A stretch of DNA of 64,000 nt from a virus. The notes under the pieces were generated by a model that was given only the letters and a program-made list of their open reading frames with translations, was not told where the DNA came from and did not search any database. The stretch is taken from the IMG/VR virus record IMGVR_UViG_3300025679_000007, positions 7,285 through 71,284 of that record; one strand, 5' to 3'. How positions within the stretch are numbered: position 1 is the stretch's first letter; each line of letters opens with the position of its first letter. This document shows, piece after piece, positions 1 through 64,000 of this stretch. Both the position numbers and the translations under genes were made by a program.

Positions 1-2
1 AA

Positions 3-692
3 TATCATACCGAGGAAGATGGCTCGCCATTGATCCAGGGCAGCGATGCGTGGAAAGCCGCGCCCACATATAATCGGCTGACCTACATTCGAGAATTGGA
101 CGAACGGGGGATAGAAAATCGACGCCTATCGTTATGGCAATGCGAATGCGGCGAGACGACGAAGGCTCCGCGTGGCCGGGTAGTGAGCGGTGCCACAAAG
201 TCATGTGGCTGCATGGCGCGAGAGAGCAAGCCGAGCTTGGCCCACGGCATGAAGTATACAAAGGAATACAACACATGGGCCGCCATCAAAGCCAGATGCC
301 ACAACCCAAAAAACAAAGACTTTCCGAAATACGGAGCGCGGGGAGTGGTGGTTTGTACTGAGTGGCGAAACAGCTTTGAGAGTTTCTGGAAATGCATGGG
401 AAGTGCGCCAACCTCTAAGCATCAGATAGACCGGATCAATACCTTGGGGAATTATGAACCGGGGAATTGTCGCTGGGCCACGGCGCAGGAGCAATGTCGC
501 AACACAGTATCAGCCTGTGATTGGTATATTAAGGGCATCCATTTCGAGACAGCGAAAGAGGCGGGTGTCTATTTCCGCGTAACTGAGCAGACCATCCACA
601 GATGGGTCAAGGGCTACTTTGACGCAAGGCGCGGCACCCAATCTCCCCCTAAAGCCAGTTGTATGGCCGTCTATAGATACCCGGAGCGCTGA
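3..692 (+). CDS. HNH homing endonuclease, 5' end beyond window, fused to a YqaJ-like N-terminal peptide
   Basis: CQCECG, KSCGC, RCHNP..YGARG, IDRINTLGNYEPGNCRWAT motifs; frame open back to base 3 reading YHTEEDGSPLIQGSDAWK. Confidence 0.85.
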   Translation, partial: YHTEEDGSPLIQGSDAWKAAPTYNRLTYIRELDERGIENRRLSLWQCECGETTKAPRGRVVSGATKSCGCMARESKPSLAHGMKYTKEYNTWAAIKARCHNPKNKDFPKYGARGVVVCTEWRNSFESFWKCMGSAPTSKHQIDRINTLGNYEPGNCRWATAQEQCRNTVSACDWYIKGIHFETAKEAGVYFRVTEQTIHRWVKGYFDARRGTQSPPKASCMAVYRYPER

Positions 693-693
693 T

Positions 694-1398
694 ATGATCG
701 TATACCATACGGAAGAAGATGGCTCGCCTCTGATCCAGGGCTCTGACAATTGGAAACGATTCCGTTGCGGGCGCCTTTGTGCCAGTGAAATGAAACTCGT
801 GATCACCCCAACACTAAAATGCGCCGTCAACGAAAAAGCGACCGGACATCTCTACAAGTTAATGGTTCAAAGGATCACTGGCCACGTCCCGGAACATTAC
901 GTGTCAGACGATATGTTGCGCGGCAAGAAAGATGAGATCGAGGCTCGCATTCTCTATGACAAGCATTGCGCCTCGGTGCAGGAGGTCGGTTTTGTTACGA
1001 ACGACGAGTGGGGCTTTACACTCGGTTACTCCCCAGATAGCCTCATTGGAGATGACGGTCTGTTCGAGGTCAAGTCCAGGCGCGACGATCTTCAGGTCAA
1101 GGATATCGTCGAAAACGTAATCTCACAGTCCGTGCCGGCCGACTTCATGATCCAATGTCAGACCGGCCTGTTGGTGAGCAAGCGGGAGTGGCTCGACCTC
1201 GCCATCATTTCTGGTGGGTTACCCATGCCGGTAATCCGCTGCACGCCAATTCCATCTGTGCAAGATGCCATCCTTGACGCGGCCTATGCGTTCGAGAAGC
1301 GGCTTGCTGAGAAGATGGATGTGTATCGTGACGTAATGGCATCCGGGGCGCGGCTGATCCCGACTGAGCGGCGCGTCTACGAGGACATTCTGGTATGA
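694..1398 (+). CDS. YqaJ/lambda-exonuclease family protein
   Basis: QGSDNW..RCG, ASE, SPDSL, EVKS, QCQ motifs; ATG at 694 just after the HNH stop. Confidence 0.88.
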   Translation: MIVYHTEEDGSPLIQGSDNWKRFRCGRLCASEMKLVITPTLKCAVNEKATGHLYKLMVQRITGHVPEHYVSDDMLRGKKDEIEARILYDKHCASVQEVGFVTNDEWGFTLGYSPDSLIGDDGLFEVKSRRDDLQVKDIVENVISQSVPADFMIQCQTGLLVSKREWLDLAIISGGLPMPVIRCTPIPSVQDAILDAAYAFEKRLAEKMDVYRDVMASGARLIPTERRVYEDILV

Positions 1399-2090
1399 CC
1401 ATTATTCGGATTATTGATTTTGAAACGACCGGCACCGAACCTCCGGAAGCCGAGGTGTGCGAGGTTGGCGTTTGTGATCTTCATCTTGAAGATAGACGAA
1501 TCGATCAGCCGCGAACCTGGATGTGCGGCGTGAGATCGATGCCGCCCGAAGTTCGCGCGATTCACCACATCCCGTTGTCCGAATGCGAAGGACATCCTCC
1601 ATTCGCGGCCGTCGAACTGTTCGATGAACCGATCGACGCCATAGCGGCTCACTCCGCCGAATTTGAAACCAAGTTCTTCGCGTCTCCGGTGCCAGTGATA
1701 TGCACCTACAAGGCCGCGCTCCGGGTGTGGCCCGATGCGCCGGGTCACAGTAACGGCACGCTCCGATACTGGTTGGAAGACGCGGGTAAGATCAAGCCAG
1801 AGCACGCCCTGACGCAACCTGCCCATCGCGCCGCGCCTGACGCTTATGTGACCGCGCACATCCTGGCCGCACTGTTCGAGGCCGGCGTGACTGGCCGTGA
1901 AATGGTCGCGTGGACCAAAGAGCCGCGGCTCTTGCCAAGATGTCCAATCGGCAAGTTCAGGGGAATGCCGTGGTCCGAAGTCGAGGCCGGATTCCTTGGT
2001 TGGATGCTGCGGCAACCGACCATGGAAGACGACCTGAAATGGAACGCACAGCGGGAAATCGACCGTAGATCAAGGGGAAACCAACCATGA
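1395..2090 (+). CDS. DEDDh 3'-5' exonuclease (exonuclease X-like)
   Basis: IIDFETTG, AAHSAEFE, HRAAPDAYVT, C-terminal GKFRG..W motif. Confidence 0.88.
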   Translation: MTIIRIIDFETTGTEPPEAEVCEVGVCDLHLEDRRIDQPRTWMCGVRSMPPEVRAIHHIPLSECEGHPPFAAVELFDEPIDAIAAHSAEFETKFFASPVPVICTYKAALRVWPDAPGHSNGTLRYWLEDAGKIKPEHALTQPAHRAAPDAYVTAHILAALFEAGVTGREMVAWTKEPRLLPRCPIGKFRGMPWSEVEAGFLGWMLRQPTMEDDLKWNAQREIDRRSRGNQP

Positions 2091-2944
2091 CCGACCTTAC
2101 CGATACGATTATTGCCAAGTCGGACCAGCTAAATGCAGACGATTTGATTGGTCGCACATTGACGATCAAAATTACCAAGGTTTCGGGTTGTCCTGAACCG
2201 CAGCAGCCGATCGCCATCAATTTTGAAGGAGATAATGGGAAGCCCTTCAAACCCTGTAAATCCATGCGGCGTGTCCTGGTCTATATCTGGGACAGGGACG
2301 GCGCTCAATACGTCGGACGCAAGATGACGCTTTATCGCGATCCCAAGGTGCGCTTCGGCGGCGTTGAAGTCGGCGGTATTCGCATCTCGCACATGTCGGA
2401 CATCACGGAACCCGTCACGATGGCACTTGCCGAGAGCAAAGCGAGCCGCAAGCCATTTACCGTGAAGCCGCTGATCGAGCCAAAGCCGGCCGCCACCCAG
2501 GCGAAGAAACCCAAAACCTGGGGCGACTTCCTGGACGAGCTTGAACCTGAGTTGGCCGGCGCCGAAACCAAGGATGCGGTCGATGCCATCTTGGCCCGCG
2601 ATCTTGTCCACAAAGCTCAGGACACACTCAAAAACGGATCGCTCGAACGACTGAATAAGATGATCACGAATGCGATCCGCCGCACATCCGAACCGGACGC
2701 CACCGAAGCCGAGGAAATCCCCGCCGACGCACCAGCCCCAGAAGCCCTCACCGCCGCGACGCACGACATGGTTCGCCACATCGCCGGCCGTGACAAGGCG
2801 ACGCTGCCCGCCCTGACCGCCAGCGGCGCCTATCAGCGGCTCGTCACGGACCTGGAAAAATCCGGGAACTTCGACCTGATGAATCGGATCAGGGATGCCA
2901 ATTCCGCCGCGATGCTGCGGACTGGTGAGATTGAGGAAGTGTGA
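2087..2944 (+). CDS. Phage recombination-module protein (putative ssDNA-binding/annealing)
   Basis: KSDQLNADDL..KPCKSMRRVL..GGIRISHMS N-domain; position beside the exonucleases. Confidence 0.55.
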   Translation: MTDLTDTIIAKSDQLNADDLIGRTLTIKITKVSGCPEPQQPIAINFEGDNGKPFKPCKSMRRVLVYIWDRDGAQYVGRKMTLYRDPKVRFGGVEVGGIRISHMSDITEPVTMALAESKASRKPFTVKPLIEPKPAATQAKKPKTWGDFLDELEPELAGAETKDAVDAILARDLVHKAQDTLKNGSLERLNKMITNAIRRTSEPDATEAEEIPADAPAPEALTAATHDMVRHIAGRDKATLPALTASGAYQRLVTDLEKSGNFDLMNRIRDANSAAMLRTGEIEEV

Positions 2945-3074
2945 TGGCGGACCACCTGGAACGACTCACCCGCGAACTGGCGGACAAGGGCAAGCCGATC
3001 GAGGCCGGCTGGACCGCGCGGAACATCGATCCTGAAACGATCGCCGCCCGGTTGTGGGCTGAAAGCGAGGGGCC

Positions 3075-3266
3075 ATGACCTACCTCGATGGCCTACAAGC
3101 CGCCCAAACAGCATGCCACGTCGTAAGGGGGCGCCTTTTGAAGGATCGTCGCGAAGCCTTGGCCGAAGGAGACACCCAGGCACAGGTTCTTGCCACGTCC
3201 GGAGCGCTGGCTGTTTGGCTTTGCATCGAAGAAATCCACACGTTGATCGCGAAGACACCGCCATGA
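3075..3266 (+). CDS. Hypothetical phage protein
   Basis: GAGG upstream; lies within early gene string. Confidence 0.45.
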   Translation: MTYLDGLQAAQTACHVVRGRLLKDRREALAEGDTQAQVLATSGALAVWLCIEEIHTLIAKTPP

Positions 3267-3354
3267 AGCTCCTGACCGTCCTCGCGTTGATCCTGCTCGC
3301 TTTGGCCGGCCGCGACATCGCAACGAACTATCCCCCCATGGATAAGGAAAATAA

Positions 3355-3759
3355 ATGAGCGACTTCAAACCAATACTCTGTGTCGATTTCGACGGCGTGG
3401 TGCACTCGTACGAAAAAGGCTGGCAAGACGGTGTGATCTACGGAACCGTCACGCCCGGTTTTTTCGAATGGGCTGAGCAAGCCGCGAAGCAATTCAATCT
3501 CGTGATCTATTCCTCTCGGTCAAAGTCTGAAGAAGCCCGGGTGGACATGCTGGTGTGGCTGATCGACCAACGCCGCGAGTGGCGCAAGGCCGGCGGGATG
3601 CATGAGACAGACGCGGCGCTGGACTTTGAGTTCGCGGACCAAAAGCCGCCGGCGTGGCTTACGATCGACGATAGGGCGATCTGCTTCAAAGGCGACTGGT
3701 CCGCGCCGGAACTGACGCCGGACGCCATGCGCGCGTTTAAGCCGTGGAACGTGAAATAA
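3355..3759 (+). CDS. HAD-superfamily phosphatase-like protein
   Basis: CVDFDGV motif I and IDDRA motif; AAGGA SD. Confidence 0.75.
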
Positions 3760-3936
3760 TTCGCTCCAAGAAGAACCACCCGCCTTCTGAAAAGGACGAT
3801 CCATGACCTACACCGTCACGTTTACTTCACCGCTGACCGCCGATGACATGACCTTGGCCGCGCACCTGGCGGGAACACCGGCGAGCACGAGCACCAGCAC
3901 TGGGAACAGCACGGGCACAGCGCGGGATGCGCTGCC

Positions 3937-4182
3937 GTGAACAACCCGCGGTGCGCCGCGTGTATCTATCTCGGTCCAGAAGGGACGCACGATAGTTCGC
4001 CGGCAATCATTGGCCCGACATGTCGCCGCCATGCACCCATTGCAACGGGCGGAATGATGTCAGGCAGCCGCACCATGTGGCCGGTCGTGCAGCCTGACGA
4101 TTGGTGCGGTGATTTTGAGCCGGTCGAACAGGATGGGCCGTTCGGGCCACACGCCAATCACTCTGTCGCTGCGGAGCACTGA
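3937..4182 (+). CDS. Small Cys-rich phage protein
   Basis: CAAC..CRRHAP..WPVV..DWCGDF pattern. Confidence 0.6.
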   Translation: MNNPRCAACIYLGPEGTHDSSPAIIGPTCRRHAPIATGGMMSGSRTMWPVVQPDDWCGDFEPVEQDGPFGPHANHSVAAEH

Positions 4183-4184
4183 CG

Positions 4185-4529
4185 ATGAATTATGAAGAAT
4201 ACTGGCGGGAGTGCATCGCCGACGCCGCAGAGGAATGCGGAGCAGTTCTGACCGGCGAACAGATCAACGCAATAGCTGGGTCTGTGCAAGTCGCGCATGA
4301 GAACTATGACATGGCGTTCTACGCTCCGCCGCCGTCCGATCGCATCAGCACTGTGAAGCGCGAAGGCGACGCCAAACTGGCCCGTCTTCAGGCTGAGTTT
4401 GATGCTTACCGAAACGACGCCGAAATCGCCGTCAAGCGCGCGTTGCGCCAATGGCCTGACGCCAACGTGAGCATCCAGAAGAACGGAGAAGTTATCCGTT
4501 GGGGCGGTCGGATCGAGCGCATCCAATGA
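4185..4529 (+). CDS. Hypothetical phage protein
   Basis: GGAG SD, protein-like composition. Confidence 0.65.
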   Translation: MNYEEYWRECIADAAEECGAVLTGEQINAIAGSVQVAHENYDMAFYAPPPSDRISTVKREGDAKLARLQAEFDAYRNDAEIAVKRALRQWPDANVSIQKNGEVIRWGGRIERIQ

Positions 4530-4587
4530 CCGTGCCAAAAACACCGGAGGCCCTCGATGCGTTCGCGAAGGCGCCGGTGGCGGCGGC

Positions 4588-4797
4588 ATGACAAAGGAGC
4601 CGCCGGACATCACGGAATCTGCCGTCTTTTACAGATGGTGGCAGTGCCGCGAGCCGCGGGAGCGCGATGCCGTTCTCATGCAACGGGCGCTCGATGCCGG
4701 ACTGATCATGGAGAGCGGCGATATGCTTTTCCTGACCGCCAAAGGTCAGGAGTTGCGCGCGCTGTCGTTTCCAAAGAGGATCAAGGCCCGTGGGTGA
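4588..4797 (+). CDS. Hypothetical protein
   Basis: Overlaps the start of the next gene. Confidence 0.4.
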   Translation: MTKEPPDITESAVFYRWWQCREPRERDAVLMQRALDAGLIMESGDMLFLTAKGQELRALSFPKRIKARG

Positions 4798-5740
4798 AAA
4801 CAGCAAGATCGAATGGACCACGCACACGCTTAATTTCTGGATTGGGTGCCAGGAGATCAGTCCGGCTTGCGACTTCTGCTACGCCAGGGAGCAAAACGCT
4901 TTCCGAGGCTGGGTCAAAGGCTGGGGATCGCATGGGGAGCGACGGCGCACCAAAACCTGGGGGGACGCGCTGCGCTGGAATCGAACGGCGCGCGAGACTG
5001 GCATCCGCGCGAAGGTATTCAGCAACTCGCTGTCCGACTTCTTTGACAACGCCGTTGACGAGACCGGCATCCGCGATGAAGCCTGGCAGGTGATCGACGA
5101 GTGCCGCGATCTTGACTGGCTCCTGCTCACGAAGCGACCTCAGCTTATCACAAACCGCTTGCCCGCCGACTGGATGACGCGCGGACCTGACGGGTGGCTG
5201 ATACCATGGCCGCATGTGTGGCTTGGCTGCACAACGGAAAACCAGGAGGAAGCTGATCGGCGCATCCCGCATCTGCTGGCGGTGCCGGCGGCGATGCATT
5301 TCTTGTCGTGCGAACCGCTACTTGGGCCGGTTGATCTTACCCACATCCTGGCGCCCCGAGATACAACTGACGACCTGGGGTGGACGTTCAATGCCCTGGA
5401 TACTGGCGACTATTACCAGTTCCGAGACAACCTGAGCTATTGGCAGAGTGGGGACGGCCCACACCGTGACAATCGTATTAGTTGGGTAATTTCGGGCGGA
5501 GAATCCGGCCCGCATGCGCGTCCGTCCAATCCACAGTGGTTCCGCGATATAGGTCGGCAGTGCGCCGATGCTGGTGTTGCGTGGTTCCATAAACAGAACG
5601 GCGAGTACGCGTCTGTCAGTGAGGTCGCTGGCCCCGGTGTCCATTTTAGTTTTTCGGATGGCCGAACGGTGCGCCGCGTCGGCAAGAAGGCCGCAGGCGC
5701 GCGGCTCGATGGGCACGAACACAAGGAAATGCCCCGATGA
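4790..5740 (+). CDS. Gp37/Gp68 (DUF5131) family protein
   Basis: SKIEWT, GC..ISPACDFCYA, LLLTKRP, FLSCEPLLG, WVISGGESG, FHKQ motifs. Confidence 0.9.
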   Translation: MGENSKIEWTTHTLNFWIGCQEISPACDFCYAREQNAFRGWVKGWGSHGERRRTKTWGDALRWNRTARETGIRAKVFSNSLSDFFDNAVDETGIRDEAWQVIDECRDLDWLLLTKRPQLITNRLPADWMTRGPDGWLIPWPHVWLGCTTENQEEADRRIPHLLAVPAAMHFLSCEPLLGPVDLTHILAPRDTTDDLGWTFNALDTGDYYQFRDNLSYWQSGDGPHRDNRISWVISGGESGPHARPSNPQWFRDIGRQCADAGVAWFHKQNGEYASVSEVAGPGVHFSFSDGRTVRRVGKKAAGARLDGHEHKEMPR

Positions 5741-6066
5741 CCGACGAAGTACGCAACGACCTGATCGCGCGGCTTGAGGCGGTGACGAATGGAAGCGAAG
5801 AACTCGACCTTGAGATTCTCCGAGTATTGGACATACGACTTGGTGTTGATGCGCCCTTCATTTCACATATGCCTCATATCCAACAGTTCACCCGCGGCAT
5901 CGACGCCGCCCTGACGCTGCTTTCGCCGGGCGCGTTCTGGTCGCTTCTTACAGCGGACGCTGGCGGTTTCCAGGCGACGGTGGTGAACGACCATCTCGCG
6001 AAATATGTCCGCCATAACTCCGCGGCGATGGCGTTGTGCATCGCCGCGTTGAAGGTGAGGCCATGA
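5737..6066 (+). CDS. Hypothetical phage protein
   Basis: ATGA overlap; ends ALCIAALK as in common phage small proteins. Confidence 0.6.
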   Translation: MTDEVRNDLIARLEAVTNGSEELDLEILRVLDIRLGVDAPFISHMPHIQQFTRGIDAALTLLSPGAFWSLLTADAGGFQATVVNDHLAKYVRHNSAAMALCIAALKVRP

Positions 6067-6398
6067 TGGCTGAAAACGAAGACCTCGGCATCCGTATCGG
6101 TCGCATGGCCAAGGCTCTGACCAAAGAGCAACTGGCCGAAATGCTGGCCATTCACGAACTTGACTTGTGGCGCCGGAAAACCCGTACGCCGACATTCGGT
6201 TTGTTTCCGGACGATCCGGTTTATGGACCCTTGATCGAAGGCACGATGATCGCGTGGCGCCAGACCCGAAAGCGGTGTGGCTTCGGCCATCTGACCGAGC
6301 TCGGAGAACGCGTGATGCTGTGCCGGATTACATACGATCTGGAAGCGTCTGGCGCGTTGCCAGCTCCGCCCGATGGTGAAGGGGAGTTGGGGCAATGA
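6063..6398 (+). CDS. Hypothetical phage protein
   Basis: ATGA overlap with previous gene. Confidence 0.55.
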   Translation: MMAENEDLGIRIGRMAKALTKEQLAEMLAIHELDLWRRKTRTPTFGLFPDDPVYGPLIEGTMIAWRQTRKRCGFGHLTELGERVMLCRITYDLEASGALPAPPDGEGELGQ

Positions 6399-6600
6399 CC
6401 GATGAAATCCGACCGCCGCCCGCCATCGGCACCCTTCATCGGCGCGTCGTCGGCAAGCGGGACCGGCGCCGCCAAACACGCAACGCAGTGGTCGTCATAG
6501 AATGGAATGGCGTGTTTGGCGACTTTCAGTTGACGACCTGCCATGGAAATGACTGGGTGATCGATGGCTGACGCGCCCTCCGCTTATCCTCTGGCATCCG

Positions 6601-7035
6601 ATGGTTAGCGCCTGTGAAAAACGCGAAGCGGCGAAGACTGAATGCCGGGCGGCCCTTCGCGATGCGTGGCGCGCGAATGCCCTGTCATACTGGCCCGCTG
6701 CTCATACGCCGACCCAGCAGCGCACCGCGATGGTGATCGCGGCGTTTGCTTGTGATGTGAAGCAAGATCACCAACTCGCGGACTGGCTCTTATGTGCGCG
6801 ACCAGAGCATGCCCGCGCCGTCGCAACCGGCGTCGCGGCTCACGCGCTGCGCGATGGAATCACCGCCGCGTGGGATGCCCTGATCGCCGTTGACGCGATG
6901 GATTGCGACCAGGCCGATGAACTGTACCAGACCGATGGCGTGTTGAGATGGACGCCGCGCCCCGAATGGCTCACGCCCGTCCGGAGACCGGACCCGGAGG
7001 CGATTTGGCGCGCGCGGGAGGAATTGCGGGGATGA
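6601..7035 (+). CDS. Hypothetical protein
   Basis: ORF in early operon orientation; start uncertain. Confidence 0.45.
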   Translation: MVSACEKREAAKTECRAALRDAWRANALSYWPAAHTPTQQRTAMVIAAFACDVKQDHQLADWLLCARPEHARAVATGVAAHALRDGITAAWDALIAVDAMDCDQADELYQTDGVLRWTPRPEWLTPVRRPDPEAIWRAREELRG

Positions 7036-7081
7036 CTGACCGCACCGCCGCCGCCTGGTCGTGCGACGAGGGGCGTTCTTG

Positions 7082-7462
7082 ATGGACGACACCTCAGAGC
7101 GCCTGCGCCTGCAATGGCTGTACGAGAGCATAGCCGATCCCGATTGCACGGGGTGGACGTGTCCGACATGCGACTATTCGAACTATCACACCTATGGCCT
7201 GAAGGAATGCGAGCGGTGCGCGTTCGAACTTGATCAGGATCGTGTCCGGGACGCGCTGGCCGAACGTGAAACAGACAAAGCGGCTAACAAAGTAAAATCC
7301 AGGAAATATGAGTGCTTCATTGAAGATCACGTCCCGTTGCCGTGGACGCCAGGACGCTGCGCCGGATACGCGGGCCACACGCTCCATTTGATGCGCTGCA
7401 AACGGAAAGACGGTTTTGGATTGGGTGGGTTGTTCTGTAAGCAACATGCGAAGAATTCGTGA
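7082..7462 (+). CDS. Zn-ribbon-containing hypothetical protein
   Basis: WTCPTC..CERC and C-terminal RC..FCKQH. Confidence 0.55.
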   Translation: MDDTSERLRLQWLYESIADPDCTGWTCPTCDYSNYHTYGLKECERCAFELDQDRVRDALAERETDKAANKVKSRKYECFIEDHVPLPWTPGRCAGYAGHTLHLMRCKRKDGFGLGGLFCKQHAKNS

Positions 7463-7466
7463 CCCC

Positions 7467-7664
7467 ATGCACGCGCTGATCACCGACGCGTTCTTCGCGC
7501 TGGCATTCGCCGGCTGGGCGATCTGGTGCGGCGAGCGATCGAGCCGAATCGAGGGTGTTGGATATGGCCTCGCGGCTATCGCCCTCGCCGGTGCCGCGGC
7601 CACGTTCGCGTGCGTGGCCGCCAATGTGGCGATGCGCATGGATTTTCCGGGGGCGGGGCAGTGA
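7467..7664 (+). CDS. Small membrane protein
   Basis: Two hydrophobic segments. Confidence 0.5.
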   Translation: MHALITDAFFALAFAGWAIWCGERSSRIEGVGYGLAAIALAGAAATFACVAANVAMRMDFPGAGQ

Positions 7665-8230
7665 CTGAGACGCTGCATACGCTGGCCGACGTGGCGGAGG
7701 CGCATCATACGACGCCGCTGGTGTTGCTGCGTTTTTTTCGTAGGCGCGGAATCGAAGTACATAAAACCAACATACACGGCAGATGGGCGGTATCGCAGGA
7801 AGGCTTGACGGAACTCAGTCTTACAGTTCAGCGGTTGGCGAACGAACATGCCAGGATCGCGTTTCTACGAAGTGAGGGTGCTCGAATCAGGCGAGAGGCG
7901 CGCACAAAGCAGCGAGCCAAAGAAACCGCGCTGACCGAGGCTGCTGTTGTCGCGCGTGCCATCCGGTGGAAGCCGTATGGATCTGGCGTCTATTTCCTGA
8001 TCAAATCAAAGAAAGTCATCTACGTTGGCCAGACCGTCAATGTGATCATCCGTGTTGGCACGCACGCCACCACAAAGAAGTTCGACACGTGGCATTGGAT
8101 TCCATGCCCACGCGACAAGCTTAACGCGCTTGAACGCATATATATTGATGCTTTTTTGCCTCCCTTAAATCGCGACCCCTTTACCCGCATGTTACGGTCA
8201 TCTCGCGAGGTGGATGGGACCAATGCCTAA
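7661..8230 (+). CDS. GIY-YIG domain protein
   Basis: SGVYFL..VIYVGQT..R..H, LERIYI..PPLN; GTGA overlap. Confidence 0.8.
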   Translation: MTETLHTLADVAEAHHTTPLVLLRFFRRRGIEVHKTNIHGRWAVSQEGLTELSLTVQRLANEHARIAFLRSEGARIRREARTKQRAKETALTEAAVVARAIRWKPYGSGVYFLIKSKKVIYVGQTVNVIIRVGTHATTKKFDTWHWIPCPRDKLNALERIYIDAFLPPLNRDPFTRMLRSSREVDGTNA

Positions 8231-8471
8231 CTTCGATTATCTCCCGCCCGGCATTGTCCCATTCGCGGTGTCTCGTGAGGCGGCGGCCGCGCTGATCGGG
8301 GTCTCCGCCGCGTTCTTCGACAGGCTGGTCAAAGACGGCCGGATGCCGCAACCTCGCGAGGTGGACGGCCGGGTGCTCTGGGACTCTGAGGAGGTGCGCG
8401 CCGCGTGGCGGGCCATCCCCCGCCGAGGCGCCAAGGCCACGGTCAACGAATGGGATGGGGCGACGGCGTGA
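8223..8471 (+). CDS. Excisionase / AlpA-like HTH protein
   Basis: SREAAAALIGVS..FDRLVKDGRMPQP..RVLW immediately upstream of integrase. Confidence 0.82.
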   Translation: MPNFDYLPPGIVPFAVSREAAAALIGVSAAFFDRLVKDGRMPQPREVDGRVLWDSEEVRAAWRAIPRRGAKATVNEWDGATA

Positions 8472-9505
8472 CCAACCTGAAACTGAAATACGTCCACCGG
8501 TTTCGCGACAGGCATGGTCATGTGCGGCACTACTTCCGGCGCCCTGGCCATAAAACCACGAAACTTCCTGGCCTTCCGGGATCAGCCGCTTTCATGGCCG
8601 CCTATCAAAACTGCCTGAACGAGCCATCTTCACCGATCGGCGCGACCGCGACGGCGGGCAGCTTCGCGGCGCTGGCCGCCTCCTGGTATCAGGATGGGGA
8701 GTTCAAGGCTTTGTCCCCGTCGTCCAAGATTACGTACCGCCGGATCATCGACGCGTTCCTTGAAAAGAACGGAGACAAAGGGGTGGCGACACTCGAAGCG
8801 CAGCACGTTCGGGACATGCTGAAGGGAAAATCGGATACCCCAGCCGCGGCGAACCGACTTCGATCCATCCTCCGGCTCTTGCTGCGGCACGCGGTGGAAC
8901 ACGGCTGGCGGCGGGACAATCCAATGCTGGATGTCCGGCGGGTCAAGCACAGAGTCAAAGGTTTCGCTGTGTGGACGAACGCCGATCTGACCGCGTACGA
9001 AAGTCGCTGGCCGATCGGTACCCGCGAGCGGTTGGCGTTTGAATTGTTGCTGATGACCGGGCAGCGCCGCGGCGATGTGATCCGCATGGGGCCGCGCGAT
9101 ATCCGCGATGGTGGGATCGAGGTGCGGCAGGGTAAGACTGGCGCGGCTCTTTTGGTGCCGATCGGGGCGGAGCTGCAGGTGGCCATGGACGCCTGCGAAC
9201 TGGTCGGCACCGGAACATTCCTGATCACGCGATACGGCAATCCGTTCGCTTCCGGGACAGCGTTCTACAATTGGTTCAAAGATAAGGCCCACGCTGCCGG
9301 GGTTAAGAAGCCGCTCCATGGGCTGCGGAAAGCGAACCAGCGGATCATCGCGGAACAAGGCGGCACCGCCAAGCAAGCCATGGCGGTGTCTGGCCACATG
9401 ACACTATCGGAGGCTGAGCGGTATCAGCGCGACGCGGATCAGCCAACGTTGGCGCGGGCCGGTGTGGAGGCGCTGAGCCGGGGCAGGAAGCCAAAAAGTC
9501 TCTGA
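8468..9505 (+). CDS. int: Tyrosine integrase
   Basis: TGQRRGD, QGKTG, HGLRK, SGH..Y catalytic pattern; N-terminal RDRHG..YFRR arm-binding domain. Confidence 0.93.
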   Translation: MTNLKLKYVHRFRDRHGHVRHYFRRPGHKTTKLPGLPGSAAFMAAYQNCLNEPSSPIGATATAGSFAALAASWYQDGEFKALSPSSKITYRRIIDAFLEKNGDKGVATLEAQHVRDMLKGKSDTPAAANRLRSILRLLLRHAVEHGWRRDNPMLDVRRVKHRVKGFAVWTNADLTAYESRWPIGTRERLAFELLLMTGQRRGDVIRMGPRDIRDGGIEVRQGKTGAALLVPIGAELQVAMDACELVGTGTFLITRYGNPFASGTAFYNWFKDKAHAAGVKKPLHGLRKANQRIIAEQGGTAKQAMAVSGHMTLSEAERYQRDADQPTLARAGVEALSRGRKPKSL

Positions 9506-9522
9506 AGTTTATGGGGGTTGTA

Positions 9523-9702
9523 GGCAACCCGAAGCGCGAATTGGCAACCCTTCCCATAAAATCCGCGAGAAACCTTGGTTTTCAGAAACAGGATGGTGGA
9601 GCTGAGGGATGCGTCACAATTGGTATAAATCAATGAGGTGGCGTGGCAACCCTTCCAGTATCCAATCACACTTACACAATGAGTTTTCGATGATTGGCAA
9701 AC
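9523..9702. other. attP-like site: core resembling a tRNA-Ala/tmRNA 3' end flanked by arm-type repeats
   Basis: 9594-9609 reverse complement TCCCTCAGCTCCACCA; TGGCAACCCTTCC at 9542 and 9644, GGCAACCC at 9523, TTGGCAAAC at 9694; directly downstream of int. Confidence 0.72.
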
Positions 9703-9793
9703 ATGAACGTGTCAGGAACATGGTCGAATTTGCCGCGATTGTTGACACGCCACAGACACGCGCGGTTCCCGGGATGTTCACGGAGGGCGAGAG

Positions 9794-10168
9794 ATGGCAC
9801 ATCTGACCTTGGATGATATCCGGACGGCGGCGGCAGCCATAGCCAACGCGCGCGGTGGGCGGCGCGGTGTGCCGGCGGTTACGAACATCCTGGACCTGCT
9901 GCCCGATAAACTCAGCGAGGAAGTGCTCGACGATGCGATGGCAGTCGCGCGCGCGCTCGACGATTCAGACTGGCAGCCGATCGAGACGGCGCCGGGCGAT
10001 GAGACGATCCTGATCTACGTGCCGCCTTTCGCCCCCATGCAGGGGACCAGATCGGGGCGATTCGGAACCTGGATGATCGGCGCCCGGTCGATTTTTGGGC
10101 GTGACCTGGCGCCTGGGATGGAGCCGACGCACTGGATGCCGCTGCCCGAGCCGCCCCATGCCCCCTGA
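9794..10168 (+). CDS. DUF551-like phage protein
   Basis: WQPIETAP...PTHWMPLPEPP; GGAGG SD. Confidence 0.8.
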   Translation: MAHLTLDDIRTAAAAIANARGGRRGVPAVTNILDLLPDKLSEEVLDDAMAVARALDDSDWQPIETAPGDETILIYVPPFAPMQGTRSGRFGTWMIGARSIFGRDLAPGMEPTHWMPLPEPPHAP

Positions 10169-10259
10169 AATCACCCTCCGCCCCGGTTGGCTGGCGCGCG
10201 ACATCGAACGCGCGCGGGCGCGGCTGGCGGAATGGGACGCGAGGTGGCGCCGAAACAAC

Positions 10260-10325
10260 AGTCCCGTGGCGCGACAGGTAGCGCGCCGGAATTTGACTCC
10301 GGAGGTTGCGGGTTCGAGATCGCGA
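10260..10325 (+). pseudogene. Degenerate tRNA-Gln(TTG)-like remnant
   Basis: D stem GCGC/GCGC, anticodon arm CCGGA-ATTTGAC-TCCGG, GGTTCGA T-loop; T stem imperfect and 3' acceptor strand absent. Confidence 0.55.
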
Positions 10326-10337
10326 AGGAGAAAAACT

Positions 10338-10596
10338 GTGAACCTTAAAGCCGTTCAAGATCGTTTACCAGAATACTGGACCGATCAAAGCTATCCCGAT
10401 AGTTTTAATCAGGAACCATTACCACATCGGCATTTTAATCACGCACTAACCCATTGCATGAAGGCTCTTGGCGGTCTCGCGGCGCTCTCGGACGCTCTTG
10501 ACCATGCGCGGATGATGAACCGAGGCTATTCCGACCCGGAAGCTGAACGACTTCATGTCAATGCAGGGAAGTATCTCGCTGACCTTGTGATCTGCG
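10338..10596 (+). pseudogene. MazG-like gene, 5' part, interrupted by IS
   Basis: AAGGAG SD + GTG; reads ..KYLADLVIC up to the target duplication. Confidence 0.7.
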
Positions 10597-10620
10597 CCCA
10601 ATTATGCACTTTACAAAGCA
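10589..10620. repeat. Target-site duplication (10589-10596) and left inverted repeat (10597-10620) of the IS
   Basis: GATCTGCG followed by CCCAATTATGCACTTTACAAAGCA. Confidence 0.9.
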
Positions 10621-10670
10621 GAGTAACTTCCTATAAATTCCTTGCCAAGCAGATTGTAAGGAGGCTGATC

Positions 10671-10877
10671 GTGAATAATTGCGTCAAGCAGGATGGTATA
10701 TCCGCATGCATTTGCGACGATCTGCCGGAAGATATGATCGACAGGGCGGCGTCGGCATTACAGGAACCATTGGAGGCACCCCGTTATTGGGCGCGTGGGT
10801 TGGCGCGAGTGGCCTTGTGCGCCGCGCTATCCCCTTGTTGGGATGCGTGTAAGGAATGCATCAAGGCGCATCCTTAA
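10671..10877 (+). CDS. Small Cys-rich IS passenger ORF
   Basis: AAGGAGG SD + GTG; TTTACA-N16-TATAAA promoter-like sequence starting in the IR. Confidence 0.45.
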   Translation: MNNCVKQDGISACICDDLPEDMIDRAASALQEPLEAPRYWARGLARVALCAALSPCWDACKECIKAHP

Positions 10878-11510
10878 CTCCAAAAACCTCTGCCAATAGA
10901 CGCTTATCTCCGTGGAATTGTATGCCGAAAACAACTTCGTATTGTCTTGTCCCACGCGTTTTTCAAGGGCGCCAAGTGGGACCAAAAGAAACCGACACGC
11001 CACAAGACCCGGGGTCGCAGCACTGATTGTATCTATTGATCCCTCTGTAACGGTGAATGTGATTTCCCGGACAGTCCCGTGCGCGATGTCGTTCCTCCTT
11101 AGAATGTAAAATCTAGCCTCTGTAATTATCCGTTCAAATGCTCCCTCGAGAGCTTGGTCACAGTATTGCATAAAATACTTTTCGGACGCCAAGTAAACTA
11201 GGTCAAATCGGCCCAATGGCCCTACAGCTCTCTCGTATTCTTTTATTTTATCTTTGCCGGCCGGGTCGTATTCCATACTCAAAAACCTGAGGTACAATAC
11301 CGCAAATCTGAGTTCCATCTCTTCCCATAGTGAAAGGGCGCGGCCAACAGCCTGATAAATTCTGGTCCTTGTTGTGTCGCCCAGTTTCGGAAGCGGGGCG
11401 GGTGGGTCCCAGGGATGGTGGCGACCAGGAGGCACTGTAGTCTTGTCGACGGGCAAGCGTAGCACCACGTCTGGCCATGGCCGTCTAATCCTGAAACTAT
11501 CATCCCCCAT
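10827..11510 (-). CDS. Putative HEPN-domain protein
   Basis: RNDIAH (RX4H) motif in a helical-looking protein; low-GC passenger. Confidence 0.55.
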   Translation of the reverse strand: MGDDSFRIRRPWPDVVLRLPVDKTTVPPGRHHPWDPPAPLPKLGDTTRTRIYQAVGRALSLWEEMELRFAVLYLRFLSMEYDPAGKDKIKEYERAVGPLGRFDLVYLASEKYFMQYCDQALEGAFERIITEARFYILRRNDIAHGTVREITFTVTEGSIDTISAATPGLVACRFLLVPLGALEKRVGQDNTKLFSAYNSTEISVYWQRFLELRMRLDAFLTRIPTRG

Positions 11511-11532
11511 CGCACAGGAGATAGATCACATT

Positions 11533-11706
11533 ATGGCAGAAGAGCGAATCAAAGATGCCGATGGAGCCGACCCCGTGCAGGCGAAATTGATCCACAGGCT
11601 ACTGAACACGCCGCCGAAGCCTCGGCCGCGCAAGGAAGACGCCAGAGAAGAGGGCAGCAACCCGAAGGATGCTGATCGATTCTCCGACGAAGCCTCTTCC
11701 CGCTAA
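11533..11706 (+). CDS. Small protein (RLLNTPPKP motif)
   Basis: AGGAG upstream; resembles small ORFs recalled near IS1595 transposases. Confidence 0.45.
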   Translation: MAEERIKDADGADPVQAKLIHRLLNTPPKPRPRKEDAREEGSNPKDADRFSDEASSR

Positions 11707-11715
11707 GGGCGCCGG

Positions 11716-12024
11716 TCAGGAAGCGCACGCCTTCCCGTGGTCGGCATGGTTCCCAGCGGCCTTCGCCGCCGCCTCGGTCATGTACTGACCCTTTTTCGTA
11801 TTTCCATAATATTGCGTGCCAGGGCAGTGATAGACGTGGCTCGCGGTGTTCACCCAAACCTGACCAGGGCCGCCGCCAGGGGTTGGGGGTGGCGCCGAAC
11901 GCGTCGGAGGTTTGGCGGCTGTGGCTGCCGCCGAATTGGCCGCCGGAGTATTCGATTGTTGGGCGCTCGCGGAAGCGGACACGAACAAGCTGATCGCGGC
12001 CAGGGCTGATAAAAACGGCTTCAT
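11716..12024 (-). CDS. Secreted small protein
   Basis: Signal peptide ASA|QQ; VWVNT..YHCPG..YYG..K.G.YM domain; AGGAG SD. Confidence 0.75.
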
Positions 12025-12267
12025 GGCAATCTCCTGCTGACTGTCCCGACACAGTGCAGTGGGGTCGCGCCTTCGTCAATTTAGCGGTCGGTCACATTCC
12101 TTGACCGCGCCGGGATCGATTTACCGTCCGAATGACGCGACTTTCCCGCCAATTTACACCAACCCCACCATTACCACCTCGGCTCCGCGGTAACCTCGCG
12201 CCGGCGGGGCCAGGCGAGAGACGGGCACGTCAGCGCGCGGCGTGCCCGTTAGTTCGGAAGGGCGGCG

Positions 12268-12480
12268 GTGATAACATTCGTGGAGTTCCTGAAGCAATTC
12301 GGTAATGCCGCCATCCGGTCCGAAGGGTTTCTCGGGGATGCCCTGGACAACCCTAACTTCCCGGAAATTCGGACGCGGGCCGACCTGGATGCCTATTTCT
12401 TCCTGCGGTTAGCCAGCGCGAAAACGCGGGACGAGGCCCGGCGGTTCTGGGACGAGTATGAGGGGTTGAATGGGGGTTAG
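12268..12480 (+). CDS. YozE/SAM-like small protein
   Basis: TFVEFL..D.NFP..FWDEY pattern. Confidence 0.5.
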   Translation: MITFVEFLKQFGNAAIRSEGFLGDALDNPNFPEIRTRADLDAYFFLRLASAKTRDEARRFWDEYEGLNGG

Positions 12481-12727
12481 CGCTGTCCCCCCTGTCCCCG
12501 CCAGGGCGGCGCTGTATAAAGAGCCAACCGGGGACGATGAAGCGGACTAGGACGCGGATCGGGCAGTTGTTCGTGGCGTGGGGACCGGGGAAGGTTCGGA
12601 GGGTGGGGCGGAATAAGGGGACGCGGCGGGTGTTGGTTCGCTGAGACTCAATGGGCTCAACGGGTCCCTTAATCAAGTCCTGGTGTGCGGGCAGTATCAG
12701 TTGTGGGAGATCGCGCGATGATGACGA

Positions 12728-13084
12728 TTATCTGTTTCGCGACGCACTCCCGGCTCCGAAAATAAAGCCAACAACCGTGAGCATTATTTTGATAATGCCA
12801 TCAGTCACATTGTCAAGCTTAACACCAGAATATTGCACCCATTCCGCTATGCACAGAAGTATGGCTAATATTAACAGCACGAGTGCGCCATTATTAAGAG
12901 ATTCATTGGAAGATCCGGTGATTTTCCCAATGAGACCCTGCCGCATTCCAAGTAAGGCTAGCTCGTGCTCACGTCGCCGCCGATCATCATCGTTTTCAAA
13001 ATCTCGGGATTCTTTATCCGCTGTTGGGTTTGGGTCAACCGCCACCGTCGCCTGGGTTTGATCTTGCTTCGGTTGCCTCGCCAC
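12728..13084 (-). CDS. Two-TM membrane protein, candidate toxin partner of Panacea
   Basis: Two hydrophobic helices; overlaps the 3' end of the Panacea gene. Confidence 0.6.
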   Translation of the reverse strand: MARQPKQDQTQATVAVDPNPTADKESRDFENDDDRRRREHELALLGMRQGLIGKITGSSNESLNNGALVLLILAILLCIAEWVQYSGVKLDNVTDGIIKIMLTVVGFIFGAGSASRNR

Positions 13085-13574
13085 TCTTGGAGTATTCCTC
13101 GTTATAGATTTTTGTGAACTCTTCTATTATGTAGTCATCTGGGATTTCGGTGTCGGCGGGCACTTGGAAATCGTACTCCAAAGCGACCCTGCTCCAGGCG
13201 CTTCCTTGCTGATGGGTCTTTGACGACAATGCAAAACTGGAATAGTGCCCATATCTTTCCCAAACAAAATCTATATACGTTGGAACAACGTTGTTTCCTC
13301 CGCCGACCATTTCAAGTTCAGACGCAGGGGATCGCAATTGAGGATGCAAAATTGGGTGATGGCCAAAATCTTTTAAAGTATGATAAAGAGTTTTAAAAAC
13401 TGGCCCGTGTTTCCAGACTTGCGGTCGCTCAATCAACAGGCTGGTTCTGTTGATCGCTAACCACCATCCGTGCGTAAAGTAAACCAGTTTTTGTAGCTTC
13501 ATGTGCTCTATGCCGCTCTCCTGGGCGTAACGCTCCAGGAACTCGTTGGCTACGGCGAGAGGGGAGTAAGCCAA
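13035..13574 (-). CDS. Panacea (DUF4065/SocA-like) antitoxin
   Basis: VANEFL, MKLQKLVYF.HGW, W.HGPV..LY, LS..TH..W motifs. Confidence 0.88.
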   Translation of the reverse strand: MAYSPLAVANEFLERYAQESGIEHMKLQKLVYFTHGWWLAINRTSLLIERPQVWKHGPVFKTLYHTLKDFGHHPILHPQLRSPASELEMVGGGNNVVPTYIDFVWERYGHYSSFALSSKTHQQGSAWSRVALEYDFQVPADTEIPDDYIIEEFTKIYNEEYSKSGEATEARSNPGDGGG

Positions 13575-14140
13575 GGGAACGGCGCTCCAGATCCGGGTTT
13601 GGGCCGACAGTCGCCCGATGGACCATATCTACCTGGATCGTGACCTGTCAATCTCATCTGTTGAATCCTGGAGTGACGTTATCGCTGCCTCGACGCCAGC
13701 GCACACCTATCTATGCCCAGCGCCATGGAAGTGACTTCCGCGTGCTGGCTCCCGTTCGCCACGCGCCAGTTATTCTCTTTTCAGGCCATCTCGCACACGT
13801 ATGCGATAAGATACTTCCCGCTGATGTTTATGGTGCTGGCCGAGTTAGGCGCCGGGTGGCTAAGCCGCCCGCGCCCGCTGCTAATACCCGCACCAGTCCA
13901 CCGAAGTAGGCGCCTTCATGGCCAACCCAGACACCGCCCGAGCCTGTGATACTCACGGATCATCCCCCGGAACCCCGCAACCTCGCCACCAATTCCGCCA
14001 CCAGCGCGTCCGACACGCTGATATGAACCTCGGCCGCGCCGCGCCTTCCGACCACGACAACCCCACCCTCTTTCGGTCGCGCCACGTATTCAACCGTATC
14101 CAACGTCACGAACCTACGGGCCGGCGGACGCGGAAACAGT

Positions 14141-15127
14141 TCACCCTGGACCGCCAGCGCCTTCCATACCTTCCCTCGGGCCAGCAATCCGCCGATAGGT
14201 GAGGCGCTTGCCTTCCATGCCCTTGGCGGCTTTCACGGCGCGCTCGGCATCTTCAACGCCAAGGCGCGAGCGGTTGTTGAACCGGAAGGTGAATTCGTCC
14301 AGGTAGCGTTGAAAATGCTGTTCGCCGCAATGCTGGTAGACGCCAACCATGCCGCGCTTGAACACGCCGAAGTAGCCTTCCACCGTGTTGGTCGTCACAT
14401 CGCCGCGCGCATATTCCTTGGCGGCGTGGTTCACCGTCTCGTGTGAGCCGAAATCCTTTCCGAGTGTTCCATAGAGTTTGGACTCATCGGTTTGCAGCCG
14501 GGATTTCATGTCCATGTTCTTGGCCATGAAGGCACCCAGGTTCTTCGCGGTGACATGTCCCATATGGGTCACACGGGCTTCGCCAGCACGTTCCACCAAA
14601 GCCACGATCGGACGCTTCTTCGCGCCGCCATTCTTGCCACTCTTGATATACGCGCGGCCCTGGCGATACGCGGGCATCTCGGAAGGCGCCTTCTTGCGTC
14701 CGTGGTAGGCTTCGTCAACTTCCACGATCTTACCCTCCCCGCCGATCGGCGCGGCTCCAGGATCAGACATGCCCTCGCGGATACGATGGAACATGAACCA
14801 TGCGGTCTTATAAGTGACATGGATCATGCGGTGTAGCTGGTGCGCGGACATGCCCTTCTTGCTGGCGGTGAGTAATTGCAGAGCCAGAGCCCACTTGTGC
14901 AGCTTGACGTGGCTGCTTTCCATCACCGAGCCGGTCTGAACCGTGAACTGGCCACGGCAATCCGGGCAGTGATACAGGCCGGGGCGGTGTGCCTTGCCGC
15001 CCATGACGGCTACCCGAAGTCCGCCGCAATGCGGGCAGTTCACCCCGTTTGGCCAGCGGGCCTGTTCCAGCCATTCGCGGGCCTTGGCTTCATCATGGAA
15101 GATGGGGTCTGTCAGGTCGATCGGCAT
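14141..15127 (-). CDS. IS1595 family (ISXO2-like) DDE transposase
   Basis: CPHC..CPDC Zn ribbon, VEVDEAY, LQTDE, TNTVEGYF, YLDEF.FRFN. Confidence 0.95.
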   Translation of the reverse strand: MPIDLTDPIFHDEAKAREWLEQARWPNGVNCPHCGGLRVAVMGGKAHRPGLYHCPDCRGQFTVQTGSVMESSHVKLHKWALALQLLTASKKGMSAHQLHRMIHVTYKTAWFMFHRIREGMSDPGAAPIGGEGKIVEVDEAYHGRKKAPSEMPAYRQGRAYIKSGKNGGAKKRPIVALVERAGEARVTHMGHVTAKNLGAFMAKNMDMKSRLQTDESKLYGTLGKDFGSHETVNHAAKEYARGDVTTNTVEGYFGVFKRGMVGVYQHCGEQHFQRYLDEFTFRFNNRSRLGVEDAERAVKAAKGMEGKRLTYRRIAGPREGMEGAGGPG

Positions 15128-15166
15128 GGCGGCGTCTCCTTGCCGCCTTTTATGGCAGAGTCACCT

Positions 15167-15198
15167 TGCTTTGTAAAGTATATAATTGGCGATCTGCG
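15167..15198. repeat. Right inverted repeat (15167-15190) and target-site duplication (15191-15198)
   Basis: TGCTTTGTAAAGTATATAATTGGC followed by GATCTGCG. Confidence 0.9.
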
Positions 15199-15290
15199 CC
15201 GCTCGAATGGCCGAGCAAATTGGCGCTGATCTTGAAGTGAACACTGAATTGCGCATCAAGACACTGATTGAACGGTGGGGTGGAAAATGA
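15191..15290 (+). pseudogene. MazG-like gene, 3' part
   Basis: Removing the IS restores ..LADLVICAARMAEQIGADLEVNTELRIKTLIERWGGK*. Confidence 0.7.
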
Positions 15291-15516
15291 ACGCCCGACA
15301 TGGCCGGAATGACCCCGAAGCGGCGGCGGTCGTGACGGAGCGTGGACGATTCGTTTTGGCGAGGGGGCGGTACGCCAGTTAAACACACCCGCCACGACGA
15401 TATGAATCGGACTATCCGACTTTGGCGCGGGCCAGCCATGAAATGTACGTTGCGAAGTCGTTCTTTACTCACGCGCCTCGATGTCGAATGATCGGGACGC
15501 ACAAGGAGACTTCCAC

Positions 15517-15699
15517 ATGAAACCCAACTGCATCATTTGTATGTTTGATGACGCTTACGAGATCGCCGGGCCGTTCGCCACGCTTGCTGAATTACAGACC
15601 TATGGCGAGCGGTGGCAACTGCGGAATGGGGATCGCCCCACATGGCAGTCCGTCTACCTCGCTGATCCGCACGCGGCACCGCGTATCGTAACCCCCTGA
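15517..15699 (+). CDS. Hypothetical protein
   Basis: AAGGAG SD + ATG. Confidence 0.55.
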   Translation: MKPNCIICMFDDAYEIAGPFATLAELQTYGERWQLRNGDRPTWQSVYLADPHAAPRIVTP

Positions 15700-15700
15700 C

Positions 15701-15736
15701 AAAAGAAAAGCCCGCCACCCTTTCGGACAGCGGGGC
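15701..15736 (-). terminator. Possible intrinsic terminator
   Basis: GC hairpin followed by a U-rich tract on the - strand. Confidence 0.5.
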
Positions 15737-16047
15737 CAGTTTGGAGGCACTTCGCGGCCCGGTCTGGTTACCGGGATGGGACTTCAGCCGACAGAAGCAG
15801 TCCCACCGATACCCCACCACTTTTGCCTTTGAGCGGCCGGCCTGATGGTCAGCCTGGATTGCTCCGGGGCTCGAACGGGACATCCACGCTCTGGGGGCAA
15901 TTAACCAGCCGTCCGCGCAGTTCTGTTTGCCGTTTGGCCGTTCTGGCGACCGTCGGTCTCCGGCCCGCTCTCCCGCTCTGGCTCGTCTGTCATTCCGGAC
16001 ACGGTTTGCCGTGCCACCGCCAACCCACAATAATGAGCACGGACGCC

Positions 16048-16080
16048 AAACGAAAAGCCCCGCCAGTTTCCTGACGGGGC
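16048..16080 (-). terminator. Intrinsic terminator
   Basis: GCCCCGTCAG-GAAA-CTGGCGGGGC-TTTTCGTTT on the - strand. Confidence 0.7.
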
Positions 16081-16220
16081 TCCATGAGACACAGAAACGG
16101 GGGCCTGAAGCTCCCGGCGATCGCGCAACACGATCTCCCTTCGTACGAGCGGACCCGCTTGAATTGCGGTTATATATAGAAGTCGGTAGACAGATTCGCA
16201 ATCCGCTGGCCACGCTACAC

Positions 16221-16260
16221 AAACGAAAAACCCGCCAGTTGCCTGACGGGACCTTTTTTT
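16221..16260. terminator. Terminator at the end of the late operon, possibly bidirectional
   Basis: CCCGCCAG-TTGC-CTGACGGG flanked by A and T tracts. Confidence 0.7.
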
Positions 16261-16276
16261 GCAACTCGAACGGAGT

Positions 16277-16633
16277 TTATGCCGCAACCGGCCCCGGCGG
16301 AGCGGCGGGCGCTGGCGTGTTCTGCGTCACCAACGCGCTGAGCGAAGCGGCGTTGCTCTGTATCTGCGTCACCAGCGCGTCGATCGCCGGGTTGTCTCCG
16401 GTCGGGCTCGCGGCTTGAATCTGCGCCGCCATGTTCGTGACCAGCGCGATGATACTTTGATCGACGGTGGTTTCATTGGCGACGGCGGCCTGGAGGCTGG
16501 CGAGTGAATTGGTGGTGGTGGCGGACATCGTGCGTATCTCCTGTTGCAGTTGGTTGAATCGATCGTCGAAGTACTCCCGCAGGCTGTCATGGTGACGGCC
16601 GAGCAGCGCGGCGAGGTCGGGAAAGTCGGTCAT
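16277..16633 (-). CDS. Coiled-coil phage protein
   Basis: Heptad-like A/Q/N-rich sequence; ATGA overlap. Confidence 0.7.
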   Translation of the reverse strand: MTDFPDLAALLGRHHDSLREYFDDRFNQLQQEIRTMSATTTNSLASLQAAVANETTVDQSIIALVTNMAAQIQAASPTGDNPAIDALVTQIQSNAASLSALVTQNTPAPAAPPGPVAA

Positions 16634-17364
16634 GCTGCGGATGTGGGGTCGCCGGACCCGGGAACAACGCCAAACCGGCGCATGGTGCGGCTCGATGGTT
16701 TTTTGATTTGCCGTGGCACCCGGCCTTCATCCGCGAACACCTGGATCCAACCGCCCGGTGCCGGCGCCGTCTCGCGCCGTCCGGTGTAGCCATCCGGCGC
16801 CAGGGCGAACGGCGCCTGAATCGCGCCGGACGAGGGGAACGTGAACGGCCCCTTGCCGGCCGGATCGAACCACGACGGGCGCATGAAAGCGGACATCAGA
16901 TGGCCGCGTCCGTCCGGCCCTTTGATCCAGTAGCCGAGCGAATCAGATTCGCAGGCGTCGCACGCTTCCTTCGGGTATTCCCAGGTCACGCCGTTGATCG
17001 TGACGGAAACGGTCTGGTTGATGGTCGGATCGAGCAGCATTTCCAGCGTTTCGTGAGACGCCGTGACCGTCCAGCTATTGCCGTCCGCGAGGTCGTCCAG
17101 CACGGAAACATAGGCGATCGGGTTGCCCTGGTCGGTGTGGTAGCCGAGCGCTCCTGACATGGCGGAATGATCGTTGAAGATCAGTTGCCACGCACCGGGC
17201 GGGACGGTCTGGCCGGGCGGGACGAACACGCATTCGGCATCCAGATTCCATATCGCGGCGAAGTCCCGGCTGATTTGGACTTGTTGCGCCGCGACGTAGG
17301 ACGCCACGAGCGCATCGGTCAGGGCGGCGGTCTCGCGGATGAAGGCGATGGTGGGGCGGGTCAC
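16630..17364 (-). CDS. Putative zincin-like metalloprotein
   Basis: GYH...SHETLEMLLDP...EACDACE motif. Confidence 0.55.
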   Translation of the reverse strand: MTRPTIAFIRETAALTDALVASYVAAQQVQISRDFAAIWNLDAECVFVPPGQTVPPGAWQLIFNDHSAMSGALGYHTDQGNPIAYVSVLDDLADGNSWTVTASHETLEMLLDPTINQTVSVTINGVTWEYPKEACDACESDSLGYWIKGPDGRGHLMSAFMRPSWFDPAGKGPFTFPSSGAIQAPFALAPDGYTGRRETAPAPGGWIQVFADEGRVPRQIKKPSSRTMRRFGVVPGSGDPTSAA

Positions 17365-17558
17365 GTGACTGGCTCATACGAAATCGCGAAAACCGGCATC
17401 CAGTGCGTGGCCTGCCGTAGTTCGTCCACACACCACCCCGCGTCCGGATGATAGCTTGCCTGTCCGATCATCGGTTTCAGTCCTTCGCAAGAATTGGTGA
17501 CGACCCAGACCACAGTACCGTCCGTTGGAGCCGTCTCAATCGGTTGCCACTCGCTCAC
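17361..17558 (-). CDS. DUF551-like protein
   Basis: MSEWQPIETAP..THWMP. Confidence 0.75.
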   Translation of the reverse strand: MSEWQPIETAPTDGTVVWVVTNSCEGLKPMIGQASYHPDAGWCVDELRQATHWMPVFAISYEPVT

Positions 17559-18061
17559 CGCCCCGCCGCTTCCAACACCAACCGCGCCTGATCCGCGCCC
17601 ATCGCCGGATGCGCCATCGCGGCCATCGGAGCCGTCGTGACACCCTGAAGCTGGTTCACTGTGACCTCGATCAGCGGCAACAGCACGTCCGCCGCGTCCA
17701 CCCCCGCCAAGATCGCCGGAGGAACGCCAGGGATGCCCGGCAGCACGCCGGCCACAACGCCCACCACATCGTTGATCGCCGTCTCGACGCCTTGCAGACT
17801 GGTGGCCTTGCTCAGGTCCGACCCGGACGCCGAAAGCGTGGTGATCCCCTGTTGCGCGGCTGCGAGGTCAGCCGCGATTTTGGTCTGCTGCGCCGCTGGG
17901 ACGGCGGTGGGGTAGAGGGTCAGCAGCGTGTGGTAATCGGCGGCGATGCCGGACACGACGATATTCGCGTCGGAGATCGCCTGGGTCGCGTTGACCGAGC
18001 TGGTGCTGGAGCACGCGGCGAGGGAAAGCGCGAGGACGGCGGCGGGGAAGTAACGTTTCAT
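17555..18061 (-). CDS. Lipoprotein in lysis region (spanin-like candidate)
   Basis: Lipobox LAAC after a hydrophobic leader; AAAGGA SD. Confidence 0.7.
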   Translation of the reverse strand: MKRYFPAAVLALSLAACSSTSSVNATQAISDANIVVSGIAADYHTLLTLYPTAVPAAQQTKIAADLAAAQQGITTLSASGSDLSKATSLQGVETAINDVVGVVAGVLPGIPGVPPAILAGVDAADVLLPLIEVTVNQLQGVTTAPMAAMAHPAMGADQARLVLEAAGR

Positions 18062-18080
18062 GGTTTAGTTCCTTTGTTGA

Positions 18081-18335
18081 TTACCCAAAATACGCGTCGT
18101 CGTGCGCCGGCAGTTCCCGCACCGCCGGCGCGGCGCCTCCGGTGGACGATCCCACCACCAGCGCCCATATGCGGTCTCGTTCAGTGCATATTTCGCTGAA
18201 TTCGGCCGCGTTTAACTCGCGGGTATGCGCCCAGCCTTCCTTGCCGATATGCTCTTGCGTCGCCCCGGAGATGTCCGCGAACCGCTTGCCGCACGAGCAC
18301 TTGCCCTCGATCGTGAAAAGGTGGCCGGCGATCAC
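18081..18335 (-). CDS. Hypothetical protein
   Basis: GTGA overlap; H..C.CG motif. Confidence 0.55.
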   Translation of the reverse strand: MIAGHLFTIEGKCSCGKRFADISGATQEHIGKEGWAHTRELNAAEFSEICTERDRIWALVVGSSTGGAAPAVRELPAHDDAYFG

Positions 18336-18790
18336 GGCTTCACCAGCGCTGGAACGGGAGCGGCGGCCGCTGGCGGCGGTATCTTCGCCAGCCCCAGTTT
18401 CGCGTCGATCTTGTCCGCGATTTCCGCTGGCGACACGCCGAGCCGGATCGCCTCATCGCCCGCGTGGTCCATCGCGTATTGCACGCCAGCCGCCATCGGC
18501 GCGGAAATGCCGGGGATCGTCGCTTGCAATGGGTGTGAGGTAATCCCCGTATCGATCGCGTTTTGCACGGCGCCCATCGCGTTGCTCACCGCGTTGCCCA
18601 GTGTGGTCGCGGCCTGCGCGTCTTTCATGTGCGAATTGATGAGGGCGGTGGCGACCGCGCCGATGATGGCGAACACGCCGCCGACCACGGCCACGGCGAT
18701 CGCGGTGAAGTCGACCGGGGCCGGCACCGCGGTTTGCGCGACGGCGGCGGTGGGAGCGAGAAGCGCGAGGCTTATGGTGGCGAATTTCAT
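18332..18790 (-). CDS. Holin-like membrane protein with N-terminal signal peptide
   Basis: MKFATISLALLAPTAAVA|Q, then a TM segment and LL-H-holin-like helical tail; follows endolysin. Confidence 0.55.
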   Translation of the reverse strand: MKFATISLALLAPTAAVAQTAVPAPVDFTAIAVAVVGGVFAIIGAVATALINSHMKDAQAATTLGNAVSNAMGAVQNAIDTGITSHPLQATIPGISAPMAAGVQYAMDHAGDEAIRLGVSPAEIADKIDAKLGLAKIPPPAAAAPVPALVKP

Positions 18791-19326
18791 GCGGTCGGTT
18801 CCTGTTGCTGCACGGCATTGATCGGGGCGGGCGGCTTCAGCAGCACGGCATCTCGCGCGCCTTCCCAAATCGCTTCCCAACGATCCGGCCTGGGAGTGCC
18901 AGGACGCCAGATTCTGAGGTAGGACTCCCAGGCGTCGTATGACGAGAACAAGGGCGGCAGCGGCGCGGCGTCGCACCACAAGTCCAGCCTCGCGAACGCC
19001 ACGGCGAGGTTTGGATCAGCGATGATGTGCACGTGAAGCGAAGCGGCCACCGGGACGAGATACACGGCGCGGCACACAGCCAGCGCCATGTCGCGGCTCG
19101 CGGGGTTGTGCAGGATTTCCGAGATTGTTTCCGGCTCGAATTGCCACGGCCCGGCGCCCGGACCGTCGCCGAACTGCTGAATATCGCGCCAGTCCGATTC
19201 CTGCCCGGCGATGGCGAGCAACAGCACGCGCGCGCGATCGCTGGCCGGGATGCGCCAGCCCGGCAGTGCCGCGCACCACGCGAGGCCGGGATCGAGGATG
19301 GTGGCGAGGAAGGCAGCGGGTGTCAC
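18787..19326 (-). CDS. Endolysin (lysozyme/transglycosylase-like fold)
   Basis: AIAGQES...GP..GPWQFE...YLRIWRPG; GTG start overlapping the upstream stop. Confidence 0.7.
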   Translation of the reverse strand: MTPAAFLATILDPGLAWCAALPGWRIPASDRARVLLLAIAGQESDWRDIQQFGDGPGAGPWQFEPETISEILHNPASRDMALAVCRAVYLVPVAASLHVHIIADPNLAVAFARLDLWCDAAPLPPLFSSYDAWESYLRIWRPGTPRPDRWEAIWEGARDAVLLKPPAPINAVQQQEPTA

Positions 19327-19484
19327 CGAAACCCACCAACCAAAAATAGCACCAGCAAAACGACCAGGATCAACCCGATCGATCCGCCGCCGTAATAGGT
19401 GGGACTCCACCCAGCGCCGCGCCCATAGTAGCCCACGCCGCCGCATAGCAGCAGGACGACCAACACCACGAGTACAAGATTCAT
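19323..19484 (-). CDS. Small two-TM protein (DUF3309-like; holin candidate), absent from ORF track
   Basis: Translated by hand: MNLVLVVLVVLLLCGGVGYYGRGAGWSPTYYGGGSIGLILVVLLVLFLVGGFR; coupled on both sides. Confidence 0.7.
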   Translation of the reverse strand: MNLVLVVLVVLLLCGGVGYYGRGAGWSPTYYGGGSIGLILVVLLVLFLVGGFR

Positions 19485-19990
19485 TGAGATGCCTTCTCAG
19501 GGGTTACGGTGAATCGAATGGGCGGCGTGCGGAACGAGTAAATGCCACCCCAGAAACCACAATCCATCGTGGTCAGGCCAACGAATTCCCAATCGCCGTG
19601 CCCAACCGCTTTCGTGAGTTGCACATCCGTGATGTATCTCCCCATGCCGGCGCGGCTGATTGGCGGCCCGATCAGGTAGTCGCGGGAAATCTCCGGGACC
19701 ACATCTCCGTCCGACAGTCGTGTGAATTTAGAGAACTCGCGTGATAGCGAACCGCCGCACGTCAACTGATTGCGGATTGTCGCCGTGATGAGAATCCGAA
19801 GAAAGCCGCCCGGATGGATTTCCTCACCATCCATAATCCGCGCCGCCAGGACTGTGACGGGAGGCCCGTAAAGGAGCGGCGCGAGATACCGCACTCCCAC
19901 GAACATGCCGAACGGAACCGTAACAACGACCATGAGCCACGCGATCCACCAATGAGTGGCTGCTTTGAGGCATCGCATCCATCTGGACAT
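19481..19990 (-). CDS. Single-TM lysis-region protein
   Basis: N-terminal TM then a beta-rich domain with two Cys. Confidence 0.6.
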   Translation of the reverse strand: MSRWMRCLKAATHWWIAWLMVVVTVPFGMFVGVRYLAPLLYGPPVTVLAARIMDGEEIHPGGFLRILITATIRNQLTCGGSLSREFSKFTRLSDGDVVPEISRDYLIGPPISRAGMGRYITDVQLTKAVGHGDWEFVGLTTMDCGFWGGIYSFRTPPIRFTVTPEKASQ

Positions 19991-20385
19991 TACAAGAGCG
20001 CCCTGAGCCATGTGGTCAGCGCCGGCCAAACACCACCGGCGGCCGCACCAAGAACCATCGTCGCCAGACCCAGCAGCAACGCGCCGATCCATTTATGCGT
20101 GCTGGCGGTGCGCGACTTCCGCGTTGCCATCCGTTCCTCGACTTCCTCCAACGTTTCTCCCGGGCGGCGCTGTCCCAGGTCCGGCTTTTCACGATCGTAG
20201 CCGAGCACGCGCACCGAGAAATCGCTGATCTCACGATTGGCGATGAGCCTCATGCGATCGTCCCAATGTTCGTACATTGATCCTGGCGTCCGATACCCGG
20301 CGTTTGTGTCATTGCTGGAACGAACCGATAGCGGGCGCGGAGTATCGCCAGGGGAAGCGGGCTCGTTTGGGTCATCGATCGGCAT
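19990..20385 (-). CDS. Membrane protein with C-terminal TM (lysis region)
   Basis: WIGALLLGLATMVLGAAAGGVW segment. Confidence 0.6.
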   Translation of the reverse strand: MPIDDPNEPASPGDTPRPLSVRSSNDTNAGYRTPGSMYEHWDDRMRLIANREISDFSVRVLGYDREKPDLGQRRPGETLEEVEERMATRKSRTASTHKWIGALLLGLATMVLGAAAGGVWPALTTWLRALL

Positions 20386-20394
20386 TCAGGTGTT

Positions 20395-23300
20395 TCATGC
20401 GCCGGTTCCCACGACCACCGGGAAATACTCCGGCGCCGGAAGGGGCGCGGTGCCGGTGCCGGTCAACGTAATCAACGGAAAATACAGCCCGTCCGCCAAA
20501 CTGGCGGTGTTGACCGCGAGTTGCGCGTTGTTGCCCGAAACGGAAATGGTCCAGCCCGACGAAACGCTGGCGGAGATCGCGGTCATTTGCGCCGTGGCAC
20601 CATCGTAGCCGGCGACAAGGCCGCCGGTGACGTTGGTGCCACTCGCGGACGCCGAAGGTAACGTCATGACCATGCTGTAGGTGCCCGGCGCTGAACTGAT
20701 GGAATCATAACGAAACGGCAGGTTCGTCGGCATACCGCCAGTCAATGGATTGACCAGGGCGATTCCGGCGAATGGAAAATTCGTGATGCTGACGTTTCCC
20801 GCGCCAAGCGGCGGTGCGGACGCGCCGTAAGTTCCCACACTCCACGATCCCGATGCCAGGTTGTAAATATCGTTATCCGTAATCGAATAGCCAAATGGAA
20901 TGTTGCGGATCGGATCGGTATTGCCGGCGACCTGGTTGAAACCGATCGGCGGCTGACCGCTCTCGGCGAGGTTGATAATCGTATTGCTACCGCAAGTGAA
21001 AGAATTGATCGCCCACGCGGGATGCGCGGGGTTGGCACCGGCACACTCATTATACATCTCGATAATGTTACCATTGTTCGCGTTGCCGCCGTTCGTGCCC
21101 TTCATAAAGACGTTGTTTGTGACAACCCATTCGCCACCCTCACAATTCTGGAGGGGTGTATCAAACCCTTCCCAGTTCATTCCTTCGAGGAAGAAGTTAC
21201 TGTCGATGAACGCGTTCATCGCGCGCGCCTTAAATTCGTGGCCAACCGCGTCAACGCTGTAATTGCCGGTCACTTCGATATAGGCCACGCCATCGGCATA
21301 TATATTGTGGCTTGATCCATAGAAATTGCCGCAGGTTGCGAACAGATTGTCATGCAGAAAAATACGGTTTGAGAAATCCCCGTTCATATGGCCCATGTCG
21401 GAGTTATGCGGATAGCAATACTCCAATGTGCAGTTGCCGGATTGTTGATTCTCCCGGTAGAACGCGCCCGCGTTGGAGCCGTTCGTGACGCCATACGCTT
21501 CGATGCGGCGATAGATCGTATCGTATCCTCCGGCGAACGCGAAGCCGCCCTTGCCTTGATTGCCGATCGGCGCCGAGCCAGCGAAGTTGAACGCGATCTG
21601 CTGATGCTGTGTCGTCATGGTGACGGGGCCGATGCTCCGCGTCTGACTGAGCGGATAAGGTCCGATATGCAGGGTCCAGGTCGTGCCGGAACCCGATACG
21701 ATGACCACCCCGGTCCCGGCCCCGGTCGCGATGAAGTCGTTGACGTTGATCGTGCCGGTGACGCCTGACACGGCGAGCGTCGTGCCGCTGATTGTGCCGG
21801 TGAAGGTGGCCTGCGTGCTGCTGTCACCCACGAATGCGACGGGACCGGGCCACCATCCGGCCCGCGTGTAGGATATCGCGTAGTAGCCGGTGGTCGATGG
21901 TGACGGACAGCCCTGAAGCACCGTGACGACCGCGCCGGCATAGGTGGACGGGGAGGCCCACCACGCCGCGCCGAACGTGTTGAAATCAGAGAACGTGCCG
22001 CCCGGCCCGATCGACACGGGCGAGCCGGTGTAGGGATGCCACGAGGTCGTGACGGTAAACTGTTTGACGCAGTAGGTTCCGTTGCCATCGGTCAGGGTCA
22101 GATTGATGGTATCGACCTGCGGTGTCGTTTCGTTGATGGCGCTCAGGTTCCAGGCCGTGACGGTCGCGGAACTTCCGCTGCCCGTGATTGCGTAACGCGG
22201 CGTATACATTGCCCCGCCCGCGTTGAGTCCAACCGTGACCTGGCAGTTGTCCTTCACCACATTGATCGTGGTCAGGGACCAGTTTGGCGTGAGACCAGAA
22301 GTCGATATCGTGGCGACGGTCGTTGGCGAACCGGTGGGAGTTTGCGCCATGGCGGTCGGCAGGAAGTTGGTCAGGCCGCCGACGGTACTCACGCTCACGT
22401 TCGACGATGGCAGCGTGACGCCCGCCGAAACCGGCAGGTTGAAAACGATGGTATTGGTGACGCCGTTGCCGGAAGACACCTGACACGTGCCTGACAGCGC
22501 GCCCGCCGGAACGGAACTCGCCAGATACGCGAAACCGGTGCGTCCGTGAAACGGGTCATAGGAATAGATCGACAGCGCACCACTCGGGCTTGACGTGGTG
22601 GCGAACGCGCCAAAGCCCGTATCGGCGCTCGCGGCCAGGGTGCCGATTTGATTGGAGCCGTAGCCGTTTGTTGGCGGCGTGGAGGAATAGACGCCGCCAT
22701 TCGGCACCCAGGCCAAGGGCGGCGGCGACTCGTGGGCGATGTAGATCGGCACGACCACGGCGGAGCCGCCCGCCGGTGTGATGGTGACATTGTGCTGGCC
22801 GAAGTTCGCCGGGATCAGGCTGGCGAGCGGGATGGTAAGCAGGTCATCGCCGGGGCGCCAGGTGAACAGGCCAGAGGGATCGGAGATCGTCGCCGAGGCC
22901 GCGTTCCAAAGACTCACGTGAATCGCGGCGCCGCCGTAGTAGCTGCTGTAATTCGGTGATGTGGTGCTGCTGCTGTCGGGAATGATATTGGCCGAGGCGA
23001 CGATGGCCGGGGTTCCGGCGGTCAGGTTCGGCACGGTGACGGCCAACGTCTGTGTCGCGCCGATTTGATCGGTCGTGACAACGGTGATCGAGAATGAAGT
23101 CCCGGTGGTGATTTGCGTGTTTGCGTAAAGAACGCCCTGCTGAATGTTGAACAGCGCGGCGTTGCCGCTGCCCGGCACCGTGTCGATGAGCGACCACGTG
23201 ACCGGCCCGGCGCCACCTCGGCAGGCGTAACTGCCGATCGAGAACGATCCGCCGTAGGCGCTCTGGGACAGTGGGACGGTGGTCGGTCCAGTGATACCGG

Positions 23301-23709
23301 CGGCGAAATCGGCCGTGGCGGCCGACACGACGATTCCGGTGGCTGATGCTGATCCGGTATTCGGCCCCGTGCCGGTGACGGTCAGGTTGTAGGTTCCGGC
23401 ACTGGCCGGGTTTGAAGCATAGAACGAAGCCCATGAGCCTGAGACCGCGAACCCACTGATCGTCGCCGCGCCCCCGCCGCCGCTCCACGTCGCCGTGACG
23501 CCGCTCGGCGCCGCGCCGGTCCAGCCGAGCACGATCTGCGAGGACCGCGCCACACCGTTGACGCCGGTCGTGAGCGCCTGCGCCGGGTTGGCCGCGACGG
23601 TCAGGCTGTTGGGGCCAGATGGACTCGCCGCGCCATGCGGCCACCACGCGAACGCATCGCGCGCGGTCAGCAGTGACGCGGCGGAGGCGAGAAGGGCGCG
23701 GCGGAACAT
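20395..23709 (-). CDS. Large fibre/spike-like protein with Ig-like repeats, beta-helix and Tat-like signal
   Basis: MFRRALLASAASLLTARDAFA|WWPHG; SHNIY..GHEFKARA beta-helix segment; S/T/G-rich. Confidence 0.7.
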   Translation of the reverse strand: MFRRALLASAASLLTARDAFAWWPHGAASPSGPNSLTVAANPAQALTTGVNGVARSSQIVLGWTGAAPSGVTATWSGGGGAATISGFAVSGSWASFYASNPASAGTYNLTVTGTGPNTGSASATGIVVSAATADFAAGITGPTTVPLSQSAYGGSFSIGSYACRGGAGPVTWSLIDTVPGSGNAALFNIQQGVLYANTQITTGTSFSITVVTTDQIGATQTLAVTVPNLTAGTPAIVASANIIPDSSSTTSPNYSSYYGGAAIHVSLWNAASATISDPSGLFTWRPGDDLLTIPLASLIPANFGQHNVTITPAGGSAVVVPIYIAHESPPPLAWVPNGGVYSSTPPTNGYGSNQIGTLAASADTGFGAFATTSSPSGALSIYSYDPFHGRTGFAYLASSVPAGALSGTCQVSSGNGVTNTIVFNLPVSAGVTLPSSNVSVSTVGGLTNFLPTAMAQTPTGSPTTVATISTSGLTPNWSLTTINVVKDNCQVTVGLNAGGAMYTPRYAITGSGSSATVTAWNLSAINETTPQVDTINLTLTDGNGTYCVKQFTVTTSWHPYTGSPVSIGPGGTFSDFNTFGAAWWASPSTYAGAVVTVLQGCPSPSTTGYYAISYTRAGWWPGPVAFVGDSSTQATFTGTISGTTLAVSGVTGTINVNDFIATGAGTGVVIVSGSGTTWTLHIGPYPLSQTRSIGPVTMTTQHQQIAFNFAGSAPIGNQGKGGFAFAGGYDTIYRRIEAYGVTNGSNAGAFYRENQQSGNCTLEYCYPHNSDMGHMNGDFSNRIFLHDNLFATCGNFYGSSHNIYADGVAYIEVTGNYSVDAVGHEFKARAMNAFIDSNFFLEGMNWEGFDTPLQNCEGGEWVVTNNVFMKGTNGGNANNGNIIEMYNECAGANPAHPAWAINSFTCGSNTIINLAESGQPPIGFNQVAGNTDPIRNIPFGYSITDNDIYNLASGSWSVGTYGASAPPLGAGNVSITNFPFAGIALVNPLTGGMPTNLPFRYDSISSAPGTYSMVMTLPSASASGTNVTGGLVAGYDGATAQMTAISASVSSGWTISVSGNNAQLAVNTASLADGLYFPLITLTGTGTAPLPAPEYFPVVVGTGA

Positions 23710-23765
23710 CAGGGTCCGGTCCGTTTATGCTGTCCGTCGCGGCACCGCCCTGATACGGTGGCGAG

Positions 23766-24767
23766 ATGCGTCCACGGAACAATTTCAACACCCTGCGGAT
23801 CACGGCCGCGCTCGCGGTGATGGTGTCGCACTCTTTCTCCGTGTCCTACGGAAGAACCGCACACGAACCGCTCAGCCTCGTGAGTCAGGGACAAACGACG
23901 CTTGGCGGCCTCGCGGTCGCCGTGTTCTTCGTCATTAGCGGCTATCTCATTACCGAGAGTTTCGAGCGGTCGCGCGACGCGAAGGTCTTCATGGTCAACC
24001 GTGCGTTGCGGTTGCTGCCTGCCCTGGCCGTCGTTCTGGTGGCGCTGGCGTTCGTCGCCGGACCTGTCCTGACCGAGCGGTCGTTGGCGAATTATTTTAC
24101 CGATCCCCAGGCATACGGCTATGTGCCGGCGAATCTCTCGCTGCTGATGTTCGTGGACACGCTTCCCGGCGTCTTCACGCACAACCCCTTTCCCGAGGCG
24201 GTGGACGGCTCGCTGTGGACTTTGATGTTCGAGGTCCGGTGCTACCTCGCGGTTCTCTGCCTGGGTCTGTGCGGCGCGCTCAATCGGTACGTGTCGCTCG
24301 CTATTCTGCTCGGGTGCTGTGTCGGGTTGAAAATGTGGCTGGGCGGGACGCCGTTGGAACTGTACGCCTGTTTCGCCGCGGGCGCGGTGTGGCACCATTG
24401 GCGACCGCCGCTCCGAGGCTGGATCGCCGCCGCCTGCCTGGCACTGTGCGCATGGGCGTTCCTCTTTGGCGGCTTCCGGGTCGGGATGCCGACCGTCGGC
24501 ACCTATGTGGTGATGTGGCTCGCGCTCGATCCGCGCGTCAGGATGCCGGACCTGGCACGGCATGGCGATCTGTCGTACGGAACCTACATCTGGGCGTTTT
24601 TCGTGCAGCAGTGTTGCGCGGCTTTGTTGGGCGGCGGCTGGGCCGTTAACCTGGTGGTATCCGTCCCGGTCGTGCTCGGGTTGGCTTACATGTCGTGGCA
24701 CTTCATCGAAGCGCCGACGCTTGCATTGAAGGCGCGATTTCGCACGGTCGCTGTCGCTCATTGTTGA
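23766..24767 (+). CDS. Acyltransferase-3 (OafA/Oac-like O-acetyltransferase)
   Basis: LRITAALAVMVSH, FFVISGYLI, RALRLLP, SLWTL.FE, DLSYGTYIW, SWHFIE; multiple TMs. Confidence 0.92.
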   Translation: MRPRNNFNTLRITAALAVMVSHSFSVSYGRTAHEPLSLVSQGQTTLGGLAVAVFFVISGYLITESFERSRDAKVFMVNRALRLLPALAVVLVALAFVAGPVLTERSLANYFTDPQAYGYVPANLSLLMFVDTLPGVFTHNPFPEAVDGSLWTLMFEVRCYLAVLCLGLCGALNRYVSLAILLGCCVGLKMWLGGTPLELYACFAAGAVWHHWRPPLRGWIAAACLALCAWAFLFGGFRVGMPTVGTYVVMWLALDPRVRMPDLARHGDLSYGTYIWAFFVQQCCAALLGGGWAVNLVVSVPVVLGLAYMSWHFIEAPTLALKARFRTVAVAHC

Positions 24768-24771
24768 GTCG

Positions 24772-26523
24772 TCAATGAATGGCATAAATTCTGACCTGAT
24801 AATGATCGCTGTTCGCGCCGAACGTGTCGGAGAATTGCGCCGATCCGTTCAGTGTGAATGTGGCGCCCAGGTTGTTGTGCGCGCTGTCGTATTGTGAATC
24901 GCTGTCATAAACGACGGTCGCCGTCTTGGCCGCCGCGCCAGCGACCGTGAACGTCATGGAAGCACCGGTCGTGCTCCGTCGATCCGACATCGCGAACAGA
25001 TAGGTCGATCCTCCGTAGGAATGGGCGCGCGCGAGACCGGGAACCGACGCGTCGCTGGTTGCCATGGTCAGCACACCGTTCGTGCAACTCGCGGCGGTCG
25101 ATCGATCGGTGTTTTGCATGGAACAGATACCGACCTGCGCCGCGTTAAGTTGGTGCGAATAGGTTCCGATGACGCCGTCGATGTAAGTCAGATTGGCGGC
25201 GACGGCGGTCGCGGCCGAGCCACCCGCCGGATCGCCAAGGCAGAACGTGTAAGAAACGGTATCATGGCAAAACCACTCGATGCCATAAGCGCCGGAGATA
25301 AGGGTCACCCACGCCTCGGCGTTAACTTCCACAGGGGTCGCCCGGTATCTGTTCCCCGCCGCGACGCAGAGATTGGCGCTCGCAACGCAATCGCTGGAGA
25401 AAACACCGCCTGTCACCGTCACGGCCTCTAGTGAACCCGCGCACGTGGCATTGGCACTCATGGTCGCGTGTGTGCTGTCCACGATCCCGGTTATCGTCGT
25501 ATTGGCCGGGATGCACGTCCCGCTTAGCGTCAGCCCTTGCCACGTCGCGGTGAAAGTCGAAACCGGAGCCGTGGCGCTGATATTCTGCTGGTAGTACGCC
25601 GTCTGATTGACGATGACGTTTGAACCGTTGGCGACATCGGCGTGGAAATTATTGCCACGAAAGGCGCCCCCCAAAATGTCTGATCCGGACTCGACATACA
25701 CCCATGCTGGTTTGGTGGGGTTAAACGCGCGAAGCGCCTGCACGCCTACACCGTTGGTCCAGATGCAGTCGTTCGGAGTGCTTAACGAGTCGGATGTCTG
25801 AACGTAAGCGCTTCCGGCGCAGTATTGCCACTGAATGTCCGGATTGGTCACCGGGTACATATCAAAGCTGCCGAATCCCAGAGAACCGATCGCCGCGGTT
25901 GCTTGCGCGTGCGTGACTCCGCTACAGCCGTACGGAACGACCGCATCCCAGACGGGCCAATCCACCTGATTGAACGCCGTAAGCCTTGTCGCGTCGTAAG
26001 CCTGAATATCGGAGACTTCGTTTCCAATGTCGCCTGTCTGATAGGCACCCGTTCCGCACGCTGACTCGTCATTGATGTTATAGCCGATGAAGTTCGCCTG
26101 CGCGCCCGTCGCCGTTAAAAGGGCGAGGATGGATGGAACCGAGGTCGCCGTGGTGCCGCTCGCATAATCGATCGTCTTGCCGCCGATCAGGTACATCGTC
26201 GCCGCCTTGACCGCGGCCATCTCGCCGCCATCCACGCCAAATCCCGACGGCCAGTTCTCTATCCCCAGAAAGGTGTTGACGCCGATCGCCTGTGCCGCCG
26301 CCGCGATATTCGCTTTCCCCGCCGGGACGCCCGTGGTCTGGGCCGGGTCTTCGTCCCAGATCAGGACAGGGAAATACGCGCCGGTCGACGGCGGTCCGTT
26401 GGCGAAGGTCGCGTAGTACGACAATGGAAACGAGAGCACTCCATTGCCGCCGCCGCCATGCAGCCACGCGAACGCCGGCGTGGCGATGATGAGACAAAGG
26501 AGCGCCGCGACTGTTTTCAGCAC
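24772..26523 (-). CDS. Secreted glycoside-hydrolase-like protein
   Basis: GTG start MLKTVAALLCLIIATPAFA|WLHG; GYNINDE, SFDMYP, WVYVE, GAYGIEWF TIM-barrel-like motifs. Confidence 0.6.
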   Translation of the reverse strand: MLKTVAALLCLIIATPAFAWLHGGGGNGVLSFPLSYYATFANGPPSTGAYFPVLIWDEDPAQTTGVPAGKANIAAAAQAIGVNTFLGIENWPSGFGVDGGEMAAVKAATMYLIGGKTIDYASGTTATSVPSILALLTATGAQANFIGYNINDESACGTGAYQTGDIGNEVSDIQAYDATRLTAFNQVDWPVWDAVVPYGCSGVTHAQATAAIGSLGFGSFDMYPVTNPDIQWQYCAGSAYVQTSDSLSTPNDCIWTNGVGVQALRAFNPTKPAWVYVESGSDILGGAFRGNNFHADVANGSNVIVNQTAYYQQNISATAPVSTFTATWQGLTLSGTCIPANTTITGIVDSTHATMSANATCAGSLEAVTVTGGVFSSDCVASANLCVAAGNRYRATPVEVNAEAWVTLISGAYGIEWFCHDTVSYTFCLGDPAGGSAATAVAANLTYIDGVIGTYSHQLNAAQVGICSMQNTDRSTAASCTNGVLTMATSDASVPGLARAHSYGGSTYLFAMSDRRSTTGASMTFTVAGAAAKTATVVYDSDSQYDSAHNNLGATFTLNGSAQFSDTFGANSDHYQVRIYAIH

Positions 26524-27620
26524 GAGGTTCCGGTTCCCCACGCCAGATGCGCGTTGTGGCAGACGCTCGTCTGAGCGGCATTCGACAAGGCGACAGGCTC
26601 GATCGCCCACTCGGTCATCGTGCCCGCGAGATACTCGGCGCCGAGATTGTTGGCGCCGATTGTCACGGTGCCCGACATTCCGGTTGACCCAGCCGCCGCG
26701 CCGGCGATCGGATTGCCAACGTTATCGGTGTTGATAAGGCTGGATGCGCCATTTAAGACGCCCTGGAAGATATGCGTGGCGCCATCGGTTTGCGCGGCGG
26801 TCAAGACCGTTCCGCCGTATTCGATGATTCCGTTCGTGGAGGAGGCAAACGAAAGTTGGGTATTGTTGAGTGAAAAGATGATTTCCTGAGCCGTGGTAAA
26901 GAGGTCCAAACGCGCCGCGACAGCATAAAACGTCATGGGCTGAGTTTGCGTGATCGATGCGGTCTGAAGCGACGCGCCATCCGGAAATAAGACCGTCGGC
27001 AGTCCATTGGTGTCAGATGGCAAGAGTTGCGGCTGTTGGGCGGTCGTTGCCTGCGTCCAATGGTTCCCGTGGCCTGTCTGGTCGTATACCTCGGCCACGT
27101 ACATCGCGACCTGGGCCGTCACGGTTTCGCTGCTAAACGTCTGCGCCTTGTTGACGGTGCAAGTCCCCGGCGGCGTGGCGCATCCGCCGATCACGGTGAT
27201 ATAGGCGGGCTGGACTATTCCCGCTCCCGTGATCGTATCTTGCACATGCGGCGTGCCCGAGGCGCACGTGGAAATCGTCAATGTGGTCGTGCCGGTCATG
27301 GAACCCGTGCATGTCGCGTCTGTGCCGGCGAACGTGTTGGCTGATGCGATGTCAAAGGCACACGCCGATGTCAGTCCTACATCCTGCGTCGCGTTGTCGC
27401 TGGCCCGGCGAACCTTGACCGCCTGTGTCGCGTTGGCCTGCGACGCGCTGAAACACCGAAGTCCGCCATAGCCCGTCGCGGCCTGATTGCCGGACGCCTC
27501 GTAGAGGCCCTGGTAGCCGGTCGGAGCCGCGCCCACCTTCGCGTTGACGATCGACTGAAGCATCTGCGCATGCGCCGATCCGGCGAAGCACAGCGACAGG
27601 ATCAGGGCGAACAGGCGCAT
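26517..27620 (-). CDS. Secreted ConA/LamG-like (arabinofuranosidase-B-like) protein
   Basis: MRLFALILSLCFAGSAHA|Q; VRRASDNATQD, YDQTGHGNH..QP.L motifs. Confidence 0.65.
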   Translation of the reverse strand: MRLFALILSLCFAGSAHAQMLQSIVNAKVGAAPTGYQGLYEASGNQAATGYGGLRCFSASQANATQAVKVRRASDNATQDVGLTSACAFDIASANTFAGTDATCTGSMTGTTTLTISTCASGTPHVQDTITGAGIVQPAYITVIGGCATPPGTCTVNKAQTFSSETVTAQVAMYVAEVYDQTGHGNHWTQATTAQQPQLLPSDTNGLPTVLFPDGASLQTASITQTQPMTFYAVAARLDLFTTAQEIIFSLNNTQLSFASSTNGIIEYGGTVLTAAQTDGATHIFQGVLNGASSLINTDNVGNPIAGAAAGSTGMSGTVTIGANNLGAEYLAGTMTEWAIEPVALSNAAQTSVCHNAHLAWGTGTSC

Positions 27621-27621
27621 C

Positions 27622-29574
27622 TTAGTTCGCCGTCCAGGTGCCACCGGAACTGGCGGTATTGTAGTGCGTCGCGTCCTTCCCGAGCAGGCAGATACTATCG
27701 CCCGCCGCGCCGCCGGAGACGAACGTGCCGGTCCCTGCCGTTCCATAAGCGGACTGATCGGTCTTGCCGTATCGCGCGGATGAACCGATCGCGGCCAAGG
27801 TAATGACCGTCGAAACACCCACGTCGTTCTTGACGCAAAATTCGTCGCCGGCCGCCGGGACCGGAAGCGTGATCGTGCAAGTCCCGGTGCAAAGATAATA
27901 CGACCGTGGCGCCGCCAGGGTGGCGCTGGTTCCGGGCGCCTGGAGGGGCGATGCGGCAACGGAGGCGTTCGCGAGCGGCGTCGTCAGGGCGAGGGACGCG
28001 GCGCTGAGTGCTTCGGTGGTCGAGATTGTCGTCCCATTGTCCGTCAGACCAGATGCCGTCATGGCGCCGGAGCCATCAAGAAACTTCCCGATCGCGCCGC
28101 TTGTGATCGTGCCAAAGCCTGGGAACCCGAAGCCGCTCAGCACGCCCGATGACGACCATGCGTAGCCGTAAAAGCCATAGGGATGCAGCGTTGTGGCGAG
28201 CGGCAAACCGGCGATGGTCTGGCTGTTCGGCGCGATCGTGAGGGTGGCGCCGGCCTGCGCCGTCACCATTAGAGTTTGACCGCTCGCCAGGGTCGCCAGG
28301 GTCGCGGTCGCGGTGGTGCTCCAATCATCCTCGCCGCCAGGATTCGCCGTGGTCGCGGAATTGCCGTGGACAGTATCGACGGCGGTGAAATCGCAGACGC
28401 CGGAGGGACACGCCATCGTCGTGCCTGGCTCTATGATGCCGAACTGGCCCGAAGCGGCCTTCTGCACGACCGGCGCCGCGTCGGAGCGCATCGCCGTGGA
28501 CGCCGTGCCATTGACCGCCGTTGGCCCCGCCGTCGCGGTGGGATTGGCGAAGGTCGTTGAACCACCCACGGAACTGATGACGCCGGCGCTGATCGTGATG
28601 GTGGTACCGTCCGGCTTCACCGCACCCGCCGCGCCGGTTGTGGCCAGAGGGAGTAGCGAGGCCGTGACCAGGCCGCTGCTTGTCGTCTCGACGAGCGTGC
28701 TGTTGCCGGTCAGACCGTAGGGCACGCTGGTTGGGCTGCTGGTGCCGTTGCTCACAACGACCTGACCCGTAGTTGGCCACGTGACCGAGCCGCCCGATCC
28801 GTTCGCCGCCACCGTGACGCGGCCCTTCGCGTCCACCGTGACGTTCGCGCTCGTGAACGATCCGACGTTGCTGTTGACCGCCGCCAGGACCGCCGCCTGT
28901 GAGCCGGATCCCGGTCCCGCCGTCACGTCGCCGGTCAGGGTGGTGATGCCGGAGCCGCCGCCGCTACACGCTCCCGTAGTCCATATCCCCCCGGCTCCAA
29001 GCGCGCACTGCCCGTCAACCTCGGCCAGTCCCGTCGCGGCGCCCGTGCCGTGCCCGATCAGCAGCCCGGTCAGTGTCGCCGCGCCCGTCCCGCCCTGCGC
29101 CACGGACAGCGGCGTGGTGAGGCCGGACAGGGAGGTGATGTCTGTATTTGACCCGGCAAGCGCTATCGTTCTCCCGTTGGAGGCCGGAAGGAACAACGTG
29201 ACGCTTCCGAGTGCGCCAACGACTGGTTCCACCGTAAGCAGCCCACTCGTGGCGTTGCCCATGACGACGGAACCAAGTGTGCCGGACGCGCCAAGGGTCA
29301 GGACACCAAGGATGACATTCGCGTCCGCCGCTGGAGCGCACGCGCCGCTAACGCCATAAAGAACAATGTTGGTGGCCTGGCCACCGGCTGGCACGCAACC
29401 TATACCTCCGCCGCTGCTTATGGCCGCCGCGAGTGACTTGATTGTTCCGCCGATGTTTATTTGTATCTGGCTTGCCGGCACATTATGGTATGTATTGTTT
29501 GTTTTGACGACTGTTTCCTGGGCGTGCGCGACGCCAAATAAAAGGGACAGCGCCACCGCCAATCGAATCAGCAT
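27622..29574 (-). CDS. Tail-fibre-like protein with signal peptide
   Basis: MLIRLAVALSLLFGVAHA|Q; LSVAQGGTGA, VTVDAKGRVT, GAVKPDGTTITI fibre motifs. Confidence 0.75.
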   Translation of the reverse strand: MLIRLAVALSLLFGVAHAQETVVKTNNTYHNVPASQIQINIGGTIKSLAAAISSGGGIGCVPAGGQATNIVLYGVSGACAPAADANVILGVLTLGASGTLGSVVMGNATSGLLTVEPVVGALGSVTLFLPASNGRTIALAGSNTDITSLSGLTTPLSVAQGGTGAATLTGLLIGHGTGAATGLAEVDGQCALGAGGIWTTGACSGGGSGITTLTGDVTAGPGSGSQAAVLAAVNSNVGSFTSANVTVDAKGRVTVAANGSGGSVTWPTTGQVVVSNGTSSPTSVPYGLTGNSTLVETTSSGLVTASLLPLATTGAAGAVKPDGTTITISAGVISSVGGSTTFANPTATAGPTAVNGTASTAMRSDAAPVVQKAASGQFGIIEPGTTMACPSGVCDFTAVDTVHGNSATTANPGGEDDWSTTATATLATLASGQTLMVTAQAGATLTIAPNSQTIAGLPLATTLHPYGFYGYAWSSSGVLSGFGFPGFGTITSGAIGKFLDGSGAMTASGLTDNGTTISTTEALSAASLALTTPLANASVAASPLQAPGTSATLAAPRSYYLCTGTCTITLPVPAAGDEFCVKNDVGVSTVITLAAIGSSARYGKTDQSAYGTAGTGTFVSGGAAGDSICLLGKDATHYNTASSGGTWTAN

Positions 29575-29599
29575 TTTCTTGTTTCCTGTTCGATTGATT

Positions 29600-29956
29600 T
29601 CAATAAACTAACGGTTGCCCGTTGGCCTGCGGAAACTGGAATGTCAGCGCCCCACTGCCGTAGTTCGTGATGTTAACGCGAATTCCAGTGATGACGACGC
29701 CCAGCGCGGCCTGTGCCGAACCGGTCAATCCCGTCATGGTGGACATCGGAGCCCAGTTGCCTGTAGCCGAATTATAACCTGTCGCCATAACATCATCGCC
29801 GGTGATTTCCACGTTGAAGGTCATGGAAGCGCCAGATGAGAGGTTACAGATGATAGCCGGCGGTAATGATGCCGTGACGGACTGCGGCAGCACGACGACC
29901 GGAACCGAGGCGCCAGCGGCGGACAAGACTTGTGTACTTAGTGCAAAGCCTCGCAT
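29600..29956 (-). CDS. Small beta-sandwich virion protein
   Basis: AGGAG SD; FNVE..W..GIRVNIT pattern resembling 54648-55058. Confidence 0.65.
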   Translation of the reverse strand: MRGFALSTQVLSAAGASVPVVVLPQSVTASLPPAIICNLSSGASMTFNVEITGDDVMATGYNSATGNWAPMSTMTGLTGSAQAALGVVITGIRVNITNYGSGALTFQFPQANGQPLVY

Positions 29957-30079
29957 GGGCCACTCCTGTAATGAAATTCAGTAAACTCTCTGCCAGCCAG
30001 GCACACGGCTTCTCATGCGCTATCGCGCGGACCGGCATTCCGCTGTCGCCTGAAAGGCGATAGTCCCCAACCGGTGGCT

Positions 30080-33000
30080 TCAATGGACGGAAATTGTCTC
30101 GCCTGTTTTCCGCGCGCGCTGCATCGCCGCCGCGTCCCGCGGAATGCCGGGGTATTTCATCATGACCATCCCCTCGGCGGCGGTGCGGGCCTGGCGGATC
30201 GTTTCCTGAATGGCCTCATGGCGGGTCGTGTTTGGCCACGCCTGATAATTCGGTGAGCGCACGATTTTATCGAGTTGCATCTTGGCGGTGCGCCCCGCGA
30301 TCCGCGCGTAATCGTCGTATTGTTCGTCGGTCAACGGCACATTGCGGATTCGGCGCTCGACCGGCGCGGGGCCAAGGCCGAGCGCCAGCAGCGCCTGATT
30401 GACCGGATCGGAACTGACCTGACGTTCGTAAATCGCCGTCACGCCAGGCCCCAGCAGCGCCGCCCCGTTCGGCATCGGGTCGCCCCAGATGTCACGCCGC
30501 GGGAACAGGCTTTCGGACATACCGGGAACCTTGGACCGGATCGCGTCCATGATGGTGCGGGCCTGCCGCGACCACGGATCGGTAGCGCGGGCCATTTGCG
30601 CCATACCGACGGAATAGGGCAGGAAAGACGAAAGGAAATTACGGACATAGCCGGCGCCATACCGCCCAGAGTCAGTGACCGCCTTGATCAGGTCAGATGG
30701 GCCGCGCATGAAACTTTCATCGAGGATGTTCTGCGAAAAAGCGTGCATCAGAGACTTTCCCACCACGTCGGCATCTTCGGTGCCGATCTGATGGACGACA
30801 TCGTACATGTCGGCCGCGACGCTCATCAGCATTCCCATTGGGCCGAGCCGGTGCACATCGTACCAGAGGTCACCGATACGGACGCTATGCGCCTGATTTC
30901 CCGCCAATCGCCACATCGCGGCCTTGTTTGGATCGGCTGGTCCTGATCCGCTGACAAGCCCTTGCGAGGCGAGGCCGCCGAACGTGACCGCGAGTGAAGT
31001 CCCGACCAACATTTTCGCCATGGCCGTGTCCTGCGCGATATTGCCGTTACGACCCGAGAGGTCAGCGCGGATTTCACGTCCAAAAAGCCCGATCGGCGTC
31101 CGCTGCCACAAGGACTGGTTCATGATGTTGCCGGCGATATGCACGAACGGATCAACGAATTTCAGGAGCGCCGTCTCGCCGAGCACGGGCAGGTTATAGG
31201 TCTTGTTGAAGAACGCACTCAGGTTCTGGGTCAGCCGTCCGCCCTGGCCCATCAAGGTCAGGTCGGTTGCCTTACCCCTGGCCTGCTCCATCATTTCCTC
31301 GGACGGGTTCTGTCTCAGGTCGGCAATCCGCGCGGTGCGCGCCATCCCTGACAGGCCCTCCTCCATCGCCTGCCGGTAGGCGAGCGCGTTGACTTCCATC
31401 GAATAGTTCATGGCGCGGAACGTGCTGTGGATGGCGGCGACGGCTCGGCTCGGTAGCCGCGCCAGGGTGCCAAGCGGTACGACTTTGACCCCTTTATAAG
31501 CAAAATCAGGGATCTGCCCGAGTGGCGAATAGACCGGCCCTATCATCGGCGCCCTCGGCACGCCGCCGGCCTTGACGAGTTCGCCGGTCGCGACAAGGCC
31601 ATCGCGCATTCCCTGGACCAACCCGTAAGCATCCCCAGCCGCTTCGCGCCATGTGACCGGGGCGTTTGTCATTCCCCGCGCCATGGTCAGAGATGTGTCG
31701 CCCTGGAACGGCATCAGGGGCCGCGCCTCTTCCCCTGGTAGCATCGTCGTGGCGCCGGAGCGCAACGCCTCAACACCAGCCTGGACCGCCGCCGGCGCTT
31801 CCGTGGCCGCGGCCCGCAACTGCGCGCCAACCTCGCCGAACCGGACCCTGGAGCCTTGTCGTCCCATCCGGGCCCGCAGCGCACCGATCGCCGCCGCCGC
31901 CGCCGTTTCCGGGCCGGCTTTTTCGATTGCCAGAATGCCGTTGCCAATCACGTAAGTCGCGTGCGTCGACGGACCGGAAATCAGCCCATTGATCCAGTAT
32001 TCGAGCACCATGCCACCGTAGGACCGCCGTTGTGAGTCGCGCAGCAGCTTCGCCACCTTGCCCGGCGTATCCATTCGTGCGCCTAGCTTCGCCACCATCG
32101 CGAGTTGGTACAAGTCCTTCCCCGCGTTGTCCTTCATGAACTGGTTGAGGTCCTTGGCGTGCTGCCAGTCCTTCATGTTTCGGAACGACATACCGAGGTT
32201 GCGGCCCTGTTTCGCCGTCACGCCGGATAGCGTCGTCATCATCATGTCGAACCGCGCCATTTCCACGGTCGAGGCCGCGATATCGGTCGGCGCCTGGGTC
32301 TCGGCGGCCTTCGCCCATAGTTCATGAACGAGCCTGCCTTGCTGTCCGATGATGTCGCGCAACGCCCAGATTTTGGGGCCAAGGTCTTCAACGCCGCCAA
32401 ACAGGCGGCCGAGTTGGGCCTCGGTGATGGTCGCCGGGTCGAGGTCCATGGCCTGCGCCAGGTCGATCATCGCGCCCATCGTGGCCTTGCCGCGAACCGC
32501 TTCGTATTTGCCGTTCCGCTCCGCTGAGTCCATCGCCGCCTGAATGAAGCCGGCGCTATCGTCGATGTTCCTTACACGGACGTTTCCGGCGAGGTCGACG
32601 GCTTCGGTTGATCCGGTGTCGGCGAAGGATTCGGCTGGGGTTGGGGCGAACTGTTCAATCCCAGGATTTGCGCCAGTGCCTGGTCGTCGGTCTGCAACAG
32701 GGGGTTCGGCGGCCGCGCCGCCTCCCACGCCATGGCTTTCTGACTCAGCCTTACCGCCGCCTGGCTCGACCGCGCCGCGATCTGTGCTACCGCCGCCGCT
32801 TCGGGGGAGAGGTTCGGATTGGCCGCTACCCGAGTCCAGTGTTCGACCTGCCGTTGGTCCTCGGCCAGTTTCTGTTCCAGCGTCTGATATTGCTGTTCCG
32901 GGTTGGTCGGCGGGTTCGGCCTGGGGGGCGAGTCCATGTGTGACCTCTGGTGGCTGTCCGGCTACATAACGGTCCCGCTCGCTGACAACCCGGTTCCGAA

Positions 33001-36000
33001 CCGCCTCCGCCTCGTGCGGCCGGGCTTCCGCCGCGTCCGCTTCGTGGATGTCGGCGATGCTGCCTTGTGGCTCCGGCACCTCTCCATGGGTGATCCGTCG
33101 CGGTTCGATCGCCAGCATCCGGTTGAACACGCCCCGGATATCGTCATTGATCGGCGCTCCAAGTCCACGGAGCGTTCGGTATATCGTGGTCAGCCAACCC
33201 TTGAACTTCGCGAAAACACTATCCAAAGCCCGGCTCGGGGCGTGGCCTTCCCGCAAATACTGCTCGAAGCCCCGCGCGAAACGTTCCTGGGGCAGTACAT
33301 CCGGCTTACCATCGCGCTTAAATCCTGTCCAGTCTTCCGATCGTTGCAGCCAGCGCCGGACCGTCGTGGCATCCGCCCGGAGGTCCGGCGGTGCCAGTTC
33401 ATGGCGGGAATCGCTCATCAGTTGCTTCAGCCAGTCGTGGCTGGTCTCGTGCATGAACGTGCTGGCATCGGCCGTTCGGGACAGGGTGATGATGGAGCGG
33501 ACGTCGCCAGGCGCCATGCGAATGCGACCTTGAATCGCGGCGCGGGCGCGTTGGTAGAGAGTATCGGGCGTCGCGGGGTGGTTGGCGCCAATGGGTTCGG
33601 ACTGTTTTGTTAGAACCTCGCGGAACGCTTCATAAGCGTTCTTCGTCTCCCAATGCCCGGTGGGATCGCCTTCTTTGTTAAATATCGTCACGCGCCAACC
33701 GTCAGGCGGATAATTCAAATCGTGGCTGACCAGAAATTTTAAGCCGCCGCGCCCCTGAAATGCCGCCGGCTTGCCGGCGTCAGCGTAGCGTTGGGCCAGG
33801 GCACGAACCTGCCGTCCGCGTTGCAGTAATTCTTCCCATGTTGGAGTTACGTGTTGGAACAGTTCGCCACCCGGCTCATCTTTCGGTGCGAACAGCCCTG
33901 CATCCGCAGGTCGTTGCTCTCCTTCCCCGCGTAACGCCCCGCGGCCAGCCTGATCACGCGCCGCCTGTGCCTGAACGGCGGACGGTTCGGTTCCGGGAAT
34001 TGTGATTTGGCGTTCGTCAGTCCGGATCGTCGGTTCGGCCGCGCGGGACGCCAGTGGTTCGGTGATCAGTTGGCCAAGAAGATCGCGTGCCTGAGTGTCG
34101 TGAGCGTCAGGCGGCGCTAGTTCAGGCTCTCTTGCTGCGCCAAGGACAGAGCCGCGATCGTTTGGCCTTTCACCCAGGCCTTCTGAAAGTCGCTTTCGGA
34201 TAATCCCAAGGAATTCTCTGGCACCACCGGCGGCGCCGATTTCTCCGTCGCGAACACGTCTCGCGATGCCGGTGAGGGCATCGCTGACTGGTCCTTTGCG
34301 GGTCGCGAGTTGCGTGAGGAGTTGACGGGCTTGCTCATCGGTCGTCAGTCTATTCCGATTTGCTTCTGTATCAAGCACATTTTCTCCGTGCCCTTGGATG
34401 CGATCAGCTTCACTGACCAAGGTGTGAAACGTCGTTCGATCGCGGCCCAGTTGACGCATCGCTTCACTGGCCACCTTGGCGCGTTCCAAAGTCGCGCTGG
34501 CGGCGTAATGTTCCTCTCCGAATAAAGTACCTTGAGTACTGGCCTCAGTCGCGGTCTCCATGACATCGCGGACAATGAATTCGGCCTCCTGTAGGCTACC
34601 TGGCTTCGCCTTGGCGAGCACTCGCATCGCTTCGACCTGCCGCGCCGGGTCAGTTACGATCCGGCCCACGATCGCGGCCTGCCCGGTGGGAACGACATCG
34701 TTGACGGCCATCCCGAAAGCGTCAGCCGAAAGTCGCGCCAGGGCGCGGCCATCACGCGCCAAAGTGGAACGAGGCGGCAGTGGCGGAACCTCAAGATCGG
34801 CGACTTCGGCCTCTTTCACAACCTTGGCGGCATCAATGGCCGTTCCGGTTCCTTCCGTGATGTTTTTCGCCGCCGCGATGACCCGCGCCTGCGCATCCGT
34901 CATGCCGTCACGCGCATCCAAAACGAAAGCATTCAGGCGGATTCCGGACTGCCCGGCGGCGACAAGGCGCTTTGCCAACCCAAGCCGCTGGTGGCCGTCC
35001 GCGATCCAGTTCCGACCTTCGGCATCCCGGAAAACCAACACAGTCCCGGCAAAGCGTGGATCCCATGTCTCAACGCCTTCCAGCCGGTCCGTGACACCTG
35101 CTTCATCACCACCCCCCTTGAACTGGAACCGGGCCGCGTCAACACCAATTTCGGCGGGGTCAAGCGATTCCAGGCCTCCGTTACCGCTGGCATGGGTCTG
35201 GATGTTCGGCTGCTCTGGCGTTGGTAGCAGTGGCGCTACACGATCAAATTCGGCACCGGCTGGAGGTCCTTGCTCGCCCCCTGCTGCTGGTTCGGCGGCG
35301 ACTGCGGGGCGCTCTCCGGTTGGCTCGACGGCTGCGGCTGGGGCAACGACTGGCTCACCGGCAACTGCTGTGCCGCCTGTCCCTGCGCCTTCTGGTTCGC
35401 CGCGTCCTCCAGTCCCAACGACAGGTCCAGGTGGTTCGCCGCCTTCTGGTACTGGTCCCGCACCGGGCGCGGCAGGTTCTGGTTCCCTGCCGCCGCCAAG
35501 GCGTTGCTCCGTTGCAGCAATTTCGCTCGGCGGTCGATGCTCACGTTCCAGTTCCTCCAATGGCCGCGACTGATCGGAATCGTAGAAGCGATCCGGGTCT
35601 TCGGTGACTTCCGGCGCAGCCTCCGCCGCCGCGCGTTCCGCTTCCCGGTATTCGATCTGCCCGGCCTCGGCCTCGGCGTTGATCTCGTCGACCACCCGTT
35701 CCGATGGGAGGCGATCGACTACGGCGGCGATCACGGCGGCCGGTGGCGCTTCAGTCTTGGGGAGGCCGATCGTCGCGGCCAGCCGGTCCAATTCCGGGTT
35801 GCGCGCCGGCTCAACGGATGCCGCGCCTGCGCGTTGCCGCGTCTGCCAGTCCGACAGGGCGAGCAATTCCTGATTTTGTACCGCGATGATCGCCTTCGGA
35901 TCGCGGATGCCGTCTTCGAGGGCGATGTCGGCGCCGGTGCGGATGCGCGGGCGCACCGATGGATCGATCGCCTCGGTCTGAGCGGGACGCTCCAACACCG

Positions 36001-37891
36001 CCGTTCCGCCGTCGGTCGGCGTGGCGCGCGCCAAAACCTCCTGGTCCTGTATCTGCTTCGCCTTGGTCGCGCTGACCTTCTCTTGCGCCTGAATGTCGGC
36101 AATGGCCCGGATCGGTTGGGGCGCCGCGCCCCGCGTGACGGGTGGGGTGGATTCTGGCGGAACCTGCCCGTCCGGCCCGATCACCCGCGCAGCTCTCGCT
36201 CGGTACAGATCTTCCGCCGAACCCAACGCGCCATTAAACCGCCGCGCCAAAGTCTCGTAATACGCGGCTTCGACGTGTGCGCTTTGCTCCGCCACATCGC
36301 GCGGCGACCCAGCCGCCATGAGTTGCGCGGTGCGATCCGCCGTGATGAAGGCGCGCTGCGCCTCAATAGATTTTTGCGGGGCGGCTTCCGGCCCTGGCTC
36401 GGGAGGCGGAACCTCGGCGGCAACGGTCGGCGACTCTTCCGCTGGTGTCTGTTCCGGTTCTTCGACGTGATCCGCCGCCCGGCGCCGTGCCGCCGAAATG
36501 TCCGGTCCCAGGTCCCAAAGCGCGTGCTCGGTGTCCATGAGATGCTGACGGGCCAGAAGAATGTCCGGCGTATCAACGTGCGTGCCGGATTCCCATGCCG
36601 AGCGACGGGCGCCAAGGTCTTGCTCCTGAGTCGCGATATCGGCTAGCTCGGCCCGAAACCCGCGCGCGGCCGGGCCACGCGGATTGGCGTTGCGTAGCGC
36701 TTCTTCCGCCGCGTACCGCTTCGCCGCCAGGTCATCGAACGCTTCGTCCGGCGGGTTGCTTTGGGTGTCGATCCAGGACCGGAGCGCATCCCGTTGTGTC
36801 AGCAATTCGTCGTTGCGCTGGAACACTTCCGGGCTCAACCGCCGCGCGATCGCGTCGACATCCGGGGTGGACAGGGGACCGAGCGCCGTCTGTTCGTCCG
36901 CCGCGGCATTGTTCGCCGCGATTTTCGTCGTGAGGCTTTGCTCTTCATCCCCACGGAACGTGGACTCGGTAATGCCCGGCCCAAGCACGCCAAGATCGCC
37001 AGCCTGCGCCACCGTCGGTTCGGTTGGACTGAGCACGCCTTCCGGCGGGACGGCGGTCGGATGAAACGCTCCGGCGCCAAGATTGGTCAGGTATTCGCCA
37101 AACCGGGTCGGCTTGTTGAACACCATCCCAAACCCGGTCGAAATCCCGATCTTGGCCCAGTCCGGTGTCTGGCCGCTCCATTCCTCCTGGCCGAGTTCCA
37201 TGCCGCCCATCGCCGCCCCACCGAACAGCCGCCCGGTGAGCGGGTTCGCCATGAGGCGCTGGAACGCCGTGGCATCGGCCGGTAGGTTCAGTGCCTTGGT
37301 GGCGAGCGAACCTGGCATCATCGTGACGGCGTACGGAGCCATTCCCCCGATGAAGGATGACAGAGGATGCTGGCTCTCTTGCAGCCGCTGGATGCGATCG
37401 GACTGGCCAAGCGCGTCCTGCCAGTTGTCCGGCATTTGGTGCAACACGAAATCCTGCGCGCCTTCGACGGCGGATGAGCCGGCAAAGAAGCCGCCTAGAC
37501 CACCGACAAGTCCGCCAACCGCCGCGCCAACCGGCGCGACTACAGGGGCCGCCGGGCCGGCAAGAGCGCCAAGCCCCGCGCCGAACAACGCACCGGCCTC
37601 CGCACCCGCGCCGGCCGCCGCAAGCCCTCCGGCGGCGGGCAACGCACCGTGAATCGCGTGCGAAATAAAGGCGCCAATGCCGGAGGTCTGGACCGGCGCC
37701 ACGGGCTGTAAATTCAGGTCGGCGAATGGGTCCGGTCCGACAGGCTGATCCGGACTCGCTGATGGATCAATATCAGCGAAAGGGTCCGGACCAACTGGTT
37801 GAGTCAGGTGGCCCGGCGCCTCAATGGGAACCATTTTCCCGGCACCGGCGTCAAACCGAAATCCAGGATGGGTATCGGTGGTATCTCCCAT
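30080..37891 (-). CDS. Giant ejection/internal virion protein (polyvalent; ParB-like and HExxH domains)
   Basis: T7 gp16 position; RFQFK..WD..IADGHQR ParB-like domain; STFMHETSH..ERFARGFEQYL. Confidence 0.85.
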   Translation of the reverse strand: MGDTTDTHPGFRFDAGAGKMVPIEAPGHLTQPVGPDPFADIDPSASPDQPVGPDPFADLNLQPVAPVQTSGIGAFISHAIHGALPAAGGLAAAGAGAEAGALFGAGLGALAGPAAPVVAPVGAAVGGLVGGLGGFFAGSSAVEGAQDFVLHQMPDNWQDALGQSDRIQRLQESQHPLSSFIGGMAPYAVTMMPGSLATKALNLPADATAFQRLMANPLTGRLFGGAAMGGMELGQEEWSGQTPDWAKIGISTGFGMVFNKPTRFGEYLTNLGAGAFHPTAVPPEGVLSPTEPTVAQAGDLGVLGPGITESTFRGDEEQSLTTKIAANNAAADEQTALGPLSTPDVDAIARRLSPEVFQRNDELLTQRDALRSWIDTQSNPPDEAFDDLAAKRYAAEEALRNANPRGPAARGFRAELADIATQEQDLGARRSAWESGTHVDTPDILLARQHLMDTEHALWDLGPDISAARRRAADHVEEPEQTPAEESPTVAAEVPPPEPGPEAAPQKSIEAQRAFITADRTAQLMAAGSPRDVAEQSAHVEAAYYETLARRFNGALGSAEDLYRARAARVIGPDGQVPPESTPPVTRGAAPQPIRAIADIQAQEKVSATKAKQIQDQEVLARATPTDGGTAVLERPAQTEAIDPSVRPRIRTGADIALEDGIRDPKAIIAVQNQELLALSDWQTRQRAGAASVEPARNPELDRLAATIGLPKTEAPPAAVIAAVVDRLPSERVVDEINAEAEAGQIEYREAERAAAEAAPEVTEDPDRFYDSDQSRPLEELEREHRPPSEIAATEQRLGGGREPEPAAPGAGPVPEGGEPPGPVVGTGGRGEPEGAGTGGTAVAGEPVVAPAAAVEPTGERPAVAAEPAAGGEQGPPAGAEFDRVAPLLPTPEQPNIQTHASGNGGLESLDPAEIGVDAARFQFKGGGDEAGVTDRLEGVETWDPRFAGTVLVFRDAEGRNWIADGHQRLGLAKRLVAAGQSGIRLNAFVLDARDGMTDAQARVIAAAKNITEGTGTAIDAAKVVKEAEVADLEVPPLPPRSTLARDGRALARLSADAFGMAVNDVVPTGQAAIVGRIVTDPARQVEAMRVLAKAKPGSLQEAEFIVRDVMETATEASTQGTLFGEEHYAASATLERAKVASEAMRQLGRDRTTFHTLVSEADRIQGHGENVLDTEANRNRLTTDEQARQLLTQLATRKGPVSDALTGIARRVRDGEIGAAGGAREFLGIIRKRLSEGLGERPNDRGSVLGAAREPELAPPDAHDTQARDLLGQLITEPLASRAAEPTIRTDERQITIPGTEPSAVQAQAARDQAGRGALRGEGEQRPADAGLFAPKDEPGGELFQHVTPTWEELLQRGRQVRALAQRYADAGKPAAFQGRGGLKFLVSHDLNYPPDGWRVTIFNKEGDPTGHWETKNAYEAFREVLTKQSEPIGANHPATPDTLYQRARAAIQGRIRMAPGDVRSIITLSRTADASTFMHETSHDWLKQLMSDSRHELAPPDLRADATTVRRWLQRSEDWTGFKRDGKPDVLPQERFARGFEQYLREGHAPSRALDSVFAKFKGWLTTIYRTLRGLGAPINDDIRGVFNRMLAIEPRRITHGEVPEPQGSIADIHEADAAEARPHEAEAVRNRVVSERDRYVAGQPPEVTHGLAPQAEPADQPGTAISDAGTETGRGPTAGRTLDSGSGQSEPLPRSGGGSTDRGAVEPGGGKAESESHGVGGGAAAEPPVADRRPGTGANPGIEQFAPTPAESFADTGSTEAVDLAGNVRVRNIDDSAGFIQAAMDSAERNGKYEAVRGKATMGAMIDLAQAMDLDPATITEAQLGRLFGGVEDLGPKIWALRDIIGQQGRLVHELWAKAAETQAPTDIAASTVEMARFDMMMTTLSGVTAKQGRNLGMSFRNMKDWQHAKDLNQFMKDNAGKDLYQLAMVAKLGARMDTPGKVAKLLRDSQRRSYGGMVLEYWINGLISGPSTHATYVIGNGILAIEKAGPETAAAAAIGALRARMGRQGSRVRFGEVGAQLRAAATEAPAAVQAGVEALRSGATTMLPGEEARPLMPFQGDTSLTMARGMTNAPVTWREAAGDAYGLVQGMRDGLVATGELVKAGGVPRAPMIGPVYSPLGQIPDFAYKGVKVVPLGTLARLPSRAVAAIHSTFRAMNYSMEVNALAYRQAMEEGLSGMARTARIADLRQNPSEEMMEQARGKATDLTLMGQGGRLTQNLSAFFNKTYNLPVLGETALLKFVDPFVHIAGNIMNQSLWQRTPIGLFGREIRADLSGRNGNIAQDTAMAKMLVGTSLAVTFGGLASQGLVSGSGPADPNKAAMWRLAGNQAHSVRIGDLWYDVHRLGPMGMLMSVAADMYDVVHQIGTEDADVVGKSLMHAFSQNILDESFMRGPSDLIKAVTDSGRYGAGYVRNFLSSFLPYSVGMAQMARATDPWSRQARTIMDAIRSKVPGMSESLFPRRDIWGDPMPNGAALLGPGVTAIYERQVSSDPVNQALLALGLGPAPVERRIRNVPLTDEQYDDYARIAGRTAKMQLDKIVRSPNYQAWPNTTRHEAIQETIRQARTAAEGMVMMKYPGIPRDAAAMQRARKTGETISVH
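32572..32937 (-). CDS. Candidate nested gene (+1 frame) in giant ejection gene
   Basis: CCAGAGGTCACAC-ATG; helical protein-like sequence. Confidence 0.5.
   Translation of the reverse strand: MDSPPRPNPPTNPEQQYQTLEQKLAEDQRQVEHWTRVAANPNLSPEAAAVAQIAARSSQAAVRLSQKAMAWEAARPPNPLLQTDDQALAQILGLNSSPQPQPNPSPTPDQPKPSTSPETSV
35236..35544 (-). CDS. Candidate nested gene (+1 frame) in giant ejection gene
   Basis: TTGGAGGAACTGGAAC-GTG; GC3 bias favours the nested frame. Confidence 0.5.
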   Translation of the reverse strand: MSIDRRAKLLQRSNALAAAGNQNLPRPVRDQYQKAANHLDLSLGLEDAANQKAQGQAAQQLPVSQSLPQPQPSSQPESAPQSPPNQQQGASKDLQPVPNLIV

Positions 37892-40437
37892 CAGGGCGGC
37901 GCCGCGAAAGAGGGGCTCGTTAGTTCCGCCGGCGAAGGGGCGCCATGCCGCGTTAACCGCTCCACGAGTTCCGCGCCATCGTACCCGGCCGCGCCGAAGT
38001 AATGATTAAACCACGGGATCGCTCCCTGGGGATCGGCGGCCAGTTTCTGCAATACCTGTCCCCATGCGGCGTGCGTGTACGGCTTGCCGGTCTGTGGCGC
38101 GATCGGCGGTGCCGTCATGATGCTGGACCACTCGCCCGCGTTCAGTCCTTTCGGCGCGGGCGGGATTGGCGCGTTGGGCGGGTCGATCTCTCCGGGAGCC
38201 GATTGCCCGGTCGCCAAAAGCCGGTCGCGCGCCATGTCGGTCGGACTGCGCATGCCACCCATCATTTTGTCGATGCTGTCCTGGCTCAGGAATTTGTCGA
38301 TGTCGGCCGGATTGCCGCTGGCCTTCGCGGCGGTCAGGCGACGCTCGAACTCGGGAACGAACTGCGCATTGTAGATGTCTTCCCCTTTGGGGTCGCGAAC
38401 CTTGAAAAATCCATCGTCCTGCTCAAAGGAAAGGTGCCGCTTCGCGTAGGTCAGCATGGACAGCGCCGTCGTGTTGACCGCCGCGGCGTCAGGGTCCTTG
38501 CGTGAGGACAGGAAAATGTTGCGGAGCACATCGACACCACGAAGGGTCAGGTCGCCGCCGGGGCCGCCACGCTTCAGGATATCGTTGAGGTCAGTGATCC
38601 GGGTTGGATCGGCCGGGGGGGCGAAAATAGCAGAATAAGCCTTGGTGTAGCCGGGCCCGTAACCGGAGAGGTCCTCGCGGCCGACCTTGGTGAATTGCTC
38701 CTGGGCGAACTTGGTCAGGTTTTCTTTCTGGTCGGCGGTCAAAGATGGATTTTTCGTGATGGTGGTCGGATCAAACTTCGTCGGATCGTTCAACAACGTG
38801 GTGACCAGATTATTCGCCGCGCCTTCCTGCGCATCCTTCAGCGCCTTGGCCTGCTCGGCCTCTTGTTTCGCCTGGAGCATGTTGGTCTGCTGGATATGCT
38901 GCCAGACTCCTTCCTCGACCTGCCGCGCATGAACCGGATCGGTCGGGAACAAGCGCTGCCCCTCGGCGCGGGCCTGATCCATCATTTGCTGTTCATAGCC
39001 GAACGCGGCGGGATTATGCCCTGGCGCCACGGGAGCGCCTGGTGTCACGCCGATGGCGGCGGCGTTCTGGGCGTATTTGGCTTGCCACACCCCAAGGAAC
39101 TGACCGACCGTCATGTCCCCTGACCCACCGTTCCGGGTCACCGCCGCGACCGGGTTGGTCGATCCGGCCTCCGCCAGCACATTCACCGCCAGTTCGTTCG
39201 GATCGGCCTTCAGCAGCGCCGGACCGCCGCCAACGCCCTGCTGATGGACCATGTAGGTTTGCCACCCATCAGCGGGATGCCCAACAGCGCCTGACGCGAC
39301 CCCGTAGGCATTGGCCAGGAACTGCACACCCTTGGCGGCCTGCTCGACGGGCGGTGCGCCAGCGGCGAGATTGACGGACGCCTTCTCAGCGGTTCCGAGT
39401 TGAAACACCCCGCCATATTGGCTTCCAGAGCGATCGGGAACGGTGCCGATCCCGCTTTCGATATGAGCGATGGTCAACGCCTGATCCGCCGGAACGCCCT
39501 CTGCCGCGGCGGATTTCTGAATTTGCCCGACCACGGCCGGATCCGGAGCCGGTGGGGGCGCCCCTGGGTTTCGTGTGACGTTGTTGATCCCGGCCGCCAC
39601 CCCGGCTTCCGCCGCCGCGCCCTTGGTGATCCGCGTCAATTCTTCCCGCACCCCCGGATCGATCAGGCCGCCGAACTTCCCCAGGATTTGCGCGGCACGC
39701 GCACCGCCGCCGGACGGGTCAGTCGCCATGGCGCCCTCGACAGCGGATCGGATGACTTTGGTGCGCGCCGCGATCTGCCCTTGATCGATGAGGGTTTGAT
39801 CGGGTGTCGCGCCATACTTCAGACCGGTCAGTTGATCGCCTCGACTCTGCGCGTCGGCGAGCGAGTGCATGATGGTATCATCGGAAGTGTAACTGTGAGC
39901 TGCCTGCGTCGCGGCGGCCTGAATCCCCGCCTCCGCCACGCCTCCGGCATACACATCACTCTGTTGGTCCAAGTGGCGGCTGATTTCCGAGGATTTATAC
40001 TGGAAATACCGCCGCGACTGTTCATCGAATTGCAGTTTTTGCACGTCATTCTGCAAGCCGCCCTTGATCTGGTCGCGCAGTTGCGTGAGTTGACTGACGA
40101 CCTCCGGGCCGGCTGACAGTGCATCCGATCCCTTGAGCGAATACAGTCCTTTTGGCGCGGTCGGGTCGTTCGGGTTGCCGTAGGTCAACGCCTCGCCACG
40201 GTCCATGAACTGATTCATGGCGTCGTCACCGGCGACCTGGTTGAACCGCTGCTGCCTGACCTCGGCGATCTGAGCGAGGTTGTTTCCGGCCTGCTGACCC
40301 TCGGCGCCGACGCGTTCTTCGGCCTGACCGATCAGGCCACCGAAGTCGGCCGGACTGCTCTGGATGCTCTCGTAGTCCGATGGCGGCGTCGCCGGGATCG
40401 GAACATCGGAGACAATGGAAAGGGGAACGCGGGCCAC
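37891..40437 (-). CDS. Ejection protein with lytic transglycosylase domain
   Basis: IAHIESG..GVFQLG..YMVHQQG; T7 gp15 position. Confidence 0.8.
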   Translation of the reverse strand: MARVPLSIVSDVPIPATPPSDYESIQSSPADFGGLIGQAEERVGAEGQQAGNNLAQIAEVRQQRFNQVAGDDAMNQFMDRGEALTYGNPNDPTAPKGLYSLKGSDALSAGPEVVSQLTQLRDQIKGGLQNDVQKLQFDEQSRRYFQYKSSEISRHLDQQSDVYAGGVAEAGIQAAATQAAHSYTSDDTIMHSLADAQSRGDQLTGLKYGATPDQTLIDQGQIAARTKVIRSAVEGAMATDPSGGGARAAQILGKFGGLIDPGVREELTRITKGAAAEAGVAAGINNVTRNPGAPPPAPDPAVVGQIQKSAAAEGVPADQALTIAHIESGIGTVPDRSGSQYGGVFQLGTAEKASVNLAAGAPPVEQAAKGVQFLANAYGVASGAVGHPADGWQTYMVHQQGVGGGPALLKADPNELAVNVLAEAGSTNPVAAVTRNGGSGDMTVGQFLGVWQAKYAQNAAAIGVTPGAPVAPGHNPAAFGYEQQMMDQARAEGQRLFPTDPVHARQVEEGVWQHIQQTNMLQAKQEAEQAKALKDAQEGAANNLVTTLLNDPTKFDPTTITKNPSLTADQKENLTKFAQEQFTKVGREDLSGYGPGYTKAYSAIFAPPADPTRITDLNDILKRGGPGGDLTLRGVDVLRNIFLSSRKDPDAAAVNTTALSMLTYAKRHLSFEQDDGFFKVRDPKGEDIYNAQFVPEFERRLTAAKASGNPADIDKFLSQDSIDKMMGGMRSPTDMARDRLLATGQSAPGEIDPPNAPIPPAPKGLNAGEWSSIMTAPPIAPQTGKPYTHAAWGQVLQKLAADPQGAIPWFNHYFGAAGYDGAELVERLTRHGAPSPAELTSPSFAAPP

Positions 40438-40440
40438 GGC

Positions 40441-41058
40441 TCAGCCGTACGTCGCTGCGTTTGACGCGTCGCTGGATATATTGCCAAACGATGATCCAGA
40501 GCCCGAGCCGCCGTTGAACGCGCCCGCGTTGACCAGCTTCGCGTAATTCAGCCCGACTCCCGACGCGCCCGACAACAGGCCGCCGCCCGCCATGAGATCG
40601 CCGGCGGTCGTCGCCTGGCCTGCCTGGCCCGTCAAAAGGCCACTCTCCGCGCCGAAGTTGGCCTGCTGCGTCCGGTAGCCGTATGCCTGAAGGGCGGCGT
40701 TATCGACGGTCTGCTGTGTCGCCAGAGACCCGGTTTCCTTCTGGGTTTTTTCCACATCGGCGGCGGACCCTGAATTGACATCCACCCCACCGGCGGCGAG
40801 CGCGGTGGTGACCTGGCCTTGCTGCTCCCGCTCCTGTATTCCGACCTCTTGCGCCTTTTCCTGGCCGGCCTGCGTCGCGTATTCCGCGTTTTGCGCCGCG
40901 ATCGTTTCGTTGTTCCGCGCGACCTGCGCCTGATAATTGGCATTCGACTTTTGCGCCGCCGCGCTGGAAAGCGACCCCGCGACGGCAACACCCGTGGAAG
41001 CGACGCCCGCGATCAGGGAGGCTGTCGCGGCGGCGGCCGGGAGGGATGCGGATGGCAT
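40441..41058 (-). CDS. Ejection protein (T7 gp14-like)
   Basis: A/Q/G-rich, AAGGVDVNSGSA motif, position. Confidence 0.75.
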   Translation of the reverse strand: MPSASLPAAAATASLIAGVASTGVAVAGSLSSAAAQKSNANYQAQVARNNETIAAQNAEYATQAGQEKAQEVGIQEREQQGQVTTALAAGGVDVNSGSAADVEKTQKETGSLATQQTVDNAALQAYGYRTQQANFGAESGLLTGQAGQATTAGDLMAGGGLLSGASGVGLNYAKLVNAGAFNGGSGSGSSFGNISSDASNAATYG

Positions 41059-41059
41059 G

Positions 41060-42145
41060 TCAGGCCGCCATTTCTCTGTTAATCGCCCCGGAGCGGACCA
41101 GACGACTTAATTCTGTCCGGCAGGCTTTTTTGAATCTCTCCACTTTATCCTGATTTTCGAAATAATACCGAAGAACCGCGATGGCGTCAGTCTGAAGGTT
41201 TTGTCCACGCAGGCGTAGCCACCAATCCCGAGGCAAATCAATCGAGAGACAGTGGGTGAAGATCTCGGCGCAGACATCTTCACGGTCAAGATCGTCGTGA
41301 TCGACAACCAACGCACCCGGAAGGCGTGCGATCTGATCCAGCGCGCGACTGATCCGCTCCATGTTTTTGCGCAATTTCGTCAGGTCATAAACAAAAGCGC
41401 CATTTAGATCGAGCCGCGCCAGCGAGGCCATGACTTGTTCCACCGGACGACGCACCACGACGGCGCGCAAATCGGGGACGTGATGATGAAGAACGCGCCA
41501 GCCTGGCGCCGCGGCGGTTTCCGCCGTTCCCGTTCCCGGTTGGCTGAATAGCGCCGCTATATCCTCGATTCCGCGCATCCTGATCGCGGTCTCGTGGTGA
41601 CACTCCCAGTCGCCGTACGAGAGGAACCGAGACAACCAGAACGTCCGCGATCGGGGCAACCCATACACGATAAAGGGACGCTTAGGCGGAGGATGGCGCC
41701 AGATCGTCATCAACCGATATGCCACACCGTCAACGCCCACCGGCTCCGGCGGACCGAATGTAAATCCCAACGCGGCAAAAAAACGGATCGAGCGCGTGTA
41801 AGAGGCCAGGACGTAGCACCGCAACCGGCCATGGATCACCAGCATCTCGTTTATCTCGCGCCGCGTTTCCCGTAGAAACGCGATCTTCGCCCGCTCGATG
41901 GAAGGTGCCGTAAAGAGCCACGGTGCGCCATCGCTACCAAGGACAGGCGTTTGCACACCCCAGACCGCCGCGACCTCGCCACCGACCAGCGCGACTCGCC
42001 TGACAGGTGAATCGCGATAAAGATCATGCAGCAGATGTCTGGCTTTCAGGCCCCAACCCTCGATTTCTGCACGGTCCATCGGCCGTATAGCACGCGCCAT
42101 GACACGGATATCGGCGAGCGTGGCCGGGCGGATTTCGTAGTTCAC
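41060..42145 (-). CDS. GNAT-like (gp13-type) domain fused to a sulfotransferase-like P-loop domain
   Basis: N: IRP.DRAE..SIRFFAALGF; C: FIVYGLPRSRTFWLSRFL..CHHE; GTGA overlap. Confidence 0.7.
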   Translation of the reverse strand: MNYEIRPATLADIRVMARAIRPMDRAEIEGWGLKARHLLHDLYRDSPVRRVALVGGEVAAVWGVQTPVLGSDGAPWLFTAPSIERAKIAFLRETRREINEMLVIHGRLRCYVLASYTRSIRFFAALGFTFGPPEPVGVDGVAYRLMTIWRHPPPKRPFIVYGLPRSRTFWLSRFLSYGDWECHHETAIRMRGIEDIAALFSQPGTGTAETAAAPGWRVLHHHVPDLRAVVVRRPVEQVMASLARLDLNGAFVYDLTKLRKNMERISRALDQIARLPGALVVDHDDLDREDVCAEIFTHCLSIDLPRDWWLRLRGQNLQTDAIAVLRYYFENQDKVERFKKACRTELSRLVRSGAINREMAA

Positions 42146-45100
42146 CCGGAAATCATCCAATTACCGGGTCCCCGTGGAACCTGCTGCCGTTGTTGCCTCT
42201 GAGAAAACGTCAACTCGGGAAGGTCTCCCTCCAAGTACTCTGGCACCACATCAACGATATTGAGAGGAAGGGGGGCTGTCTGTTGAAAGGCGACCTGCCC
42301 TGGCTTCGCCCACGTCGACATGATGGTGGTGCGAATATCTCCCGTGAAAAGTTCCTGCACGGTGACGCCGCCCGGGGATACATAAGTACTACCCTGGTTT
42401 GGGGTCGTTACCATGCCGCTCCAGGCTGGCGCCAGGGATGGCGGCGACAGCGCCGCGCCGTCGGGCTGATTTGATCCCACCGCGACACTGATACTGGCGT
42501 CGACCCGCGCCGTGAGCGCTGTTACGGTTTTCCTGCGGCCCTGAAGCGTCATTTGTCCGGCTGGATCAAGTCTCGGCAACTGAAGCTGCGGTGTGAACGG
42601 CAATCCGACCTTGACGTTCGAGGCAAAATACGGAAGCGGAATCGTCCCCGTGCCACTGACGACCGTTGGGGGAATCGGCACGCCGTCCGCGATACCCGTG
42701 ACCGTCAGTCCGGCGAGGTGAGTCAAACCGCCAACCGCGTCGATTGGGGCTGTCATGGTCCAACTGCCCGGAGGTTGCTGAATGACCCTTGGGGTCACGT
42801 CAGGAAACAACGCGACCGGAGGCAGGTTCCAGGTTCCATTCACGGAACTCGTGCTGATGTAGCCGCTGATGGTGGCTATCCCACCGCCCATCCGAATGAC
42901 GCTCCCGATATTCCCGGAGGAAAACACCGGGCTCGACGCATTAAAGATCACCACGCCACTGGCTGAATTGGCGTACAGGATGGCATTCGGGGCTGGCATC
43001 GGATTGGACAGGCCGCAATCGACACACCAAGGATCTTCCGTCGCCGCCCAGATGCGGTTATCCATCCTCTCGATGTAATAAGCGGTTCCACCAGCGGCCG
43101 CCACGCACGGTCGCGCGACCGCCACGTAAAGGGCGTCGACAGGCGGTTCCGTTACCGATGCGATAGACAGAAATTGTCCGAACGTGTCATGTCGCGCCCA
43201 GCCATAAACCTCTTGTTCCTTGAGGTAAGTTAATGACAACAAAACGCCGTCGTTCCGAATGAACCACGCAATCTTGTATGGCTCTTCGCACCACGCCGAC
43301 TGCAAAATCTGAAATCCGGCGAACAACTGGCCGGAAAGTTGCGTCAGATCGGACCCGGTATAGATGTTGATCCAGAAATTCCAGGCCAGATCACGAACGA
43401 TTGAACCTTTAGCCTGCACGTAGATGATATCGAAGTTCACCGTGAGCGGCGGTACGATATCGGAACACCCATTGAACGCCTGCTGAGTGGCCTGGATGCT
43501 GGTCGGCGTGATGGGTTGAGGATTGGTCGCGGAACTGCCGGAGCCACCAATCTGCCATGCCCCAAGACCGGTCAGGACCACAAGCCCTCCCGGCATCGGA
43601 ATCATGAACTGGATACCATTGACCTGTTGCGACCATGGCGTCGCGGTGATCGCGTCGTTTGCCGTGATCGGAATTGAAGTGTCGAAATTCAGAAAGTTGC
43701 CGGCCTGCGACATCCATAACGTATCGGGATCGTTGAGGCTCCCCGCGTAAACCCGGCGTTGTTGCGTGTAAGCCGGCACGCTTGGCCACGTTCCCGTTGG
43801 CGGTCCCAGGGTCAAGGTTCCGGTCGCGCCAGTGCCGCCGCCGCTGTCCGTGAAAACCAGCGTATCGGTCCCACTGAAGTTCTGCCCGGCGCTCATGATT
43901 AAAACCGCCTGAATCACCCCGGAGATAATGACCGGACCAGCGATAAAGCCGCTCCCCGTGCCGGACGTGATCGTGACCGTCGTGGCGCTCGTGTAACCGG
44001 CGCCTCCGGATGTTATCGAACAGTACAGCACCGCGCCGCGAGCAAATGGGTCAGTATGCTGTGGCGGGACCGTCGTCACATCCGGGATGGTGTTGCTGTC
44101 GACGAACTGGGTTCCGTAGGACGTTCCGCAGTAGCCGAAAACCGCCCCGGCCGGCACGGGGAGGGCGTCAGTCGGATTCCCCGGATCGGTGTTATAGGAG
44201 GTCGGCGCCTTGTAGATATTGTAGGTCGCGGCGTTCGCCACGGCGCTCCAGCTAACGATGTTGGACCCCGCCGTTGCCGCGATATCAACGCCATTTGTTA
44301 AATTGGCGATCGGCGACGCCACGCTTTCTTCACCGGTCACCACTTCGACGGCGGTGACACAGTACGCATAGGCGGCGGGCAGCGTCGGTGGCGATGTCGC
44401 CGTGCTGGGCTGAACCGTCGCCGAAGCACCGGCGTTCGCCGGCGCCACGATGTTGGCCGCGAATGTGCTTTGCGTGAGCACCCAGTCCGATGCCGTGACC
44501 CTGGCGAGGTCGTAAGGGGGGTATTCGGCGCCATTTACCGTGTTGACGCAGCATAGCGTCATGACATCCGCCGATTGCGTGGTCTTCAAATAGGGCAGGT
44601 CACCCGCCGCCCATGGTGTCGCCAGAGTGTATATCCGGGCGACCGTTCCGCCGGAGGTATAAACCCCGTAGCTTGTCGCGTTGACCGAGTTGCCATTGAG
44701 GTCTTCCAGCGTGAAGTATCCGCTCGAAGCACTGGCCACGATGTAGGTTCCGCCATTAAGTTGCGTCGTTCCGCCGACCCCTTCGATAACGACCCAATCT
44801 CCATTGGCGAAGTTGTTCACCGCCGCGATTCCGCATGGATTGGTGTTCGAGGTGCCGGTGATCGTTTTCGCCGCTTCAACGACGGGCGCCCCATGGGCGT
44901 AAACCCGCATGTAGTTGTCGCCCAATTCCAACGCGTAACCCTGATTGATGTTGAACTGAAACTTAATGAGGCGTGGCGGAGCCTGGGCGTAGGTCTGTCT
45001 GCTGCGGTTGCAAAGCGCGGTCCCGGCCCGGCTGCAATACCCACCTCGGTATGAAACAAACCCGTTCCGCATTGTCGTGGCGGCCACGTGGATCTTCGCC

Positions 45101-45174
45101 AGGTCGACGTGACCGTACAGCGCGGGCGCGATTTCACCGGCCGCGAAGGCGGTCTGTATGGAGAACTGCGGCAT
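42142..45174 (-). CDS. Tail tubular protein B / nozzle
   Basis: FAAGEIAP..R.GT, QSADVM, WPS...QQR, WARHDT; FCCH-like insert. Confidence 0.9.
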   Translation of the reverse strand: MPQFSIQTAFAAGEIAPALYGHVDLAKIHVAATTMRNGFVSYRGGYCSRAGTALCNRSRQTYAQAPPRLIKFQFNINQGYALELGDNYMRVYAHGAPVVEAAKTITGTSNTNPCGIAAVNNFANGDWVVIEGVGGTTQLNGGTYIVASASSGYFTLEDLNGNSVNATSYGVYTSGGTVARIYTLATPWAAGDLPYLKTTQSADVMTLCCVNTVNGAEYPPYDLARVTASDWVLTQSTFAANIVAPANAGASATVQPSTATSPPTLPAAYAYCVTAVEVVTGEESVASPIANLTNGVDIAATAGSNIVSWSAVANAATYNIYKAPTSYNTDPGNPTDALPVPAGAVFGYCGTSYGTQFVDSNTIPDVTTVPPQHTDPFARGAVLYCSITSGGAGYTSATTVTITSGTGSGFIAGPVIISGVIQAVLIMSAGQNFSGTDTLVFTDSGGGTGATGTLTLGPPTGTWPSVPAYTQQRRVYAGSLNDPDTLWMSQAGNFLNFDTSIPITANDAITATPWSQQVNGIQFMIPMPGGLVVLTGLGAWQIGGSGSSATNPQPITPTSIQATQQAFNGCSDIVPPLTVNFDIIYVQAKGSIVRDLAWNFWINIYTGSDLTQLSGQLFAGFQILQSAWCEEPYKIAWFIRNDGVLLSLTYLKEQEVYGWARHDTFGQFLSIASVTEPPVDALYVAVARPCVAAAGGTAYYIERMDNRIWAATEDPWCVDCGLSNPMPAPNAILYANSASGVVIFNASSPVFSSGNIGSVIRMGGGIATISGYISTSSVNGTWNLPPVALFPDVTPRVIQQPPGSWTMTAPIDAVGGLTHLAGLTVTGIADGVPIPPTVVSGTGTIPLPYFASNVKVGLPFTPQLQLPRLDPAGQMTLQGRRKTVTALTARVDASISVAVGSNQPDGAALSPPSLAPAWSGMVTTPNQGSTYVSPGGVTVQELFTGDIRTTIMSTWAKPGQVAFQQTAPLPLNIVDVVPEYLEGDLPELTFSQRQQRQQVPRGPGNWMISG

Positions 45175-45214
45175 GACTGTGTGGAGTGGCCTTTATCGTC
45201 GAGTTTTACTTGAC

Positions 45215-46132
45215 CTAATAGGCGATCCCGTCTCCGAACATACATGCGTCGTGCCCGTAACCGAGCACGCCGGCCCCGTTCCAATCCAGGCCGCCGGCGC
45301 GGCTACGGACCCGCAGCCAATCCGGCACATGGTCTACCGATGTCCATCCCTCGTTTCCGTCACTGACCCGCGCCTGATCCAGCGCGGCCTTGCAGATCGC
45401 GATCTGTTCATTCCGGATCGAGGTCGCCGCCTTCCGGTCTGTCACGAGCGGCATCGCGAAGCACGACGCGAGAAGCGAGACAAACGCCTGACCAAACAGC
45501 GGGTCCCATTGATCCACGTAGGTTATCAGCGACGTGTAAACGAGGTCGGCGCGGGATTGGTTCGTCAGGATAACAGTCTGACTGGCGAGCCCCTGTCCCA
45601 TCGTGGTCGCTGTATCGGGGATTTGATCCCATGTGGTCGGTGCGCCGATCAGGGCCGGGATCGTGTCCGTGCCAACCAGAAAGCGGGCCGGAACCTGCCG
45701 CCCGAACGGCTGTTGGTTAAGGCCGCTCATCAACGGGTTAGACGGCAATGAGATGTTCCCGGTCGGCACATTGGAACCGGCATTGTTAAACGAGGTCGGC
45801 ACGAACCGCGCCTTCACGCAGTCGATCGGCCACGCGTATTCGTACGTCCACGGGATCATGCCCGGCGTGCCGCTACCGACGAACGGTGGATTGATCCCCT
45901 CGGCGATCTGCTGTTGCGAGGTTTGCCCCGTGGCGTCCTGAAGCAGAACCATCGAGACGCGACGCCGCGCGAAATTCCAATGCGCCGACCGGAACAGTTG
46001 GCGCAGCGCCGGGCCATAATGACGCCGCGCGACCATCGCCTCCTTGGCACCATCGTTAAGATCGACGATCGAATTCGGATTGCCGATCAGGTCAAGCGCC
46101 CTGTTGCAGATATCCTCTGGGCGCGTTGGCAT
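45215..46132 (-). CDS. Tail tubular A/adaptor paralogue 5 (canonical type)
   Basis: DICNRAL..WNFARR..YAWPIDC..WDPLF..PDWLRVR. Confidence 0.85.
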   Translation of the reverse strand: MPTRPEDICNRALDLIGNPNSIVDLNDGAKEAMVARRHYGPALRQLFRSAHWNFARRRVSMVLLQDATGQTSQQQIAEGINPPFVGSGTPGMIPWTYEYAWPIDCVKARFVPTSFNNAGSNVPTGNISLPSNPLMSGLNQQPFGRQVPARFLVGTDTIPALIGAPTTWDQIPDTATTMGQGLASQTVILTNQSRADLVYTSLITYVDQWDPLFGQAFVSLLASCFAMPLVTDRKAATSIRNEQIAICKAALDQARVSDGNEGWTSVDHVPDWLRVRSRAGGLDWNGAGVLGYGHDACMFGDGIAY

Positions 46133-46136
46133 GGCG

Positions 46137-46742
46137 TTACCCTCTGTTGTCGGCGACGCTCACGACGCTGCCGGCCGCTTCGGCCATGCGCGCCTTGACC
46201 GCCTCCGGGTCGGATCGCAGCGCCTCCTGGAACCGCAACGCGAGGCGTTCGATCAAGGCTTCGATGAACCGTGGCTCCGGCGACCATTGAGCGGGATCGT
46301 CGATCAGAGCAGTAAACGATGCGACGGCCCCGGCCAAATTACTCAGGACGACTTTCTGTCCCAGGGCTGAATCGTTGGCGATGGTGAAGATGTTCGGCAC
46401 CGGGTCCCACTCCGGAAGCGCCACCGGCGTCGGCCGGACCGATCGAATTCTCAGGCATCCAGAAGGGTAGGCATACTCGTAAATCCACGGCAGCAAGGGG
46501 TAGATCGAGGTCCACGGCGTCAACCCGTATCCCCCTACCGGCGCCGTCTTCAATAGCTTGAGGCCGATCTCCTGTCTGGCGAACTGCCAGTCCTCCGACT
46601 CCATGAGTTCGTCGCGGGCCTGAACATAAATTTCAATCGCGGCCCGCGACGCGACGGACCCTTCGTAAATGGAACCGATCGGGGTTGGATAACCAATCCG
46701 GCGGAGCGCCTTGTTGCAAATGTCCTCAACCGCGATCGCCAT
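46137..46742 (-). CDS. Tail tubular A/adaptor paralogue 4
   Basis: DICNKAL..WQFARQ..YAYPSGC. Confidence 0.8.
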   Translation of the reverse strand: MAIAVEDICNKALRRIGYPTPIGSIYEGSVASRAAIEIYVQARDELMESEDWQFARQEIGLKLLKTAPVGGYGLTPWTSIYPLLPWIYEYAYPSGCLRIRSVRPTPVALPEWDPVPNIFTIANDSALGQKVVLSNLAGAVASFTALIDDPAQWSPEPRFIEALIERLALRFQEALRSDPEAVKARMAEAAGSVVSVADNRG

Positions 46743-47314
46743 CAGGAATCCTTGCCCACATCGATGCCGGCGATTTTAAGAGCCGTGGCGTATCCGTCAG
46801 GGCCGCCCTTGCTCTGGCCGTGCTCGTCCTTGGAGGACAACAGCGGCGCCAAGGACGCACTGAGGTATTGCACGACCGTTTCAGTGAATAATGGGTTCCA
46901 GAAATCCTCGGTTACGCCGCTTGTCGTGTAGACCAGGCTGGCGGAAGCGGTATTCGTCCAGATCACTGTCGCCATGACGCCACCGATGACATTCGCGCCA
47001 ACGTCCCATCGTGTCGGAATTGGGCTGTTCAGCGCGCCGTTGTTCGGGACCACCATGCGCACCTTCAGGCAATCGGCGGGATAGACGTACTCAAAATCCC
47101 ATCCAAACTGGGCGCCGTTGCCGGACAACGCGAGAGTCGCCGCCTTGCGTGAGAATTCGTGGTCCGAAGCCCGAAGCAGCGCCCAAACCGTTTGCGTGTA
47201 TTGCCGCAACGCGATCTGGGATTCCCGGCTGCCGTCTTGTGGGTCGCCGATCGTGATTTCACAGCCGGCCAGGTTAAGCGCCCGATTGATGATGTCAGCG
47301 GGATAAACGGTCAT
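46742..47314 (-). CDS. Tail tubular A/adaptor paralogue 3
   Basis: DIINRAL..HEFSRK..YVYPADC..WNPLF. Confidence 0.8.
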   Translation of the reverse strand: MTVYPADIINRALNLAGCEITIGDPQDGSRESQIALRQYTQTVWALLRASDHEFSRKAATLALSGNGAQFGWDFEYVYPADCLKVRMVVPNNGALNSPIPTRWDVGANVIGGVMATVIWTNTASASLVYTTSGVTEDFWNPLFTETVVQYLSASLAPLLSSKDEHGQSKGGPDGYATALKIAGIDVGKDS

Positions 47315-47922
47315 CAGCCGCGCCTCATGTCGGCGATCATCGTGGCGCCTTCAGCATCCCGATCAGCGGTCTGAACCGGATTCTGCTCCTGGGCGAATTG
47401 CCGCTCAAATTCCACGGCCAACGCCTCTATCAAGGCATCGAGAAAGCCAGCGTCATTCCATGCCGCGGGGTTCGTGACGCGGCCGGTAATGGTGGCCTGG
47501 GCGTTCAGCAGGTTGGTCAACACCACCAAAGACCCTGACGCCGTATCGCTCCCGACCACGAAGATGTTCGGAAACACGTTGCGCTCCGGAAGCGCCACCG
47601 GCGTCGGCCGGACCGATCGAACCATGATGCAGGACATTGGATAGGCATACTCATACCCCCAGGGGAGCGGTGGATTGTTCACGGCGCTCCATGGCGTCGA
47701 GCCATACCCTCCGGCCGGCGCCGTCTTCAGCGCAGCGCCCAGGCTTACCGTCTGCCTGGCGAAACCCCAGTCCCGCTCGCGCAACACCGCGTCTCTGATC
47801 TGGCCGTAATAGTCGAGCGCGATCCGGGAGGCCCGCGACCCTTCGTAAATGGAACCGATCGGGGTTGGATACTTCACGCGGCGAAGCGCGGCGTTCAGAA
47901 TGTCTTCGACCGCCAGCACCAT
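47314..47922 (-). CDS. Tail tubular A/adaptor paralogue 2
   Basis: DILNAAL..WGFARQ..YAYPMSC; ATG at 47922. Confidence 0.8.
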   Translation of the reverse strand: MVLAVEDILNAALRRVKYPTPIGSIYEGSRASRIALDYYGQIRDAVLRERDWGFARQTVSLGAALKTAPAGGYGSTPWSAVNNPPLPWGYEYAYPMSCIMVRSVRPTPVALPERNVFPNIFVVGSDTASGSLVVLTNLLNAQATITGRVTNPAAWNDAGFLDALIEALAVEFERQFAQEQNPVQTADRDAEGATMIADMRRG

Positions 47923-47936
47923 GACGACGCGACCCC

Positions 47937-48554
47937 TTAGTTGTGCAGTGTGTCGCTGGTGATCACGAGGGTGCCGCCGATGGCGTTCACGGTGCCGGCG
48001 TTCCACTCGACCGAAAGCTCACCGCTTCCCGGCGCGACCGTCACCCCAGAGGAAAATGTCGCGACCGGACCACCCTGCCAGTCGGCCATGAGCGTGCCGC
48101 TGTTGACCTGAATGCCAGCACCGTGCGCGATGACGGCGCCCGCGTTCCACTGCGCCTGCAACGTGTCACTGTTGATCGCCAGGCCGGTGTTCACCGCCAC
48201 CACAAGGCCACCCTGCCAGTATGCCTCCAGCGTGCCGCCGGCCAGAAGCGTCAGGCCGGCCCCGATGCTGGAAATGATCGCGCCGGATGCCTGAAGCGAT
48301 CCGCCCGCATTGAACGAAAGACCACCCGCCAAGGGAATGGTCGTGGCGACAGCGGCGACGGTTCCTGGATTGCCAAGCAATGTCGCCGCGAGTTGTGACT
48401 TCGCGGTAAGCGTGCCGCCAAGCTTAACGGGACCCTCGACAAAAAACGGGTTCGGACCAACAACGATCAAAGCGCCGAGTTGTGGCGCCCCGCGCGGGAT
48501 GCGGAGCGCTTCATTTCCCGGTTGTGGATAGACCGGTAATTTGCCGGTCGGCAT
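47937..48554 (-). CDS. Short fibre protein with about 22-aa repeats
   Basis: Repeated G(L/I)..(S/G)GTL.A.W(Q/N)(G/A)G.V units. Confidence 0.65.
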   Translation of the reverse strand: MPTGKLPVYPQPGNEALRIPRGAPQLGALIVVGPNPFFVEGPVKLGGTLTAKSQLAATLLGNPGTVAAVATTIPLAGGLSFNAGGSLQASGAIISSIGAGLTLLAGGTLEAYWQGGLVVAVNTGLAINSDTLQAQWNAGAVIAHGAGIQVNSGTLMADWQGGPVATFSSGVTVAPGSGELSVEWNAGTVNAIGGTLVITSDTLHN

Positions 48555-49384
48555 CAGCTATCGCGATCCGGAGCATCCGCGCTGATTTTCCCGGACGTAT
48601 CCAGCATTTCCCTTCCGAGATCGGGCCGCCCCGCAACGGGAATGGTTACCATCGAACCAATGAACCGAACCGCCATCTCCGTGAAAATGCTGTCCCAGTC
48701 ATACTCCGTGATGAGGGATGTGGAATAGATCAGCGAAGCGCCCACCACATCCGCCCAGATCACTTGCTGGGTGGTGAACACGACTTCGGTTATGTCGATA
48801 AAAAATCCGGTGCCGATCCCTGGTTGCGTCCCACCCGTCGCCGTGGCGGTGATCGCCGGCCCATATCCAGACCCATTCGATGTCAGCGTGTAGGTGCCCA
48901 CCGCCCCGGCACTCAACACGGTGTCGATGACGTAAGTCGCGACCGCGCCAGTGCCACCAAGAATCGTGCCGGTGTCGCCCACCCCGTAGCCGGTGCCGTT
49001 GTAGCCGACAAATGAACCCGCTATGATCCCGGTCACGGTTACGTCACCGACATCCCACCGCACCGGCTGCGGATCGTTCTGATCCCACGTCGCCGGGGCG
49101 ATCTGGCGAACCCGTATGCAGTCGTCCGGGTAAGCGTATTCGTAGGCCCATTGGAGCGGCGGTGTGTTCCCGGTCTGGATCATGGGAATGCTTCTGCGGC
49201 AAAACTCGAAATCCTGATTGCGCAAAAGCATCTGGACCGCGCCAACATACAAAGTGGCGCAGTAGATTCCTGCGGCGGACCCATCGAAGTTGGTTGCCAC
49301 GGTTCCGCTGGCGAGGGGTGGCCCCTGCGCGATTTGCGTGAGCGCCCGATTAACAACTTCGAGAGCGGTCAGGCCGAATGGCAT
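48554..49384 (-). CDS. Tail tubular A/adaptor paralogue 1 with Gly/Thr-rich insert
   Basis: EVVNRAL..FEFCRR..YAYPDDC..WDSIF. Confidence 0.8.
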   Translation of the reverse strand: MPFGLTALEVVNRALTQIAQGPPLASGTVATNFDGSAAGIYCATLYVGAVQMLLRNQDFEFCRRSIPMIQTGNTPPLQWAYEYAYPDDCIRVRQIAPATWDQNDPQPVRWDVGDVTVTGIIAGSFVGYNGTGYGVGDTGTILGGTGAVATYVIDTVLSAGAVGTYTLTSNGSGYGPAITATATGGTQPGIGTGFFIDITEVVFTTQQVIWADVVGASLIYSTSLITEYDWDSIFTEMAVRFIGSMVTIPVAGRPDLGREMLDTSGKISADAPDRDS

Positions 49385-49390
49385 TTGAGG

Positions 49391-49804
49391 TTACTGGACC
49401 TTGCCGGACTTCGCGTTTGGATCGATGTCATCGATGACTTCCATGAGAAGCCAACCGCTAAACCCGGCCTTCCCCATCAGCCGCTCGATGACGCCCAGTT
49501 CAGTGCCATCGACCACCGCCGCCGGATCGTCGCGGAGTTTCTTCGCGAGCACGGCGCGGTCATATCTCTGCTGCCATCCAAGCGATTTTTCATCCTCATA
49601 GGTCCCGTTCAACGCGATGGCCACGGCACCACCCACCGTGAGGGGCGGGCATTTCGAGCAATCCTTGCTATCCGCCGCCATGGCGGTCGGGTCTGGCACC
49701 ACCGCGCCCTGTGGATTGGTGATGATTTTCGTCATGTCGGCCGGATGACTTTGTGCCAAGGCGATGCTCGGAAGAAGCAATAAGGCAAGCAGCACGCGTT
49801 TCAT
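49391..49804 (-). CDS. Secreted protein (fibre-chaperone position)
   Basis: MKRVLLALLLLPSIALA|Q; DCSKC; ATGA overlap. Confidence 0.7.
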   Translation of the reverse strand: MKRVLLALLLLPSIALAQSHPADMTKIITNPQGAVVPDPTAMAADSKDCSKCPPLTVGGAVAIALNGTYEDEKSLGWQQRYDRAVLAKKLRDDPAAVVDGTELGVIERLMGKAGFSGWLLMEVIDDIDPNAKSGKVQ

Positions 49805-51126
49805 GGGCAAACCTTTACCGTTTCTGAGTCGTCCCACAGCGTTCCGGTCGGTTGACTGGAACAAGAGGTCACGAGCGCGGCCGCCTGGACCGAGCCGGAC
49901 AACCGAATGACGCCGGTGCCTTTGGGTAGGAGTGTCATGCCGATATTCGGATCGGATGGGCCGCCGGTTTCCAGTGTCGGGTCGGTTCCCGAGGGCTGCG
50001 CTTGCATGATGAAGGTGTTCTGCGTCCCGCTCGTCAGCCCCTGCACCCGAAAGGTTGGATTTCCGCCGGCATCAAGAAACTGAACGTCGCCGCCCGGTCC
50101 GGTGGATGCCCGGATGGAGTCTGTGTGCACCGTATTGTTGCCATCGACCCGAAATCCGCTCGGTCCCTTCAGGAAGGCGTCCGAGAAGGTGGCCGCCGAG
50201 AAGTCGATGCCATCGGCGGCGGTGCCTGAATTCGAGAGGATCAAAGTGCCGCCGACGGAAACAGGCAGACCAGTGTTCGGGGGAAGCGCGCCAAAGAAGA
50301 TGCCGGCGTTGTTCCAGGTCCAGCCGGCGGGGCGGATGTTCAACGCGGTCTCGAACACCGAGGCATGAGAGGCGCTGAGATCGACGATCGACATACCCTC
50401 GCCCCACTTGAAGTTGGCGCCGGGGGATGTCTCCACATCCATCTCGAACCCGTCGATTTCGTTCCAGTAGATCGGCTGGCCGTGATTGTCGTTGGCGGAC
50501 AGGCGCATGAATCCAGCGTAGGCGAACGCGTCGCCCTGCGCCGCGCTGGGCGTGCCACCGGCATTCGCCGCGATGGTCAAACCGACCGAGAGGGCCCCCT
50601 CAAACAGATTGGTGGTTCCCCCGATGGCATCGGTCATGATGGTATCGATGAACATGCCATTGTGTGATCCGGTGGCCGACCCGCCGCCGTAATGATCGAT
50701 CAAAGTCAACCCGTTCACGCCCCCAACGCTCGTGCCGGTCATGCTCTCATTGACCTGGATCAGGTTCAGCGGAATTTCACACCCTGCGCTGTCGTTATAG
50801 CAGCCGGTGGAAAGGCCGGAGTATTGCTGGGTCAGGTAAATCCCGACGTTGTTCGTTCCAGGGTAACCGCCGGCCCATGCGACATTGGTTGATTGAACCA
50901 AGGTCGCCGTCATGTTGAGGTTTGTCACGGTCTGACCTGGGCTGAACGGCAACAGCGTTTTGATGAAGGCCAGGGAAATCCCGGAATCGCCCACATAGCC
51001 GTTGCGCAACCATTGCGGCACATTGCCAGGCGCGACCGGCCCGACCTGAAGCACGCTTTGAGCGAACGCCACCGGCGTTAAAAAAGAAAAAGCCGCCCCG
51101 AAGGCGGCTCCTAAGAAAAAACGCAC
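49801..51126 (-). CDS. Secreted fibre/spike-like protein
   Basis: MRFFLGAAFGAAFSFLTPVAFA|Q; C-terminal L.PKGTG and CSSQPTGTLW..VKVCP. Confidence 0.7.
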   Translation of the reverse strand: MRFFLGAAFGAAFSFLTPVAFAQSVLQVGPVAPGNVPQWLRNGYVGDSGISLAFIKTLLPFSPGQTVTNLNMTATLVQSTNVAWAGGYPGTNNVGIYLTQQYSGLSTGCYNDSAGCEIPLNLIQVNESMTGTSVGGVNGLTLIDHYGGGSATGSHNGMFIDTIMTDAIGGTTNLFEGALSVGLTIAANAGGTPSAAQGDAFAYAGFMRLSANDNHGQPIYWNEIDGFEMDVETSPGANFKWGEGMSIVDLSASHASVFETALNIRPAGWTWNNAGIFFGALPPNTGLPVSVGGTLILSNSGTAADGIDFSAATFSDAFLKGPSGFRVDGNNTVHTDSIRASTGPGGDVQFLDAGGNPTFRVQGLTSGTQNTFIMQAQPSGTDPTLETGGPSDPNIGMTLLPKGTGVIRLSGSVQAAALVTSCSSQPTGTLWDDSETVKVCP

Positions 51127-51140
51127 GGTGCTGATCCTTT

Positions 51141-51542
51141 TTATTCGTTCGTATGGTTATCCCGGTCAAGAGCAACCCGGCGCTCGTTCTGATCTCCATT
51201 CAGCCGATCGGCCTCGGCGGTGGCGTCCGCTCGGGTCCCGATAAAGCCGGTGCCGACATTGCCAGCGCCCCGGACCTCCCAACCACGCGCGTCAAGCGGG
51301 TCATTGCCGCTGAACGGCACTGGAAAGACGCCGTAGGGTCCAGGATTGCCCGGCCCCGGCGGGGTGGGTTCGCGCTTACTCGCTTCGACGCGCGCCGCCT
51401 GTTCGGCCATGATGGAGCGTGTCGTTGGCGGTTCCGGCACGGGCTGGCCGGCCTGCCGCAACTGGTAGAGCGCCGCGTCGCGAACCGGGGATAGCATTTC
51501 GGTCAACAGCGTGCGTAGTTCGGTGAATTGTTCCGGCGTCAT
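51141..51542 (-). CDS. Hypothetical protein
   Basis: AAAGGA SD. Confidence 0.6.
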   Translation of the reverse strand: MTPEQFTELRTLLTEMLSPVRDAALYQLRQAGQPVPEPPTTRSIMAEQAARVEASKREPTPPGPGNPGPYGVFPVPFSGNDPLDARGWEVRGAGNVGTGFIGTRADATAEADRLNGDQNERRVALDRDNHTNE

Positions 51543-51568
51543 GGCTGCTTCCTTTATGGGAGAGAAAT

Positions 51569-52048
51569 TCAGGCGGCCGGGATCAACGGCTCATGGCCTG
51601 GGGGGCCTTCTGGACCCACCGGACCAGCCGGGCCAACCTCTCCGGCGGGACCAACTGGGCCTGCCGGACCTTGCGGGCCTGGATCACCCTGGGGTCCAGT
51701 CTCGCCGGGAGGGCCGGGAGGGCCAACGACGGTGACGGGCGGCTTGTCGTTCTCGCCGCGGAGAAACGTCAGAATGTCCTGAGCATTTCCGATGATGTTG
51801 TCGCCACCCGCCTGAACGGCGAACTCGACCGCCTGGGCCCGCAACTGATCGATATCGGTCAATACAGCCTCCTGTGTCTGGGTGGGGTAAACGCGCGCGG
51901 CGTTTTGATCGGCCACATCATGGCTGACCGCTTCGTGCATGCCAGGAACAACCTGATTGGGGTGGAGATACAGGATCGTGCCGGCGATGTGGAACACAGT
52001 ATCGCGCAACAGTCGGAAGGGGCGCGGGGTGGAGCGAAAATCTGGCAT
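51569..52048 (-). CDS. Collagen-like (Gly-X-Y) protein
   Basis: [43 protein letters not shown]. Confidence 0.8.
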
Positions 52049-52057
52049 TGTGAACTC

Positions 52058-52270
52058 CTACCGATTTTCCAGGCGCGTGACGCGCGCGGCAAGATCGGCG
52101 ATCAGACCCGCGTCATCCGACGGCACCGATATCGGCTCGTGATGGTATTCAAGAACCTGCTCAGGCATAAGGCAAAGCACGGTGCCGGCCGGGAAATACA
52201 GCGTGTCTCGAAGGAGGCGGTACAGCTTGGGTCGCGATCCTTCGGCCGGAACCGGGAACGGGCTGGTCAT
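52058..52270 (-). CDS. Small protein paralogous to the collagen protein N-terminus
   Basis: YRLLRDTLYFPAGTVL vs [16 protein letters not shown]. Confidence 0.65.
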   Translation of the reverse strand: MTSPFPVPAEGSRPKLYRLLRDTLYFPAGTVLCLMPEQVLEYHHEPISVPSDDAGLIADLAARVTRLENR

Positions 52271-52590
52271 GCGTCGTCATCCGAATCGGTGGATTCGGCC
52301 ATTTCAGATTCGACGGCGATCTTCTCGATGGTCAGTTCCACCCGACATTGATCGCCGCTATCAGTCTGAGTTTTTCTGACCGATGTCACCGAAGCGAAGC
52401 AGCGCATATCGAGGTAGTCGCCCACCTCGCAGTTCTGGCTAAGCCCAAGCTTTTTGAGCAACACGGCATCCATGGTGATGTGCATTCCGTACGGAAAGTC
52501 GTGCACATTCCCAAGTCCCGAGCACGGTATCCCCATGTCGATCTTTTCGTCATCCGTCAGCTCGGTGCTGATCAGCTTGCTCCATGCCAT
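52267..52590 (-). CDS. Putative capsid-associated (staple-like) protein
   Basis: FPYGMHIT..LKKLG..VG..VTSV..VELTI motif, recalled from podoviral head genes. Confidence 0.55.
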   Translation of the reverse strand: MAWSKLISTELTDDEKIDMGIPCSGLGNVHDFPYGMHITMDAVLLKKLGLSQNCEVGDYLDMRCFASVTSVRKTQTDSGDQCRVELTIEKIAVESEMAESTDSDDDA

Positions 52591-52605
52591 GCGGCGCGCT
52601 CCTTA

Positions 52606-52869
52606 TCAGGCGGCCATGCCCTGGACCGGAGGCGGCGCAGCCGCCTGAGAGGTCGCCGGGTCCTGGCCTGGAGCACCTGGAGCGCCACCCGCCTGACCGG
52701 CGGCCATTTCCGCTGCCATCTCGGCCTCATGCTTCTCGTGCAACTCGGCCTCTTCCTTGTTGTGCCGATGTCCCATGTCGCGGTGCGCCGTGTGATGACG
52801 CTCCCGGAGATCGCGCTTTTCGCGCTCATGGCGCCGATGGGCGGCCGTGATATCGTGAAGTTCAGCCAT
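52606..52869 (-). CDS. His/Glu/Arg-rich small protein
   Basis: GGAG SD; HRRHERE..HEKHEAE. Confidence 0.65.
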   Translation of the reverse strand: MAELHDITAAHRRHEREKRDLRERHHTAHRDMGHRHNKEEAELHEKHEAEMAAEMAAGQAGGAPGAPGQDPATSQAAAPPPVQGMAA

Positions 52870-52891
52870 GGAATGATTCTCCGGTGTAACG

Positions 52892-53239
52892 TCAGGCGTG
52901 CAGCGCCTTCATCTCTTCTTCATGCTTGAGGTGCATGTCGCGGTGATCCTTGCGGTGCTCGCCGTGCATATCCATCCGCTCTTTCTCGTGACGGACGTGC
53001 ATCGCCTCCCGCTCGGCCCGACGCCCGCCTTCTTCGGCGCGGCTCTCCCGGCGTCTGGGTTCGTCCCGGCGCGTCTCTCGACGCTCTTCCCTGGGTTCTT
53101 CACGCCGCTCTTCGCGCTTTTCTTCGTGGCGCTCTTCCCGCCTGGGCTCTTCGCCGCGATGCCGGGCAGAACTGTCGCTGTCGTACATCGCGCGAGCGCG
53201 CTCCTTGCGCTCGTCTTTTCGTTCCGGTTCACGCGCCAT
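52892..53239 (-). CDS. Arg/Glu/His-rich protein
   Basis: Extremely charged; AMYD motif; overlaps the previous stop. Confidence 0.65.
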   Translation of the reverse strand: MAREPERKDERKERARAMYDSDSSARHRGEEPRREERHEEKREERREEPREERRETRRDEPRRRESRAEEGGRRAEREAMHVRHEKERMDMHGEHRKDHRDMHLKHEEEMKALHA

Positions 53240-53564
53240 GGGTTGTGTCTCTCATCCGTTTCGAGCGGGGGTGATCGTACATCGCCGAGGCGCGCGACTT
53301 CTTCTTGTCCTCTTTGATGTCCGGAAACTTCTCGTGGACCTTCTCGCGCACTTCCGCTTTTTCGGTGGACGTGCCGTTCGCCGAGACACGAGACAGGGCT
53401 GATCTGGCATGGCTGGCATCGGGAATCGGATACGATCCCGAGCCGGCCCCTTTCGGACCCTCACCCTTCCCAGGCAGCGCGAAGTCGCTCTTTGGCATAT
53501 CTTCACGTTCACGGGCGGTAAGATGGTTTTTCTTCTTCCAGCCTCGCTTGTTTTCTTCAGCCAT
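53229..53564 (-). CDS. DUF6582-like small basic protein
   Basis: MPKSDFALP..YPIPDASHARSAL; AGGAG SD. Confidence 0.65.
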   Translation of the reverse strand: MAEENKRGWKKKNHLTAREREDMPKSDFALPGKGEGPKGAGSGSYPIPDASHARSALSRVSANGTSTEKAEVREKVHEKFPDIKEDKKKSRASAMYDHPRSKRMRDTTHGA

Positions 53565-53613
53565 CGGCGGACTCCTGCTGGCGAGGTCTTGCGCGGTCAG
53601 TCTGGACACCCGA

Positions 53614-54090
53614 TCAGATCAGGTCCCACGTCCCGGTCGGCTGATTGAAAATGTAGCAATAGGTCGTGTTCGCGGTCATGGCGGTGGCGACGTTGGTGAT
53701 GGTCTGGCCACTCCCGGCCGCCACCTGGATCGTCACGGCGGTCTGGGTCTGCGTCGAACGCATGCAGTTCCGTTGGCCATTGCCTGGATTGGGCGCGAGC
53801 GTGAACGTTCCCGTGGCGAGCGTGCCGACCGGCGCGATCAAATACCAACTCTGCCCATTGGCAAACGCCAGCGAAAACGCCGTGAGCGGCACGGCCTTCA
53901 CATAACCCTGCGGCCCGCTGATCTGGGCGGCGGTGGCGAACGTGCTGGCGGCGGAAGGCGCCCCGCCAACAAAATCCTGGAACAGATCGGTCGCACCAAC
54001 CGATGTGACCTGCGGCAACGTGGGTGCCTGCGCCCATGCGCCACCGATACCGGCGAGCGCCAGGACGGCGCCCAACAATAGTTTTTTCAT
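53614..54090 (-). CDS. Secreted beta-rich protein (head-decoration region)
   Basis: MKKLLLGAVLALAGIGGAWA|Q; GGAG SD; Cys pair. Confidence 0.75.
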   Translation of the reverse strand: MKKLLLGAVLALAGIGGAWAQAPTLPQVTSVGATDLFQDFVGGAPSAASTFATAAQISGPQGYVKAVPLTAFSLAFANGQSWYLIAPVGTLATGTFTLAPNPGNGQRNCMRSTQTQTAVTIQVAAGSGQTITNVATAMTANTTYCYIFNQPTGTWDLI

Positions 54091-54106
54091 CGTTTTTCTC
54101 CGGTGA

Positions 54107-54625
54107 TCAGTAAAGCGGCAAGCAGTAAACGCGCACGTTCGCGGTCGCGGCGGCGCCCTGCGGCGTTGTGAGCGACAGATACAAGGTCGTTACCTTGCTG
54201 GTCTGGGTCGGCCCCTGAAAGCGCGTAGTCGTTCCCGCCGCCGCGAGCGTGGCCAACATGGCGCCTCCGGTCGTGTTGACCGCGCCGGTGGTCAGGGGCG
54301 AGTACGCCTGGGTATTCGCCACGATGGCGATCCCACCCTTCGAGGCGGCGCTGTAGAAGCCGCCCGCCGCCGTGGTCAGAGACACACTCGGATCGCTGAC
54401 CACGATGGAGTCGACCATGTATGTCGCGGTCGGGACCGCGATGGCTATGGCCTGGTCAGAAGTGGAATTGAAATTGGCACCCTTCAGCCAGCCGCACTCG
54501 ATCCGGCCCGGCGCATAGGCCTGCCAGGGCGTGTTGGGGAACTGGAACTGGGTGGATTGGGCGTGCAGCGGCGACGCGGCGATAAGAGCCAGTGCGGCGG
54601 AGGCGGTCGCGAGAAGGATTTTCAT
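54107..54625 (-). CDS. Secreted beta-rich protein (head-decoration region)
   Basis: MKILLATASAALALIAASPLHA|Q; GGAG SD; Cys pair. Confidence 0.75.
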   Translation of the reverse strand: MKILLATASAALALIAASPLHAQSTQFQFPNTPWQAYAPGRIECGWLKGANFNSTSDQAIAIAVPTATYMVDSIVVSDPSVSLTTAAGGFYSAASKGGIAIVANTQAYSPLTTGAVNTTGGAMLATLAAAGTTTRFQGPTQTSKVTTLYLSLTTPQGAAATANVRVYCLPLY

Positions 54626-54647
54626 GGATGTCTCCGCGAGAAGCTGG

Positions 54648-55058
54648 TTACGCCGGAATTCCGTTCGATGTGGCCAGGCCGCCCGTGGCCGACATCCTGT
54701 AATTGATCGCGCCGGTGACCGCGGTACAGTCCAGTCGATACGCGACCCCCTTCTCAGGCTCGCTCGGGGTCAGGGACACATCCGTCCCGGTGGCGTAAAC
54801 GGCCAGTTGTCCGGTCCCGCCCGTGTTGCACACGATCCAGGTGGCGCCGCCGTCGAACGACCGCTCAAGCTGAACTGACCCGGTCCACGACCCGTTGGGA
54901 CCGCCATTGCCATAGATGACGACGTTGAACGACCCATAGAAGCAGAACGCCGCCGACACACCCGTTCCGGTGAACGCCCCCGCGATGACGGCATTGGCCT
55001 GATCGTGAACGGCCGGGGAGCCCTGAGCGGCGGAGATACCGGAGAGCGGGATACCCAC
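54648..55058 (-). CDS. Small beta-sandwich virion protein
   Basis: VQLERSFDGGATW..YRLDC. Confidence 0.7.
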   Translation of the reverse strand: MGIPLSGISAAQGSPAVHDQANAVIAGAFTGTGVSAAFCFYGSFNVVIYGNGGPNGSWTGSVQLERSFDGGATWIVCNTGGTGQLAVYATGTDVSLTPSEPEKGVAYRLDCTAVTGAINYRMSATGGLATSNGIPA

Positions 55059-55063
55059 TCAGA

Positions 55064-55789
55064 TCAGACCATTTGCTTCGCGGGCGGCATCAGCGTGCCG
55101 AGGATGCGCTGTTCAACCGTTTTCGTTTCCGCGCCACGGCCTTTGATCGTCGGCGCGTCGCGGCCAACCTGCGGTGCCTGGTCGCGGCCACCCTCGGGGT
55201 TCATCCCGCCGCTGCGCACCACGAGGCCGCCGGCGGTGACGCGTAGATTGGCGGTCTTCCGGGTGTCGCCAATCGATTCGAGGTATAGTTCCATGATGGC
55301 GCGCGCCGGGGCGTTCACCGGTTCCATGTACTGGTTCGGCTCGCCCCACCAGCCGATTTCGGTCGGATGCGCGACGCGGTTGCGGTCCACCCAAAAAGGC
55401 TGAATTTTGCGGTCGCCGAGGTAGACCATCTGACGCAGCGTATAATCAGGCTGAACCCCCGCCGCGATGGTCGCTTCAAGCAGGTCGACGAGCCGCGCCT
55501 TGGCCTTGTTCCGCTTCGCGATTTCCTCCGGGGCCACCACGGCGCGACCAGCGTTTTGATCGCCGACCTTGGATATCTCCATCGCCAGCGCCGCCATCCA
55601 GGACGTATCCCCGGAGGCGTTGGGCGCGGCGGATGCGACGCCAGCCAGCGACTCCCGGAACTCGGCGAGCTGCCGCGCGACCTCCCCGGCGACGGTATCT
55701 CGTGTCGCGGCGGCGACACGCTCCGCGATGATGCGCTCCACCTCATCGGCGGGGATCATGTCGCGCGTTTTTTCAGTGGTGGGCGGCAT
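55064..55789 (-). CDS. Hypothetical head-region protein
   Basis: GGAG SD; typical codon bias. Confidence 0.7.
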   Translation of the reverse strand: MPPTTEKTRDMIPADEVERIIAERVAAATRDTVAGEVARQLAEFRESLAGVASAAPNASGDTSWMAALAMEISKVGDQNAGRAVVAPEEIAKRNKAKARLVDLLEATIAAGVQPDYTLRQMVYLGDRKIQPFWVDRNRVAHPTEIGWWGEPNQYMEPVNAPARAIMELYLESIGDTRKTANLRVTAGGLVVRSGGMNPEGGRDQAPQVGRDAPTIKGRGAETKTVEQRILGTLMPPAKQMV

Positions 55790-55802
55790 TCAGGTGTCTC
55801 CG

Positions 55803-56357
55803 TTACAGGACCGCGTAGTTACGAGCCGCGTAGCGAATGGTGTAATCGTCACGGCCCGATGTCGCCAAGGCGAACGCGATCGTGCCGGCGGTGAAGTTCA
55901 GGCCGCTCGGCACCTGCGCCAACAGGCGGACGTAACGCGGCGGCGGCATGGTCTCAGGGAACGACGGCGGCCAGTCGAATCGCGCGATCCGGGTTTGCGC
56001 CACGCATTGCGCGGCCGTGAGGGGGCCGGTTTCCACCAGGGTTTGCCACGTTCCAGGGGCATAGGAACCCGTGGCGCCGGTATCCGCCGCCGCCTGGACC
56101 GCCAGATTGAGCGTGCAGGAGTCGCCTGTCACGAGACCCGTGCCGATCACGATGTCCAGCATGACCCGGTCGCCGCCAATGCCGAAATCGGTGCCGAACT
56201 GGTTATTGTAAACGTTGCCGATGATGTTTCCGGGCGCCATGCCGACCCCCTGCCCCAGCAGGTCGAGCACGGCCGATGGAATGTTGATACCGGCGCCGGC
56301 CACGAGGGAAAGCGGAGCGAATGGCAAAACGAAAGAAACAAGTGCATCCGTGCGCAT
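55803..56357 (-). CDS. Capsid cement/decoration protein (Bbp16-like)
   Basis: Follows the capsid gene; MRTD..DL..RYVRL..FTAG. Confidence 0.72.
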   Translation of the reverse strand: MRTDALVSFVLPFAPLSLVAGAGINIPSAVLDLLGQGVGMAPGNIIGNVYNNQFGTDFGIGGDRVMLDIVIGTGLVTGDSCTLNLAVQAAADTGATGSYAPGTWQTLVETGPLTAAQCVAQTRIARFDWPPSFPETMPPPRYVRLLAQVPSGLNFTAGTIAFALATSGRDDYTIRYAARNYAVL

Positions 56358-56394
56358 TTTATTCTCCTGTCAGAGTATTGCGTTGTTCAAATAC

Positions 56395-57450
56395 TCAGAC
56401 GACGCGAGCTTCTGTATTGAGCAGCTGGTCGGATACTCTCACGGGAAAACCGCGCCAGTTATCGGTAACAATTCCCGCATAATCAGCCAACTGTAGAAGT
56501 ACGTTCCTCCCTCGCATGGCCTGCACGTCCATGAAATGGCGAACGGTCCGGTTCGTGATCCACACCGGCCGAATGCTCGGCGTCGCGTCGGTTGGCGCGT
56601 CCGTCTTGGTGATACCGGATGCTTTCTTGCCAAGGGCGGGCGGAAAGTACGCGATCTCGGCCATGCCGCCGAACAGATCGTAGGCGTTCGGACCGGCGAG
56701 GCCGGCATTGGTCACGTCGATGTTCGCGATGCGCGCCGCCTGGCGCCAGTCCTCGGGAACAAGGCCCATCTGGCAGCGGAACCATGACGTGAAGGCTTCG
56801 AACCGGTTGCCCACCGCGTCAAACGCCGGCGTCACGTCGCCCTTGTCTTCCATGGTCAGCCCGACCTTGGAACCGCGGGGGTAGATGCCGTAAATGGTGC
56901 GTTCGCCGAGGCACAACAGCCAGAGGGAGGCGTTGGAGGTGCCGGTTCCGCCCGCGTCGACCACATTGGCGCCGTTCTGCGCACCGCCGGCTGAAATGTC
57001 GGAATTAAGCGAGTTGTAGAACCCGGACAGCCCCATGAACTCCTGCGGCGTGGCCAGGGTATTGCCGTAGAAGCAGGTCTGTTCCAGCGTCTGCCCCATG
57101 CCTTCGAGAAACGCCGCGTCTTCGTTCATGCGGAACTGCTCGATGTCGCCACTGTCCTCCGCGAGGGTGCGATCGACCTGGGAATAATCCACCAGTTCAC
57201 CGACACCGATACGGAATTTCGCCGTGGTCGACTTGCTGTAGGGCGTGCCCTGGTTGTAACCGCGCCACGAACCGGCGGGGATCGAGGTGCGGAACACGCC
57301 TTCATGTGCGCCAACCTCGTTCGCCTCGCGATAGGGCAGGTCGTCATACAGCGCGATCGACTGCGACAGCATCTCGGCGATATGGACCTGCTTGCCATTC
57401 ACGGTGCGACTTGCGAGATCAAGAATCGTAGGCCACTGACCTGTAGCGAT
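56395..57450 (-). CDS. Major capsid protein (BPP-1-like), apparent ATC start
   Basis: IAEMLSQ..WRGYNQG..DWRQAARIANID..RGFPVRVSDQLLNTE; GGAGGCTAAA-ATC-GCT-ACA in frame. Confidence 0.88.
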   Translation of the reverse strand: MATGQWPTILDLASRTVNGKQVHIAEMLSQSIALYDDLPYREANEVGAHEGVFRTSIPAGSWRGYNQGTPYSKSTTAKFRIGVGELVDYSQVDRTLAEDSGDIEQFRMNEDAAFLEGMGQTLEQTCFYGNTLATPQEFMGLSGFYNSLNSDISAGGAQNGANVVDAGGTGTSNASLWLLCLGERTIYGIYPRGSKVGLTMEDKGDVTPAFDAVGNRFEAFTSWFRCQMGLVPEDWRQAARIANIDVTNAGLAGPNAYDLFGGMAEIAYFPPALGKKASGITKTDAPTDATPSIRPVWITNRTVRHFMDVQAMRGRNVLLQLADYAGIVTDNWRGFPVRVSDQLLNTEARVV

Positions 57451-57499
57451 TTTAGCCTCCTGTTGTGCGCCAAGTGGTCATCGCACTGGCCTGGTGGAA

Positions 57500-58345
57500 T
57501 TAACGCCCGGCCGCCTTACGCGACGTGGGATGGTCGTACATCGACGCGGACCTGGATTGTTTCGCGTTCCCACCACGATCCGGAACTGGTCTGGCTGGAA
57601 TGGGCGGGGCGGCGGGCTCGTCGAATATCCGCGCCGCCGTGTGCAGCAACCGCATCATCGCGGGATGGTCGCCAGCGCCCGTGACGCGCATGAAATCATC
57701 GAATTCGGCGCGGTGCGCTTCCGGAACCAATAGGTCTCGCATCCGCGCCGCCGCCATGAGCGCGGTGTCGAACCCGGCGCCTCCAAGGGTTGGGTCTGAC
57801 CTGATCTTATCGACCCAGCCACGCCTCGTTTCGGCGAAATCACTGTGCTGTTTGGCGAATACCGCGTCCTGAAACTGCTTCAGCGTACCCGCGTGCAGAT
57901 CGACCAGCTTTTGCGCGGTTTCCTGATCGACTTTGGCGGGCCCAACGATTTCCTGGAACGCGGCTATCCTGGCTTCGTCGACCGGCACGCCATCAGGCAG
58001 CTTGAACGGCTCGTATTTGACCGCAGCGGTGACTTCGGCGGTCGTCTTTTCCGCGTCAGCCGCCGGTTTTTCGGTCGACTTCGGCTTTTCTTCCGCCTTT
58101 CCGGCGGTTTCCAGCAGGCTCGGTGCGTCGGTGTGAAGCGGAGTTGGCTTTTCTGTCTCGGTAACCGGATCGGGCGCTGGCGCCTCAACAACCGCCGGTG
58201 CCTCTGCTTCCGCCACCACTTCCGGCGGCGGCATCTGAACCGCGACGCTCTCAGGTGTATGGATCGTTGCTTCGGCGATCGGCGGCGTCGCGGGCACGAC
58301 TACGGGCGCCTCGGGGGCGGGTGCTACAGGCTCTTCGGGTGGCAT
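57500..58345 (-). CDS. Capsid scaffolding protein
   Basis: P/E/A-rich N-terminus, AQKLVDL, GAGDHP, C-terminal MYD; upstream of capsid gene. Confidence 0.82.
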   Translation of the reverse strand: MPPEEPVAPAPEAPVVVPATPPIAEATIHTPESVAVQMPPPEVVAEAEAPAVVEAPAPDPVTETEKPTPLHTDAPSLLETAGKAEEKPKSTEKPAADAEKTTAEVTAAVKYEPFKLPDGVPVDEARIAAFQEIVGPAKVDQETAQKLVDLHAGTLKQFQDAVFAKQHSDFAETRRGWVDKIRSDPTLGGAGFDTALMAAARMRDLLVPEAHRAEFDDFMRVTGAGDHPAMMRLLHTAARIFDEPAAPPIPARPVPDRGGNAKQSRSASMYDHPTSRKAAGR

Positions 58346-58383
58346 GAAACCTCGTCAGGAGGTGCTTTGGAGGAATGTCGCGG

Positions 58384-58776
58384 CTATCGCCGTTCCGTCT
58401 TAACCTTCACGAACCGGGGGTCGTGCTCTTCCATCGTGAGCGCGAAACCGTCCCGTGCCATGTGTAGCCAGCGCTGATACAGTCGTTGGCCGATCGAATA
58501 CTGTCCCGCCTTGAACCAGGTCGCCTCGGGCTGCGGGAATCCGTTGGGACCGCAGGCGAATGGCGGGGTAAAGCCGTGGCAGTCATCGTGCAGCAGACGC
58601 CACATCACGCGACGGCCGATCTTGTCATTGAACACCGCGCGCCAGAACGACTCTTCTTCCTGCGCCTCGCGGCGCAGCTTGTCCCGTGACCGGCGTTGCG
58701 ACTTGGGGTCGGTAAGATCGGTGGTCTCTGGAAGCGGCGGATCTTCTGGCTCGTCGCCTTCGAGCGTGTCGCTCAC
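58384..58776 (-). CDS. Bbp19-like protein
   Basis: GRRVMWRLL..F.AG...G; GTGA overlap. Confidence 0.65.
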   Translation of the reverse strand: MSDTLEGDEPEDPPLPETTDLTDPKSQRRSRDKLRREAQEEESFWRAVFNDKIGRRVMWRLLHDDCHGFTPPFACGPNGFPQPEATWFKAGQYSIGQRLYQRWLHMARDGFALTMEEHDPRFVKVKTERR

Positions 58777-59249
58777 GCGGCGCATCGCCCCGGCACGATC
58801 AACCCACTGGGCACCTGAACCATACGCCCTTGCGTCCGGTTCTGACCTTTGGCCGGCTTCGGCAGGATCATGCCGACACGACCCGTCGCCGTCGTTTCCA
58901 GTTCTTCCACGCGCGCCACGCCGAACCGCAGGTTTTCGGCCAGGCGCAGGAACAGCGGATGCGCGAGGTTGGAATTCTCGGTGCGCGGCATTGATCGGTC
59001 CCGGAGCCAACCGCCCGCGCGTCGGTGCGCCTCTTCCATCATCAGGCCGATGCGGAACCATCGGGCGTCCTGGCGATACCATCCCACCTGACGGCAGCAG
59101 TTCTCGCAGGTTTGCAGGTCGGCGCGGAGTTGGAGATACGTTGGGCCACGCGCCGGTAGGACGGCGAGCTTATCGCAATGCTCGGCGGCGCGGCGGAACG
59201 CCTCTTTGAGGAGCGAGAGAATTTCCCGCTCCGTCACGTTGCCTGCCAT
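58773..59249 (-). CDS. Hypothetical protein
   Basis: GGAG SD. Confidence 0.65.
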   Translation of the reverse strand: MAGNVTEREILSLLKEAFRRAAEHCDKLAVLPARGPTYLQLRADLQTCENCCRQVGWYRQDARWFRIGLMMEEAHRRAGGWLRDRSMPRTENSNLAHPLFLRLAENLRFGVARVEELETTATGRVGMILPKPAKGQNRTQGRMVQVPSGLIVPGRCAA

Positions 59250-59337
59250 CGTTACTCCAGGGAGATCGCCGCGTCAGAAAATGACTTCAAGACGGCCAGG
59301 AACTGCCTTCCTCAACGGGAATCCGCAGTATACCGGG

Positions 59338-59367
59338 AAAGTAGGATCGGAATTCAACCGGTGTCAA
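59338..59367 (-). promoter_or_regulatory. Possible sigma70-type promoter upstream of scaffold/capsid genes
   Basis: TTGACA-N18-TACTTT on the - strand in an intergenic gap. Confidence 0.45.
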
Positions 59368-59434
59368 GCGGGGGTAGTGTCCGTCAGCCAAGCCTTCAGT
59401 TCGCTCGACCAGTATAACCGCGACCCAAAGTCGA

Positions 59435-59698
59435 TCACTCGTCATCCGTCTGCAGCGGATCGGCACGCCCCGCGCCCTCGCGATCCATCAACCGCTGGTG
59501 CGCGGCGTCGTCCTCGTACGAGTCGTCCTGGCCTTCGTTGAACCCGCGTCCGAACTCCGTATCCGCGGCGGGTGTGCCGGCGGCGGGGAATTCGTCATTG
59601 TAGCCGTGGCTGTATCCCCGGTCATAGGCGGACTGAGCCATCGCCGGGACAGCGGACAGGGCAACAACAACAACGGAAATATGGAGAAAGTGCATCAT
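59435..59698 (-). CDS. Small secreted acidic protein
   Basis: Signal ..VPAMA|QSAYDRGY..GRGFNEG. Confidence 0.55.
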   Translation of the reverse strand: MMHFLHISVVVVALSAVPAMAQSAYDRGYSHGYNDEFPAAGTPAADTEFGRGFNEGQDDSYEDDAAHQRLMDREGAGRADPLQTDDE

Positions 59699-59742
59699 GG
59701 GCGGTATGATGGCACGCCAGCACGCCCGGACGCCAGGATATT

Positions 59743-61569
59743 TCAACTCCGCATCACGCCCTGCGACGGCGATCCCAGCAACGCGCCCAGCGCGCCTGCC
59801 TGAGGATCGGTCTTGCTCAACTGCTGCGCCGCCGTCACCGCCGCCGGCGCGATCTGCGCCGCCTGCGCCACCTGCGCCTGCTTGGCCTTCGCCTCCCGCA
59901 ACTGCTTGACCATTGAGGCGCCCCTGATCACTTTCGACGTGACCTGACCGTTTTCCGCCGTCAAACGCAGCGCTTCGTCCAGGTCAATCACGTCGAGCGG
60001 GTCCGGCGCACCCGATTCCTTGGCGCCCTGGCTCATTTGAATCGCGGAAGCCACCACGGCGGCGATCCCCGTGTTGGCCGAAGCGGCCTGGGCGATCTTC
60101 ATCATTGAGATGCAATCAACCTTCAGCGGCATACCCATGAGCGAGGGCGGGCGTGGCTTCAACAGGCGCCGACGGGCGCAGATATCAAGCGCGCGCATCA
60201 CGGCCGGCGCGGCAACCTCGGTGGTGAACAGGTTCACGAACGGCCCCAGCGATTGCAACCGCTCCAGGTCGCGCTTTGTCAGTTCCAGTTCGTTTCTCGG
60301 TTGCACCCCGGCCATCTGGGTGATCGCCATGAACAGGTTGACGAAAAAGCATTCCTTGATCCGAAGTTGAATTTCCTTGATGTCCTCGATCATGGGCGGC
60401 AACGCGGCGGGACTGACCTCGAACAGCGGCCAGAACCCCTTCTTGCCGCCTTCCGTGCTGGTGTAGGTGATGTTGCCCGGCACGATCGAACTCGGTTCGT
60501 TTTTCATCTCCGGATTGGCGCCCATTGGCGGGCGCACCAACTTTTCGATGAATTCGCCCTTGCGGCGGGTTTCCATCTGTAGTTGCTTCGTGTCGCCCAG
60601 GCAGTCCATCCCTGGCGAGCGGCCATACGCATCGTTCGAGACCACCGACCAGCGCGCCGCGAAGAACGGGCAGCCATTGAACCCGCGCCGGCTCAATTCG
60701 GCTTCGGTCTGCTGCCCTTTGAGCCAGTAGACCTCGCGCCAGGTGAAATGCCCCGGCACCACGTTGATTTTCGCTGAACTCTGCTTGTTGCGCGACATGG
60801 CGAAGTTCGGCTCGATCGCGTGCGCGACGATCATTTCCATCTCAAGCGAGCCGCCGCCCTGTTCCCACCGGCTGCGCACTTGCTCGGGGCAGGCGTCCAG
60901 CCCGAACATATCCACGATCTGTTGGATGGTCAGAACGAATTCCCGATATAGCGTATCGACGCTCAGACGTGATCCGACCGCGAGATAATACTCCCCGCTG
61001 CACGGCAGATAGCAGCGCAACACGTCCTCTGCGTCCTCGTACATGATGATCGGCGCCGTGCCGAACGTGGCGACATCCTGAAACGATTGCGCCATGATGT
61101 TATAAAAGTTCGACTGCGCGAACACGTAATAGAGAATGCGCTCGGCGTCTTCGAGCCACGCCTTGGCGGCGTCGTCCAGTTCAATCCAGTCAATCGCGAT
61201 GCCGAGCTCGAACCATGGCCGGGTCGGCGGAGTCAGGCCGGACCACATGCCAGCGGCGCAGGTTTGCATCGCCAGCGTCGCTGTGCTGTCAACGATCGCG
61301 CTGTTAAGCGGAACGCCCTTTTGCATCGTGTTGGCGACGACCAGCCAATGATACCGCCGCGGCAGAATGAACTCGGCGCAACTGGCCCAATAGGTCCACC
61401 AACTGAAACGCCAGTCCCGCAGTGCCGTGAGGCGGCTTTCCAGTTGCGGATAGATGATATCCCAGTCCTTGCCCTCCGGCTGGTCGCTTGGTAGCGATGG
61501 CGGCTGCATAGATAGCAGTTGCGGGCCCGCCATTTCGTAATGGGCGACGCTGGTTTGAGCTTCGGACAT
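59743..61569 (-). CDS. Portal (head-tail connector)
   Basis: DSTA..AAGM..PWF, SNFY, ARW..YGRSPG; T7/BPP-1 connector type. Confidence 0.93.
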   Translation of the reverse strand: MSEAQTSVAHYEMAGPQLLSMQPPSLPSDQPEGKDWDIIYPQLESRLTALRDWRFSWWTYWASCAEFILPRRYHWLVVANTMQKGVPLNSAIVDSTATLAMQTCAAGMWSGLTPPTRPWFELGIAIDWIELDDAAKAWLEDAERILYYVFAQSNFYNIMAQSFQDVATFGTAPIIMYEDAEDVLRCYLPCSGEYYLAVGSRLSVDTLYREFVLTIQQIVDMFGLDACPEQVRSRWEQGGGSLEMEMIVAHAIEPNFAMSRNKQSSAKINVVPGHFTWREVYWLKGQQTEAELSRRGFNGCPFFAARWSVVSNDAYGRSPGMDCLGDTKQLQMETRRKGEFIEKLVRPPMGANPEMKNEPSSIVPGNITYTSTEGGKKGFWPLFEVSPAALPPMIEDIKEIQLRIKECFFVNLFMAITQMAGVQPRNELELTKRDLERLQSLGPFVNLFTTEVAAPAVMRALDICARRRLLKPRPPSLMGMPLKVDCISMMKIAQAASANTGIAAVVASAIQMSQGAKESGAPDPLDVIDLDEALRLTAENGQVTSKVIRGASMVKQLREAKAKQAQVAQAAQIAPAAVTAAQQLSKTDPQAGALGALLGSPSQGVMRS

Positions 61570-61630
61570 GCGTTTGCTTTGCTGGTTGGCTTATCAGGAG
61601 ATATTCGCCACCTCGGGACGGCGACTAAGC

Positions 61631-61852
61631 TCAATACCCGAGAAGCTGCTTTTTCTCGGTGTCGGCCGGGGCGGCGCCCTCGGGCGAACTCGCGACCGTC
61701 CCCTCGTATCCGGCACCCGAAGCCGCCGCGATCCGTGCCGCCTGCATCGCGCCAGCCTGCTGCGTGGCGCTGTCCGCCGGCTGAGCCGGAGACGGCGGTG
61801 GGGGTGGTGGCGCCGGTGGCGCGGGAGTGGATGGTGAGCCGCCGAATCCCAT
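61631..61852 (-). CDS. Small Pro-rich protein upstream of portal
   Basis: MG..PPPP..KKQLLG, typical at this position. Confidence 0.7.
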   Translation of the reverse strand: MGFGGSPSTPAPPAPPPPPPSPAQPADSATQQAGAMQAARIAAASGAGYEGTVASSPEGAAPADTEKKQLLGY

Positions 61853-61866
61853 GTCAGTCGTCCCTT

Positions 61867-63339
61867 TCAGGCGTAAGGATCATAATCACTCTGATGCCGT
61901 GACGTGCCGCCCGATTGTTGGCTCAGCGCGGCGGTGTAGTCCCAGTCCGACCGCATCCCACCGCCGGTCTTCTGTTGCGTCTTGGCCGTGACCGGATGCG
62001 CGAAGGTGAGCACGAAGGCGTCCGCGTGGTCGGGGGAATACCCAAGTCGTTCTTTCACCAATGCCTTCGGCTCTAAGAGCAGGCGATCGCCGCGCGTCGT
62101 GTAGGTTGTTCTGGACAGCGCCGCGCATAATTCCGGCATTCCAGGTGTCGTCATTGGCGGAAGCTGGCCGCCGCCGCGAATCCAGACCACGGCCTCGAAA
62201 TACATTTCGGCCCGCTTGTTGGCGTACCGGCCCGATGCCGATCCTTCCGCGAAGCCGACACCGATCGGCGTCTTACCCAGAAGCCGCAGATTATCGATCC
62301 AGGACGTACCATAGCCGCCGGTGTTGTCGATGAAACAGGCATCTGCGCCCCACTCGTCCCATTTGCGCGAGACCTGAGAGGCTCCCTGGATGCCGTCGAG
62401 GTTGCGGTACGTCAGCGGCGCGAGTGCAACGAGGCCTTGGCGTGGGGAAATCACACTGGCATCATCACCATAGAGCGCCACGTCGACCCCAAGCACCTTG
62501 GCCGCTTTCTCGATGTCTCCGGCGCGGTAGGATCGTGTGGTGGCGGCGGTCAGTTCCTCCATCCCCACCAGCGTATTGAGGCTCGATTCTGGGAACTCGC
62601 CAAATACGTTGACGCGAACCCAGCTATTATCCCGTCCGTACGCTCGAATCTGATCCTGTGCCCACTCGACCGAAACTCGCGACGATCGCCGTGGGTTATC
62701 CGGATCGCCGTTGACCGTGACCACATGCCACCGGTCACGCTCCTGGTGGGCCTTGAACAGCGCCCCTTCGCGATGGGTTGGGTTGCCACCCTGAAGAATG
62801 TGGCCCTCCACGCACGAGGACAGGGCCGCCTCGGCCGATACCATGACCGCATCTGGGGTGCCGCCAGACTCGTCCAGGATAAAGGCCACGTAGTCCGCGT
62901 GAAGGCCGGCAAGCGAGTTCGCCTGCTCTTCCCGCGATCCGTTCCGGGGCCAGGACCGCGCCGACATCCACCACGTCGCGGGGTGGGCGCGGCATTCAAT
63001 ACGTGTTTTTCGCCACTCGAAGATTGATTGCAGAAGAGGCGACTTATACAGCCATGAGGCGCACTCCTTCCAGAAGTTGTCTTCAAGATTTTCCTTGGTA
63101 ATGGAAATCGCCGCGATATTGCAATGCGGACGCGTCAGAAGGAAATTCCACGCCAGCCACGCCTCAACGGCGGTTTTCCCAACGCCCTTGCTCGCGAGCA
63201 TGGCGATACGCTGGTTATGCGGAAACGCTTCGAGCACGTCATCCTGCCATGGCTCGGGCTCGACATCGAACAACTCCCGGACCATCTGACCTGGATGCTC
63301 ACGCCACCGTCGTAGCGCATCGATCGCGATCTCGCTCAA
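61867..63339 (-). CDS. terL: Terminase large subunit
   Basis: KGVGKT Walker A, ILDES Walker B, GVDVA, SPDHADA nuclease motifs. Confidence 0.95.
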   Translation of the reverse strand: MSEIAIDALRRWREHPGQMVRELFDVEPEPWQDDVLEAFPHNQRIAMLASKGVGKTAVEAWLAWNFLLTRPHCNIAAISITKENLEDNFWKECASWLYKSPLLQSIFEWRKTRIECRAHPATWWMSARSWPRNGSREEQANSLAGLHADYVAFILDESGGTPDAVMVSAEAALSSCVEGHILQGGNPTHREGALFKAHQERDRWHVVTVNGDPDNPRRSSRVSVEWAQDQIRAYGRDNSWVRVNVFGEFPESSLNTLVGMEELTAATTRSYRAGDIEKAAKVLGVDVALYGDDASVISPRQGLVALAPLTYRNLDGIQGASQVSRKWDEWGADACFIDNTGGYGTSWIDNLRLLGKTPIGVGFAEGSASGRYANKRAEMYFEAVVWIRGGGQLPPMTTPGMPELCAALSRTTYTTRGDRLLLEPKALVKERLGYSPDHADAFVLTFAHPVTAKTQQKTGGGMRSDWDYTAALSQQSGGTSRHQSDYDPYA

Positions 63340-63340
63340 C

Positions 63341-63730
63341 CTATTCGACTTTGGGTTTCAGGCTTTGCTTGACCAACTGCTCGAAAGTAACTTCAGCGTT
63401 GAAATTTTTATTCGTGGCCTGCGGCATCCCCTCGGATCGGTTCAGGTACGCGACCGCCGCCGATAGCTGCGTTTCCTCGCGTTCCGCGTTCAACGCGAGA
63501 TCGCCGATGACCTCCCGCATTTGCCGTTGCCGCTCTTCCTCTGCGGCGGCCAGAAGGCAGCGGGCGGCCTGCTTTTCTGGTGAAAACGTGTCCGGCGGAG
63601 GTCGAGTCGTCCCATCGAATGGCTTCCGTTGGCTTCCGGCGCCCTTCGCGGGGCCGCCCCAACCATCTCCCTTGCCGGCGCCGCGCGCGGGAATCCCCGA
63701 GGCTGGGGCGAATGTGGTGGGCTTTGGCAT
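63341..63730 (-). CDS. Terminase small subunit (putative)
   Basis: Immediately upstream of terL; GWGGPAKG and YLNR.EG.P pattern. Confidence 0.65.
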   Translation of the reverse strand: MPKPTTFAPASGIPARGAGKGDGWGGPAKGAGSQRKPFDGTTRPPPDTFSPEKQAARCLLAAAEEERQRQMREVIGDLALNAEREETQLSAAVAYLNRSEGMPQATNKNFNAEVTFEQLVKQSLKPKVE

Positions 63731-64000
63731 GGGGATTTCCGGATCGCTGGCGCGCGGGCGCGATATAATGCAAGGCACCTGTCACGATTAAAGCGGATAT
63801 GTCAAGAATTCGCGTCAGCAGGTAGTGGGTCAGTTTCAAAAACTGACCCACTACCCGTCCCTGCGCTCCGTGGCGCGCGCGCACGCGGGGTGCTATTACC
63901 GGTCACGAACGGCGAATCCGTCCCAACCGCTCCCACGGCAACCCGGAAACCGGATCAATCAGGATCGGCGAAGCGGGAGGCTCGATCGACACGGCGGCTC

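Follow-up and report, generated by a model that had tools for sequence, protein, structure and literature searches.

Every fibre-like, spike-like or sugar-cutting protein that we recognised among the late genes of an uncultivated, epsilon15-like podovirus of ~70 kb carries a secretion signal. Judged by sequence, the leaders are genuine, conserved Sec or Tat export signals, and the export and periplasmic maturation of the proteins that bear them are well supported. The window, the 64,000-nt stretch of IMG/VR record IMGVR_UViG_3300025679_000007 (positions 7,285–71,284) that was analysed, covers most of the genome of this relative of Salmonella phage epsilon15, and includes an integrase and a head, tail and ejection module of the epsilon15 type. 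Tailed-phage particles assemble in the cytoplasm. With their secretion signals, the fibre-, spike- and glycanase-like proteins almost certainly mature outside the compartment of particle assembly. We lean slightly towards the view that they attach to virions at lysis, over the plausible alternative that they are free exported glycan binders or depolymerases.

The first-pass annotation had proposed that eight late genes begin with signal peptides. All eight do so at the coordinates given below, with leaders of n-h-c layout ending in AxA/Q or AxA/W (slashes mark predicted cleavage sites). Seven of these leaders are of the Sec type with AxA sites; that of an 1104-aa protein is of the Tat type. 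Leaders were called with our own rule-based detector, in strict and lenient versions, and by reading the N-termini. Among 35 late ORFs, the strict version was positive for 10, including six of the eight named genes, and the lenient version for 11, including all eight. The additional lenient positives were 59435–59695 (convincing), 29600–29956 (weak) and 55803–56357, the last of which we judged to be a false positive because its homologues at other loci have non-hydrophobic N-termini. The convincing one, on the minus strand between the portal and scaffold genes, is a ninth small leader-bearing ORF that the first reading had not listed; it encodes 86 aa from an internal Met (..ALSAVPAMA/QS), contains no Cys and has no homologue in the related loci. 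As had been claimed for the capsid, portal, adaptors and nozzle, the detector was negative for these proteins, including all five adaptor paralogues, and also for the terminase, the scaffold and the giant protein. In crude gene calls of the record, positives made up 9/37 late genes versus 3/45 other genes.

The expectation that homologues keep the leaders was borne out in three family sets. A leader was found in 11/11 aligned members of one family (family b), in all of the best 120 of 606 proteins (~430 aa each) from a profile search with that family, and in 144/150 proteins of a second family (family c), where three of the six misses show a leader after a miscalled start. It is extremely unlikely that these hydrophobic N-termini are something other than export signals, such as chance features, wrongly called starts or virion-binding hydrophobic plugs. 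The calls do come from a rule-based detector and reading rather than a dedicated predictor, and a terminator-like hairpin (51088–51112, minus strand; an 11-pair stem then a T-run) falls within the leader codons of the gene at 49801–51126, in a place equivalent to that of the annotated terminators at the head/tail boundary of epsilon15. However, hundreds of homologues retain the n-h-c architecture and the AxA site despite drift in the leader sequence; the Sec and Tat types separate, with cysteine statistics to match; and the ORFs have no room upstream for an added domain. In a control with the 51 annotated CDS of epsilon15 (score of at least 3.3), moreover, only the two spanins were flagged.

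The mature part has an even Cys count in seven of the eight leader proteins of the window, the exception being the Tat-type 1104-aa protein, with 11. Even counts were likewise found in 119/120 family-b and 126/144 family-c proteins, whereas the leaderless late (virion) proteins that contain Cys divide into six even and nine odd. Only the Sec-type proteins show this signature, which is absent from the Tat-type family and from virion proteins without leaders. The close Cys pairs described in the first-pass annotation are present at C389/C394 and C562/C566 of a 650-aa protein, C147/C154 of a 367-aa protein, C109/C116 of a 441-aa protein and C49/C52 of a 137-aa protein. Based on these paired cysteines, the Sec-type proteins are almost certainly made to fold under the oxidising conditions of the periplasm.

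The leader-bearing genes belong to the late operon, in which the ejection-protein genes flank them on one side and the lysis genes, downstream of them, on the other. They share the minus strand with the structural genes, have tight or overlapping junctions and resemble the remainder of the operon in GC. Shine-Dalgarno-like motifs precede most of their starts. A role as morons or in lysogenic conversion, in which the prophage would express them, outside the lytic programme, to give the lysogen surface or secreted proteins, is therefore improbable. Against such a role, promoter-like sites are not enriched (4 versus 2.9 expected; 2 versus 3.5 expected), the protein bodies are fibre or spike modules, and the same slots hold leader-bearing genes in relatives whose nozzles share only 47–62% identity. 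Consistent with it, the phage is temperate, as the integrase at 8405–9505 indicates; the record takes up foreign DNA, given its IS1595 transposase; and a divergent 56-bp gap precedes the 1104-aa gene. Moreover, an O-acetyltransferase gene, for O-antigen or polysaccharide (23766–24767, plus strand; Pfam Acyl_transf_3, E 1.3e-22; phrog_3333 O-acetyltransferase, E 3.1e-30), sits between two leader-bearing minus-strand genes. The serotype-conversion genes of epsilon15 have the same position and orientation. A minus-strand ORF overlying the O-acetyltransferase gene (23709–24785) was rejected as spurious. Downstream of the exported-protein genes, the lysis region includes a lipoprotein gene with a LAAC lipobox (17555–18061, minus strand; Pfam LPAM_1, E 0.0026), which we mention for context only.

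Behind the leaders lie phage receptor-binding modules, among them fibre repeats, a tail-fibre tip of tandem jelly-roll fold, and bodies of the tailspike and beta-helix kinds. This homology to phage fibre and tailspike modules supports that part of the first-pass interpretation. The 650-aa fibre-like protein (27622–29574, minus strand; Sec leader ..LFGVAHA/QE; 10 mature Cys) is encoded in the tail-fibre region of the operon, two genes on from that of the giant internal protein, with the 118-aa ORF at 29600–29956 in between. Its residues 138–202 match PDB 7z47_D, 'Putative tail fiber' (E 4.4e-4), and residues ~207–269 match fibre-like ORFs of 10 other viral contigs, none of which has a leader (0/10). 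Similar post-giant proteins in relatives G001 (568 aa) and G002 (781 aa) are both leader-bearing. The 367-aa protein (26517–27620, minus strand; Sec leader ..CFAGSAHA/QM; 8 mature Cys), whose gene start overlaps the stop region of the gene upstream, is weakly similar to a virion structural protein family (phrog_10356 'virion structural protein', E 2.1e-5; phrog_21413, E 1.1e-5).

Two enzyme-like proteins are encoded at 20395–26523. The leader of the 1104-aa protein (20395–23709, minus strand; N-terminus MFRRALLASAASLLTARDAFA/WW, MFRRALL..ARDAFA/WWPHG) had been described as twin-Arg-like; an RR-x-hydrophobic leader is indeed kept in 10/12 homologues, and a (W/R)xP(H/R)G motif follows the RR leaders in 10/12. 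The body probably comprises Ig-like repeats and a right-handed beta-helix, as in tailspikes or depolymerases (ESM Atlas leads He_PIG and Beta_helix, with scores of only 0.82–0.86), and we consider it nearly certain that this protein is exported already folded via Tat. One homologue, P0279, is 49% identical over residues 26–1098 and has, in place of the leader, a leaderless N-terminus of 127 aa with tail-fibre PHROG matches. The 583-aa protein (24772–26523, minus strand; N-terminus ..LLCLIIATPAFA/WLHG, Sec leader ..ATPAFA/WLHGGGG; 12 mature Cys) had no weighty sequence match in Pfam, PHROG or PDB. It is possibly a TIM-barrel glycoside hydrolase, a lead from ESM Atlas structure rows of GH42/GH5-like clusters (TM 0.83 by row, 0.57–0.58 by query) and feature scores of 0.83–0.86, which are leads only.

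Above all for these two proteins, a secreted, non-virion role is a serious rival. According to this reading, which we regard as a real possibility, copies of receptor-binding modules were turned into free periplasmic or released proteins that never bind the virion. Lectin-like members would mask the receptor glycan and glycanases would trim it, keeping progeny off debris, excluding superinfecting phages or opening the matrix at release. Host binding by the virion itself would fall to its nozzle, to its adaptors or to a protein not yet recognised; relatives G002–G004 have enlarged nozzles of 1332–1359 aa. In ESM Atlas leads, which are no more than leads, the 583- and 1104-aa proteins resemble ordinary secreted bacterial glycanases of the glycoside hydrolase and beta-helix kinds. 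An example exists: PMC7949094 describes WceF, a bacterial, Tat-exported, trimeric tailspike-like glycanase. The conversion-type O-acetyltransferase gene among the leader-bearing genes also fits free proteins, which moreover face no topological problem.

The 441-aa protein (49801–51126, minus strand; Sec leader ..FLTPVAFA/QSVLQVGP; 4 mature Cys) is a positional counterpart and a partial member of family c, a large leader-bearing fibre/spike family. A family-c HMM built without it matched, with filters off only, no more than the leader and ~28 residues of the mature part (E 1.8e-5 among 35 proteins; 15.4 bits). That this protein has only ~30 residues in common with family c counts against virion attachment. 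No full-length homologue was found among 5.8 billion proteins, and the AF2 model was unusable (pLDDT 47.9). Overlapping the stop of this gene, in a chaperone position, is that of the 137-aa protein (49391–49804, minus strand; N-terminus MKRVLLALLLLPSIALA/QS, Sec leader ..PSIALA/QS), which has a CxxC pair, no Pfam or PHROG match and no BLAST homologue in five relatives. Directly downstream of this pair and upstream of the nozzle, the block at 45215–49384 (minus strand) encodes five leaderless adaptor paralogues of the tail tubular protein A type (45215–46132, 46137–46742, 46742–47314, 47314–47925 and 48554–49384), all linked by pairwise BLAST, and a 205-aa ORF (47937–48554). The three paralogues scanned matched phrog_394 'tail protein' (E 6e-30, 3e-22 and 9e-20).

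In family c, a 130-residue N-domain is conserved across 684 cluster representatives, whereas the C-termini (Peptidase_S74, pectate-lyase-like and tail spike/fibre PHROG domains) are freely swapped. This is the classic architecture of virion-anchored receptor-binding proteins and speaks against free proteins. So does the fixed placement of the family beside leaderless adaptor paralogues: it invariably sits immediately upstream of two extra paralogues, and occurs in 14/14 assessable loci of relatives that have these versus 0/11 with a single adaptor. Several loci are near-duplicates (L032/L054, L044/L048/L050, L041/L042, L043/L051, L015/L016 and L017/L018/L049/L052), so the co-occurrence represents few independent events and may reflect one clade.

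The decoration position proposed for the two small proteins at 53614–54625 is not established. The 158-aa protein (53614–54090, minus strand; Sec leader ..GIGGAWA/QA) is the short representative of family b, whose mature N-terminus carries a conserved PQVxSxGxTDLFQ motif. In the suggested structure comparison, the model of a long member (pLDDT 88.7) is a tandem jelly-roll whose matches include tail fibre proteins from named phages (TM 0.5–0.68, E 1e-13 to 4e-29); the long relatives fold as tail-fibre tips do, unlike capsid decoration proteins. The 172-aa protein (54107–54625, minus strand; Sec leader ..AASPLHA/QSTQFQFP; 2 mature Cys) has homologues in L012 and L015, both leader-bearing, that keep the motif QFQFxxTPWQAYAPG.

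Phage genes often have dual starts, and each gene could yield an exported full-length protein and a leaderless form from an internal start, the latter alone joining the virion in the cytoplasm. The family-c representative P0101 begins precisely at the conserved LQ motif, as such a form would. Nevertheless, we consider this very unlikely. No conserved internal start was found across 25 genes: in the interval from −4 to +12 codons around the cleavage site, 1/25 has an in-frame start codon (ATG, GTG or TTG) accompanied by a Shine-Dalgarno-like motif, and 10/25 have no in-frame codon of these kinds. Further, the even-Cys signature argues that the oxidised fold is the functional one.

No leaderless, fibre-sized candidate was found in the window or in G002 (terminal repeats, 100% complete), G003 and G004, which are complete or near-complete relatives. 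If the exported proteins were free, this phage and these three relatives would be left without a recognisable particle fibre or spike. Together with the placement and co-occurrence of family c and the extra adaptors, this is indirect evidence that the exported proteins end up on virions. In the 1104-aa family, and in family b compared with ordinary tail fibres, a leader has taken the place of the conventional anchoring segment, which could equally well mean release from the virion. The literature that we searched offered no precedent, nor a phage assembly scheme that allows for exported fibres.

Under attachment at lysis, the fibre-like 441-, 650- and 158-aa proteins, and probably those of 367 and 172 aa, would wait in the periplasm, where the small exported partner encoded at 49391–49804 may assist their folding. 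They would meet DNA-filled, tail-bearing particles only when lysis breaches the inner membrane, and would dock via the new N-termini cut by signal peptidase, probably onto the extra adaptor paralogues. The 583- and 1104-aa proteins may dock likewise or remain free soluble glycanases. Our tentative interpretation, to which we give a little less than even weight, is that in this phage an export signal has replaced the leaderless, virion-anchoring N-terminus of receptor-binding proteins, and that the fibres would join the virions at lysis.

The source record is 71,284 bp long and rated 100% complete. Its late operon runs on the minus strand from the large terminase gene (61867-63339) down to ~16277 and carries all of the tested hallmarks of an epsilon15-like podovirus structural module. 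These comprise, in order, a portal protein (Head-tail_con, PF12236; E 1e-112) and a scaffold, then a GP7/epsilon15-type capsid protein (PF20911; E 3.6e-88), five tail adaptor paralogues of the tail tubular A type (45215-49384, minus; phrog_394), a 1010-residue nozzle of the tail tubular B type (phrog_376; E 5.7e-146) and internal virion proteins (phrog_308, phrog_418), among them a 2603-residue giant. Early genes and a tyrosine integrase occupy the plus strand at 1-9505, and an IS1595-family transposase (DDE_Tnp_IS1595 plus zinc ribbon; 14141-15127, minus) lies in the stretch separating the integrase from the lysis region. Past 20395 in the direction of the operon come genes for small membrane proteins, a transglycosylase-like protein and a lipoprotein, presumably a lysis cassette.

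The gene order is that of epsilon15 and phiV10 (Uetakevirus): terminase, portal, scaffold/protease, GP7-type capsid, adaptor, nozzle and internal/ejection proteins, followed by a fibre region, an antisense surface-conversion gene, lysis genes and integrase. Sequence identity is 40% between the capsid proteins of the window and phiV10 and ~33% between the nozzles of the window and epsilon15. Where epsilon15 has antisense surface-conversion genes between the tailspike and lysis genes, the window has a plus-strand O-acetyltransferase (Acyl_transf_3; 23766-24767), which late transcripts must cross to reach the lysis genes and the gene of a 1104-residue protein (20395-23709). A long minus-strand ORF opposite the acetyltransferase was rejected as spurious. 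Epsilon15 has a 39.7-kb genome, a single adaptor and a leaderless tailspike, gp20. By contrast, the window has five tandem adaptors (relatives have one or three), the 2603-residue ejection protein and a leader, or signal peptide, on every fibre- or spike-like protein. Two further features of the record were noted: a 115-residue protein made almost wholly of Arg/Glu/Lys/Asp runs (52892-53239), kept in eight related loci, and ORFs in several frames at bases 293-1990 of the record, upstream of the window, that give short tandem peptide repeats and thus mark repetitive DNA near its left end.

Leaders were called using our own rule-based detector and by reading the sequences. Translation reproduced exactly the eight leader N-termini listed in the first-pass annotation. 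At the strict setting, the detector was positive for six of the eight genes and for 10 of the 35 late ORFs overall; at the lenient setting, for all eight and for 11 of 35. The core virion proteins, said in that annotation to be leaderless, were negative, and among 51 annotated CDS of epsilon15, used as a control, only the two spanins reached a score of at least 3.3. According to the detector and reading combined, seven of the eight proteins have Sec-type leaders, here taken as a positively charged n-region followed by an uncharged hydrophobic h-region of ~8-15 residues, with small side chains at positions -3 and -1 and ~15-35 residues in all. These are the proteins of 583 (24772-26523), 367 (26517-27620), 650 (27622-29574), 137 (49391-49804), 441 (49801-51126), 158 (53614-54090) and 172 residues (54107-54625). 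The eighth, the 1104-residue protein, has the marks of a Tat leader, taken as an RR-x-hydrophobic-hydrophobic motif, low hydrophobicity of the h-region and a basic c-region residue: it starts M-F-RR-A-L-L, its h-region is rich in Ala and Ser, and an Arg occurs in ..TARDAFA. The gene at 59435-59695 has a convincing ninth leader. A 118-residue ORF (29600-29956) scored only weakly, and 55803-56357 was discounted because its homologues lack a hydrophobic N-terminus. The leaderless, tail-anchoring N-terminal domain usual in fibres was absent, all named proteins beginning with a leader, and none of their ORFs can be extended upstream so as to add an N-terminal domain.

Two features of the leader regions were observed in passing. 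The mature 1104- and 583-residue proteins would both start W-x-(P)-H-G despite their Tat versus Sec leaders and unrelated bodies, and this start may be a docking or sorting tag. The signal-peptide codons of the 441-residue protein (GAAFGAA..FSFL) encode a strong, terminator-like hairpin and T-run (51088-51112, minus) at the boundary of the head and tail modules, where epsilon15 has annotated terminators; one sequence may have a dual use here.

Leaders are kept in homologues, a check that the first-pass annotation had proposed, in two large families and in the homologues of the 172- and 1104-residue proteins; the conservation counts leave out the 583-, 367- and 137-residue proteins. In family b, the homologues of the 158-residue protein, all 11 aligned members from related contigs keep an n-h-c leader of drifting sequence, and the motif PQVxSxGxTDLFQ directly after the cleavage site is conserved. 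A profile search returned 606 proteins, and the best 120 of the 606, nearly all ~430 residues long, were leader-positive without exception. Family c, a leader-bearing fibre/spike family, is encoded immediately upstream of the adaptors in relatives. A profile of its mature N-terminal domain found 684 cluster representatives among 1.84 billion (355 at E <=1e-30), ranging from 184 to 1599 residues. In the best 150 of the 684, the start of the domain falls almost always at residue 17-46. A leader was called in 144; the six without one comprise three with a leader after a miscalled start, two ambiguous cases and one protein that begins within the domain. Both homologues of the 172-residue protein bear leaders. 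Judged by eye, 10 of 12 homologues of the 1104-residue protein have an RR-x-hydrophobic leader followed by (W/R)xP(H/R)G, one is ambiguous and one is leaderless. That the hydrophobic N-termini are not signals is scarcely credible: the leader is kept as a feature while its sequence drifts, and the cysteine parity of the mature proteins is as expected for export.

The closely spaced cysteine pairs reported in the first-pass annotation are present. The mature Sec-type proteins of the window contain 2, 2, 2, 4, 8, 10 and 12 Cys, and the Tat-type 1104-residue protein 11. Leaderless late proteins having Cys divide into six with even and nine with odd counts, and the ejected proteins have none. Even mature counts occur in 119 of 120 family-b and 126 of 144 family-c proteins. 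In the Tat family, 8 of 13 whole-protein counts are odd; there is no bias and hence no disulfide signature. This pattern is the expected outcome of disulfide formation after Sec export and of cytoplasmic folding before Tat export, and the even counts lend indirect support to the export and cleavage of the Sec-type proteins. As to individual proteins, those lacking Cys at 30080-41058 are the 2603-residue giant, an 848-residue transglycosylase-like protein and a 205-residue protein; the nozzle has 13 Cys and the portal 10.

Near the cleavage site, only one of 25 genes has an in-frame start accompanied by a Shine-Dalgarno-like motif. A leaderless isoform is therefore unlikely, and we regard the proposal that these genes yield both exported and leaderless isoforms as very improbable. 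Together, conservation of the leader as a feature, cysteine parity and the lack of a likely leaderless isoform argue, at the level of sequence, that the leaders are real signal peptides. These lines strongly support the export half of the interpretation offered in the first-pass annotation, and it is close to established that the leader-bearing proteins are made late, exported and matured in the envelope.

Fibre or spike homology of the mature bodies was found for the 650-residue protein, long family-b members, family-c C-termini and the 1104-residue protein. It was weak or absent for the 583-, 137- and 172-residue proteins and over the last 390 residues of the 441-residue protein. The 650-residue protein has a fibre repeat in common with ORFs of 10 unrelated viral contigs, none of these ORFs having a leader, and matched a solved 'Putative tail fiber' (7z47_D) at E 4.4e-4; its counterparts after the giant gene in two relatives, G001 and G002, bear leaders. 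Structure prediction followed by Foldseek, as had been suggested, was run on a long family-b member and matched it to phage tail fibre proteins. The model (pLDDT 88.7, pTM 0.83) consists of two jelly-roll sandwiches that resemble carbohydrate-binding modules in the PDB. Against predicted viral structures (BFVD), it gave 251 matches at E <=1e-3, which include tail fibre proteins of many phages; uncultured-phage entries reach the best value, E 4e-29. Conventional fibres with tandem jelly-roll tips annotated in Burkholderia phage BcepNazgul, Xanthomonas phage FoX4, Synechococcus phage S-H34 and Agrobacterium phage Atu_ph04 matched at E 1e-13 to 1e-18 with TM 0.5-0.6. Family b opens with a signal peptide and a ~40-residue motif in all of its best 120 members. 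The window's own 158-residue member is a short form, of which only the leader, the motif and a small part of the C-terminal region are shared.

Family-c proteins have a conserved 130-residue N-domain after the leader, for which no PDB sequence match was found, and variable C-termini: Peptidase_S74 in 3 of 66, pectate-lyase-like domains in 5 of 66 and many PHROG domains of tail spikes, tail fibres and virion proteins. The 441-residue protein is a partial member. It matched a family-c profile built without it over no more than the leader and ~28 mature residues (15.4 bits, filters off), and the only confident parts of its otherwise unusable AF2 model (66 homologues; pLDDT 47.9) are the leader helix and one hairpin. 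No related locus was found for it in viral contigs, and a protein homologue search returned only itself. Over its whole length, the 1104-residue body has 49% identity to a homologue, P0279, in which a leaderless N-terminus of 127 residues, with hits to tail-fibre PHROGs, takes the place of the 25-residue leader and motif. ESM Atlas suggested Ig repeats and a β-helix for the 1104-residue protein and a TIM-barrel glycosidase for the 583-residue protein, leads only because the scores were <0.9.

Other searches gave little. Pfam returned no matches for ten proteins, and PHROGs gave two weak families for the 367-residue protein and one for the 118-residue ORF. PDB sequence searches with the 1104-, 583- and 367-residue proteins and family b found nothing of weight. 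In tblastn against 50,697 phage records, no match was obtained for the 441-, 158-, 650- and 367-residue proteins or the family-c N-domain, although the low-complexity filter may hide some. A link between the 137-residue CxxC protein and a 'DCSxCP' ORF of G001 had no BLAST support and was dropped.

Lambda lom and bor and T5 llp are signal-peptide-bearing accessory genes in late operons, so exported proteins can sit among tail genes. To our knowledge, Lom, Bor and Llp are neither fibre homologues nor products of conserved core-slot genes, unlike the leader proteins of the window. Were the latter encoded by morons or lysogenic-conversion genes, each gene should have a promoter and a terminator of its own, an unusual composition and an uneven distribution among relatives. 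Instead, their junctions are tight or overlapping on the operon strand, their GC content is like that of their neighbours, promoter-like sites are not above shuffled expectation and the slots are conserved among relatives; we consider a moron origin unlikely. The exception that does fit this class is the plus-strand acetyltransferase. Outside the late operon, in the accessory region, a 102-residue ORF with a clean Sec leader (11716-12024, minus) is a more typical moron candidate.

A search with the nozzle identified 42 related viral loci, mostly at 47-62% identity and many on 60-70 kb contigs, and five whole relatives were retrieved and mapped. G002 (100% complete, with terminal repeats) encodes four leader-bearing proteins, of 338, 135, 475 and 668 residues, between the capsid and adaptor genes, and a leader-bearing 781-residue fibre after the giant gene. 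In two other relatives, G003 and G004, the giant gene is followed by no fibre gene. No leaderless fibre-sized candidate was found in the window or in these three relatives. Among loci having enough upstream sequence, family c occurs in 14 of 14 with two extra adaptor paralogues, always immediately upstream of these, and in 0 of 11 with the nozzle-proximal adaptor only. This apparent co-occurrence is a lead only, since several of the loci nearly duplicate one another and a single clade may account for the pattern. In a low-GC branch with one adaptor, leader genes are absent between the capsid and adaptor genes. A scaling of adaptor copy number with leader-gene number holds only roughly, the loci L040 and L045 each having one adaptor yet leader genes. 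Within the window, the adaptor paralogues at 46137-46742 and 47314-47925 are 52% identical. Complex prediction for three adaptor paralogues of the locus L032 with the family-c N-domain, run without controls, scored 0.00 and was counted neither for nor against binding.

These data can be accommodated by a two-compartment model, to which we give a little less than an even chance, in which exported fibres dock on particles at lysis. The fibres would wait in the periplasm, meet the particles when the inner membrane is breached and dock, probably on the extra adaptor paralogues, via the N-termini that signal peptidase exposes. We favour this model because the particle would otherwise lack a fibre, because family c combines a conserved N-domain with a swapped C-terminus, the design of anchored receptor-binding proteins, and because family c is locked to leaderless tail genes. 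That finished particles can take up spikes outside the cell is shown by P22 tailspikes added in vitro to tail-less heads; in vivo, P22 makes and attaches its tailspike in the cytoplasm.

The main rival to docking holds that these modules have left the virion and act as soluble lectins and glycanases. The exchange of an anchor for a leader in two families fits this proposal as well as it fits docking, and a bacterial parallel exists: WceF of Pantoea stewartii is described as a Tat-exported, trimeric β-helix, a tailspike-like exopolysaccharide hydrolase (PMC7949094). Like the 1104-residue protein, as read from its sequence, WceF joins a Tat leader to a large tailspike-like body, which in WceF acts on a surface glycan, and it is the best functional analogue of that protein. 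However, WceF is encoded chromosomally in an exopolysaccharide cluster and the 1104-residue protein in a phage late operon, and no sequence relation between them was found. We regard free modules as a serious possibility, somewhat less likely than docking; a mixed outcome, in which fibres dock and enzymes stay free, is quite possible.

The signal-peptide endolysin Lys44 of phage fOg44, SAR endolysins and spanins are late proteins exported by the host Sec system that stay in place until the holin acts (PMC6116005). Like the leader proteins of the window, they are made late and cross the inner membrane ahead of lysis, and they show that phages do pre-position late proteins in the envelope. They differ in that they disrupt wall or membrane, are not homologues of receptor-binding proteins and have not been proposed as virion parts.

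Host scans with the nozzle across genome contigs matched a single MAG contig, and the family-c profile matched twice in 401 genomes of one phylum. We infer a diderm host from the lipoprotein, the O-antigen acetylase and a family-c member in Rhizobium. That member, annotated in Rhizobium sp. BK313 (WP_183868618.1), provides a cultivable entry point.

Tailed-phage morphogenesis is taught as entirely cytoplasmic. In the literature searched (titles and abstracts, without subscription journals or supplements), no description of signal peptides on tailed-phage tail fibres or spikes was found, a provisional result. As far as their available parts go, PMC13001222, PMC5723332 and PMC9658697 treat signal peptides only as annotation methods or counts, and the exported late phage proteins already described are signal or SAR endolysins and spanins (PMC6116005).

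With the present analysis, the leader observation reaches beyond a single window to include two large protein families and one phage lineage. These families, with 684 and 606 representatives, couple bona fide fibre/spike modules to export signals, and receptor-binding proteins with export leaders could represent a new assembly route. In its fullest form, which we advance tentatively and at less than even probability, a widespread, uncultivated lineage of 60-70 kb podoviruses would complete its virions outside the cytoplasm: Sec/Tat-secreted, periplasm-disulfide-bonded fibres would snap onto fibre-less particles at the extra adaptors only at the moment when the holin joins the compartments. Whether docked or free, the proteins are natural disulfide-stabilized glycan binders and depolymerases, and would be missed by annotation and host-range pipelines that read a signal peptide as a non-structural mark. 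If they are virion parts, assembly has a lysis-gated periplasmic branch, and DsbA, Tat and signal peptidase become determinants of infectivity. If they are free, phages routinely place soluble copies of receptor-binding modules in the envelope, an unrecognized exit or exclusion strategy.

Follow-up and report, generated by a model that had tools for sequence, protein, structure and literature searches.

Up to three small +1-frame genes probably lie within the linkers of a giant gp16-like phage gene

The 64,000-nucleotide stretch of phage DNA analysed here (the window) contains a gene for a very long virion protein whose low-complexity 'linkers' are also open in a second reading frame. Are these second frames genes, and if so, which of the two frames came first? 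The earlier note on this DNA had described them as overprinted genes inside an ejection protein. Three nested ORFs do lie on the minus strand inside 30080..37891, one base off the host frame (+1). Our main reading, to which we give a probability of about 0.8 from comparative sequence analysis, is that the gp16-like gene carries up to three separate +1-frame small genes, each at a low-complexity 'linker'. The features are as follows.

30080..37891, minus strand: host gene, 2603-aa giant internal-virion (T7 gp16-like) multi-module protein
35236..35544, minus strand: N1, 102-aa +1-frame nested ORF with a GTG start, host aa 783-885
35554..35558, minus strand: SD-like GGAGG of N1, 9 nt before the GTG (35542-35544)
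34117..34338, minus strand: N3, 73-aa +1-frame nested ORF, host aa 1185-1258
34120..34230, minus strand: N3 C-terminal domain, residues 37-73, SLGLSxxxFQKAWxxGQTxAALSLAQ
32572..32937, minus strand: N2, 121-aa +1-frame nested gene, host aa 1652-1773, conserved and protein-coding
32943..32947, minus strand: SD-like GAGGT of N2, 5 nt before the ATG (32935-32937)
32716..32880, minus strand: N2 helical-hairpin core, residues 20-74 (AlphaFold2)

The host gene is assigned as T7 gp16-like by family match and by position. Host residues 2147-2576 match the PHROG 'internal virion protein' family phrog_6651 (E 4.7e-29), and the gene stands after tail-tube, gp14-like and gp15-like genes; its neighbours include an internal virion protein (phrog_308), a lysozyme-like 848-aa protein and tail proteins (phrog_376 and phrog_394). 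The host protein, single modules included, returned no Pfam or NCBIfam family, and its PHROG matches beyond phrog_6651 are to families of unknown function. The labels 'ParB-like' and 'HExxH domain' given earlier to two modules find no confirmation in Pfam; a HETSH motif is visible in the translation. Modules of the gene are shuffled between relatives. Megablast of the host gene against phages gave zero matches, an initial scan of genome contigs returned no relative, and contigs from two other studies, which span parts of the gene, match it with 0 differing letters and hold no variation to analyse. The comparison set consists of six homologous phage genes, 38-54% identical. A reported joint skipping 3921 bases was taken as spurious, its shorter side being just 21 letters.

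The start contexts are as had been claimed, GGAGG-N9-GTG before 35544 and GAGGT-N5-ATG before 32937, and the third ORF (start 34338), proposed as the weaker candidate, is without a clear SD. Quantifying GC3, a check that the earlier note had proposed, gave host-frame values of 0.44 (N1), 0.50 (N3) and 0.52 (N2) against 0.69 for the whole gene, while GC1/2/3 in the nested frames is gene-like across the three ORFs (0.71/0.44/0.91, 0.55/0.51/0.75 and 0.68/0.53/0.78). GC3 below 0.55 occurs in 49 of 1116 60-codon segments from the 22 long ORFs of the window, and 33 of these 49 lie in the host gene near the three ORFs. A rival reading is that the three are chance open frames, with hydrophobic-poor linkers making no +1 stops and G/E/A/P codons giving a GC-ending +1 frame. 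Codons with T at position 2 are indeed scarce in the linkers (0.12 vs 0.22), which leaves no way for +1 stops to form there. ORF length fails as evidence: under synonymous-codon shuffling, 50%, 52% and 71% of 2000 trials yield open frames at least as long (P 0.50, 0.52 and 0.71, at the null median), and the host gene has 6 long +1 runs vs 5.5 in the shuffle null. The GC3 dip by itself is not beyond chance either, since host aa 1291-1380 dips without a nested ORF. The SD motifs fall in conserved host codons as well: GGAGG of N1 encodes the conserved residues L-E-E/D-L and GAGGT of N2 the conserved E-V, so the N2 motif is not independent evidence. The ATGs likewise encode conserved host residues (N/H-E/G), and both motifs and starts may be by-products.

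Comparison across homologues is decisive. In a host-frame codon alignment of the six homologues, divided into 235 windows with a median third-position divergence of 0.59, third positions diverge less than first positions only in windows at aa 1223-1262 and 1661-1763, where third-position divergence falls as low as 0.25; these places are the C-half of N3 and N2. The proposed synonymous-site check agrees, with codon identity at identical host residues of 313/449 in N2 (0.697; 164/199 in its core) and 154/257 in N3 (0.599) against 4749/10168 elsewhere (0.467). These are the top two regions of the host gene, and every window that reaches the N3 value overlaps N3 or N2. In six control regions dN/dS is 0.23-0.55 in the host frame and 1.23-1.54 in the +1 frame. 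At N2 the order is inverted: in a six-frame test, nested vs host amino acid identity is 0.53 vs 0.35 and dN/dS 0.58 vs 1.59, with 0 nested stops, whereas the other non-host frames, sense and antisense, hold 3-17 stops; the nested frame ranks best on identity, stops and dN/dS. A host-guided alignment of the N2 core gives dN/dS of 1.36 for the host frame and 0.67 for the +1 frame. Two antisense ORFs over N2 (32544-32969 and 32608-32943, plus strand) were rejected, having 3-9 stops across five homologues and worse dN/dS.

Chance frames leave the suppressed host third positions and the inverted dN/dS unexplained, together with the properties of the N2 family described below (263 clusters, a domain in frame with Mrr_cat, and a fold at pLDDT 92-95). 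For N2 the chance reading is refuted by the third-position suppression, dN/dS, the six-frame test and the Mrr_cat fusion, and that all three ORFs are accidents is extremely improbable. The synonymous constraint could in principle mark an RNA or DNA element (a structure, an internal promoter, or a packaging or regulatory site) and not a second protein. Host dS at N3 (0.60-0.80 vs 1.24-2.15 in controls) would fit such an element, as would the missing SD of N3. Against it, the three-base periodicity fits the +1 frame, in which position 2 varies least and position 3 most; every locus keeps this frame open, its peptides recur in other proteins in different arrangements, and fused N2-N3 proteins argue otherwise. 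We regard this explanation as very improbable. N2 is certainly under purifying selection at the protein level, as judged from these alignments.

The nested ORFs, whose conservation the earlier note had wished to see examined, are kept with their start codons for N2 in six of six homologous loci, for N3 in all five loci with the corresponding host module, and for N1 in the one relative with the linker. At N2, the frame is intact with its ATG in each locus and (G)GAGGT precedes the ATG at N5-N6 in five of the six, locus L012 having none at that spacing. The same-strand, +1 register would also suit programmed ribosomal frameshifting from the host frame, giving a truncated giant protein with alternative C-termini and no free small proteins. 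Phage structural genes often use frameshifts, and the +1 frame upstream of N2 is open for 8-50 codons in five of the six loci. The conserved ATG speaks against this, as do the database members that begin at the same Met and the +1-frame stop directly before the ATG in locus L011; we consider frameshifting quite improbable.

For N3, the ATG and open frame are kept in the five loci noted above, locus L005 being cut by the contig end. Identity over the whole ORF is near equal between frames (0.48 vs 0.51 host), and the N-half follows the host frame (0.48 vs 0.61). The C-terminal domain has nested identity of 0.49-0.50 vs 0.31-0.38 for the host, and C-half dN/dS is 0.67-0.84 nested vs 0.85-1.03 host, with one antisense frame scoring equally. 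This domain shares 66% identity across 41 aa with residues 100-139 of the database protein P0063, directly after the N2 domain of that protein, and an N3 profile matches 12 of 183 N2-family proteins, from two clusters. The profile matched no called protein among 1077 candidates in a large database, and a viral-contig scan with it returned the L001 contig alone. A predicted complex of N2 with the N3 C-half scored 0.02. We conclude that N3 (73 aa, its C-terminal domain of ~40 aa conserved) is probably a real gene.

The N1 linker is absent from the six close homologues, and a homologue of N1 occurs in a seventh phage, L014, nested in frame +1 of a 1191-aa ORF, with GGAGG-N9-ATG at the place homologous to the N1 start; no N2 was found in that phage. 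Core identity between the two is 25/50 in the nested frame and 18/50 in the host frame, and one run of 10 residues stays unchanged although the DNA differs at 7 bases. Nested dN/dS of 0.54-0.71 vs 1.14-1.36 for the host comes from one DNA pair (38-50 codons), the +2 frame being similar, and host-frame synonymous identity (19/60, few columns aligning) is not raised. Two database proteins are 63% and 82% identical to N1. Taken with the conserved start context, these values suggest that N1 (102 aa) is probably a real gene. For N2 there is strong evidence, and for N3 and N1 moderate evidence, that the nested frames are genuine genes and not chance ORFs, as the earlier note proposed; at least one nested frame, and probably all three, is a real conserved gene for a small helical protein.

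The helical character proposed for the products is well borne out for N2, modelled by AlphaFold2 from 27 sequences as helices 20-39 and 45-74 (pLDDT 92-95), and less so for N1, whose helix-loop-helix model from 4 sequences has pLDDT 73-81. N2 has a 55-residue helical hairpin with disordered P/Q/S-rich tails and invariant or near-invariant residues K23, A38, P41, L43, S44, P45, A47, A51, A55, R56, S57 and A60. Fold searches with its model returned generic helical hairpins only (Foldseek E at least 0.43, VIA Z at most 7.6), and an ESM Atlas search gave no usable match. None of the three proteins has a match at E <= 0.001 in Pfam, PHROGs, PADLOC, NCBIfam or PDB sequences; the best sub-threshold matches are to pAgo (E 0.0057) and a PDB chain (E 0.44). 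The AxN(Q/P)NL motif said to be shared by N1 and N2 is literally there, but their profile comparison gives 8.9% probability over 12 columns. Paralogy of N1 with N2 or of N3 with N2 finds no support, hhalign probabilities being 8.9% and 0.2%.

The N2 family comprises 27 proteins among 7354 candidates, and at least 263 representative clusters at E <= 1e-3 (157 at E <= 1e-10), all unannotated and known solely from uncultured phages and metagenomes. Database members mostly come from gene prediction on short contigs, where a preference for high GC3 would lead a caller to the nested frame, and family size is biased because callers list intact ORFs only. Tblastn with the family proteins P0002 (N2) and P0021 against 50,697 cultured phage records found no relative, and a viral-contig scan with sub-alignment A3 gave zero matches. 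Some members are longer. In P0078 a single frame covers a twofold N2 repeat, membrane segments and Mrr_cat (E 1.5e-18), and P0063 and P0105 have the order N2, N3, membrane segments. None of these fusions with C-terminal membrane segments, one of them with an Mrr-type nuclease, has the neighbouring host domains. DNA for the long forms was not found in genome contigs, viral contigs, phages or plasmids; we infer that they are non-overlapping because of the Mrr_cat domain, the conservation of the membrane domain and the sizes of the contigs.

Which frame came first is suggested by codon usage. Codon-bias scores in the nested N2 frame are 0.08-0.46, against a host-gene norm of 0.26-0.51 and -0.17 to -0.01 for the host frame in the N2 segment, which scores below every other window in four of six loci; for N1 the values are 0.43 nested vs -0.21 host. 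Codon usage normal for this phage is found in the nested frames and not in the host 'linkers', which therefore look like the younger frame. 'Overprinted', the term used earlier, probably reverses the polarity: on codon bias, selection and low complexity alike, it is the host linkers that come out as secondary. In the mechanism we propose, separate starts on the late structural mRNA (ATG, ATG and GTG) would be used for each nested gene while other ribosomes read frame 0. The small gene would be the older, primary frame in each linker segment, and the host 'linker' a secondary one whose read-through fused formerly separate modules into a single polyvalent protein. If so, very long virion proteins may be assembled by frame-bridging across small genes, none of them lost, and 'disordered linkers' in such proteins could be shaped by a second gene and not by their own function.

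As to function, a reading along the lines of the earlier note, in which every small product serves specifically as chaperone or inhibitor of the enzymatic domain next to it, gains something from N3 occurring only with its host module (5/5 with the module, 0/2 without) and from N2 following the HETSH-motif module in 6/6 loci. Such co-occurrence is forced by physical nesting, however; N2 and N3 domains are found together with membrane anchors and without those modules, and N1 persists in L014, whose gene is without the downstream module. We think this role unlikely. Because relatives tether the same domains via C-terminal membrane segments, we tentatively propose, at well short of even odds, that the nested proteins are cytoplasmic protein-binding modules acting on the ejection machinery at the inner membrane; they might, for example, keep the giant protein soluble until packaging. 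A more speculative and unlikely combination would have the ejection gene growing through pre-existing small genes, with linkers as by-products and N1, N2 and N3 as ejection-machinery binding modules, which cells or prophages copied into inner-membrane-tethered proteins that sense or block incoming ejection proteins, one such form bearing the Mrr-type nuclease. The nested proteins are candidate partners of the ejection machinery, and their membrane-anchored relatives possibly host-side sensors. Gene callers forbid long same-strand overlaps, so a family of hundreds of clusters is invisible in complete phage genomes and surfaces only as stray calls on short contigs.

Among the closest known arrangements are the embedded spanin genes, lambda Rz1 inside Rz and T7 18.7 inside 18.5. 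There too a small gene with its own start and a proline-rich product is enclosed entirely by a larger phage gene of the same strand, in the +1 frame. Proteins of the Rz1 type are lipoproteins that carry a signal peptide and a lipobox Cys, whereas N1, N2 and N3 contain no Cys and have no hydrophobic N-terminus. Here the enclosing gene belongs to the structural module and encodes a gp16-like internal virion protein, not an i-spanin in a lysis cassette, and up to three nested genes are placed in its linkers. Like the polyvalent proteins (Iyer et al. 2017, PMC5512222), as far as that article's main text describes them, the host protein is very long and multi-module with modules shuffled between relatives; unlike them, it has no confirmed Pfam domain. 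That main text never uses 'overlapping', 'linker', 'low-complexity', 'gp16' or 'internal virion', so nested linker genes are not described there, and the literature searched, supplements aside, contains no account of genes nested within internal-virion or polyvalent protein genes. Resemblance to T7 gp16 and internal virion protein D lies in the C-terminal ~450 aa, which match PHROG 6651 and the 'internal virion protein D' of marine T7-like phages at 21-28% identity; unlike T7 gp16, the protein has extra modules and roughly double the usual length. The overprinted genes of small viruses (e.g. Microviridae), as the parts of that literature consulted present them, likewise have two proteins per DNA stretch with one frame atypical and disordered, and are likewise detected by reduced synonymous variation. 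The present phage, in contrast, is a 71-kb dsDNA phage with no obvious pressure on space, and the disordered, atypical frame is that of the large gene, while the nested frame looks older.

The virus record (71,284 bp, rated 100% complete, most of it covered by the window) carries a T7-like structural module followed by a gene for a 2603-aa gp16-like ejection protein, hereafter the host gene. Three small ORFs lie nested in the low-complexity linkers of this gene, on the same strand and in its +1 frame, exactly where the earlier note had placed them; the start contexts it gave, GGAGG-N9-GTG for N1 and GAGGT-N5-ATG for N2, are likewise correct.

Host gene, its neighbours and the nested ORFs
Minus strand: T7-like structural module, with a portal-like head-tail adaptor, two tail-tube genes, a gp14-like gene and an 848-aa lysozyme-bearing gp15-like gene
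30080..37891, minus strand: host gene, 2603 aa, directly after the 848-aa gp15-like gene
35236-35544, minus strand, frame +1: N1, 102 aa, GTG start, host aa 783-885
34117-34338, minus strand, frame +1: N3, 73 aa, ATG start, host aa 1185-1258
32572-32937, minus strand, frame +1: N2, 121 aa, ATG start, host aa 1652-1773

The C-terminal ~450 residues of the host protein match the PHROG 'internal virion protein' (E 4.7e-29), and Pfam and NCBIfam returned no family in it, module-by-module queries included. The labels 'ParB-like' and 'HExxH', previously attached to its domains, stand as motif descriptions (HETSH is visible in the translation) and correspond to no Pfam or NCBIfam domain. Contigs from sequencing runs X2 and X3 of two other studies (soil, 2017, and a 2023 metagenome) carry fragments of 30080-37891 with no differing letters. 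Both runs cover almost identical fragments, so either the same phage genotype recurs or both data sets are related.

Within this genome alone, neither ORF length nor composition can decide whether the nested ORFs are genes. A +1-frame stop requires T at host codon position 2, so T-poor linkers rarely produce one; such codons make up 0.12 of the linkers vs 0.22 usually, about half. When synonymous codons were shuffled within the host gene (2000 trials), +1 frames at least as long as those observed arose at the three places in 50%, 52% and 71% of trials, and the gene holds 6 long +1 runs vs 5.5 expected. Because the shuffle matches the observed lengths, ORF length was discarded as support. The reported dip in host-frame GC3 is borne out (0.44-0.52 at the nested ORFs vs 0.69 gene-wide), and 33 of the 49 windows with GC3 < 0.55, among 1116 60-codon windows from 22 long ORFs, fall within the host gene. 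A further dip at 33752-34021 (host aa 1291-1380; GC3 0.50-0.53, GC1 0.82-0.85) contains only arginine-rich off-frame sequence with no start, and thus linker composition alone can lower GC3. GC3 in the window is lowest, at 0.38-0.53 across eleven 60-codon windows, in a 260-aa TTG-start ORF at 10095-10877 (plus strand), which may be a wrong reading frame or foreign DNA. Two very long antisense ORFs lie opposite the host gene (34560-35573, plus strand, 337 aa; 35270-36646, plus strand, 458 aa); GC-rich coding DNA often contains ORFs of this kind.

Cultured phages yielded no close relative of the host gene. IMG/VR and metagenome scans supplied full-length homologues at loci L001, L002 (same contig region as L006), L004, L011 and L012, together with a partial gene, L005, and two short fragments. 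Pairwise host-protein identity is 0.38-0.54, L002/L004 (0.94) excepted. Six sequences were codon-aligned under guidance of the host protein, a choice that favours the host frame, and compared in 235 sliding windows. Third positions are the most divergent nearly everywhere (median difference 0.59) and fall below first positions at only two places, with third-position differences down to 0.25: aa 1223-1262, the C-terminal half of N3, and aa 1661-1763, which is N2. Identical residues also share identical codons in 313/449 cases in N2 (core 164/199) and 154/257 in N3, compared with 4749/10168 outside the three ORFs; all contiguous windows that reach the N3 value overlap N3 or N2.

dN/dS (Nei-Gojobori) on the host-guided alignment
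Six control regions: host frame 0.23-0.55; +1 frame 1.23-1.54
N2 core: host frame 1.36; +1 frame 0.67

The N2 ORF is intact at all six loci, its ATG lying 40-48 codons upstream of a conserved LSP motif. A (G)GAGGT sequence precedes this ATG by 5-6 bases at five of the six, and both motif and ATG also encode conserved host residues. Over 77 ungapped codons from five non-redundant sequences, the six frames compare as follows.

Six-frame test of N2
Nested (+1) frame: amino acid identity 0.53, 0 stops, dN/dS 0.58
Host frame: amino acid identity 0.35, 0 stops, dN/dS 1.59
Other sense frame: 17 stops
Antisense frames: 3-9 stops

The stops in the antisense frames eliminate antisense ORFs over N2 as an explanation. 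Judged from these codon comparisons, selection acts on the N2 protein sequence, and the N2 start is conserved. The nested genes would initiate independently on late mRNA; entry by frameshifting from the host frame is less likely, as the N2 ATG of L011 is immediately preceded by a +1 stop.

A profile of four N2 products retrieved 27 predicted proteins among 7354 candidates from a 5.8-billion-protein set, and the resulting 27-sequence profile matched 263 representative clusters at E <= 1e-3 (157 at <= 1e-10) in a 1.84-billion set. Members are mostly 90-135 aa and start at the same Met. Many sit on 0.5-3 kb contigs, where a gene caller rewarding GC3 would pick the +1 frame, and only intact ORFs are called, so family size indicates spread rather than expression. 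The AlphaFold2 model (27 sequences) predicts helices at 20-39 and 45-74 (pLDDT 92-95) with disordered tails; fold searches returned generic hairpins only, and libraries of described families gave no match.

The host module bearing N3 is present in the window, L005, L001, L002 and L004 and missing from L011 and L012. The N3 ATG and open frame are kept in 5/5 loci with the module, L005 ending at its contig edge. Its two halves behave differently. In the N-terminal half conservation is higher in the host frame (identity 0.61 vs 0.48 nested), and the nested stretch, rich in serine, appears to be a by-product. In the C-terminal half, nested identity is 0.49-0.50 vs 0.31-0.38 for the host, and dN/dS is 0.67-0.84 nested vs 0.85-1.03 host, with one antisense frame equally good. 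N3 has no clear SD and no called protein in the large protein database. The strongest support for N3 comes from predicted fusion proteins of the P0063 and P0105 clusters, in which an N2 domain is followed by an N3 domain, and we consider N3 probably a real gene.

The N1 linker is an insertion absent from 6/6 scanned homologues, which makes the scan uninformative for N1. Two N1-like database proteins were found (63% identity over 99% of the query; 82% over 50%). In L014, an 84-kb record of a seventh phage, an N1 homologue is nested in frame +1 of a 1191-aa ORF behind the same GGAGG-N9-start (ATG there, GTG in the window). Across 50 ungapped codons this pair shares 25 nested identities vs 18 in the host frame, and a ten-residue nested run is invariant despite 7 base differences, including an AGC/TCG serine switch. 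Its dN/dS is 0.54-0.71 nested, 1.14-1.36 host and 0.68-0.82 in the +2 frame. AlphaFold2 (four sequences) predicts two helices (3-19 and 26-60) joined by a loop, with pLDDT 73-81 for residues 1-40. We lean, a little less firmly than for N3, towards N1 being a real gene. The giant gene has a modular build: in L014 the protein is divided between ORFs of 1191 aa and 871 aa (L014:3988-7560, L014:7550-10162), and the N1 region runs straight into the part that in the window comes after N3. Profile comparison established no N1-N2 homology. After their helices, N2 (ILGLNSS), N3 (SLGLSES) and N1 (SLGLEDA) each carry a short xLGL(S/N/E) motif, which is present in P0063 too; a common docking motif and a coincidence are both conceivable.

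In work on overprinting, genome-like codon usage is taken as the mark of the older frame. Synonymous-codon preference, scored against the remainder of each host gene, is 0.08-0.46 for the nested frame of N2 (six loci), compared with the 0.26-0.51 averaged by ordinary host-frame windows, and -0.17 to -0.01 for the host frame within N2, lower than all other gene windows in 4/6 loci. Corresponding nested and host values are 0.43 vs -0.21 for N1 and 0.15 vs -0.34 for the N3 C-terminal half; +1 frames elsewhere average 0.00 (maximum 0.34). Together with host dN/dS at or above 1, the low complexity and variable length of the linkers, and the occurrence of nested domains in other proteins, these values point to the small genes as primary frames and to the host linkers as a secondary read-through.

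N2 repeats occur twice in P0034, P0035, P0036 and P0078 (442 aa). In P0078 two hydrophobic segments come after the tandem hairpins and then, in-frame, an Mrr_cat nuclease domain (E 1.5e-18), an arrangement not expected of an off-frame artefact; this protein also weakly matches PDC-S02 and the ZorD nuclease region (PADLOC). In P0063 (a cluster of 9 members, contigs up to 18.6 kb) and P0105, the N3 C-terminal domain stands directly behind the N2 domain: window N2 matches P0063 18-86 (51% identity over 70 aa) and window N3 matches 100-139 (66% over 41 aa). The N3 profile finds 12/183 family proteins, all within these two clusters. A simple hydropathy window places C-terminal hydrophobic segments in 34/183 N2-family proteins, several of which share clusters. 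Three clusters with an N-terminal N2 (P0063, P0062, P0019) have in common a well-conserved hydrophobic C-terminal domain of ~70 aa; Pfam, PHROGs and PADLOC gave no match to it, and this phage lacks a counterpart. We infer that the long proteins are encoded without overlap with other genes. Since they place N2/N3 domains first and membrane segments last, lack a signal peptide and, in P0078, carry the nuclease behind two hydrophobic segments, the N2/N3 domains probably lie on the cytoplasmic side of the inner membrane.

Literature searches and a term search in the main text of the polyvalent-protein paper (PMC5512222) yielded no description of genes nested in internal-virion or polyvalent-protein linkers. 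The nested products may form a protein-binding module on the ejection machinery, for example keeping the giant protein soluble before packaging, a reading to which we assign a probability of roughly one in four. That they are chaperones or inhibitors of the neighbouring domains, as the earlier note proposed, seems distinctly improbable, as co-occurrence of nested ORF and neighbouring domain is forced by the nesting itself and N2/N3 domains travel without those modules.

Same-strand embedded genes are known in phages, Rz1 within Rz being one example. The lipoprotein features of Rz1 are missing here, the N1, N2 and N3 products having no Cys.

Follow-up and report, generated by a model that had tools for sequence, protein, structure and literature searches.

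The window analysed here is a 64,000-nt stretch of the virus record IMGVR_UViG_3300025679_000007, a metagenome-derived contig of 71.3 kb that is classed 'linear' and in which end repeats were not found. On its minus strand, between 45215 and 49384, lie the five ORFs that a sequence-only reading had called tandem paralogues of the tail adaptor (tail tubular A); all five occur at the limits claimed, and all five match the PHROGs family phrog_394 ('tail protein'). The features of the locus, in transcription order, are as follows.

59743..61569, minus strand: probable portal, 608 aa; phrog_332, 2.3e-108; expected upstream partner of the first ring
48554..49384, minus strand: copy 1, A' type, 276 aa, ends DS; first of the array in transcription order; phrog_394, 8.9e-20
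48776..49033, minus strand: copy 1 insert, ~85 residues (~118-203), beta-rich, in the loop after RWDVG
47937..48554, minus strand: gene X, 205 aa, repeat-rich; putative short fibre or collar protein
47314..47922, minus strand: copy 2, B' type, 202 aa from the ATG at 47922, ends RG; phrog_394, 1.2e-19
46742..47314, minus strand: copy 3, A type, 190 aa, ends DS; most divergent copy; phrog_394, 4.1e-22
46137..46742, minus strand: copy 4, B type, 201 aa, ends RG; phrog_394, 3.1e-22
45215..46132, minus strand: copy 5, C type, 305 aa, nozzle-proximal adaptor; phrog_394, 6e-30, full length
42142..45174, minus strand: nozzle (tail tubular B type), 1010 aa; phrog_376, 5.7e-146; PDB 8ck1_A 'Tail Nozzle', 1.7e-89

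The array is therefore made of five related genes as claimed but is not strictly tandem, because the 205-aa ORF X splits copies 1 and 2. The nozzle gene follows copy 5 after 40 nt. The product of 59743..61569 is taken to be the portal because of its size and because its gene comes after that of the terminase; phrog_332 itself carries the PHROGs label 'head-tail adaptor'. Stop/start overlaps of the form TGATG occur at three junctions of the array: the ATG of gene X overlaps the copy 1 stop in this way, and the ATG of copy 3 overlaps the stop of copy 2. Copy 2 itself likely starts at the ATG at 47922, with AAGGGG upstream, rather than at the GTG at 48006 chosen by the ORF finder. Reading frames are intact in all copies, and their GC3 (0.71-0.76) falls inside the range of neighbouring structural genes. 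Promoter-like and terminator-like sites within the array are no more frequent than in shuffled sequences.

A five-way protein alignment contains 19 invariant columns, among them N12, A14 and L15 (N.AL), F61 and R63 (F.R), and E82, Y83, P86 and C89 (EY..P..C). Pairwise within this alignment, copies 2-5 are 25-33% identical to copy 1, and protein-level divergence among copies is 48-68%. The alignment recovers all motifs and C-termini quoted earlier: RWDVG and a terminal DS are common to copies 1 and 3 (~32% identical), and YPTPIGSIYEGS, RSVRPTPVALPE and a terminal RG are common to copies 2 and 4 (52% identical). Copy 5 bears two loop inserts and a C-terminal extension.

Assignment to the adaptor family and to the gp11 fold held up in profile and model comparisons. 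A Pfam search of the five copies returned nothing at E<=0.1. Group profiles (A, B and C) were searched against solved structures, and AlphaFold 2 (AF2) models were made for copies 1 and 5. All three profiles match the Carin1 connector (8ck1_E) nearly full length (6.1e-15, 1.5e-23 and 7e-22, respectively; 7-198 of 204 positions for B), and copy 5 also matches it by sequence (5.5e-11). The AF2 model of copy 5, at a moderate pLDDT of 64.5, aligns to 8ck1_E with a VIA Z of 16.4 (190 aligned, 3.0 Å) and to T7 gp11 (6r21_M) with a Z of 11.7 (171 aligned, 4.7 Å); further matches are LME-1 (9efk, 13.6), Pa223 (9.0) and GP4 (8jov_2, 8.1). For copy 1 (likewise moderate, pLDDT 74.6), Foldseek retrieved 8ck1_E at 3.2e-9 and T7 gp11 (7box_N) at 1.4e-3 with a probability of 1.00. 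The likeness of the copy 5 model to the crAss001 ring proteins reaches only Z 6.0-6.2, under the tool's caution level of 8. The five genes are diverged copies of the podovirus portal-to-nozzle adaptor with the gp11 fold, and their family is that of the BPP-1, epsilon15 and Carin1 adaptors.

Copies were counted in relatives. Of 42 distinct nozzle-anchored loci, 24 have at least 4.5 kb of upstream DNA: 14 of these carry three copies, ordered A-B-C, and the other 10 a single copy. No locus among these 24 has five, nor does any of the 51 matching genomes in a 401-genome order sample. Within the deposited phage collection, every matching record had a single matching place (47/47, 56/56 and 64/64 with copies 5, 4 and 3 as query). 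A Rhizobium sp. BK313 prophage carries the A-B-C trio beside a ~52%-identical nozzle, and its capsid protein is 70% identical. The quintet rests on one metagenomic record because no other locus carries five.

In the phylogeny, types A, B, C and the single-copy type S each occupy one side of a starred branch (97-99), which indicates that the paralogues are old and have been maintained separately. Copy 3 falls within the A group (97*) on a terminal branch of 0.98-1.23; in the free tree, copy 1 joins the A proteins of two trio loci, L010 and L053 (95*), and copy 3 lies outside. Copies 2 and 4 are sisters (SH-aLRT 92.9). Copy 4 is 57% identical to the L010 B protein, and its terminal branch (0.35) is shorter than those of copies 1-3. 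The AU test does not reject a tree in which copies 1 and 3 form a clade (p-AU 0.515); since the free tree splits them, a single tandem duplication is likewise only "not rejected." Repeats shared at the DNA level by copies 2 and 4 recur at a spacing of 1174-1180 nt, which corresponds to one A+B unit. By sequence, the quintet seems to have arisen when the A-B pair was duplicated in tandem: a three-ring A-B-C set would be the ancestral state in an uncultured clade of 60-70-kb phages, and the A-B pair would have doubled in the present genome to give A-B-A-B-C.

Copy 2 keeps all 16 columns invariant over 18 B sequences, copy 3 keeps all 12 invariant in the A alignment, and copies 1-4 each retain the complete set of their own group. 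The inner copies have the longer terminal branches (copy 2, 0.70 versus 0.35 for copy 4; copy 3, 0.98 versus 0.75 for copy 1). Copies 2 and 3 are those that would have gained new neighbours in a stack after duplication; for copy 3, relaxed constraint or a new non-ring role would explain the long branch just as well.

Adaptor units also occur as natural fusions. Among the best 150 B-profile matches, 23 are longer than 500 aa and show at least three matched stretches, and 25 of the 28 chains retrieved contain 2 to 7 tandem adaptor units. One chain (P0010) pairs a B unit (153.6 bits) with a C unit (137.7 bits), in that order. At another locus (L106), a 610-aa three-unit chain lies 48 nt before a phrog_376 nozzle, beyond which come internal-protein families that the window also has. 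Chains of 5 or 7 units could not evenly tile one 12-membered ring, which would favour stacks. Most fused chains are unassignable to A, B or C and represent a parallel trend in a different complex.

We favour, at a probability of about 0.6, a reading in which the five diverged copies would each form a ring of their own, stacked as a long neck between portal and nozzle. Each copy would assemble into a twelve-membered ring, and the coaxial stack would follow gene order, from the portal through copies 1 to 5 to the nozzle, lengthening the channel for DNA and ejection proteins to perhaps 23-30 nm, a figure extrapolated from published values of 23 nm for five crAss001 rings and 12 nm for two Pa223 rings. 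A multi-ring neck is the best reading because of the crAss precedent, the conserved trio in relatives and the natural multi-unit fusions; the solved two-ring phages phi24B and GP4 and the TGATG coupling of the genes also speak for stacking. The elongated multi-ring tail proposed earlier survives on these grounds as a probable interpretation of the array. If correct, it would give an unusually long neck to a 71-kb short-tailed phage outside Crassvirales.

Complex prediction for copies 3 and 4 gave a score of 0.48 against 0.00 for the best of three controls. This pass lends weak support: in calibration, 58 of 80 solved complexes attained the mark, as did 2 of 110 mismatched pairs, and scores at the mark but not above 0.60 comprised only 7 of the 80 solved complexes and both passing mismatches. 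The runs showed at least 92% contact agreement and partner pLDDT of at least 81. No geometry was returned. The prediction cannot separate stacking from side-by-side packing, and the pass may reflect memory of a homo-oligomer, given that solved adaptor rings exist.

In an alternative that we consider unlikely, the virion would have about three rings, as in relatives, with A' and B' co-assembling with A and B (e.g., six plus six alternating). Such a six-fold ring would offer six docking sites for X via the insert, which only copy 1 carries. The nozzle of solved relatives is hexameric, two connector chains are listed in entry 8ck1, and the nozzle-proximal adaptors phi24B gp62 and crAss001 R5 are described as taking two alternating conformations; the weak, geometry-free score for copies 3 and 4 (0.48 versus 0.00) is also compatible. 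However, the crAss001, phi24B and Pa223 rings are each reported to be built of one protein, identities of ~32% (copies 1/3) and ~52% (copies 2/4) represent much divergence for one common ring interface, and we infer that 5- or 7-unit fused chains do not fit one 12-membered ring.

Copy 1, X and copy 2 make up a block found in no relative. The ~85-residue insert of copy 1 is present in none of the 17 other A-type sequences aligned. Its AF2 model shows strands at pLDDT 47-57, and it weakly resembles nozzle residues 340-411 (37% over 78 residues, E 3e-4 in a single comparison). Inserts at the corresponding part of the fold occur in the B protein of L007 and in two foreign B-like proteins, P0015 and P0016, for which the position was judged by eye from the sequences. 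Gene X belongs to no family in Pfam or PHROG, and its repeat unit, W.AG.V....GL.INSGTL, is fibre-like. A search of 5.8 billion clusters gave four homologues, and the best of them covers 100% of the query at 45% identity. Repeats of this type occur in stop-to-stop ORFs of 296-1411 aa at 19 of 21 other viral loci, with no adaptor nearby. Atlas leads for X (adenoviral shaft, beta-helix) fall below the tool's own bar. We propose that the portal-proximal copy 1 may have acquired a surface insert after the A-B duplication and that the small fibre-like gene X was then set right behind it; its product would plausibly dock on the neck as a collar or an extra appendage tier.

The "several tiers of fibre attachment" suggested earlier find hints only, in the X repeats, the outward-loop insert of copy 1 and the pectate-lyase-like fusions. 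These last are foreign chains that join four adaptor units to a pectate-lyase-like domain; P0044 and P0150 match PF12708 (pectate-lyase-like, receptor-binding type) at 4.6e-12 and 3.4e-10. The "large appendage set" is likewise putative: of four large downstream ORFs, none has a Pfam or PHROG family, and the structure search, which covered the three other than the 358-aa ORF, returned a weak 65-residue match to the SU10 tail fibre (4.4e-4) for one and no solved relative for the other two.

The same observations could be read differently: copy 5, perhaps with an A-B-C core, would make the neck, and copies 1, 2 and X would form an accessory module outside the channel (a collar, fibre-docking piece or assembly factor). 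The unique block, the fibre-like repeats of X and the joining of adaptor units to a pectate-lyase-like domain (P0044, P0150) are consistent with this, but we regard it as improbable: copies 1 and 2 keep all invariant A/B core residues and the full fold, copy 1 clusters with its A-type counterparts from the nearest trio phages (95*), and the structural matches include no solved example of the gp11 fold outside a coaxial ring. A reading in which the additional A-B pair has no structural consequence, being either a duplicate in neutral decay or a chimeric metagenome join of two related phages, is very unlikely even with the quintet confined to one 'linear' contig lacking detected end repeats, as the frames are intact and TGATG-coupled, GC3 (0.71-0.76) matches neighbouring structural genes, 48-68% protein divergence with every invariant group column kept indicates neither a collapsed strain variant nor a pseudogene, and a chimera would not give an in-phase A-B-A-B-C with a 1177-nt unit.

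Among known systems, Carin1 (gp37, 8ck1 chain E), BPP-1 (Bbp14) and epsilon15 (gp11) share the family, phrog_394, and the fold (Z 16.4) with the array, and in each the adaptor gene directly precedes a homologous nozzle, as in the window. They differ in having one copy in genomes of 40-42 kb rather than five in 71 kb. The label "BPP-1-like" accordingly fits in part: Bbp14 is the top deposited tblastn match, but at 28% identity and with genomes of 71.3 versus 42.5 kb. The nearest deposited nozzle is 36% identical. No reverse transcriptase was found in the record, so no BPP-1-type diversity-generating element was found.

An unusually long neck of stacked ring paralogues, as proposed here, is of a known kind, described in detail so far only in gut crAss-like phages. 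The statement that these phages stack related rings is borne out by crAss001, for which the published structure describes five stacked dodecameric rings, ~23 nm long, from four paralogous ring genes (R1-R5: gp43, gp40, gp35 and gp34 twice), with R1 and R2 docking fibre hubs; the same paper gives multiple ring genes as a defining feature of crassviruses (PMC10172136). As described there, crAss001 resembles the window in placing diverged two-domain ring paralogues (helices plus beta-sandwich) before a T7-nozzle-like hexamer, and the count of five rings would be shared with the window. It differs in using four genes for five rings instead of one gene per putative ring, and its likeness to copy 5 is weak and structural (Z 6.0-6.2), with no sequence match. 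In phi24B, gp64 and gp62 are reported as two paralogous dodecameric adaptor rings (18% identity); the same source likens Ralstonia phage GP4 to phi24B and states a ring number of one to three (10.64898/2026.04.10.717836). Both phages, by that account, stack two same-fold rings from portal to nozzle with gene order equal to ring order, in genomes exceeding those of T7-like phages, compared with three or five paralogue genes in the clade and the window. The GP4 adaptor aligns to copy 5 at Z 8.1, with no sequence match at E<=1 by the A, B and C profiles. Pseudomonas phage Pa223 is reported to form two coaxial rings of one protein, gp63, extending the lumen by 120 Å (10.1101/2025.06.11.659172), a lengthening of the channel like that proposed here; it is described as using one gene with two C-terminal conformations and no paralogues. 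In a tree without crAss ring proteins, the paralogues of the array cluster together and with the BPP-1/Carin1-type adaptors, so their multiplication probably arose inside that family.

The source record of 71,284 bases was rated complete by CheckV, and the window covers its bases 7285-71284. A podovirus-type structural module lies on the window's minus strand, with the following components.

61867-63339, minus strand, terminase
59743-61569, minus strand, portal
57500-58345, minus strand, protease-like gene
56395-57402, minus strand, major capsid protein
45215-49384, minus strand, adaptor array of six coupled genes
First gene of the array, copy 1, 276 aa
Second gene, gene X (47937-48554), 205 aa
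Third gene, copy 2, 202 aa counted from the ATG at 47922
Fourth gene, copy 3, 190 aa
Fifth gene, copy 4, 201 aa
Last gene, copy 5, 305 aa, with a 40-nt gap to the nozzle gene
42142-45174, minus strand, nozzle
Same module, four internal virion/ejection proteins, one of 2603 aa

The sequence-only reading had described five tandem paralogues. Five adaptor genes are present, and the motifs and C-termini quoted for them were all found, but the array comprises six coupled genes, with X lying between copies 1 and 2. Copies 1-4 sit further upstream of the nozzle, within the same coupled array as copy 5. TGATG stop/start overlaps occur at the copy 1/X, copy 2/copy 3, and copy 3/copy 4 junctions, and promoter-like and terminator-like sites in the array region do not rise above their frequency in shuffled sequence. 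Given both features, we read the array as one putative translationally coupled block. An inverted-repeat scan returned no sign of an invertible segment, and RNA folding where X meets copy 2 showed nothing unusual (z 0.72).

The stretch separating the capsid gene from the array contains a 159-aa ORF (51569-52048, minus strand) whose collagen triple-helix repeat scores above the cut-off (PF01391, 2e-8), along with four secreted-looking ORFs (49391-49864, 49801-51126, 53614-54090, and 54107-54625, all minus strand), whose signal-peptide-like hydrophobic N-termini end in AQ or AQS. None of these four matched a Pfam family, and the two at 49391-49864 and 49801-51126 also lacked a PHROGs family. Several PHROGs match parts of the 2603-aa internal virion protein (30080-37891, minus strand), among them phrog_10691 (8e-63) and phrog_6651 ("internal virion protein," 4.7e-29); the protein is very large for a podophage ejection protein, which may be linked to a long neck. 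Another internal virion protein (41060-42160, minus strand; phrog_308, residues 8-154) has an added hydrolase-like C-terminal half (phrog_10855, 2.7e-6). Extra small domains occur in the nozzle at residues 120-179 and ~340-455, and an E1_FCCH-like match to it (1.7e-5) falls below the Pfam cut-off. As to the putative large appendage set of the sequence-only reading, four large downstream ORFs matched no Pfam or PHROGs family, and comparison of three of them with solved structures gave one weak match only.

The phrog_394 profile matched all five copies (E 8.9e-20 to 6e-30), and its search against the window's own record returned the same five genes, with copy 1 split into two pieces. A five-way alignment revealed 19 invariant columns. 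At E<=0.1, neither the five copies nor X matched any Pfam family; PF17212 ("Tube") likewise left the window's proteins unmatched at that threshold and matches P0044, a fused adaptor chain from our search of protein representatives, at 3.8e-13. Related three-gene loci encode adaptor types that we term A, B, and C, with copies 1 and 3 belonging to A, copies 2 and 4 to B, and copy 5 to C. Profiles of these groups match the Cobetia phage Carin1 connector (8ck1_E) almost end to end (A, 6.1e-15; B, 1.5e-23; C, 7e-22) and also match orf17 from the portal-tail complex of Legionella phage LME-1 (9efk).

AlphaFold2 models were obtained for copy 5 (pLDDT 64.5) and copy 1 (pLDDT 74.6). The copy 5 model superposes on the Carin1 connector with Z 16.4 (190 of 206 residues aligned, 3.0 A), on LME-1 with Z 13.6, on T7 gp11 with Z 11.7 (6r21_M, 171 aligned, 4.7 A) and Z 11.3 (7box_N), on KP32 tail tubular protein A with Z 11.6, and on the Pa223 and GP4 adaptors with Z 9.0 and Z 8.1; Foldseek also paired it with T7 gp11 (prob 1.00, E 1.4e-3). 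The copy 1 model has the same top matches (Foldseek: 8ck1_E, 3.2e-9; T7 gp11 7box_N, E 1.4e-3, prob 1.00). The gp11 fold proposed for the adaptor copies was thus found: the structural matches of the predicted models establish it for copies 1 and 5, and for copies 2-4 it follows from homology. In the loop after RWDVG, copy 1 carries a beta-rich, poorly modeled insert of ~85 residues. The corresponding part of the fold also holds an insert in the B protein of one related locus (L007) and, by eye from the sequence, in two foreign B-like proteins. The copy 1 insert bears a weak resemblance (E 3e-4) to a G-rich beta region of the nozzle that also occurs in "baseplate wedge" and "head closure" PHROGs. 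Elsewhere in the family, MW202473.1 (locus L103, 1441-3702) encodes a 753-aa protein under the annotation "tail tubular protein a," with a single adaptor domain (residues 521-727) behind an N-terminal extension of ~520 aa.

Using the nozzle as an anchor, we collected 68 loci from viral and metagenome contigs, of which 42 were distinct; 24 of these included 4.5 kb or more of sequence on the upstream side of the nozzle. Three adaptor genes were found in 14 of these 24, always of ~190, ~205, and ~300 aa in that order, and a single adaptor gene of ~270 aa in the other 10; none had two, four, or five. An apparent fusion of a C adaptor to the nozzle in a Hyphomicrobiales MAG (L050, 1085-5974; 1630-aa frame) was discarded as an artefact of a run of N. 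The A-B-C trio also occurs in a prophage of a cultured isolate, Rhizobium sp. BK313, whose capsid protein and nozzle are 70% and ~52% identical to those of the window. Within a 401-genome sample of that bacterial order, phrog_394 matched in 51 genomes, and a tandem array was present only in BK313. Across 50,697 deposited phage records, every matching record had one matching place (47/47 with copy 5 as the query, 56/56 with copy 4, and 64/64 with copy 3), and the nearest deposited nozzle is 36% identical to the window's; the trio clade is thus without a phage genome among these records. A DNA-level search of 42142-49384 against deposited phages also gave no match. The feature is real; its three-gene form is well conserved, and the five-gene form is so far unique to one metagenomic record.

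In a phylogeny of 69 sequences, every group was set apart from the rest by a single well-supported branch (A, 97; B, 98; C, 98; S, the single-copy type found in relatives, 99), and so were the six deposited single adaptors of BPP-1, Carin1, epsilon15, HU1, Baldr, and MW202473 (90). The deep order among adaptor groups is poorly supported (68). Copy 5 falls in C, copies 2 and 4 are sisters within B (92.9), and copies 1 and 3 fall in A. Within A, copy 1 clusters with its counterparts from the two nearest trio phages (95); a topology test does not reject copies 1 and 3 as a clade of their own (p-AU 0.515). Copies 2 and 4 share DNA repeats at a spacing of 1174-1180 nt, the length of one A+B unit. 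Most simply, the A-B pair would have been duplicated in tandem in the window's lineage, after which copy 1 would have gained its insert and X would have been inserted. The inner copies 2 and 3 have longer terminal branches. In a stack built in gene order these two would have acquired new neighbors, so the longer branches fit such a model without proving it.

Stacked rings appear to be the best reading of the array. Published structures provide precedents: crAss001 is described as having five stacked dodecameric rings from four paralogous ring genes, spanning ~23 nm, with fiber hubs docked on the top rings and cargo stored in the lumen (PMC10172136). In phage phi24B, two adaptor rings reportedly consist of paralogues that share one fold at 18% identity, with GP4 described as alike, and the same report states the number of rings in podophages as one to three (10.64898/2026.04.10.717836). 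For Pa223, two rings of one protein are reported to add 120 A (10.1101/2025.06.11.659172). Literature searches on Carin1, duplicated tail tubular protein A, and multiple rings returned no phage paper on such arrays beyond crAss001, phi24B/GP4, and Pa223; paper supplements may hold ring-gene counts for other phages.

Within the window's family, C-termini are group specific (..DS in A, ..G in B, ..SAY in C), and three separately conserved paralogues with their own C-termini suggest three different interfaces. Complex prediction for copies 3 and 4 gave a score of 0.48, compared with 0.00 for the best of three controls; runs agreed in at least 92% of contacts, and partner pLDDT was at least 81, the score being one without geometry. 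The pair passed a mark that 58 of 80 solved complexes and 2 of 110 mismatched pairs reach, although at scores of 0.60 or below only 7 of those 80 solved complexes reach it, as do both passing mismatches. Because homo-oligomeric adaptor rings have already been solved, the pass may reflect memory of them, and the predicted contact lends weak support to stacking. Mixed rings in place of extra rings are an alternative that we consider unlikely.

Gene X has only four homologues, and its repeats recur in larger uncharacterized viral proteins. As a single query, X retrieved no viral locus, and an alignment of the five X-family sequences retrieved only larger repeat-sharing proteins with no adaptor nearby, so that genomic context does not support X being a fiber bound to the adaptors. 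From its repeat pattern and weak leads, X is a putative fiber-like protein. Copy 1, X, and copy 2 might instead serve an accessory function, which we regard as improbable.

Natural fusions of adaptor units also favor stacked rings. Searching the B-group profile against 1.84 billion representatives yielded 193 proteins at E<=1e-30, and 23 of the top 150 exceed 500 aa and have at least three matched stretches. Of 28 such proteins fetched, 25 hold two to seven tandem adaptor units of ~165-190 aa each. Chains with 2-7 phrog_394 units include the L106 protein, P0014, P0030, P0034, P0061, P0062, and P0114, among others. Some fused chains recur across as many as 8 contigs, drawn from three sources. 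On the 46.4-kb IMG/VR contig L106, a gap of 48 nt separates a 610-aa three-unit chain (6016-7848) from the phrog_376 nozzle (1.2e-151) that comes after it; the internal-protein families that follow are those of the window, and this three-unit example recurs on 7-8 contigs. The six-unit P0030 led to no viral locus. P0010, in which a C unit comes after a B unit, is the only chain clearly in A-B-C order, and P0063 reproduces that order weakly. The remaining chains were rejected as copies of the A-B-C order, being their own internal duplications with units 36-67% identical within a chain; for this reason most fused chains illustrate a recurrent trend and not the window's complex. Four adaptor units in P0044 (1530 aa) and P0150 (1407 aa) are followed by ~650-800 C-terminal residues that include a pectate-lyase-like domain (PF12708; 4.6e-12 and 3.4e-10, respectively), so that each looks like a neck protein with its own depolymerase or tailspike-type domain. 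Fusion of adaptor units means equal stoichiometry and physical proximity. Since chains of five or seven units could not fill a 12-membered ring evenly, we infer that a stack is the natural arrangement for them. Literature searches on duplicated or paralogous tail tubular protein A and on fused, stacked, or multiple rings returned no phage paper describing fused adaptor chains.

These observations permit a broader proposal, to which we assign a probability of roughly 0.4: ring multiplication would be a general, repeatedly evolved way of lengthening the neck without a tail-tube protein, and the window would encode an independent crAss-like barrel outside Crassvirales, with five rings and X on the top ring. 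Neck length would be adjusted either through separate paralogous genes (three in the uncultured clade, five in the window) or through single chains with as many as seven adaptor units, some of which terminate in a depolymerase-like domain. Five rings would give the window's phage a neck of ~25-30 nm, its top ring bearing a small fiber of its own, X. New here are a conserved three-gene set in a separate lineage with a BPP-1/epsilon15/Carin1-type adaptor, one genome of that lineage with five adaptor genes, and fused poly-adaptor chains from other lineages, of which one occupies the same genomic slot. Should the copies stack, podophage neck length would be a tunable, modular character, with bearing on how capsules or thick envelopes are crossed and where ejection proteins are stored.

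Among known systems, the sequence-only reading had called this phage BPP-1-like. The tail module is distantly homologous, but the BPP-1 adaptor Bbp14 is only 28% identical to copy 5, the record spans 71.3 kb compared with 42.5 kb, and no reverse transcriptase (PF00078) was found in its 71,284 bases at E<=0.01, in a search whose control scored 3 of 14 named genomes as positive. The array is a member of the Carin1/Bbp14-type adaptor family by profile, by whole-length homology to 8ck1_E, and by the position of copy 5 before the nozzle. Its likeness to crAss001, whose multi-ring barrel is presented as a defining trait of crassviruses (PMC10172136), lies in several paralogous ring genes preceding the nozzle or muzzle gene, five in the window and three in 14 of the 24 related loci with long enough upstream sequence. 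The copy 5 model aligns with crAss001 ring proteins at Z 6.0-6.2 (7qog_B, 7qoj_F, 7qoi_FS; Foldseek E 1.5e-2 to 2.1e-1), and the A, B, and C group profiles gave no sequence-level match to them. The array would work most like the crAss001 barrel, yet it is of the Bbp14/Carin1 adaptor family and probably not of that of the crAss ring proteins.
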